Shown piece by piece: positions 1 to 37,248 of a stretch of DNA of 37,248 bases (the stretch's first letter is position 1; each line of letters begins with the position of its first letter). Under the pieces are notes generated by a model. The model saw nothing but the letters and a program-made list of their open reading frames with translations, had not been told where the DNA came from and ran no database searches. The stretch covers positions 1 through 37,248 of the forward strand of contig JAUCBJ010004012.1 in the NCBI GenBank assembly GCA_032718475.1, in the 5' to 3' direction. The stretch comes from Nemertoderma westbladi (taxonomy: Eukaryota > Animalia > Xenacoelomorpha). The position numbers were made by a program, and so were the translations under genes.

Positions 1-1630
1 TCCTACTTTCAATAGCTAACAATTCTAAACTAAAGGAAATAATACTTCCTACTTTAAAGTAGGAACACTATACACTATGATAGAAGCACTATATACTAAT
101 TTATATAAATACTTCCTACTGTAAGGGTCCAGTAGTATACCGCTTACCAGATCCTAGTAACGATGTATCTTACTATGAGACTCTAGTAATGTATACGGGC
201 TTGTACAGTATCTGAAAACAAATCCCAGTCCAGGATATCTAAACAAACAGATATAGTACACAAACGACTACTGGCGAGGAACAGAGCCTTGTATCTATTC
301 TATGTACGTGAGCGGGTCTAATGCCTACGTACTAGACAGAAGGATACCTGTCCTCCAACCGGTGAGGCAGATGTACAGTTACCGTAACAGACCAAACTCA
401 CGGGAAAACAATCCCCGCGCAGCGAATCCTAACTATCACTGACAGTCCTAAATACAGTAACTTGCCGCGGTGTGATTTATATGGTTTATATACGAGCTAG
501 TGGGTTAACAGACCTAGCGTAACAACACTGACAGTCCTAAATCAGTCGAAAAGGGGTCGTGCCTAAATGTAACAATAACTGATCCCCCTGTACGAAATCA
601 GTCTAAAGGGTCAGGCCTAAATGTAACAATACCGTTGTCCAGACAAACAACAGTTTAATAACGAAAGTGAAATACTCCTTATTGCCGCAACTAAATCAGA
701 TCCTAATTTTACAAATACAGATAATTTCCACCTAACGTAATGTATAGTACGCTATAGCTAGTAGAACTTTAAGGGCGGTATGTTTTAGGGCGTGTGTGTG
801 TGGGTGTGTTACAAATAAAACAATTTCGGGTAATTCCTTTTACTAGGTTTTAGTGATTTTCTGACTAAAATGATACCGTGCGCTAGCTACTAAAATAAAC
901 TAGTCGCGTTTGTAGAACTTTATACTCACGAATGACGTCAAAGCTCTCTCCTTCCTATCCACAACCCAATGGGCAACCACAGTGTTAGTAACTACACCCG
1001 TGATCGGCACTAATACCAGATTCTGGTTGTAAGATAAGAATAGGGGTTAATCGCTACCGTACGTTAGCTGATCTGGTATACTAATTTAATTCTAGAATTT
1101 TGTTGCTGCGGTAGTTAGCAGCAATACCTATCAGTACGTGGCAAGGCGCGGTAGGATATTAATAAACCTCCCTAGGCCAAGCAGTGTGCCGGTAGCAGAA
1201 ATGCTCCTTGCCTGATCAAATAGCTAACTCCAGACAAGGGGGGGGGGGGGGGGGGTACTAATGTACGTTCTACAAAGCGAACCGGTACCAAACAGTCAGT
1301 GCTATGAATCACTAAATTATGGAACGTATGCTGTCCGTACCTAATGTGTACTCGCGTACTGACGAATGGCAATAGTTCGCACCTGTAGGAAGTACAGGTT
1401 AACCCAGGGATTCGTAGGACTGACAAGAGGGGGGTGTCTGGATATAATTATTTGATCCTAAATTTGCGGCGTCCAGTGCGGTGTCACGCTTACCCTGATC
1501 TATAGGTCTTACGGCGGGCAAGGGCGTCGAACAAAGTCTTACCTTTCTCACAAAGCGGGCGCTGCATAGCAAGTTGAGCATTTCGAAGGGGCAAAGGGGG
1601 TGCGCGGTCAATCCAATGTGGGCGCTAGCG
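1..1630 (-). mobile_element. Internal leader region of the same LTR element; no gag ORF within the window
   Basis: Follows the LTR. PBS-like TAGCGCCCACATTGG (1627-1613) partly resembles the tRNA-Lys PBS TGGCGCCC. Short direct repeats at 437/526 and 540/596. Confidence 0.45.
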
Positions 1631-2391
1631 TGTTGTGGACATCCCTTCCCTGCGTTGCTTACGGCCTAACGGTCTAGGCTGCCATCTCCCTGGTGTTCGG
1701 CTGTCCCGAAGTCGGACCAAAAGAAAACATGTCAGGAAATTGCAGTATATTTACAGTTTTACAAAGGATTTATCAAAACGAAGTTTCAACAAGAAACCGA
1801 ATAAACTAAATTTTACAAGAATAAGAGAGTGTAACACAAGGTATGAGGTTTGGTACTGAGGTGATAACCGAAGGCAAACCGGCCTTTTTATACTAGAAAT
1901 TGCACATGGAAACTAAACAGAAATTTCCACAGCTTCACAATTGAGCAATGAAGTGCTTCGTGCCCTATGATTGGCCCAGCTCATCGTTCAACGCAGTCCG
2001 GCCCTTACACTAAATCTGGGACATGGAATCCTAACAGAATTTTCCACTGCCTCACATTTGAGCAATAAGATAATTTATGCCCTATGATTGGCCTGGCTCA
2101 TTATTCGCTACGTTGTACGCTTCTCATTGGCCTACCAATTAGCACCACACGAAAATAAATGGCCCCAAAATACAAATTTCCCGACTGGGATTCGAACTCG
2201 TAACCTACGTAATGTAACCAACGCCTTAACCATCTGACCACTACGCCACGAGAGTACCTAAGGGTTTTATGTGTACAAATATGAATAGGCATATTACATT
2301 ACTGTAACTTAATCAAAATACGTCGGATTTTCAAAAGTTTTTACGTTAAAGTTAAACTACAAATGCTACCTTATAGTGAAATAATTCATCA
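1631..2391 (-). mobile_element. 5' LTR of an LTR retrotransposon inserted into the KRAB exon
   Basis: On the minus strand it starts TGATG exactly at the exon breakpoint and ends CAACA. It contains three CCAAT boxes (about 1970, 2087, 2126), TATAAAAAGG (about 1882-1891) and a ~117-bp-period U3 duplication (1905-1990 and 2021-2106). A PBS-like TAGCGCCCA follows 3 nt later. Confidence 0.65.
2178..2252 (-). other. tRNA-derived (SINE-head-like) Pol III promoter cassette inside the LTR
   Basis: A box TGGCGTAGTGG (2248-2238) and B box GAGTTCGAATCC (2199-2188). No clean cloverleaf. Confidence 0.55.
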
Positions 2392-2810
2392 GACCTGGCG
2401 GAGAATCCGTCGCTTTCCTTCTGTAATAAGGAAGTACCAGATCCGAGTTGGTACAGGCCACGGATTCCTTGTCTGAATAATCCTCACAAACATCGACAAT
2501 AATATCCTCAAATATGGAGTGATCCATCTTCTTCTTCGTCTTCAACTATAACATCCATCGGTTCGTCGTCGATACCAACTATCTTATCTTCAGGAATAAC
2601 TTTCCTCCCAGACACTCTATTAGTCTTTTCCTTCATAAAATCTGGGGGTTCTAGTGGCTTGGCTCTGAGTTCGTTAAAACCTAAAGACGTCAGCATCTCG
2701 AATTGTTCCTTCAAGGCCAACGATCGACGCCTATCAAAGATGCTCATTAATTCCCATTCGTTGTCGGTGAAATAGTGACGGATGGAATCGAACTCGGAAT
2801 CCATTGACAT
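2392..2810 (-). pseudogene. PRDM9: PRDM9-like gene, left copy, disrupted KRAB exon
   Basis: Near-identical to about 22616-23048 but lacks 14 bp between two TGATCCAT repeats, causing a frameshift and a stop at 2508. Homology ends abruptly at 2392 where an LTR begins. Confidence 0.82.
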
Positions 2811-3582
2811 CTCGAAGAGTTAATATATGATATAAAGTGATTTAAAAATACAATATACTATTACAATACAGTTTGAATTTTTGTTATTCTAAAAGTAGAA
2901 CATAAACTGCAAAACGAATATAATATATTCAGAGATACAGTACTGTAGTACAGTAGCTTGCTAAATTAAGCTATTGTATACGGTGGCTGAAAGCGGCTGT
3001 AGGATAGGTGTCATACGGGTCTGGTCTGGACGGAGTCTGTCGGTCTGTAAGTAGGTCGACGGTTAACGCTATAAAAATAAACTACCGGAAAATAAAAAAA
3101 ATTAACGGAAACAAACGCTCGTGATTGGCGGTTTCCAATGTGGGAATTTTGAAACTCACTACAGTTTTGTACGGTTGTTTAAGTGGTATTGTATATGCAG
3201 CACCCTGGTTTAGTGGTGACATTCCTGGTCTCCCAATCATTCCTAGCCCAAACCTGGCTTTCATCCTTATCTGGTGGATAAATGGGAAGTTATTGTGGAA
3301 GATCACCTATATTGGTGAACAGGCATTCCTTGGCTTAACGAGCCTAAAAGATTCTCCCATTCATTAAGTGGTAGTATTCACTTACAACATAAAGTTAATG
3401 TTTATTTTACTGTGTAATATACTTTATTTTACATTAATATCTGTCTGTACAATATATTTTCCGTAATTTTTCCTCTATTTTAAACATCAACCGAACAAAT
3501 ACAGAAATGTTGATTGCATTTGTACCGTTATGTAGTCATTTGAATATACTGTAGGATCAGGTGACTAAGTCAGGTAGGATAA

Positions 3583-4318
3583 CTACTACTATAATCGGCC
3601 TGCTGCATTTAAATTGCACATTGAGATGCTATGCCAGCTTAACAAAAACATATTCTCACCATCATGTAATCCACAATTGACAAGCCCAATTGAGCGTGCA
3701 TTAAGAATGCTATGCCAATCAAAGTTGCACCGCCACAACTCCCTATCCCCCATGAATATAAGGAGATTATTCACATTATTCAAAGGCCAGAGTCCTTTAG
3801 GAGGCGTTTCACGAAAGTCTCGGGCTGCCACCATGCTTATTCACTCCATGAGGACGCCAAAGCGCAAGATTATGCACTGGCTGGTTCTGACGGCGAAAGC
3901 AATGTCCTGCAAAGCGGGGGCGGTTCTGTTCAAGTGTCAAGCTAGGGGAGACTAATGAAACACCTCCAAGGTTGTATAGACTGATAGAAGCTACGGTTGG
4001 AGATGTGTTCATTGTACTTGACACAATGAGCTCAACACAGCATTATTGAGAAAGTGCGATCCAGAGATTTGGTGTCCGCAGTAGCAGTTAGAGCCCAGTT
4101 TGGACTCCCGTGCAGGATAAGAATACTGGTACTACTACAGCCATAATAAATAATCGAACCTTAAGTTTCCGTTTTATTCTATTGGACATCCAAATCATGT
4201 AGACTATTTTACGCCGCCCATGCCTTCCCTTTACATATCGGAAGGTCTGAAATTCGAATCCATAATCCCAAGTACCAGAAGTCATCCACGTGCTCAAGCA
4301 AGCCGTCCCTAGAGCTTA
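3583..4318 (-). mobile_element. RTE-clade LINE, decayed 3' fragment
   Basis: LEQNRPRFAGHCFRR...WRPHG and MGDRELWR C-terminal motifs with an (AGT)n tail. Confidence 0.75.
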
Positions 4319-4649
4319 AATGCCCCTTTCAAACAATGACCATAAAATGACTCAAACCACCCGATTAGTAGCCAGCTGCAAATGGGATGTAAAAATCACG
4401 AAAAAAACATCGTAATTATTCGAGGAATCGGAACAAAAGTGCGTGGTGGCATGAACAGAACATCGAAAATGAGCGGTAACATGAACAGAACACAACATCG
4501 AAAGTGCGCGCTAACACACACCACCGAAATACCGGTACGTGGTGATGTAAACATGAGTGGGCCTTTCGTGGAGCTGCGAACCAATAAAAAAACAATAATA
4601 TAAATTATTACAGTATGATACACCATACAAAAATATATAGCCCTATCTA

Positions 4650-5447
4650 GGGTATTAGTACGTTTGAACGACACTAGCCGAACAAGCCTGAAATCTGATA
4701 GAAACTGATAAAAATTGATACCTGTACAGCAGTATTGTTCACCATCTTCGGCACAATTCGGATATTGTATTATACTAATGGGCCTATTACTTTTATTGTT
4801 TATTGTGTTATTTATATTGTTACTTTTATTAATTATATTGTGTTGTATTGTATTTATACAAGAGCACTAGGCCTACTATTACTGTATTGGGCCTACTCTG
4901 TCTCTGTCATGACTGAATTTAATTTCATCGAGGTCGGTAAACTGATCGAGACTGGAGGAGTGTGTTATTGAATTTGCGCTATTGGGGAGCTTCTCTCCAG
5001 TACTCTACAACCAAATGGGCAACCAACCCTACGTCTTTGTCCTTTTCCAGGTTGTGCTGCACAATCCAAAGTTGTGCTTGTACAGTAATCTCCTTGCTTA
5101 TTTCAAGCATTACTACCGGTAGTACTGCTGTACTGAATGTCTACTCATGTCCAACTACTGTACGATATGATCTAACCAACCCAAACGGCTCTTTCTGTCT
5201 TTTCAGGGCCGCCATATCAGCATATGAAATATACAACCATGTCAGCATGTCGCAACAACGCGTGCAATCCAATAGGCCTATAAATTATATTAAAATAATA
5301 AATTCCCTTCCAAGAACTTAATAAATAATACCCGCGCAATCCTCAAGATTGCTCACAAATCACAATACTGCTATACCGGTACCGGTACCATGATTTATCT
5401 GATTTCAGGCTTGTTCGGCTAGTGTCGTCCAAACCTACTAATACCCC
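4650..5447. mobile_element. Non-autonomous TIR DNA transposon (~0.8 kb)
   Basis: ~50-bp TIRs GGGTATTAGTA...CTAGCCGAACAAGCCTGAAATC and GATTTCAGGCTTGTTCGGCTAG...TACTAATACCCC with TA flanks. Absent from the paralogous site near 26550. Confidence 0.75.
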
Positions 5448-5578
5448 TATGTAGCTAGCTCTCAGCTTACTGTATACCGGTAGGCCTAATTTAAAAAATT
5501 AAAATGTTATTTTATAGACTTAGGCCTACTGCCTACTGGTCATTATTCTAGAAATCAAACTTATGATAAATGAAACTA

Positions 5579-5785
5579 TAGGCCTACTACCAACTACCGT
5601 TATTTACGAATCTACCTACTGTCAGACCGTACAGGCAGACTATACGAGAAACACTATGGTACCGTACTACCGGTACCGGTAGGCCTACTACCAACTACCG
5701 TTATTTACGAATCTACCTACTGTCAGACCGTACAGGCAGACCATACGAGAAACACTACGGCAGTACGGTACCGTACTACCGGTAC
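5579..5785. repeat. ~100-bp tandem duplication
   Basis: TAGGCCTACTACCAACTACCG...GGTACC occurs twice here and once in the paralog (about 26685-26780). Confidence 0.8.
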
Positions 5786-6599
5786 CTAATGCAGTAATGC
5801 ATATCTGCATGTCGAAAGGGGAATGGTACTTAGTTAGAAAGTTTAACTTTATCGACTACCAGTACCGGTATCATACTAAAACTACAGTAAATGCCTGATG
5901 GGATGGGTTTTGCCTACAATAGTGAATTCCTTGCTTGTGTGCCTGACTGCCTGAATGTGTTGCAACAGAGTCTGTATTCAGAAAATGTTTCACTTTAGGG
6001 CCTACCGACTTTCATACTGCTACATGTACCGCCTATTACAGTATTATGATGTCAACGTCTACGAGTCTGCATGTGTAGAACTATAGCAGCCAAGTCTGTC
6101 TTCAGGAAATGTTTCACTTTCACATTTGCAACCTACAGTATTGTGACCAAGGACAAACTTGTCAGATATGTGCTAGAATATATCCTGTGTCTTTGTGGGG
6201 TCGGTAATCGCCACTAATCGGTATGCAGTTCTAGTTCCAGTTCTTCCCGCTAAAGGACGAAATGTATGAAATTGAAAACCTTCTCCCATTTCCGTCATTT
6301 TTAATTAGAATTAAAATTAATTTGAATCTTGGCATTGTTTGTACTATTGTATATACTAAAGCTTATCTTATTTCGTTTTGTTATAAGCATAATCATAATA
6401 TATAAATTTATATCGCGCCCTTTACGTAGTGGTCAAAGGCACACGTAACACATAATCTTAAAATTAATAAAAACCAATCACTGTATGAACTGAATTAAAA
6501 GAGTTAAAAACATAATTAAAAACACAACTGTAGACATGAGTTCACTTGAGAAACGTGAGATTATTATTCATGTTAAAAAAATGTAATTATAATCATTGG

Positions 6600-6905
6600 A
6601 ATTCCATTTTGAATAAATGAGTCTTTAATAGTTTCTTAAATATTTCTATCGAGGGAGATCGGCGAATGTTGATGGGAAGTGAGTTCCAAATTGTTGGTGC
6701 AGCTACCGCGAAAGAACGTTTACCATAGCTTGCAAGATTGAATTTAGGAACGCTAAGAAGGGTCAGTTCAGCGGAACGTAGTTCACGTTAGGCCGATGAT
6801 GTGAATACATTTATAGGTTATTAGCGCAATCTTGAAATCGATCCGGCATAGAATAGGTAGCCAATGCAATGTATCTCTTTCAACACCGGTGTAATGTGGT
6901 TCTCA
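6600..6905 (-). mobile_element. L2/CR1-group LINE 3' fragment
   Basis: The minus strand translates RELRS...LLSVPK...YGKRSFAVAAPTIWNSLPINIR...FKKLLKTHLF, preceded by HITPVLK and HWLP. Confidence 0.75.
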
Positions 6906-7165
6906 ATATCTGGTGGCCTCCAGTGTTGTATTATTTATCCCCAAGCAACTTTTTCTTGATAATAATAGATATCATATTTTATGCGATGGAGCGCTATTTT
7001 TTCATCATAACTTTTATGTAATTACAATCACGCAGCTAAGCCTGTAATCTGGTCTACTGTTTATTTTTTAGAGAGATGCCTCAGTTTACTTGTTATTGTG
7101 TTTTTTGATAACTAAATATATATAGAATTCATATAACTAAACTTTCAATTTGATTTAGAATTACC

Positions 7166-7360
7166 TTTGAAATATATTGCGGTTTTTTTGTAAAAATTCT
7201 GACTTATGGTGTTTTGCCAAAACAAAGGGGAACACCATTTTCTGGTATTATCCCGTAACTATACGATAGTTGCGGGGTATTGCCTAGAAAACAAGGTATC
7301 CTCAATTTGGCAAAACACCACAAGTCCGAATTTTTACAAAAAACACGCAACATATATCAA
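7166..7360. repeat. ~195-bp imperfect palindrome (hairpin MITE-like)
   Basis: Arms TTTGTAAAAATTC..GGTGTTTTGCCAAA and TTTGGCAAAACACC..GAATTTTTACAAA, centred on AACTAT-ACG-ATAGTT. Confidence 0.75.
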
Positions 7361-7419
7361 ATAATAGCCAAGGCGTATCGTGCGTCCTTAATTATTTAGT
7401 GCGTAGTGCGCACGTAATA

Positions 7420-8006
7420 GGATATATCTTTTTACAGAACACAGCAGAACACAGTAGAACACAGCAGAACACAATAGAATACAGGCGGAACATAGGAGAA
7501 CACAGCTGTAATTAAAATCTACACCAAAAAATAACACACTTTGGGAAAGTACCGGATTTAATCATACAACTGTAAGATGTCAATTACATATTTAAATTAA
7601 ATGGCGGTTTTCCATATCCTCCAAAATAAATTACTTCTCATTATCCTGTAACCATGGAGAGTTGGTTAGTTCTACAGCAGTACAGTACCGGTAGCTGAGT
7701 AGGCCTACATCAGTACTTTGGTAATATAATCTACACTGTGCCCGGTAATTGCCGGTAAATGCCTACATCTGTCTGTCTGTACAATGTACAGTCTGTCAGT
7801 CTGTACATGTCTCTACAGCACTAGGCCTACGGCAGTACTGGAACAGGCTGACAGGCAGACTGCTGGACTAGTAACAGGTACAGGCCTAACCGAACAGCTG
7901 ATCGGGCAACTCTGATCAGGTAATTTATTTTGGAGGATATGGAAAACCGTCATTTAATTTAAATATTGGTTCACGGTCTTTGACATAAGTGACCATTATT
8001 ACCGTA

Positions 8007-8056
<50 letters not shown>

Positions 8057-9834
8057 GGGTGTGGGGGTGTGTGTGTGTGTGTGTAGGGGTGTGGGGGTGT
8101 GTGTGTGTGTGTGTGTATCCAGAGCGATATCTCAGTTATTTATTAATCAATCGAAACAAAATTTGGACAAAAGTTAGATATAGGGATGGCGAAGGCTCAT
8201 ACAAAAAATTGGGTGTTGAGATGGTATTTGTGCGATGTGAGCGCTATATTTCAGTCAGGAACACTGGTCACAATATGTCCAATTTACAGCCAGAATTTGT
8301 CCGCGGAAAACGCTCTCAGAGTGAAATTTCTCCATAGAAAACAATGCTAAATTTCATTTAAAAACCGGCAGTGAAATTTTAACATTGGCATTCTAAAAAT
8401 TATGCCATTAGAATCGCCATAAAATTCTGTATAAATTAATTTGAGAATTAGAATCTCATCGTTGGGATAACTATCATAATATTAAAAATAAAAATGTGCC
8501 CAGCTTCTGCTTTGAGTACTAGTGGAGTTACAGCCAAAATATGTCCGGAAATATAATCGCAGCCTGTGAAGGACAAATAGTGGCTGCACGGACACTTTCT
8601 GGCTGTAAATATGTGGACAATTTTTGGCTGAGCTTCAGCCAGAAAGTGACCAGTGTTCCTAACTGTATTTGCGTGTTTTCGCATGGTTTAGGAAAAAGCT
8701 ATCTTGTCATAGGGAACGCAATGAATGATTCTGATATTTGGCATGGAGGTACCTGAATTATTTCTAAATCGATTAACGGAGGCCGATTTTTAAATTTGGA
8801 CCTACATTATGACCTAATTGAAGATTTAATTAAGGTAATTAGCATTAGCAATTACCAATACTGCAGTACCGGTACTGCAGTCCTGTAGGCCCTAGACTGC
8901 TAGTACTGTCTGATTGTCTGCCTGTAGTAGGCATACCGGACCGGTACTACCTGACCACTGTAGGCCTATCTGCCTATCTTCATACTGTCATAGGTCAGTA
9001 CAGCAGTAGGTCCTAGCCTAGCCCTAGCAGTAGATAGCTAACGGTACTTCTGACTGGCATAGCATTTCAGTTTATTATTATCCATCAGGTAGGCTATGCC
9101 TGGCTTAAATATAATATTTCGCCATGTTCGCAGGCGACTTCGTACTGACTACCGGTAGGCCTATGCAGCTACCGGTATGCTATGAGATTAACTGTCCAGT
9201 CGTTCAGATGCATATCTGCATATGGTACCGGTACCGGAACGGGTTACGGTTTAATCCTGCATTTGTCAATTACGACAATACCGGTACGACTTCATAGTAC
9301 CGCTGTACCGGTACGCGGTAGCCTACCGTTTCCGGTTGACCGGTAGGCGTAGGCAGTAGACCTACGGTGCGATGGTAGCCAGCCGGTAGGTGGTAGGCTT
9401 ACCGTACCGGTATAAATGTTGGCGGATGGCGGGATGACGTCGTGTGGCGCGTAATTACTTACCGGTTGCCGGTAGACGCCTACCCAACTCGTAACTCGTG
9501 GTCGTGGTGGGATGAGCATGAGGTCGTCTACGATGGGAACAAGTGAAAAGGAAACATAGGCCTACCCGAACGAAAACGTACCCGAATACTGGGTACGTTT
9601 CGACAATAATGTATCGGTTATTATTATTGTACTGATTAAGTAGGAGGACCGTGAACCCTCCAGGCTTGCCAGCTTGTGTAATTGACATCTTAAAGTTGTA
9701 TGATTAAGTCCGGTACTTTCCCAAGTGTGTTATTTTTTGGTGTAGATTTTAATTACAGCTGTGTTCGCCTATGTTCCGCCTGTATTCTATTGTGTTCTGC
9801 TGTGTTCTACTGTGTTCTGTAAAAAGAACTATCC
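7420..9834. mobile_element. Mutator-like (MULE) non-autonomous element with ~215-bp TIRs and a nested insertion
   Basis: Left TIR 7420-7633. The right TIR is split into 7920-7966 and 9678-9834. Flanking 9-bp TSD CACGTAATA (7411-7419) and CACGTAAAA (9835-9843). TIRs contain 10-bp AGAACACAG repeats. Confidence 0.8.
7967..9677 (+). mobile_element. Helentron/DINE-1-like non-autonomous rolling-circle element
   Basis: Asymmetric inverted repeats GGTTCACGGTC (7968-7978) and GACCGTGAACC (9647-9657), a 3' hairpin CAGGCT-TGCC-AGCTTG, a 5' (GT)n microsatellite (8008-8116) and no TSD. Removing it restores the host TIR. Confidence 0.68.
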
Positions 9835-10187
9835 CACGTAAAACATGTGCGCATTTGTTATTAGCTAATACCTGCTATCTAACATGTTAACTAGCACATG
9901 ATCAGGTGTTAGTATTACCTGTAAACGCAATAATAACAAATAATCACAAACAATATAGCTAACACACTTGCGCACATGGTGGAAATTTTTGAATTCTAAA
10001 TTCTAAAGTGCTCCATAAGTTTTTGATATTTTGGTATTAATTGCTTCTAAAATAAGTACGGGACTGTAGTTAGAATCATGTATCAATACAAATTGAACAA
10101 AATGTAGCCAAAGGCAGAACTATAAGAACAAAATTTAGATTCAAGAAAGCGGAACTTTAAGTACAAAATATAGTTTTTTCTACAGTA

Positions 10188-10395
10188 CGTGGCAACATTT
10201 TGAGCAACTCTATCAGCAACTTAATGAGCATGTCAGGTTGCCGATCAAGTTGCTCTATGTAAACGCGAAGTTTGTTGCTGTAAAAGATGCCTCATATAAC
10301 GGAGACTAAAAGTTAATGTTACTCAAATTACGTTGCTAGTTGCTGACCAAATTGTCCAAAACGTCCGGCAACCTAGAGTAACTTATAGCAACTTG
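10188..10395. mobile_element. Decayed relative of the Harbinger-type MITE at 11744
   Basis: Shares ACGTGGCAA...GAGCAACT...GGTTGCCGATCAAGTTGCTC...GTTGCTGTAAAAG. Confidence 0.55.
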
Positions 10396-10397
10396 GA

Positions 10398-10600
10398 TAC
10401 AAACATTAAATGAGGGACAGATATTTATCAGCGCCACAAACATTAATGTGTGACAAACATTAATCAGGGGGACAAACATTAATGTTGGCATAAACATTGA
10501 TGTAGGATACAAACATTAATGTGGGACATAAACATTGATAGGACACAAACAATAAACGAGAGACAGATATCAATCAAGGGCACAACCATTAATCATGGGC
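10398..10600. repeat. ~20-bp minisatellite
   Basis: About 10 degenerate copies of ACAAACATTAATGTGGGA(C/T). Confidence 0.75.
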
Positions 10601-11679
10601 ACTATCGCCCTTCGCACTTAATATGATTCATGTTACCCCCCATGGCACTTAGTATGATTCCTGTTACCACCCATACACACACATACAATATATTACAGTA
10701 TTACAATTCTCATTACTGTCAATCAATAAAATAACAACAATAAATAATAACATATTAATCTGACCAAACCAATAAACTATGTTATTGCCAATTGAAGGAA
10801 AGGATCAGGTTACAGAGATGGTTTTTCTAACCAAAACAATAAACGATGTTGTTACTAAAAAGGGAAGGAGTAGGAGTAAAAAAATGATGAACATGAGGGG
10901 GAGACAGGAATGGGGGGGGGGGGGGGTGTAACATGAATGGTGGTGGTAGGAGGTAAATTGAAAATATGGGGGTATAACAGCCGGGGGGGGGGGGGGGGGG
11001 GGGGGGGGGGTAGCAGCAAAACAGGCAGCTGAACAACGTAACCGAACGTCGCTTTCAATTAATTTACATCTAATTAGGAAGATGGAATGTATACAAAACG
11101 GCGGTACTTTGATCGAAGCTCACGTTCCCATGGTAGTATTTTTTCCAGGCCTTTTTCCTGGCCGCAATACAAACCAGTATATAAATGATAAATTACGGGG
11201 TTTTGCCAGGCTATTGTTTCTGATTTAAGGGGTTTTACAGGTTGTTATTTCTGATTTACGGGGTTTTGCCAGGTGGACTGAATTTCATATACTTGAATTT
11301 ACGGTGTTTTGCAAGCCAATTATTGACTTGTGGTGTTCTGCCTCGAAGTGGACATAAGTTACGGGGAACTGTCTTTGGTTTATAACTCAAAAAGGGCTGG
11401 TAGAAAAGCTTCGGGGTTCTGCCAGACGAAAAAGCCGATATCGTATTACCCAAAAAGTCAACAACATGAAAATCGAAAAAAATCGACTTAGGGGGTTCTG
11501 CCTTGAAGGTGGCGTTATGTCATGTTTAAATTATATAATCAATTAAAATATGCTACTATGAAAAATGTTCTACACCACAGTTTAAGTCAGATATGCAGTA
11601 GACATCTTAGATTATGTAGCCTATACCACGGCCTTGGACCTGAGTATATCGTCTATCCGCTTATCCCGTATCTTCATCT

Positions 11680-12249
11680 GTTGCAGCCTCATGGAGTGAA
11701 TAAGCATGGTGGACAGCCCATGACTTTCTTGAGACGCATCTTAAGGCCTGTTTACACGTGGCAAAAAGAGCAACTTTATCGGCGACTTGTAGAGCAACCC
11801 GGGTTGCCGATCAAGTTGCTCCGTGTAAACACGTAAAAAAGTTGCTGTAAAAGTTGCTCAACTTTTACGGCAACTTGAAGGAATTTGCGTTGACGAATAA
11901 TCAAATCAAATTATCAAAAACTAGCTAGTAGATAAAATGACCCACTATTTTACAGTCAAACTAGCCAAGTTGCTCTAAAAGTTGCCGGCCAAGTTGCTGG
12001 TAAAGTTGCCACGTGTAAATAGCCATTAAATTAAGTTGCTCCAAAAAAGTTGCTAGTTGCCGAGAAAGTTGCTCTAAAAGTTGCCACGTGTAAACAGGCC
12101 TTTAAAGGACACTGGCCTTGAAGATGCGGATGATCTAGCAAATGTCATGGGTGATAGGGAGTTGTGGCGGCGCAATTTTGTCGACAAGCCGGCACAGCAT
12201 TCTTAAAAATGCAGCTGCAATGCAGCATGCCGATCCTAGTAGTAGTAGT
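11680..12249 (+). mobile_element. RTE-clade LINE 3' fragment interrupted by a MITE
   Basis: QPHGVNKHGGQPMTFLRRIL|KDTGLEDADDL..., ending CCTAGTAGTAGTAGT. Confidence 0.75.
11744..12101. mobile_element. PIF/Harbinger-type MITE (358 bp)
   Basis: Perfect 21-bp TIR AGGCCTGTTTACACGTGGCAA and TTA TSD. The empty site GACGCATC-TTA-AAGGACAC is seen in the sister RTE copy near 23426-23444 (minus). Confidence 0.85.
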
Positions 12250-14699
12250 GTTGGTGCTGGGTGAAGTCTCATCTCACTGCTTACTGTATACAGATAAAGT
12301 CAATCAACAAACCAGTTAAATAAACTATTCGGCTTCTAGACAGCCGATAACTTATAACCCTTCGGATGAATTCAGTAATTTTAACCCACCAACCTCCCCA
12401 TTCTTCCTCCACAAAAATATAATGTTTAGCGGAAAAATATAAAAAGATATTTTTTTATATGTTTTAAAAGATATTGATGATAAGTTCGCATTATATAATT
12501 ATTTGCTTTTTGATTTCTATGCATGCTATTCATGTGCAGTGCATGATATACATACAATTACTATGCATTACTGTAGTAGTTACCTTATTATTGAGTGTAT
12601 ATAGTAGGGTCCATATTCCCTCACCCCTTTCAAATATATGCCTTCCTTACAAGGCACTTTCACCCGTTAAACAGTTGTTTTATATTTGCAAAGGATAGAA
12701 GGATAGCACGGCTGTATCATAAATGGTGTTTAAAGTTTAAGGAACAATTTAAACCTTCCCGCTATTTTAGATAATACCATTTTTCTATGTTCACCAATAA
12801 CTTTGTCAAAAATTAATGAAATTCAACGAGATTTTTCATGCTTGCTATACAGATAACTAGTAAAACAACGTTTTAGTAATTTTATTCAAATCTGTACCGT
12901 GAGAGCCATTTTTATGAAAACTGCCCCGTACGATTGTGAAATATAGTGCTGCTCGAAGGCATGTCAAAAATCAGACTTGCTCTTACGTTTTGGGTAATAA
13001 CTTGAGTTTGAGAAAAGATATGCGAAAACTGCTTGCAGATTTGAAATCTCCATTAAATTCGGCACATGATAGAATAAAAACAGGTTTTTGTCAATTTCCA
13101 GAATAGGGGAGTGCTATCCCCCCCCCCCCCCCCCCCCCCCCCCACCCCTTAAATAATAATAATATTGTAATAATATTTCAGCCTCACTCTTTGCAACTGC
13201 GACGATGGTTTGAGAAGCTGTTTGGGACAGATCTACGGGCCCGTAGTCAACGCAGTTGCTATGCAACAGCTCTGACGTCAAACACGCTCCCCGAAGGTTT
13301 TCATGGATACGCCCGCGGATTAGGGTTGTCGCCATGGATACAGACATAATACTCGTTCATTGTTTTGTTTTCAATAATCCATCGCATGAAATATTTCCCA
13401 TAAATTGGCGTCGTGCATAAACTTGTCGAGTTCTAGTGGCGGTAGGTAGTTTTCGGTTTAATTAGTTTCAAGAAATATATAATTAATGTAACATTAATGT
13501 AATATAATGAAATAAAATATATATATATATAAAAAATATAGTTAAAATAAATATAATGTAACATTAGTAACATTTATCAATAGAGTAGGCCTATAATCAA
13601 TTATGCAATTAATTTATTAACAATGCAACATATTCGCAACGTTTATATTAAAACAAATTATTGTTTAAAATATAATAAATTTTATAAATTGAGACACTGT
13701 TAGAGGAGTGGGTCAATTTTTGCAGAGTTGTTGTCGGGGTTGTTCGGGTGTGGAGCTGTCGGTTTGACAATTTGTAGTCATCTAATACGTCCAATAGATG
13801 AGATTTTTGTGAGACTCTCATTCGCCATCAGTTAAATAGTATACCGCTAGAGGGCTACATTTTTAAGCAATAAATGTCCTCCAATTTCTTTGCATTTAAT
13901 CCGTTTAAGCTGAAATCTTTCAGATATTTACTAAAACACAACATGTCTCTTTGTGGGGTCGGTAATCAGTCTGTAGTTCTCCAACCTTCCTTCCTTGGAC
14001 TTAACCTTCCCCATTTCCTTGATATTAATAACGAACCTGTCTTTAGACTGGGTAGTTCTTGTCAAGAGTTGAGCCGTTCAAAAACACGATGTGTGTGTGT
14101 ATGTGTGTATAAACATCCAATATCTCAAATACTCAAGCAGGTACGCAACAATTTTTAACGCGACTATTTATCAATTAGTATCTAGTTGTTGAATAAAAAA
14201 GTTGGGAACGATTCGATGTGCGATATTCGAAATATTAGCATATTATCAACATTATGAAACGCGAAATTAAATACCCACAGCTACACTTTTTCAGCTGAAC
14301 AACATTTCACTACTTATTGTTAATTTGAGTTACGTACTACATTATTATTATATTATTACAGTTCTATCTCTATTTAGTCAGTTAGTGTAATGTCAAACAG
14401 TACATCATTTATATATCGTATGTATCTATAGGGCCTAATTGTCATCGTTATAATACTGTCATCAACGTTTACAACAGCTGTCGATTAAACTAACAAAACC
14501 AGAAAACTCAACCAGGGTGGCTGCCAGCCGGGTACCAACGGCTGTTGGGTAGACTTAAGGGAACATTTCACAAACTTTCATTGGAGGCTTGTACTGTACA
14601 TGTACATTATATTGGTTGCTCCGATGTTTTTATTAGGCTAACTGAGGATGTATCAGGTATAAATACTGTATTTAGTGTTTTATTTTATTTATCTAATCT

Positions 14700-17600
14700 A
14701 GCTAAGAAGTAGATCTCGTCCGGGACAAACTGGCCATCAAAAGCCCAACTATTACCGGTATTATTTAAAAGTTCCTTTACTTGAGAGATACAAGTTTTAC
14801 CGTTAAGTGACTTAAGGCAAATCTACGCTTGCTTCACTAACCTAAAATCAGGCAGCTTAATAATTTATAACCAGAACTTTATAATTGACAATTTTCTTCT
14901 GATATCCAAGGGGAAAACACCAACTTGCCCGAAGCGTTTGAAGTTTGGAGTGTTAGAACAATTATTCAATATTCTATTCAAGAATTTACGGTGCAATTTC
15001 TCGAAATCTTGACACGCATGGAAGCCCCAGACCTGGCATCCATATTCTAGAATCGGCCTTATAAGAATGTTGTAAATAGATTTAATTGTTTTTATAGACA
15101 GAAACGGGAAATAGTTGAAGAATCCCAATAGTGAAAAATATGCTTTGCTAGCCTTATCAGCTAGCGCACTCTGGACTGCATAGAAGGAGCCTGAAGAAGA
15201 AAGGTTTACACCTAGGTAGATATAATTGCTTACAAACTCCAGAACGTTGCCCTTAAAATTTAATTTCTACCACCTTTCCGAAAGACCACAATTTGGGACT
15301 TCTTCAGGTTAACCTCGAGGCCCCAGAATTCACAGAGGTAGCAAGGGTCTCAAAATATGTTTGGAGTTCGTTGACCTTATCCGAGATCATTACAATGTCA
15401 TCTGCGAACAGTAGAAGAAAAATACGTATGAACCCAATTTTAATCTCATTTGCTGATGTTCTTGCTAATTCGCTCTCAAGTTCGTTAATGAATAACAAGA
15501 AAAGCAAGGGAGAGAGACTCTCACCTTGTAGGACACCCAGTAAGCAGTCAAATGTATGTGAAATGGAACCATCCCATCTAACTCTAGAACTAAATGTCTC
15601 ATAAATACGCTTTATTATATTTAAAATACAACCGCTGAAACCTAAACCTATTAATTTGCACCAAAGTGCCTTCCGATCAACTAAGTCGAAGGCTTTTTTA
15701 AGATCGACGAAACCGCAATAAAGCCTTCCACCCTTATTGTACAAAATACATAGTTATAAGCGAGTTAATAATAAATATATTAACACAAGTACTATATCCT
15801 TTCCTGAAACCACCCTGAGCCTGTACAATAACTCCAAACACATCAGCCCACCAGGTAAGCCTGGTATTTAAGATGGAAGTGAACAGCTTGCTGACAACAC
15901 TAAGAAGAGTAATCCCCCTATAATTATTGTTGTCAATCCTCTGATACTCTTGTAGACTGGTGATAATATTCCTGTAGACCAGGCAGATGGGAAATTTCCA
16001 GAAAAGAGAATTAACTTAAATATCCCTGTAATGATGGGGACAACTTGAGAGTGCCCAAAGATTAAAAATTCATTTAGAATTAGGACCATGCCGCTCGCCT
16101 TACCTGTTTTCAGACGCCCGATTGCTTCCAAAACCTCATCTTCAGTTAAAGGCTGACTAAGTTGTGTTTTAAAAATACTTTTAGCATCTTCAAGATCAAT
16201 GTTTGTTTCGGGAGTAACCCCCATGTCTTCGAATGACCCACCATTACCGGACAATACAGCAAAGTGTTGCAGGAAATTATCTTAACTAGGCCCTACCTTG
16301 TTAGCTTGCTTAACATTGGAAGATGACTTTAATAACTTCCAGTACTTCTTGTTGTCACTTACCTTGAGATTTTCCAACCTGGAACTCTGGCTTTTCTTAA
16401 GTTTGTACTTTTCACTCTAATGGCCCTGGCAAACGCTGCCCTTTTAGGTACAAGGTTTGCTCTTGATTCCGACGACCCACTGGATATCCAACGAAGTGTT
16501 GCTCTCCTGAAGGCATATTTGCACTCCAAGCATTCGATGTCATACCAAGGTTGAGTCTGAGACTGATGTGATGTCGTCACTAATTTGGGTGAAGGATCTA
16601 AATAAGGGATCCGCAGCAGCTAAAATTGTTTCATTGAACTTGTTAACAACCTTGTCCACACCATCATCCTCATCCATGGCGTCAATACTATCATTGATCA
16701 TATCTAAAATACAGTTCCAGTCATCAGTTAAATTAGGCGATTCTAGCCTTCTAACAAAGTCTTCGGAATAATTTATTCTGGTTCCATTTATACTAAATAC
16801 TTATCTTATCTTATACTTATATTAAAATACTTATACTAATCTAACCTACTTTGGATTGGAGCATTAGTCCTGGGTAAGGGATTTGGGAGTTCAACAAAAA
16901 AAACTGTGCTGAAATCACACAATGTGTTGAAAAAATGTTAGGACCCCCAATATCAAAACTCAGGCAACGCTTATGGACCGGCGTTCGTCCTAACATATAG
17001 TCAATTGTTGATTGGCCCATTTTATTAAAGGAAGTAAAATTACCAACAGATTTATCACTGCCAATTCGGCCATTAAATATTCTTATACCTGAAGCAATAC
17101 ATAAGGCTAAAAGTCTATGACCATATGTATTGACTACTATGTCCTTATTTACTCTACTAGACTGTACACAACTTGTTGCAAGGTCTAAGTCGTCACATAC
17201 ATAGTTATCCGGTAAATATTCCAGTAGATTGGACAGGCCAAGCGAATCATTATCAATATAATCATTTATAATGCCTGTTCCTGTGTTTAGTTCACCACAA
17301 TTAACAAATTTTCAGAATCACTTATAGCACTAATAATAGTATACTCGATAAAATCGAAGGTTGATATGGGATCACTTTCTTGTGCAGTCGATTTTGAAGG
17401 CGGGAATATAATATACTGCACATATTGGGAGACTTTGACCAGCTCTAAGCCAGAGTATGTCTTCATGAGGGAAAATATCCTCCAATGTGATTTAGGCGCT
17501 TAATTCCTGCTTATAATATATAATAATTATTCCACCACTAAAACGTTTTTATGCTTTGTCGCACTTTTATGCTTTGATTTACGACAATTTACAAAAAATG

Positions 17601-17760
17601 TATAACCAGGAATATCAACACTGTGAACAAAGTTAGGGTTCAACCAGGTTTCAGCGCAGATAAATAGGTCATATTTACTAACGAGCTTCAGGAAGTTAGG
17701 ATCACATAATTTCGAAATTAGTCCATCGACATTTAAAAAACCCACGTTTAAGTATGCTGG
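14700..17760 (-). mobile_element. Decayed LINE ORF2 (APE endonuclease plus RT), RTEX/L2-related
   Basis: Fragments in order: FLNVDGL...ICAETWL (APE), PWYDIEC, LKTGKASG, FVDLKKAFDLVDR, GVLQGESLSPLLF, LLFADD, RPILEYGCQVWG. Multiple frameshifts. Confidence 0.85.
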
Positions 17761-18850
17761 TGTAAAAGAAGAGAGGCCATTATTGGAATATTACATAAGC
17801 TCGTGTCATTATATTTTCCTGGCAGTGTTCAAACCTCTACGGCAAACGCTCGAGTCTTACACCCCATAAACAAACAGCATAAACTACAAAAGAATGTATA
17901 GAATCAGGCAGGACATTAGGCCCTAGTATTATTTTCTAGCGTAGAATGCTAGCAGCTATAGGTTTTTCAACTATTTTACTTTTGTGGGTGACATTTATTT
18001 GTACAAGGGCCAGTTTCCAGTTTTGTACCTAGGTATGTTTCAATATAGTTCATGCGTTTAGAATGGTTAAAGGTGTAAGCGACGTGGTTGGTAGGTCCTT
18101 CACATAATTTTGTTTATGGAAGACACTGTTATTTTTCTGACTTCTCGCGAAAATTTGATAAAGACATTTGATTATGATACATTTTCGCGCCCAGTCTGGT
18201 ATGATTGTAAATCAAAAGAAAACTGAATTTCTTGCTGTGAATGGAACTACAGAGGATAAAAGAAAGGTCAAAATTGACGAAGTTACTGTAAATAATTGAG
18301 ATAGATATGTGAACTTGGGGTAAGTTATGTGACTACACCGATGATATGCGGTTTCAAGATTACGTTTAATCGGGTATTATAATCAATCATAATATGATCG
18401 ATGTTATCCCCCCCCCTAACACACTGACAACGTATTGCAATGTGTTACTATACTGTAGCGGGCACAAATGATAACTTCATATATAAATTACATAAATTAT
18501 ATTTTATTATTAATTAATTATTGATACTAAATTAAATAAGTTATACATTAGGTATAAATTAATATTCTAAAAGACCACTAGGTAGGTCGACCTTCCTTTA
18601 TCAGTTCCATTTGTTTGTTCCTACAATATTGTTGGATAGGGACTCCTAAATGGAAAAATATTTATAGTTCCGGTAGTAAAACTATAGAATTTTTATAGTA
18701 ACAACTATTACAAAATAAAATGTTGTTTCTTAATAAAACGAATCCTAATATAATTTATTTAGTCTATTCTTCCTTGAGGGAAAGAAGAAGTTCAGGTAAT
18801 TAAATCAGATCGAGAGACTAAAGACTTTCCTTCCCTCGATAAACAACAGT

Positions 18851-20778
18851 TTACTGATTCTTCACGCTGTGCTGGTTGCGTTTATGGGTCGATAGATTCG
18901 ATGTTTGGGAGAAAGATTTACCGCAAGTATCACAGATGTAGGGTTTATCTCCTGTGTGGATACGTTGGTGGGTTGTTAGACCGGCAATCTGGGTGAATGA
19001 TTTACTACAGACGTTACAACTGTAGGGTTTATCTCCAGTGTGAGTACGATTGTGTTCTATTAGATGGTCGTTCCGTGAGAAAGCTTTGTTGCACATAATA
19101 CATTGGAACGGTTTCTCGCCAGAGTGAGTGCGTCGGTGGGTTGTTAGACTGGACTGTGTGCTAAAAGCTTTACTACATGTAGAACAGCTGAACGGTTTCT
19201 CCCCGGAATGAGTGCGTCGGTGGCGTGTTAGACTGGACTGTGTGCTGAAAGCTTTACTACATGTAGAACAGCTGAACGGTTTCTCCCCGGAATGAGTGCG
19301 TCGGTGGCGTGTTAGACTGGACTGTGTGCTGAAAGCTTTACTACATGTAGAGCAGCTGAACGGTTTCTCACCAGAGTGAACCCTTTCGTGCTCCATTAGT
19401 TGGGATTTACATCCAAACACTTTCCCACAGGAACTACATCCCAAACTATCAACAGGTTTATCTAAACTGGAACGTTCCTTAGGACCAGTAGGAACGTTGG
19501 AACCCGAACCTGTTGGAATAGAACCGGGTTCCTTGTGTTTCCGTTTTAAATGGGAAACGAGAAAAGATTCTACCGTGTAGACAACGTCGCAATGTTCGCA
19601 CGGGAATTTAGGTAAACTCTTATCGTGAACTAAATCTAATCTCCTTCTCTCAGCACATCCACCTCGACTACTTTGGTGTCTAAGAGTTGCCTCCTGATTA
19701 TCGGACCGGTAACTTCCACACCCGGTACACAGAATCATCCCGTCTTCCAAAACTCTCATCCCCAATTTCTTATTCTTCGGTTGTTTGGTAATTAATCCCA
19801 ATTCCTCCGCGTATTCCGTTCCGTACCAAACAAGGAGTTCCGTACCGGCAGCAACTGGTTTACAGACCCGATAATACATATCCTCTCTGAACTGGAAAGC
19901 ACAAACTGTTTGTTCCTCCTCCCATTTGGCGCAGTTTACGAAGCGCATCCAATTAGACTTGTACTCCCATCTCCCGCTGACAGTAAAGAATTTACCCACA
20001 CCGTCCAACATCAACCAGCTGTAACCGTCAGACTTGCCGGGTTTAGGTTTACCAGGTTTCCTCTCTCCGCCATAAGGACCAAATAATGTTCCCGGATTCA
20101 ATTCGACCTTTGTAAACACTCCTTTATTATGAATCGGAGATTTCTTTATCTCCAAACACGAGGGAATTGTTCTGCTGCCCCGGTTCCTTCCTCCGCGAGT
20201 GGTTTCGGTATTCGGTACGAAGTTAAACTCCCCGTGTACCGGACACTGTAATTCATTATATTCCTCGCCGCAATTGTCGCAGAAAATAAAGTTGTTGAAT
20301 GATTTTATTGGGCAGTTGCGGTTGGCGTAATCGACCTCCTTTCTGGGACGTAAACCACATCGGGGTGCGAAAGGAGCCGTCGATTTAGGAGAGACGATGA
20401 CATTTAAATCCGACTCAACTGTAGAAGAACCCGAAATCTCTTCAACTATTTCTTCTCCCTCGGCTACTGAGGCCGGACTTCCCCCACTAGAAGTCCATCC
20501 CGCTCCCGAACCAAAGCGTCCCAAACTGTTAGCGAGTTTATCGTTAACCGATTCCTCGGCACTCGGTACAGATGGACCAACAGTATCCGAGTGTCTACCG
20601 GAACTGACGTCATCCAACAGATCGATCGCTGTATCAGATTGATTCACATCGGGAATACCCAGCTGTCCTTTTATTTCCTCGATGGAATCAGTTGTAACGA
20701 TAAACGATGGCGAATTAAGACCTCCCGTTTCCCTGATAATATCGGTCGGAGATAAAGTTACTGAGTTCCCTTCTGTGG
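18851..20778 (-). CDS. PRDM9: PRDM9-like gene, central copy, exon 2: SSXRD-like motif, zinc knuckle, PR/SET methyltransferase, post-SET finger and 7 tandem C2H2 fingers
   Basis: ORF 18851..20647 stays open upstream to 20794 when translated by hand. Motifs: GLRPRKEVDY (SSXRD-like), FCDNCGEEYNELQCPVHG (knuckle), FGPYGG...SNWMRFVNCA...EEQ...MYYRVC...ELLVWYGTEYAEELG (PR/SET), CEHC...HLKRKH, then 7 fingers with (S/T)G(E/D)KP linkers. Candidate acceptors TTTCAG|20778 and CCACAG|20772 are both phase 1. Confidence 0.88.
18869..19440 (-). repeat. 84-bp coding minisatellite (7-finger array)
   Basis: Three near-identical 84-bp CSTC-type units at about 19110-19365, plus four distinct finger types. Confidence 0.9.
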
Positions 20779-22486
20779 CTGAAAGCGGCCATGTTTAATT
20801 AATTACTAATTTATAGAAGTTTTAATTGGTTATTAATATTGTCACATATTCAAATATTATTCATAGATATATTGATTGATTGAATGAATATTAGCATATC
20901 TCGAGATGCACATTATTTTTGGGAACTTATTTATGATGCAAAATATACCAAATCTCTAGAAGTTTCAAACTTGGTATTATCATGCCGAGTTAATAAAAGT
21001 TGGTGTAATCGCCCACTCTGAGCAAGCAGGTAGTTTCATTTAGGCTATTAACCCTAGATGGCCCGGGCTAATTTACTACCCGGTACGTAGGCTACTGTAA
21101 TTGGCCCGGGGGGGGGGGGGGGGGGTCATTTTAGACAATTGTTAAATCTTTGTCTCAAAAATTCAAATTTTCAAGGTATAAGAGTTTTCAAGATCGTTGA
21201 TCACGATAATGCTAAAAATATTTTCTGGCGATTCAACCATCATTGTTAGTGAGCTATTTTGGTCCCCCAGGATGAAAGGTACAAGTAAAAAAATGTCAAA
21301 CTAAAAAATGTTGTGTTTGGTTTGATAATTCTGAACGTATACGGGTTTTCGAGGTCGTTAATCACGAAAAAACTAGTTATAAATATTGCTGGTAAATGAA
21401 AACCAAATTTTGAAAATTAAAGAGAAGTACAAGTAGTAAAAAATAGCAAAATGCCTTTGGTTTGGCAATTCTGAAGCTATACAGGTGTTCAAGGTCGCTG
21501 ATCACGATAGAACTCGTTAAAAATCATTCGAGGTAACGCAACAATCGTTTTGTTGAATTTCTCCAAATTAAATTCATATCGAGAAAAGTCATTTTGAAAT
21601 TACCAATTGAGGGAAAGGAACAGTTTATATAGGTTGTACTTTCTAACAAAAATAATAAACAAATATCATTAAAAATTAATAAAAATGAGTCTAGGTTACA
21701 GTGTCAGCATACTACAATATATAAATTATGGATGTGCCGGATATCCGGCCGGATTTTGAGAAAAAATCCGCTTCCGGCTCCGGCTCCGACCGGATTTCAA
21801 TTTTTTCGCCGGATTTCAATTTCAACGAATTGTTGCCAAAATTTACAATTAATGTAAATTTTCAAAAAAAAACATCAAACTAAGTTTTACTTTAAATTAA
21901 AACAAATTTAAACATAAACAAATACAATGTAATACAATTAATTATTTTAATTTTAATTATTATTATCGTTTTTGGTTGAAAGTGAATTAAATTTGGGTAG
22001 AAATAATTATATTTTGGGTGCCGGTTTGAGTAATTTAATTATTTTTGGGATCGCCGAGATATTTAAATTGGGGGATGTTAATTGTTGGGGCTATTAAAGA
22101 ACATTAATCAAACATAACGGGAAATAATAGCAGCAAACTATATGGCAGAAATTGTGGAAGGGGGAGTTTACCAATTAATTATGCTAAATTAATTAATAAA
22201 TGCTGAAGGTAATTAATTACCGATCCGGAAATATAATAGATAAATAACTGTTTGAACTATTACCGGTATGTATTGCTTTTTTACACAATATATAGCGGGA
22301 AGAAATGTTTAAGAAGATTCCGTCCTACTGTGATTGGCCATGACTGAAGCTTTTCCCCAATAATTTTCCCTCAATAAAAACTAGCGCGATTCTGTAATGA
22401 GTAAAATTTATGTTGAGATAAATAATATATCTCGGTGAAATATATAAAAACAAAATTATTTAATTACTATGGCCGTTTTCAACCAC
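20779..22486 (-). other. Predicted ~1.7 kb GT-AG intron whose termini are inverted repeats of each other
   Basis: On the minus strand it begins GTGGTTGAAAACGGCCAT and the 3' junction reads ATGGCCGCTTTCAG|CCACAG. Splicing gives a continuous 2490-nt CDS. The donor is a weak match to GTRAGT and the exact sites are uncertain by 3-6 nt. Confidence 0.65.
21175..21520. repeat. Degenerate ~150-bp tandem repeat (3 units) within the intron
   Basis: TTC(A/G)AG(G/A)TCG(C/T)T(G/A)ATCACGA recurs near 21190, 21350 and 21490. Confidence 0.55.
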
Positions 22487-23048
22487 CGTGATTCTCTCCA
22501 GTGATAGACTCTGTTTCATTCACGTCGTTCATGTGAAAATCGAAACTTCCTTCTGCGCTCAGATAACTGCCACTTCCCTCGCTACGATCGATGTTGTCGC
22601 TGTACCATTCATACGGACCTGGCGGAGAATCCGTCGCTTTCCTTCTGTAATAAGGAAGTACCAGATCCGAGTTGGTACAGGCCACGGATTCCTTGTCTGA
22701 ATCATCCTCACAAACATCGACAATAATATCCTCAAATATGGAGTGATCCATAGAGATTGATCCATCTTCTTCTTCGTCTTCAACTATAACATCCATCGGT
22801 TCGTCGTCGATACCAACTATCTTATCTTCAGGAATAACTTCCCTCCCAGACACTCTATTAGTCTTTTCCTTCATAAAATCTGGGGGTTCTATTGGCTTGT
22901 CTCTGAGTTCGTTAAAACCTAAAGACGTCAGCATCTCGAATTGTTCCTTCAAGGCCAACGATCGACGCCTATCAAAGATGCTCATTAACTCCCATTCGTT
23001 GTCGGTGAAATAGTGACGGATGGAATCGAACTCGGAATCCATTGACAT
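22487..23048 (-). CDS. PRDM9: PRDM9-like gene, central copy, exon 1: ancestral KRAB domain plus acidic linker
   Basis: FDSIRHYFTDNEWELMSIFDRRRSLALKEQFEMLTSLGF...PPDFM matches the PRDM9/SSX KRAB pattern F..I..YF...EW..M....K.R.......Y......G....P.FM. Candidate donors CACG|GT (22486) and GGTG|GT (22483) are both phase 1, matching the exon 2 acceptors. Confidence 0.82.
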
Positions 23049-23291
23049 CTCGAAGAGTTAATATATGATATAAAGTGATTTAAAAATACAATATACTATT
23101 ACAATACAGTTGGAATTTTTGATATTCCAAAAGTAGAACATAAACTGCAAAACGAATATAATATATATACAGTAGGTATTGTAGTAGCTTGCTAAATTAA
23201 GCTATTGTATACGGTGGCTGAAAGCGGCTGTAGGATAGGTGTCATACGGGTCTGGTCTGGGCGGTGTCTGTCGGTCTGTAAGTAGGTCGAC

Positions 23292-24983
23292 TACTACTAC
23301 TAGGATCGGCATGGTGCATTGCAGCTGCATTTCAAGAATGCCGTGCCGGCTTGTCAACAAAATTGCACCGCCACACCTCCCTATCACCCATGATATTTGC
23401 TAGATCATCCGCATCTTCAAGGCCAGTGTCCTTTAAGATGCGTCTGTCCCAAGAAAGTCATGGGCTGTCCACCATGCTTATTCACTCCATGAGGCTGCCA
23501 AAGTACAAGATAAGCACTGGCTGGATCTCACGGCGAAAGCAATGTCCTGCAAAGCGGAGGCGATTTTGTTCTAGTGTCAAGCTTGGGGGAACCAATGAGA
23601 TACCTCCAATGTTACTTGTGACCACTGGGTCCACTATGAGTCCATAGCTTTCCAGTTCGCTTCTTGAACTGGGTTCCAGCCGAAAACAATCCATTTCCAG
23701 AGATAAAATCCTGAAGATGGACAGAATTTCGGTTAACACTATTGCTATAGACCCAGGGCGATGTAGGTGATTGGTGTAGACTTGCATTAAAGTCTCCACG
23801 GAATGTTAAGAATGCATGCTGATCCACTCCATCAGTAGCTGCTTGTAGATTGTGGTAGAAATTTTCCACCTCCTCTACAGGGGCAACACTAGTTGGAGAG
23901 TAGCACACAATCAGAACCACCTTAGGAAACTTCTTAGCCAGTCTTCCAGAACATGAGAAGTGGCAACGGATGATGCGGTTAGAGATTTGCTCTATTTTGT
24001 CCAATGCTGCATGTGCAGTTGGATTCATCAATAGACCAATTCCACCATTGCCACTATCATCTGCTGACGCGAGGGCGAGTCGCCAACCGCCCCCCATGTC
24101 CTTAATCAGAACCTCATCAGTCTGTCCAGTCTGCATTCGGTGCTCTTGAACACCCACTGCGATAAGAGAAAGCTTATCTGCCAAGGCAGTCAGCTCACCT
24201 TGTCGCATTGGGGACCCGAGTGTTAGGGTGTTTACTGAGGCTAGTCTAGTGACTTGCCTCTGATTCACCAATGGCTTTGTTGGTCGGGGTGGAACATGAG
24301 AGTAGCCTCCAACTCCAGAATCCCTCTCCCATCACAATCTGGCCTCCCTGGTGACCCAGGGTGTGGGCCAGAAAGGTCATCAGGAAAGGGGCTCCAAGAA
24401 TTGTTGGCTGCTCTCTCTCCAGTAGGGGGTGAGACAGGCAGCCGGTCAGGAGTTAACTGACGCCTGTGAGGCCGATTGTGTCCGGTAATTCCACTGGCCT
24501 CTAGTGGCCTGACCTCCGCATTACTAATGTAATCCATAGTGGGGGTTGGGGGGTGCTTTTTTGCCGAGTCAGCTCTCGGGGCAAATACCACACCCTGGTT
24601 TGCCATTCCACAGGGTGGGTGTCGCAATGAAGTCAGATATGAGGCCCATCACCCTTATCTACTCTGGCGCACATGACCCACCATTTGCTGTTGCAGCTCA
24701 TCTGCTGGGTCATGCCCTGTACCCTTGCTGCCAGGTGCAGGTCGCAGTGAAGTGCTCTCAGAGTGGACCTGAGAACACTCTACTCCTGACAAGCCATTGG
24801 TAGATCACCATCTGCCTGGTCAGGCCATATACCCCTGCAGCCAAGTATATGGGTCCTTAATCCAGGACCAAGGGCGTCCTTATCCCAGAACGATGGGGGT
24901 CCTAGTTACAGGACCAGATTTGCCCTAGTAAGAGGGTCTATGCAGCTACAGGTGGCACCTCCTTTATGCTGCATGGAGGTGGC
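23292..24983 (-). mobile_element. Internally deleted RTE LINE (5' leader, APE domain, 3' end; no RT)
   Basis: 12-bp TSD AAGTAGGTCGAC (23280-23291 and 24984-24995) with the empty site at 3049-3060. APE motifs VQEHR, GGIGLL, VCYSPT and GDFNA join near 23612 to RLRFAGH and an (AGT)n tail. Confidence 0.88.
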
Positions 24984-25014
24984 AAGTAGGTCGACGGTTA
25001 ACGCTATAAAAATA

Positions 25015-25075
25015 AACTACCGGAAAATAAAAAAAATAAACGGAAACAAACGCTCGTGATTGGCGGTTTCCAATG
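25015..25075 (-). promoter_or_regulatory. Candidate proximal promoter of the PRDM9-like gene (paralogous site about 3080-3140)
   Basis: CCAAT box (CCGCCAATCACGAG on minus) and CGGAA Ets-like motifs about 300 bp upstream of the ATG when the RTE insertion is absent. Motif-only evidence. Confidence 0.3.
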
Positions 25076-25511
25076 TGGGAATTTTGAAACTCACTATAGT
25101 TTTGTACGGTTGTTTAAGTGGTATTGTATATGCAGCACCCTGGTTTAGTGGTGACATTCCTGGGCTCCCAATCATTCCTAGCCCAAACCTGGCTTTCATC
25201 CTTATCTGGTGGATAAATGGGAACTTACTGTGGAAGATCACCTATATTGGTAAACAGGCATTCCTTGGCTTAACGAGCCTAAAAGATTCTCCCATTCATT
25301 AAGTGGTAGTATTCACTTACAACATAAAGTTTATGTTTATTTTACTGTGTAATATACTTTATTTTGCATTAATATCTGTCTGTACAATATAGTTTCCGTA
25401 ATTTTTCCTCTATTTTAAACAACAACCGAACAAATACAGAAATGTTGATTGCATTTGTACAGTTATGTAGTCATTTGAATATAGGATCAGGTGACAAAGT
25501 CAGGTGGGATA

Positions 25512-26248
25512 ACTACTACTATAATCGGCCTGCTGCATTTAAACTGCACATTGAGATACTATGCCAGCTTAACAAAAACATATTCTCACCATCATGTAAT
25601 CCACAATTGAAAAGCCCAATTGAGCGCGCATTACGACTGCTATGTCAATCAAAGTTGCACCGCCACAACTCCCCATCCCCCATGAATTTAAGGAGATTAT
25701 TCACATTATTCAAAGCCCATAGTCCTTTAGGAGGCGTTTCACGAAAGTCACGGGCTGCCACCATGCTTATTCACTCCATGAGGACGCCAAAGCGCAAGAT
25801 TATGCACTGGCTGGTTCTGCAGGCGAAATCAATGTCCTGCAAAGCGGGGGCGGTTCTGTTCAAGTGTCAAGCTAGGGGAGACTAATGAAACACCTCCAAG
25901 GTTGTATAGACTGATAGAGGCTACGGTTGGAGATGTGTTCCTTGTACTTGACACAATGAGCTCAACACAGCATTATTGAGAAAGTGCGATCCAGAGATTT
26001 GGTGTCCGCAGTTGCAGTTAGAGCCCAGTATGGACTCCCGTACAGGATAAGAGTACTGGTACTACTACTGCCATAATAAATAATCGAACCTTAAGTTTCC
26101 GTTTTATTTTATTGGACTTCCAAATAATGTAGACTATTTTACGCCGCCCATGCCTTCCCCTTACATATCGGAAGGTCTGAAATTCGAATCCATAATCCCA
26201 AGTACCAGAAGTCATCCACGTGCTCAAGCAAGCCGTCCCTAGAGCTTA
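25512..26248 (-). mobile_element. RTE-clade LINE 3' fragment (duplicate of 3583-4318)
   Basis: Same sequence and flanks as 3583-4318, so it predates the duplication. Confidence 0.75.
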
Positions 26249-27184
26249 AATGCCCCTTTCAAACAATGACCATAAAATGATCCAAACCACCACATTAGTA
26301 GCCAGCTGCAAATGGGGTGTAAAAATCACGAAAAAAAAGTAATTATTCGAGGAATCGGAACAAAAGCACGTGGTGGCATGAACAGAACATCGAAAATGAG
26401 CAGTAACATGAACAGAACACAACATCGAAATACCGGTACGTGGTAATGTAAACATGAGTGGGCCTTTCGTGGAGCTGCGAACCAATAAAAAAAACAATAA
26501 TATAAATTATTACAGTATATGATACACCATACAAAAATATATAGGCCTATCCAGCTTACAGTCTGACAGTATACCACTATACCAGTAGGCCTACTTAAAA
26601 AAAATAAAATGTTATTTTATAGACTTAGGCCTACCGCCTACTGGTCATTATTCTAGAAATCAAACTTATGATAAATGAAACTATACTACCAACTACCGTT
26701 ATCTACAAATCTACAGTACCTACTGTCAGACCGTACAGGCAGATTATACGAGAAGCACTACGGTACCGTACTACCGGTACCTAATGCAGTAATGCATATC
26801 TGCATGTCAAAAGGGGAATGGTACAGAGTTAGAGAAAGTTTCACTTTATCGATTACCGGTATCATACTAAAACTACAGTAAATGCCTGATGGGTATTGCC
26901 TACAATAGTGAATTCCTTGCTTGTGTGCAACTGACTGAATGTGTTGCAACAGAGTCTGTATTCAGAAAATGTTTCACTTTAGGGCCTACCGACTTTTATA
27001 CTTCTACATGTACAGCCTATTATGATGTCAACGTCTACGAGTCTGCATGTGTATAACTATAGCAGACAAGTCTGTCTTCAGGAAATGTTTCACTTTCACA
27101 TTTGCAACCTACAGTATTGCGACTTGTCAGATATGTGCTAGAATACATCCTGTGTCTTTGTAGGGTCGGTAATCGCCACTAATC

Positions 27185-27245
27185 TACTACTAGGATCGGC
27201 ATGCTGCATTGCAGCTGCATTTTGAAGAATGCTGTGCCGGCTTGA
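27185..27245 (-). mobile_element. Very short RTE 3' end at the duplication boundary
   Basis: TACTACTAGGATCGGCATGCTGCATTGCAGCTGCAT matches the other RTE tails. Confidence 0.7.
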
Positions 27246-27326
27246 CTTTAATAATAAAGTCGCGACTAAAATAATAAAGTCGCGACTTTAATATTAAAGT
27301 CGCGACTTTAATAATGGAGTCGCGAC
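27244..27326. repeat. 20-bp tandem repeat (4 units) with palindromic core
   Basis: TTAATAATAAAGTCGCGACT units; AAAGTCGCGACTTT is a perfect palindrome. Confidence 0.85.
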
Positions 27327-27438
27327 AATATTCGTGAATATATGGCATGAAATTTGGGACGAATATAATTAGCGAATAAAAATACAAAATGTATGCCATA
27401 AAAGACATTATTCCTCCACATGTCACGTAGTACATCAG

Positions 27439-30400
27439 GTGGCAGACAGGAAACAATTTCTTAACAAACATGGTCACTGTTACACGTGCCTCGGGACAAA
27501 TCATCAGGCGCGAGATTGTCTTAAGCGTAAACCCTGTTATAAATGCAAAAAAATTGGACATCATGTAACAATATGCGATACAAATAAGGCAACATTCGCT
27601 AATATAGTCACAAATAAAAATGCTGAAAAACATGTATCATCACAACAGTCGCAAGAAACAAAAGAGGAATCAACTACAGCCATGGTTGCACCCACGTTCA
27701 ACAATGACATACCGGTATGCAAATGTATGCCAGTTGTTCTTTTACAAACAGCTGTAATATATTGCATACATACAACAGGTCACACGAATACATTGAATAC
27801 CTTATTTGATCCAGGAAGTGAAAGGACATTCATTACACAAGAATTTGTTAACGAGCATAATTTAAGGCCATTACAGTAGGACAAGATAGAATGTCCGCTC
27901 AAGGATTTGGTGGAGGCAAGAAGGTTGCGCTAAATCAAACAGATATTCAAAGTAAACTTGTTGTTGCGGAATGGGTCAATTGCTGCTATAGAAGCAGTTG
28001 TTGTACCTAAAATATGTGAGCCATTACAAAATAATATAACTTCTAGTGAATGGAGAGCAAAACTTTCACTCAAGGCAACAGATCCCGCAGATCCTACATT
28101 AATGTCAGACTCACATGATACATTTTCCAGTACAACTACTTGTAGGGGCAGACTACTACTGGGAGTTTGCCAGCGGTACTTGTATCCGCTCATCTGACTC
28201 TAATTTCGTAGCTAAAGACAGCGGAGTAGGGTGGTTATCAGGGAAAGTTTATGGAACAAACTTTCATGGTTCAACAAATTTAAACAAATCAAACAATGTT
28301 ACATGCAACTTAATAGAAACTCAAAAAATGGAGTCGAACAAATCACAAACTAACAATAACAATGATAATCTGATAAATTTGTTGAATGCTTTTTTGTCAC
28401 TTGAAAGCATCGGAATAAACGATGCTGATGAGAAAACCACAAACATCATAGAAAATATAACAAAAATAGATGGTCTATATTCAGTAGGATTACCGTGGAA
28501 AATTAATCCCGAAAGTTTATTGGATCATTTCACATTTTGCTCCAAGCAACAAACTATCATCTCTGTTACGGCGTTTAATCAAATCTGATCTCCTTGAAAG
28601 ATATGACAACGTTATAAATGAGCATTTCCAAAAGGGTTACAGAGAAAAGGTCGATTATAAGGAGCCTTTGAGAGACAGCTCAGGTGCTCATTAAATGCCG
28701 CGTCATGGTGTAATAAAGGAACAACGTGAGACCACCAAACTTCGCGTCGTTTTCAATGCATCTGCAAGAACGTATTCAACTGACCTGTCTCTTAATGACT
28801 GTCTAGAATCCGGCCCAAATTCCATACCAAAATTGTGCCACAATTTACTATATTATTTCCGCATCCATAATATATCCGATATAGAACAAGCCTTTATGCG
28901 TTGTCAGATTGATCAAGCGGACAGAAACTATTTACGTTTAAGTGCCATATTAGAACACCACTTACAAATAGAATCGAAATCCGCAATTACTCTAGAAGCG
29001 ACTGCAATCCCTAAACTACAAGACAATATGTATGTAGACGATTTAAATACGGGGGTCAATGACATATCAGAAGGTCGACAACTCCAATTGGCGACAAAGT
29101 CAATCTTGGCTAGAGGCGGTTTTAATATTCGTCGTTGGAAAACAAACGATATAGAACTAAGTCAAATTTTCAATCAGACCGAAGAAAATGAAATGAAACA
29201 AATAGAAACTAGCAAAAAAAGTAATCACAAAAATCCTATAGATAGTACAGATAACAAACTTGAAGATATTCAAACATATGCTAAAGTTTCTATTGCACAA
29301 CCTGAACCACAAAATAATAACACTAATCGGGTTTTAGGGCAATTATGGCATCTAAAGGATGACAAATTAGGTTTTGATCTAAGTAGTGTTCACAAATATA
29401 TATCAACCATTACACCATCAAAAAGGGGCGTGCTGCAATTAATTGCAAGAATTTACGACCCACTGGGGTTTCTCTGGGGTTGTGAACAATGAAAGCGACA
29501 CTACAAACTTTGGCAAAGGAAAAGGTTGAATGGGATGAAAATATTCCATCACACCTTCTTCCATTGAGGAAGAAATGGTTTGATGGACTTTTAGTTCTCA
29601 GGCATTTCGAAATTAACAGATGTCTTTTTAATACAACACGAAAAATTGTATCCATTCAATTGCACGGGTTCTCCGATGCAAGTAAACAATTATATGCAGC
29701 TGTTACATACATCAGAGCAGAATACTCTGATACATCAGTCAGCGTCACACTTTTATCGGCCAAGTCAAAAGTATGCCCGCTGGCTAAACAGTCAATGCCC
29801 AGACTAGAATTATTAGGGACCTTAATCTTGACTAGCAAAGTTCACATTTACAGGACTACGATTTTCAACAACAAAATGTACTGTATACTTGTGGACAGAC
29901 GCTTACGACGTTTTGTGTTGGATAAAATCAACTAACCAAAACTGTAAGCAGTTTGTTCAAAATCGCCTAGCAGAAATTCGTAAATTAACAACCGAGTTAA
30001 TTGCCCAATGGCGACACTGTCCAGGTTCGATGAACCCGGCTGATATGCCAACAAGAGGTTTGTCAGCAGAACAATTACTAAACTCAAATATTTGGAGACA
30101 TGGTCCAAAATTTCTGAGTATAGGGGGCGAAGTCACATGGCCAAATAAGACAGTCAATGAGCACAATGTATCGACATGTTATTTCAAAGAAATTAAGTCA
30201 TTGGCAGTAACAACCTCTGGTCCAAATAATACTAGGGTATGTTCAATACTAGGGTATGTGTTATAGACAGTTCAGAATTCAGCGTGAAATCTGTTCCGGT
30301 TCGTAGATTAGCATGGGTAATGCGATATATTCATAACATACGACGCAAGATACACAAACAACCATTAGTTCTAGAACAACATCTGTCCACTATAGAACTA

Positions 30401-31710
30401 AATAACGCAGAAATAAAAATCATTAAACATTCACAAGAACAACACTTTGTGGAAGAATTAAAATATCTATACAACCCTAAAGTCGAAAGGTGTACAAACC
30501 TGGTTAAACAATTCAATTTATTTCTAGATACAGAAAATGAATTGATTCGCGCCAAGGGACGTGTGTGTCACTCAGTTATACCTTGGCACACACAGAATCC
30601 AATTATGTTGCCAGCCGGCGACCAATTTACACGTTTACTAGTCTTACAGGCACACTCAAGAGTAATGCATTCAAGAGTACGTGATACTCTGGCAGAAATC
30701 CGCGAGAAATTTTGGATTCCTCGTGGTAGACAAGTGATAGCAAAAATAATACGCAATTGCGTAATATGCAAACATGTGCAAGGAACGGCATATGCATGCA
30801 TCGCCATAAACTAGTCCTCTACCCATTGAACGGATCGACAGTGATTCGCTTCCATTTTATCATACCGGTATAGACTTTTGTGGACCACTAAACTTTGTAA
30901 AAAACACTAGAAATTCATCATGAATTAACAAAGGTTCATATTTGTCTTTTTACTTGTGCAGTAATATACGTGCAGTTCCTATGGAACTTGTTCCTAATTT
31001 AAGTGTGAGTTCGTTTCAAAATGCATTCAGTTGATTCATAGGACGCAGGGGCGTCCCATCAATGATCTTTTCCGATAATGCATCAACCTTTAAACGATCG
31101 TCTAAGGAATTCAAGGTATTCAAGAAACTTGTTGACAACGAGATTGTCAAACGTGAATTTGGGGAATTGAAAATATATCGTAACTTTAATATAGAACGTT
31201 TTCCTGCTGCATACGGATTTATCGAAAGATGCGTAGGAATAATTAAACAATGTTTACGAAAGGTTATGGGGAGAGCAGTACTCACAATAGAGGAAATGCA
31301 AACGTTGTTGGTCTCATGCGAAGCAGCGGTAAATAGTAGACCTTTGACATTCATATGTTAGCAATAATGAAAATGCTCTCACTTTATCACCAAGTCATTT
31401 CCTTGTCGGTCGTAGGCTTTGTGCTCTCCCATCACCTTCAGTTAGAAACACAAATTTAGAATTTAAACCGCGCAAACCTCATAAATAGAGTTCGCTACCA
31501 TGAAATTGCAGTGAATTGTTACTGGAACTCATTTCGAGATGACTATTTAGAGGAGTTACGAAATCGTCACCAAAATTCAAACATTACTTCTCAAGGTCAC
31601 ACGTCCCAAAAATTGGTCAAGTTTGTATACTCCACGACTCAAAAATTCCACAAGTCGAATCGATGCCCCATTACAAAGTCAAGTGACATCTATATCATCA
31701 AAACTTAACA
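27439..31710 (+). mobile_element. Decayed BEL/Pao LTR retrotransposon (end of gag, protease, RT, RNase H, integrase)
   Basis: CYTC..H....C and CYKC...HH..IC knuckles, LFDPGSERTFI, PRHGVIKE..TTKLRVVFNASA, YVDD, YDPLG, LHGFSDAS, NPADMPTRG, HHCC region, GIDFCGP (about 30868) and FSDNASTF. Many frameshifts; LTRs not identified. Confidence 0.9.
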
Positions 31711-32199
31711 CGTCAACAAACAAATTAAACGATATTCCGGACAAGAATATCGAATCCAAACCAATCATATGCCGGTAAACCGTCGACAGAATCTAACCCA
31801 ATCAGACTTCTGCGAAAGGCAAAAACAAGTAAAAATGTGGGTTTTTACAAGGTGTGAGGGGAGATAAAATCGCTGCCAAATAATGGCTTGGGTGACGCGT
31901 TAGCACATGTACATGTACAGTAGAGGGAGAGTCATTCATAATTTCGTATCATAAACTGTAAAAAATTAGTATCGATTGACTATAGATTATAGTCAAGGGG
32001 CGGTGTAGTATAATTTATTGTAGAACTGAGAAAGCAATGTGTAGGTACATACAGTAGTACTATTACTATAGAAGCTTATCACTAATTCATTTGTGATCGT
32101 GCCAATGCCAATATTAATTAATCGCGGTGTGTTTTGGTCATAATTGCACTAGTAACTAAACATATGTTTCACCGTCAACAGTAGACAAAATGTTGTTGA

Positions 32200-33153
32200 A
32201 CCATCGTATACTGATCTGATTGCTGCAATAATTTCATCAGGAATCCCATATAATGAAAGTATGCTGAACATACGTGAGCGAGAGATTGAATCAAGGGCCT
32301 TGAAGAAGTCAACAAAGATAACAGTCCTGTCTTTCTTTTTTGATAACTCTTCAATTATCCTTCTCTAAGTGTCAAAATGGGCTCCATGGTCCCATGACCT
32401 TTACGGAACCCATTCTGATTTCCACGGAGCAGTCTCTCAATGGGATCCCTGATGCGATTTAATATAATTATATTGTATAGCTTTGCAGCAAAGCTTAGCA
32501 ACCTCTGCTGCATTGCAGCTGCATTAGATATATATTACATATATATGTAATTGTCTTGGTGACAAAATTGCGCCGCCACAACTCCCTATCACTCATGACA
32601 TTTGCTAGATCATCCGCATCTTCAAGGCTAGTAGTGTCCTTTACGATGCGTCTTAAGAAAGTCATGGGCTGTCCACCATGCTTATTCACTCCATGAGGCT
32701 GCCAAAGCAAAAGATTATGCACTGGCTGGTCCTCACGGCGAAAATAATGTCCTGCAAAGCGTTGGCGTTTCCGTTCAAGTGTCAAGCTAGGGGAGATTAA
32801 TGGAACACCTCCAATATTGTATGGAGTCAGATTGGAGATGTGTTCATAGTACTTGACACAATAAACCCGGCGCAGCATTCTTGTGAATGTGTGATCGAGA
32901 GATTTGGTATCCCCTGCAGTCAGAGTCCAGCTTGGACTTCCATAAGAGTACTGGTACTACTGCTGCCATAAATAATCGAACCTTAAGGTTCCGTTTTATT
33001 CTATGGGACTTCCAAATCCTTGTCGGACTGGACTATTTAACGCTGCCCATGCCTTCCCCTTACGTATCCGTAGGTTTTCACCTGACTTTCTGATCCATGA
33101 TCCCAATTAGCAGAAGTCATTCACGTGCTCAAGCCAGCCGTCCTTAGAGCTTA
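32200..33153 (-). mobile_element. Two abutting RTE LINE fragments (RT N-terminal part and 3' end)
   Basis: About 32200-32495 reads AKLYN..ILNRIRDPIE.LLR.NQNGFR. About 32500-33153 reads RQRFAGH...DRELWR. Confidence 0.75.
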
Positions 33154-33367
33154 TGCCCTTCCGATCAGACATTTATAAAGGGCCGCCTACTGTAGGTTGA
33201 CTGTCATGATTTTGGTCTTCTTTGAATTTACAAAAAGATCAACACTAAAGCAACCTGCTCCAATGAGCAAAGGAACCTTTGGGCTCCCTCTAGTGATTCT
33301 GACAGTACCCCTATGTTTGCTGCGCAGCCCAGGTCAGGTCAGGTATTCTAGGTCATTGATCAAGAAA

Positions 33368-33580
33368 ACTTGCCACCTCCATGCAGCATAAAGGAGGTGC
33401 CACCTGTAGCTGCATAGACCCTCTTACTAGGACAAATCTGGTCCTGTAACTAGGACCCCCTTCGTTCTGGGATAAGGACGCCCTTGGTCCTGGATTAAGG
33501 ACCCATATACTTGGCTGCAGGGGTATATGGCCTGGCCAGGCAGATGGTGATCTACCAATGGCTGGTCAGGAGTAGAGTGT
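33368..33580 (+). mobile_element. 5' end fragment of the same RTE family
   Basis: Near-identical reverse complement of about 24755-24987. Confidence 0.8.
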
Positions 33581-34306
33581 AGTCCTACCACACTCCGCCC
33601 AAACAACCGCAAACGCATAGCCAACAAATTTAACAAAAGGTTACATACATGTTGGGTTCATGACGAGATGAGTGAAAATTGATCGCGTAATATAAAGTAA
33701 AAAATTAAGAGACGGGCTGGCTCTCCTCCACTTTCTTACCCAATGGATATGTTGTTGTAATAATCTAATATTGGGGCGGCTTTCTCTCGTTACTGCGGCA
33801 ATGGAGGATGATAATTACCAGGAACTCATTACCTCAATTAAGGAACATACAATATCAGTATCAGCTAATGAATATGTAAGACTTTTTCGCCACTGTTCCA
33901 ATGAAATGTCTCTAGGCACAAATGATAACTTCATAAATAAATTACACAAATTATATTTTATTATTAATTAATTATTGATACTAAATTAAATAAGTTATAC
34001 ATTAGGTATAAATTAATATTCTAAAAGACCACTAGGTAGGTCGACCTTCCTTTATCAGTTCCATTTGTTTGTTCCTACAATATTGTTGGATAGGGCCTCC
34101 TAAGTGAAAAAATATTTATAGTTCCGGTAGTAAAACTACAGAATTTTTATAGTAACAACTATTACAAAATAAAATGTTGTTTCTTAATAAAACGAATCCT
34201 AATATAATTTATTTAGTCTATTCTTCCTTGTGGGAAAGAAGAAGTTCAGGTAATTAATCAGATCGAGAGACTAGAGACTTTCCTTCCCTCGATAAACAAC
34301 AGTTTA

Positions 34307-36147
34307 CTAATTCTTCACGCTGTGCTGGTTGCGTTTATGCTTCGCTAGATGCGATGTTTGGGAGAAAGATTTACCACAAGTATCACAGATGTAGGGTTTA
34401 TCTCCTGTGTGGATACGTTGGTGGGTTGTTAGATGGGCAATCTGGGTGAATGATTTACTACAGACGTTACAACTGTAGGGTTTATCTCCTGTGTGGATAC
34501 GTTGGTGGGTTGTAAGATGGGAACTGTTGGTGAATGATTTACTACAGACGTTACAACTGTAGGGTTTATCTCCAGTGTGAGTACGATTGTGTTTTATTAG
34601 AGAGCCGTTCTCTGAGAAAGCTTTGTTGCACATAATACATTGGAACGGTTTCTCGCCAGAGTGAGTGCGTCGGTGGGTTGTTAGATGGGACTGTCGGCTG
34701 AAAGCTTTACTACATGTAGAGCAGCTGAACGGTTTCTCACCAGAGTGAACCCGTTCGTGCTCCATTAGTTGGGATTTATATCCAAACACTTTCCCACAGG
34801 AACTACATCCCAAACTATCAACAGGTTTATCTGAACTGGAACGTTTCTTGGGACCACTGGGAACGTTGGAACTCGAACCTGCTGGGGTAGAACCGGGTTC
34901 ATTGTGTTTCCGTTTTAAATGGGAAACGAGAAAAGATTCCACGTTGTAGACGACGTCGCAATGTTCGCACGGGTATTTATGTAAACTCTTATCGTGAACT
35001 AAATCTAATCTCCTTCTCTCAGCACATCCACCTCGACTACTTTGGTGTCTAAGAATTGCCTCCTTATTATCGGACCGGTAACTTCCACACCCGGTACACA
35101 GAATCATCCCGTCTTCCAAAACTCTCATCCCCAATTTCTTATTCTTCGGTTGTTTGGTAATTAATCCCAATTCCTCCGCGTATTCCGTTCCGTACCAAAC
35201 AAGGAGTTCCGTACCGGCAGCAACTGGTTTACAGACCCGATAATACATATCCTCTCTGAACTGGAAAGCACAAACTGTTTGTTCCTCCTCCCATTTGGCG
35301 CAGTTTACGAAGCGCATCCAATTAGACTTGAACTCCCATCTCCCGCTGACAGTAAAGAATTTACCCACACCGTCCAACATCAACCAGCTGTAACCGTCAG
35401 ACTTGCCGGGTTTAGGTTTACCAGGTTTCCTCTCTCCGCCATAAGGCCCAAATAATGTTCCCGGATTCAATTCGACCTTTGTAAACACTCCTTTATTATG
35501 AATCTGAGATTTCTTTATCTCCAAACACGAGGGAATTGTTCTGCTGCCCCGGTTCCTTCCTCCACGAGTGGTTTCGGTATTCGGTACGAAGTTAAACTCC
35601 CCATGTACCGGACACTGTAAGTCACTATATTCCTCGCTGCAATGGTCGCAGAAAATAAAGTTGTTGAATGATTTTATTGGGCAGTTGCGGTTGGCGTAAT
35701 CGACCTCCTTTCTGGGTCGTAAACCACATCGGGGTTCGAAAGGAGCCATCGATTTAGGAGAGACGATGACATTTAAATCCGACTCAACTGTAGAAGAACC
35801 CGAAATCTCTTCAACTATTTCTTCTCCCTCGGCTACTGAGGCCGGACTTCCCCCACTAGAAGTCCATCCCGCTCCCGAACCAACGCGTCCCAAACTGTTA
35901 GCGAGTTTATCGTTAACCGATTCCTCGGCACTCGGTACAGATGGACCAACAGTATCCGAGTGTCTACCGGAACTGACGTCATCCAACAGATCGATCGCTG
36001 TATCAGATCGATTCACATCGGGAATACATGCCAGCTGTTCTTTTATTTCCTCGATGGAATCAGTTGTAACGATAAACGATGGCGAAATAACACCTGTTTC
36101 CCTGATAATATCGGTCGGAGATAAAGTTACTAAGTTCAATTCTGTGG
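34307..36147 (-). CDS. PRDM9: PRDM9-like gene, right copy, exon 2: PR/SET plus 6 tandem C2H2 fingers; KRAB exon not in window
   Basis: The 610-aa ORF is nearly identical to the central copy outside the array. It has the same acceptor motif (36142-36161), the same phase and only frame-preserving indels. The stop is one codon earlier (CAG>TAG). Confidence 0.86.
34325..34810 (-). repeat. 84-bp coding minisatellite (6-finger array)
   Basis: Two near-identical CNVC-type units, plus four other finger types. Confidence 0.9.
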
Positions 36148-36199
36148 CTGAAAGCGGCCATGTTTAATTAACTACCAAATTTATAGAAGTGTTAATTGG

Positions 36200-37248
36200 T
36201 GTTAGCTTATTCAATCCCGCCAACACCCCATAAAGTTATAAGCCGATAAGCAATATTGGGAGCCACGAGATTGGGCAATTAACCAACTCGTGCCATCCCA
36301 ATAAGAGTGGGAAGGAAGCACACAATAGAGGGTCAGGGGCCAAACCCCCTAACCCAGGGAGAACAGGTGGAGTGAACGGGAACACTCCACGGGGCGCCAA
36401 CAAGGGTAACAACCAATCAGAGGGGGGCAAGGCATCGATTGAGTAGCAATAAGGCCACCGTGCAATATAACCAGTAACCTATTAATCAGTGATTCAGTTA
36501 TCTCAGTGCAGCAGTGCTAGCGTAGGTTGGTAGTCAATTAGTTTAGTTAGGGGATCACGGGACTTTAGTTACCGTATCCCGCCTTGTACACATTATATCT
36601 ATATCTATATCCTATGCCCTATTGTTATTATACACCGAACTTCAGAACTCAGTTACTTTATTTCATCCTTATACACGGCGGGGACGCGTGGACTAAATTA
36701 CCACACCGGATAAATCGGGATCCCTCCTGGATCCCGTCACAGTAACTAAACCCCAAACCACCTACTAGTAACTAAATCCGAGGAAGAAGCCCCAGTTGAA
36801 CAAGAACTGCACCCTAGCTAGCCGAACCATCAGCCACCAGACGAGATGAGTGAATCGGGCGAGACACCGACGCAGACCCCGGACGAAGATCAAACGATCC
36901 GCGAGGCCGCGACCAAGCGATACAGGCCCACGACGCCGGAGCCATCGATAACGGGCGAACCGGAAGTTGAGGATGAGGGGGGCCTGGAATCCGAGGTCGA
37001 GCCAAGAGAGAAAGAGAGCGAGATGGAGGGAGAAGGAGATGAGTCGACACGGGACGGAGAACGGCGCGCCGATGTCGCCGGCCAGCTACCGGCCGAGGGC
37101 GACGAGCGGCCCACCGAAACGGCGACGGTGGGGCCGACGGTGCGACGCCGGACCCGGAGAGACTGGAGGAGAGATGTCGGTACCGATGTCGCCGGCCAGC
37201 TACAGGCCGAGGGCGACGGACGGCCCACCGGAACGGCGACGGTGGAGC
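36200..37248. mobile_element. Probable retroelement insertion in the intron of the right copy
   Basis: Homology with the central copy stops at 36200 where TGTTAG begins, and GC content rises. A plus-strand ORF starts at 36846. Element class and LTR end are unresolved. Confidence 0.45.
36846..37248 (+). CDS. Open acidic low-complexity ORF running off the window, possibly gag/ORF1-like
   Basis: Hand translation MSESGETPTQTPDEDQ...; no stop for 134 codons. The peptide DVAGQL.AEGD.RPT.TATV occurs twice (37071-37130 and 37186-37245). Confidence 0.35.
   Translation, partial: MSESGETPTQTPDEDQTIREAATKRYRPTTPEPSITGEPEVEDEGGLESEVEPREKESEMEGEGDESTRDGERRADVAGQLPAEGDERPTETATVGPTVRRRTRRDWRRDVGTDVAGQLQAEGDGRPTGTATVE

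What the first reader, a model, noticed from the sequence alone, without database searches (positions are those of the whole stretch)
2392..36147. Young tandem array of KRAB-SSXRD-SET-ZF PRDM9 paralogs with distinct finger arrays
Seen: three same-strand copies 15-20 kb apart with high identity, one apparently complete, one with an intact exon 2 and one disrupted. Established: KRAB, SSXRD, knuckle, PR/SET and a ZF array make up the full PRDM9 architecture that positions meiotic hotspots in mammals and some other vertebrates, where the gene is usually single or low copy. Inference: in this probable invertebrate the gene is undergoing birth-and-death expansion. That could mean a multi-gene hotspot-specification system, or a KRAB-ZFP-like system targeting transposons through a methyltransferase.
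Basis: partly seen in the sequence, partly recalled or inferred. Interest (0 to 1): 0.85.

Follow-up and report, generated by a model that had tools for sequence, protein, structure and literature searches.

The report
Intron-poor PRDM9 gene, recently multiplied
An unidentified animal carries side-by-side young copies of the recombination gene PRDM9 in an unusual, likely two-exon form, and the two copies with zinc fingers differ almost only at the positions that read DNA, so the family likely marks different sets of genome sites; several young PRDM9 copies are already known from corals and their kin, so this is a variant of a known pattern.

Summary
There are three minus-strand units: C (exon 2 only), B (whole; predicted 785 aa, two exons) and A (exon 1 only, 14-nt frameshift). 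Identity is 97-99%.

Family: ancestral KRAB, zinc knuckle, a PR/SET domain closest to PRDM9 by sequence and fold, and the three catalytic tyrosines place it in PRDM7/9. The SET-only tree is inconclusive.

- Only two finger arrays are in view.
- SSXRD has lost its acidic half.
- The array is not PRDM9's homogenised minisatellite (contact-site diversity share 0.21-0.31).
- Several young full-length PRDM9 copies are already reported in 10 of 28 cnidarians.

New here:
- SSXRD-knuckle-SET-fingers is one unbroken frame, and KRAB is one exon (likely retro-derived).
- Matched fingers of B and C differ at DNA-contact residues in 10 of 11 changes (p=4e-9).
- Contig depths in public DNA runs hint at about 10-20 copies.

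A single-gene haplotig join cannot give this exon order. Best reading (0.5): a birth-and-death PRDM9 family still marking recombination sites, renewing specificity between copies. Splicing, expression and function are untested.

The parts
2391..2810 (-). Copy A exon 1 (ancestral KRAB). A 14-nt deletion near 2528 shifts the frame, with a stop at 2508-2510 after 100 codons. Similarity to B ends at about 2384. Likely pseudogene or KRAB-only fragment.
2811..6219 (-). Upstream flank of copy A, shared with B (23049-23291 and 24984-27184); interrupted at 4650-5446 by an inverted-repeat element absent from B
18461..18850 (-). 3' flank of B shared with C (33915-34306), with AATAAA at 18759 and 18508
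18851..20778 (-). Copy B exon 2 (acceptor inferred): linker, SSXRD-like core, knuckle, PR/SET, post-SET fingers and tandem array in one unbroken frame
18869..19438 (-). Copy B tandem C2H2 array, 7 fingers; contacts (-1,2,3,6) CSQE TSSR TSSR TSST RDHE QAGT QSNT
19796..20155 (-). Copy B PR/SET domain, with tyrosines aligned to the PRDM9 FGPY, FY and VWY motifs (human Y276, Y341, Y357; numbering recalled)
20230..20284 (-). Copy B pre-SET zinc knuckle (lower end approximate)
20327..20356 (-). Copy B SSXRD-like basic core; the acidic second half is absent
20779..22618 (-). Predicted single intron of B, 1840 bp, GT-AG, phase 1; inferred, no RNA
22619..23048 (-). Copy B exon 1 with uninterrupted ancestral KRAB (about 22857-23030). 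The frame runs on past the predicted donor to a stop at 22479.
23292..24995 (-). 1704-bp LINE-like insertion upstream of B with a 12-bp target-site duplication; empty site in copy A and in contigs of three runs (X1, X3, X4)
34307..36147 (-). Copy C exon 2, intact frame, same acceptor motif as B; its exon 1 is not in the window
34322..34807 (-). Copy C tandem C2H2 array, 6 fingers; contacts YSQE RSHT EGSK NSHT QAHT QSHK

Best explanation
This is a PRDM7/9-family gene that lacks the introns found inside these domains in other animals, likely through reverse transcription, and was then multiplied by recent DNA duplication into a birth-and-death cluster whose copies likely still mark meiotic recombination sites, each predicted to read a different DNA motif. 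Shown: domain content, one unbroken SSXRD-to-finger frame, shared flanks and transposon fragments between copies (so the recent copies are DNA duplications), one frameshifted copy, finger gain and loss, and amino-acid change concentrated at contact residues. Inferred: exon 1 splices to exon 2 to give a 785-aa protein; the fingers bind a motif; the SET domain trimethylates H3K4/H3K36 nearby; this recruits the break machinery; bound motifs erode by gene conversion; and that favours copies or alleles with new contact residues. Here renewal would happen between gene copies (or between alleles placed in tandem by unequal crossover) rather than by homogenising one minisatellite.
For: aKRAB profile from 30 homologues hits both exon 1s at E 2e-9 and 9e-9; next best of 898 segments is 0.3. 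PDB sequence scores: PRDM9 117-120 bits, PRDM11 101, other PRDMs 58 or less. Foldseek's top six chains are PRDM9. All three catalytic tyrosines are kept in B and C, and SET has fewer replacement changes than the rest of exon 2 (2 of 284 vs 28 of 742 sites, p=0.006). In five backbone-matched finger pairs, 10 of 20 contact codons change amino acid vs 1 of 118 others (p=4e-9); the backbone is under purifying selection (p=0.009). The best-scoring donor and the first acceptor are both phase 1 and give an open 785-aa frame. 18 of 25 listed array variants in public DNA runs match C's letters, so the differences are not assembly errors. Hotspot erosion is the established cause of contact-residue selection in PRDM9 (PMC5519329, PMC6116924).
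Against: The within-array signature of hotspot-directing PRDM9 is missing. Contact share of diversity is 0.242 (B) and 0.209 (C), or 0.312 and 0.239 without the first finger. Of 39 aKRAB-bearing homologues (median 0.421) only 1 is below 0.242 and none below 0.209. Backbone identity is 0.61 and 0.51, against a minimum of 0.62. Complete vertebrate PRDM9s score 0.331 or more. SSXRD scores 5.2 bits against a median of 43 for the 72 training homologues, with no acidic residue in the last 13 positions (median 6). dN/dS outside the array is about 0.7, not significantly below 1 (p=0.46). Within contact codons alone, replacement vs silent is p=0.086. The SET lies on a long branch and the AU test does not reject placement outside PRDM9 (p=0.31). 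The donor motif is weak and unverified.
Confidence: 0.5

Rival explanations
1. The family has left recombination and acts as diversifying sequence-specific chromatin regulators, like KRAB- or FiNZ-zinc-finger clusters. It would bind young transposons or germline gene sets, with its own SET domain as effector (as nematode SET-17 promotes spermatocyte transcription).
For: A heterogeneous array, single-finger duplications and paralogue divergence at contact residues is the pattern of KZNF and FiNZ families (PMC10547256 passages). SSXRD is half lost. The region is rich in young transposons. SET-17 is a PRDM9/7-type SET with a transcriptional role (PMC5942854 abstract).
Against: The PRDM9-type KRAB appears not to bind TRIM28, and its KRAB-SSXRD region shows no repression (PMC6116924 passages). 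The intact SET is predicted to write activating marks. No binding or expression data exist.
Confidence: 0.27
2. The amplification is transient and mostly neutral. One working PRDM9 was swept up in segmental duplications of a repeat-rich region, most copies are redundant or decaying, and the finger differences are relics of old alleles.
For: A is frameshifted, and transposons sit next to B and C. dN/dS outside the array is near 0.7. Public runs are dominated by C-like letters, with only 7 of 25 listed array variants new to the window. Cnidarian full-length duplicates are short-lived.
Against: B and C both keep 1.8-1.9 kb open frames, catalytic tyrosines and finger backbones. The contact bias needs selection at some point.
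Confidence: 0.18
3. The tandem arrangement is an assembly artefact of haplotypes of a single-copy gene.
For: 1-3% divergence is within the allelic range of heterozygous invertebrates (general knowledge). No listed contig spans the array. No whole genome is held.
Against: The order along the strand is exon 2, exon 1, exon 2, exon 1, which two alleles of one gene cannot give. The two spacers share little beyond the flanks and transposon pieces. Gene contigs in three runs are about ten or more times deeper than diverged or low-copy contigs.
Confidence: 0.05

Closest known systems
Cnidarian multi-copy full-length PRDM9 (bioRxiv 10.64898/2026.09.07.749791; parts 1-6 of 7 of the text read, supplements not seen)
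   Same: Recent, partly same-scaffold duplicates with four domains, catalytic tyrosines, different finger numbers and truncated copies; birth-and-death.
   Different: There KRAB and SET each span two exons, and SSXRD and the fingers have their own exons; at most 4 full-length copies; contact share 0.29-1.0. Here there are likely two exons, possibly 10-20 copies, a contact share of 0.21-0.31 and a degenerate SSXRD.
Vertebrate hotspot-directing PRDM9 (PMC5519329 passages and section 10 part 1; PMC6116924 and PMC11600626 passages)
   Same: aKRAB, knuckle, PR/SET fold and tyrosines, post-SET finger, terminal C2H2 array with fast change at -1, 2, 3, 6.
   Different: Vertebrate arrays are near-perfect 84-bp repeats and PR/SET spans three exons. 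Here fingers average 61-66% DNA identity and SET has no intron.
KRAB-zinc-finger and cyprinid FiNZ-zinc-finger clusters (PMC10547256 passages)
   Same: Young paralogues with heterogeneous arrays diverging at base-contacting residues.
   Different: Those carry no SET and silence through co-repressors. These copies carry an intact PRDM9-type SET and an ancestral KRAB.
C. elegans SET-17 (PMC5942854 abstract)
   Same: PRDM9/7-type SET; a filarial SET-17 falls in the same unresolved part of the tree.
   Different: The filarial SET-17 fetched is 252 aa with no aKRAB hit; the worm protein acts in spermatocyte transcription.

Membership tests
PRDM7/9 subfamily | PR/SET domain closest to PRDM9 by sequence and fold | tested here: met
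PRDM7/9 subfamily | SET groups with PRDM9 in a tree | tested here: inconclusive
   Inside a 44-row branch (SH-aLRT 97) with 32 of 35 aKRAB-bearing rows in the quick tree; unresolved in the careful tree, AU p=0.31. Only PRDM1, 11 and 14 were available as outgroups.
PRDM7/9 subfamily | N-terminal ancestral KRAB | tested here: met
   Custom profile E 2e-9 and 9e-9. Pfam KRAB gave no hit, but it is listed for only 11 of 82 homologues. Linkage to exon 2 by splicing is inferred.
PRDM7/9 subfamily | Pre-SET zinc knuckle and post-SET finger | tested here: met
Full-length hotspot-directing PRDM9 | Intact SSXRD | tested here: not met
   Basic core is in place (6 of 1000 shuffles reach its score) but the acidic half is absent; 5.2 bits vs a lowest training score of 9.2
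Full-length hotspot-directing PRDM9 | Three catalytic tyrosines | tested here: met
   residue numbering recalled
Full-length hotspot-directing PRDM9 | Homogenised array with high within-array contact-site diversity share | tested here: not met
   0.21-0.31; at or near the bottom of 39 homologues
Full-length hotspot-directing PRDM9 | Rapid change of contact residues between alleles or copies | tested here: met
   10 of 11 changes, p=4e-9; two copies only
Full-length hotspot-directing PRDM9 | Meiotic expression, H3K4me3/H3K36me3 activity, hotspot binding, ZCWPW1/2 in the genome | not testable with these tools
   No genome held; no reads or assays available
Canonical KRAB-ZFP repressors | Modern TRIM28-binding KRAB and no SET | tested here: not met
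   KRAB is of the PRDM9 type and a SET is present
Retro-derived gene | Joint absence of several ancestral introns | tested here: met
   One frame from SSXRD to the stop, and KRAB unbroken, against the exon structures
Retro-derived gene | Poly(A) remnant, target-site duplication, or intron-rich parent in the same genome | tested here: inconclusive
   No poly(A) tract in the roughly 470 nt read after the stops; one intron remains; a parent cannot be searched for

The most novel reading that the evidence does not exclude
A retro-derived, two-exon PRDM9 has expanded to ten or more working copies that renew DNA-binding specificity across paralogues instead of within one minisatellite. That would be a multi-gene hotspot code, or a zinc-finger family that tracks selfish DNA with its own histone methyltransferase.
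Probability: 0.3. Interest if true: 0.8.

Novelty: new variant of a known kind. Interest (0 to 1): 0.5.

Why it matters
Whether PRDM9 positions recombination outside vertebrates is open, and the usual screen for function is the within-array diversity statistic. This family fails that screen yet shows very strong contact-residue divergence between copies, so it tests whether the statistic misses working genes. If ten or more copies are active, it is a natural test of PRDM9 dosage and of Red Queen turnover spread over paralogues. It also resembles the step from PRDM9 to multi-copy KRAB-zinc-finger families with the enzyme still attached. The compact SET-plus-finger exon makes each copy easy to clone and assay.

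Tried and rejected
Genome-wide copy count and ZCWPW1/2 search: impossible, no genome is held.

Expression: no RNA holder listed; this is no evidence either way.

KRAB and SSXRD searches: Pfam gave no KRAB or SSXRD hit. A homologue search with exon 1 among longer proteins gave 0 of 237 candidates. A first short SSXRD profile from 23 homologues found nothing in the window.

Organism: not identified. The best relatives reach only about 46% identity over the SET region. The top five scores come from proteins with repeated SET domains. The beetle and butterfly neighbours in the FastTree are weakly supported long branches, and that tree also misplaced PRDM14, so I set it aside. The careful mixture-model tree did not finish.

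Population variants: 17 of 25 listed array variants fall in contact codons, but I rejected this as independent proof of selection because 18 of 25 repeat copy C's letters. Only 40 of 76 rows were shown. The 252-nt skip in the array may simply be the C type and was not counted.

Other checks: no Rfam match and no tRNA. I considered carriage by one large transposon; I found no element termini enclosing a whole unit, but searched inverted repeats only in 1-18500 and by self-BLAST.

Literature for an intronless or retro-derived PRDM9: searches (1 paper; 15 of 22 listed; 13; 11 of 12 listed) showed none by title or abstract start. The library holds open-licence papers only, and the cnidarian preprint's supplements were not seen.
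Full report
Observation. Self-comparison and ORF listing show three minus-strand units. In the direction of transcription they are: exon 2 of copy C (frame 36163-34307), the upstream flank and exon 1 of B (ATG 23048), exon 2 of B (20794-18851), about 12 kb of transposon-rich spacer, and the upstream flank and exon 1 of A (ATG 2810). Identities are 98.8% for exon 1, 97.2% for exon 2 outside the array and 96-98% for flanks. A has a 14-nt deletion and stops after 100 codons. tblastn finds no exon 2 below 2384 and no exon 1 above 36200; these parts are off the window or lost.

Family. The knuckle-SET region scores 117-120 bits against PRDM9 structures, 101 against PRDM11 and at most 58 against the other ten of 14 matched PDB sequences. 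An AlphaFold model (mean pLDDT 81.9, 45 sequences) has PRDM9 chains as its six best Foldseek matches, the best at rmsd 2.5. The tyrosines of the FGPY, FY and VWY motifs are kept in both copies; their human numbering (276, 341, 357) is recalled and matches the preprint's list. Exon 1 carries an ancestral KRAB. Pfam misses it, but a profile from 30 homologues finds both copies at E below 1e-8, with the next best of 898 segments at 0.3. Trees help less. The quick 68-row tree nests the pair among aKRAB-bearing PRDM9s (SH-aLRT 97). The careful 36-row tree leaves copy B unresolved on a long branch, and an AU test does not reject grouping with PRDM1/11/14 (p=0.31). Membership rests on KRAB plus best hits. 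The organism is an unidentified animal.

Gene structure. Linker, SSXRD-like motif, knuckle, SET, post-SET fingers and array form one unbroken frame, and KRAB is unbroken too. In cnidarians KRAB and SET each span two exons, and SSXRD and the fingers have their own. In teleosts and mammals PR/SET spans three exons (PMC11600626 passage). Joint loss of these introns suggests a reverse-transcribed intermediate (inference). Unchecked earlier notes describe multi-exon genes elsewhere in this genome. The best-scoring donor in exon 1 (22618) and the first acceptor (20778) are both phase 1 and give an open 785-aa frame with a 1840-bp intron. This is unverified, and the exon-1 frame also runs on to its own stop. 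Shared upstream flanks with shared transposon fragments show that the recent copies are DNA duplications.

Departures from hotspot PRDM9. SSXRD keeps its basic core but none of the acidic residues before the knuckle; 71 of 72 homologues have two or more. The array is heterogeneous. Fingers average 61-66% DNA identity, and the share of diversity at contact sites is 0.242 and 0.209 (0.312 and 0.239 without the first finger). Only 1 of 39 aKRAB-bearing homologues is below 0.242; PRDM1 controls give 0.19. Complete vertebrate genes score at least 0.331 and cnidarian ones 0.29-1.0.

Selection between copies. I paired fingers by backbone identity with contact codons masked (97-100%), which gave five pairs; B3, B4 and C5 are extra duplicates and were left out. 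Ten of 20 contact codons change amino acid against 1 of 118 others (p=3.8e-9). One pair has an identical backbone and all four contacts changed. Contact replacement rate (15 of 46 sites) far exceeds the silent rate in exon 2 (18 of 400; p=4e-8), though not significantly the silent rate within contact codons (p=0.086). The backbone is constrained (p=0.009), SET has few replacements (p=0.006), and the non-array part as a whole is not significantly constrained (p=0.46). This rests on two copies.

Copy number and artefact. Four public DNA runs (three samples at most) hold the region. In X1 a SET contig with one difference has depth 350, while six diverged contigs have 7-45 and a 1426-nt low-copy contig has 17. 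In X3 the 3' flank has 1012 against 34-96 for three diverged contigs. In X2 the flank has 229 against 20-29. The tool warns that such depths are not copy numbers; I take them as a hint of roughly 10-20 near-identical copies plus older ones at about 85-90% identity. 18 of 25 listed array variants equal C's letters, which confirms them outside this assembly; 7 are new, 2 of them replacements at contact sites. Some B letters are absent from X1's contigs and a minority in X2 and X3 (for example 19057 and 18985), so finger sets may vary between individuals. An X4 contig covers B's exon 1 and 360 nt of the intron and lacks the 1704-bp insertion. The order exon 2, exon 1, exon 2, exon 1 cannot come from two alleles of one gene, but no listed contig spans the array.

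Mechanism. Best reading (0.5): copies are germline H3K4/H3K36 methyltransferases that mark recombination sites, and motif erosion favours new contact residues, renewed across copies or tandemly captured alleles. Domain content and the selection pattern are shown; splicing, expression, activity and hotspot role are inferred. Rivals are a diversifying regulator or transposon-binding family (0.27), transient neutral amplification (0.18) and artefact (0.05).

Known context and verdict. Multiple young full-length PRDM9 paralogues are reported in 10 of 28 cnidarians (bioRxiv 10.64898/2026.09.07.749791, parts 1-6 of 7 read). Prdm7/9 is an ancient subfamily (PMC4760075 passages), and full-length genes occur in termites (PMC12047536 passages). 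PMC8835667 was seen only as a search listing. So the expansion itself is a known kind. I found no intron-poor PRDM9. It belongs to PRDM7/9, but I do not file it as a canonical hotspot-directing PRDM9, because two defining features were tested and not met. Verdict: new variant of a known kind, interest 0.5.

Noticed in passing
window 27245-32560 (+): Broken BEL/Pao LTR retrotransposon (zf-CCHC, Peptidase_A17 and integrase zinc-binding hits) inserted into a LINE end; the empty site is common in all four runs. No LTR pair seen.
   Followed up: partly
window 14865-17311 (-): Fragmented LINE with an RVT_1 hit
   Followed up: partly
window 4650-5446, 7420-9834, 7588-7966: Non-autonomous elements with terminal inverted repeats, the third nested in the second; the first is absent from B's matching flank
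   Followed up: no
window about 35747-35749 (-): Copy C has an in-frame Met (residue 139 of the frame) just before the SSXRD-like motif, absent in B, so C could encode a KRAB-less SET-finger protein
   Followed up: no
window about 19650-19730 (-) and the matching part of C: A second, atypical post-SET finger-like motif (C..C...H...C) precedes the usual proximal finger
   Followed up: no
proteins P0084 (Priapulus), P0087 (Physella), P0001 (Lethenteron): Annotated proteins hold repeated SET-finger or KRAB units, suggesting merged tandem PRDM9 clusters in other animals
   Followed up: no
proteins P0016, P0024, P0029, P0031, P0054, P0066, P0071 (thrips); P0136 (Artemia): Several aKRAB-bearing PRDM9-like proteins in thrips, and an aKRAB hit in an Artemia protein named set-17-like; the beetle and butterfly PRDM9-like proteins fetched had no aKRAB hit
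   Followed up: no
window 5579-5766: 101-bp tandem duplication in A's upstream flank, single in B
   Followed up: no
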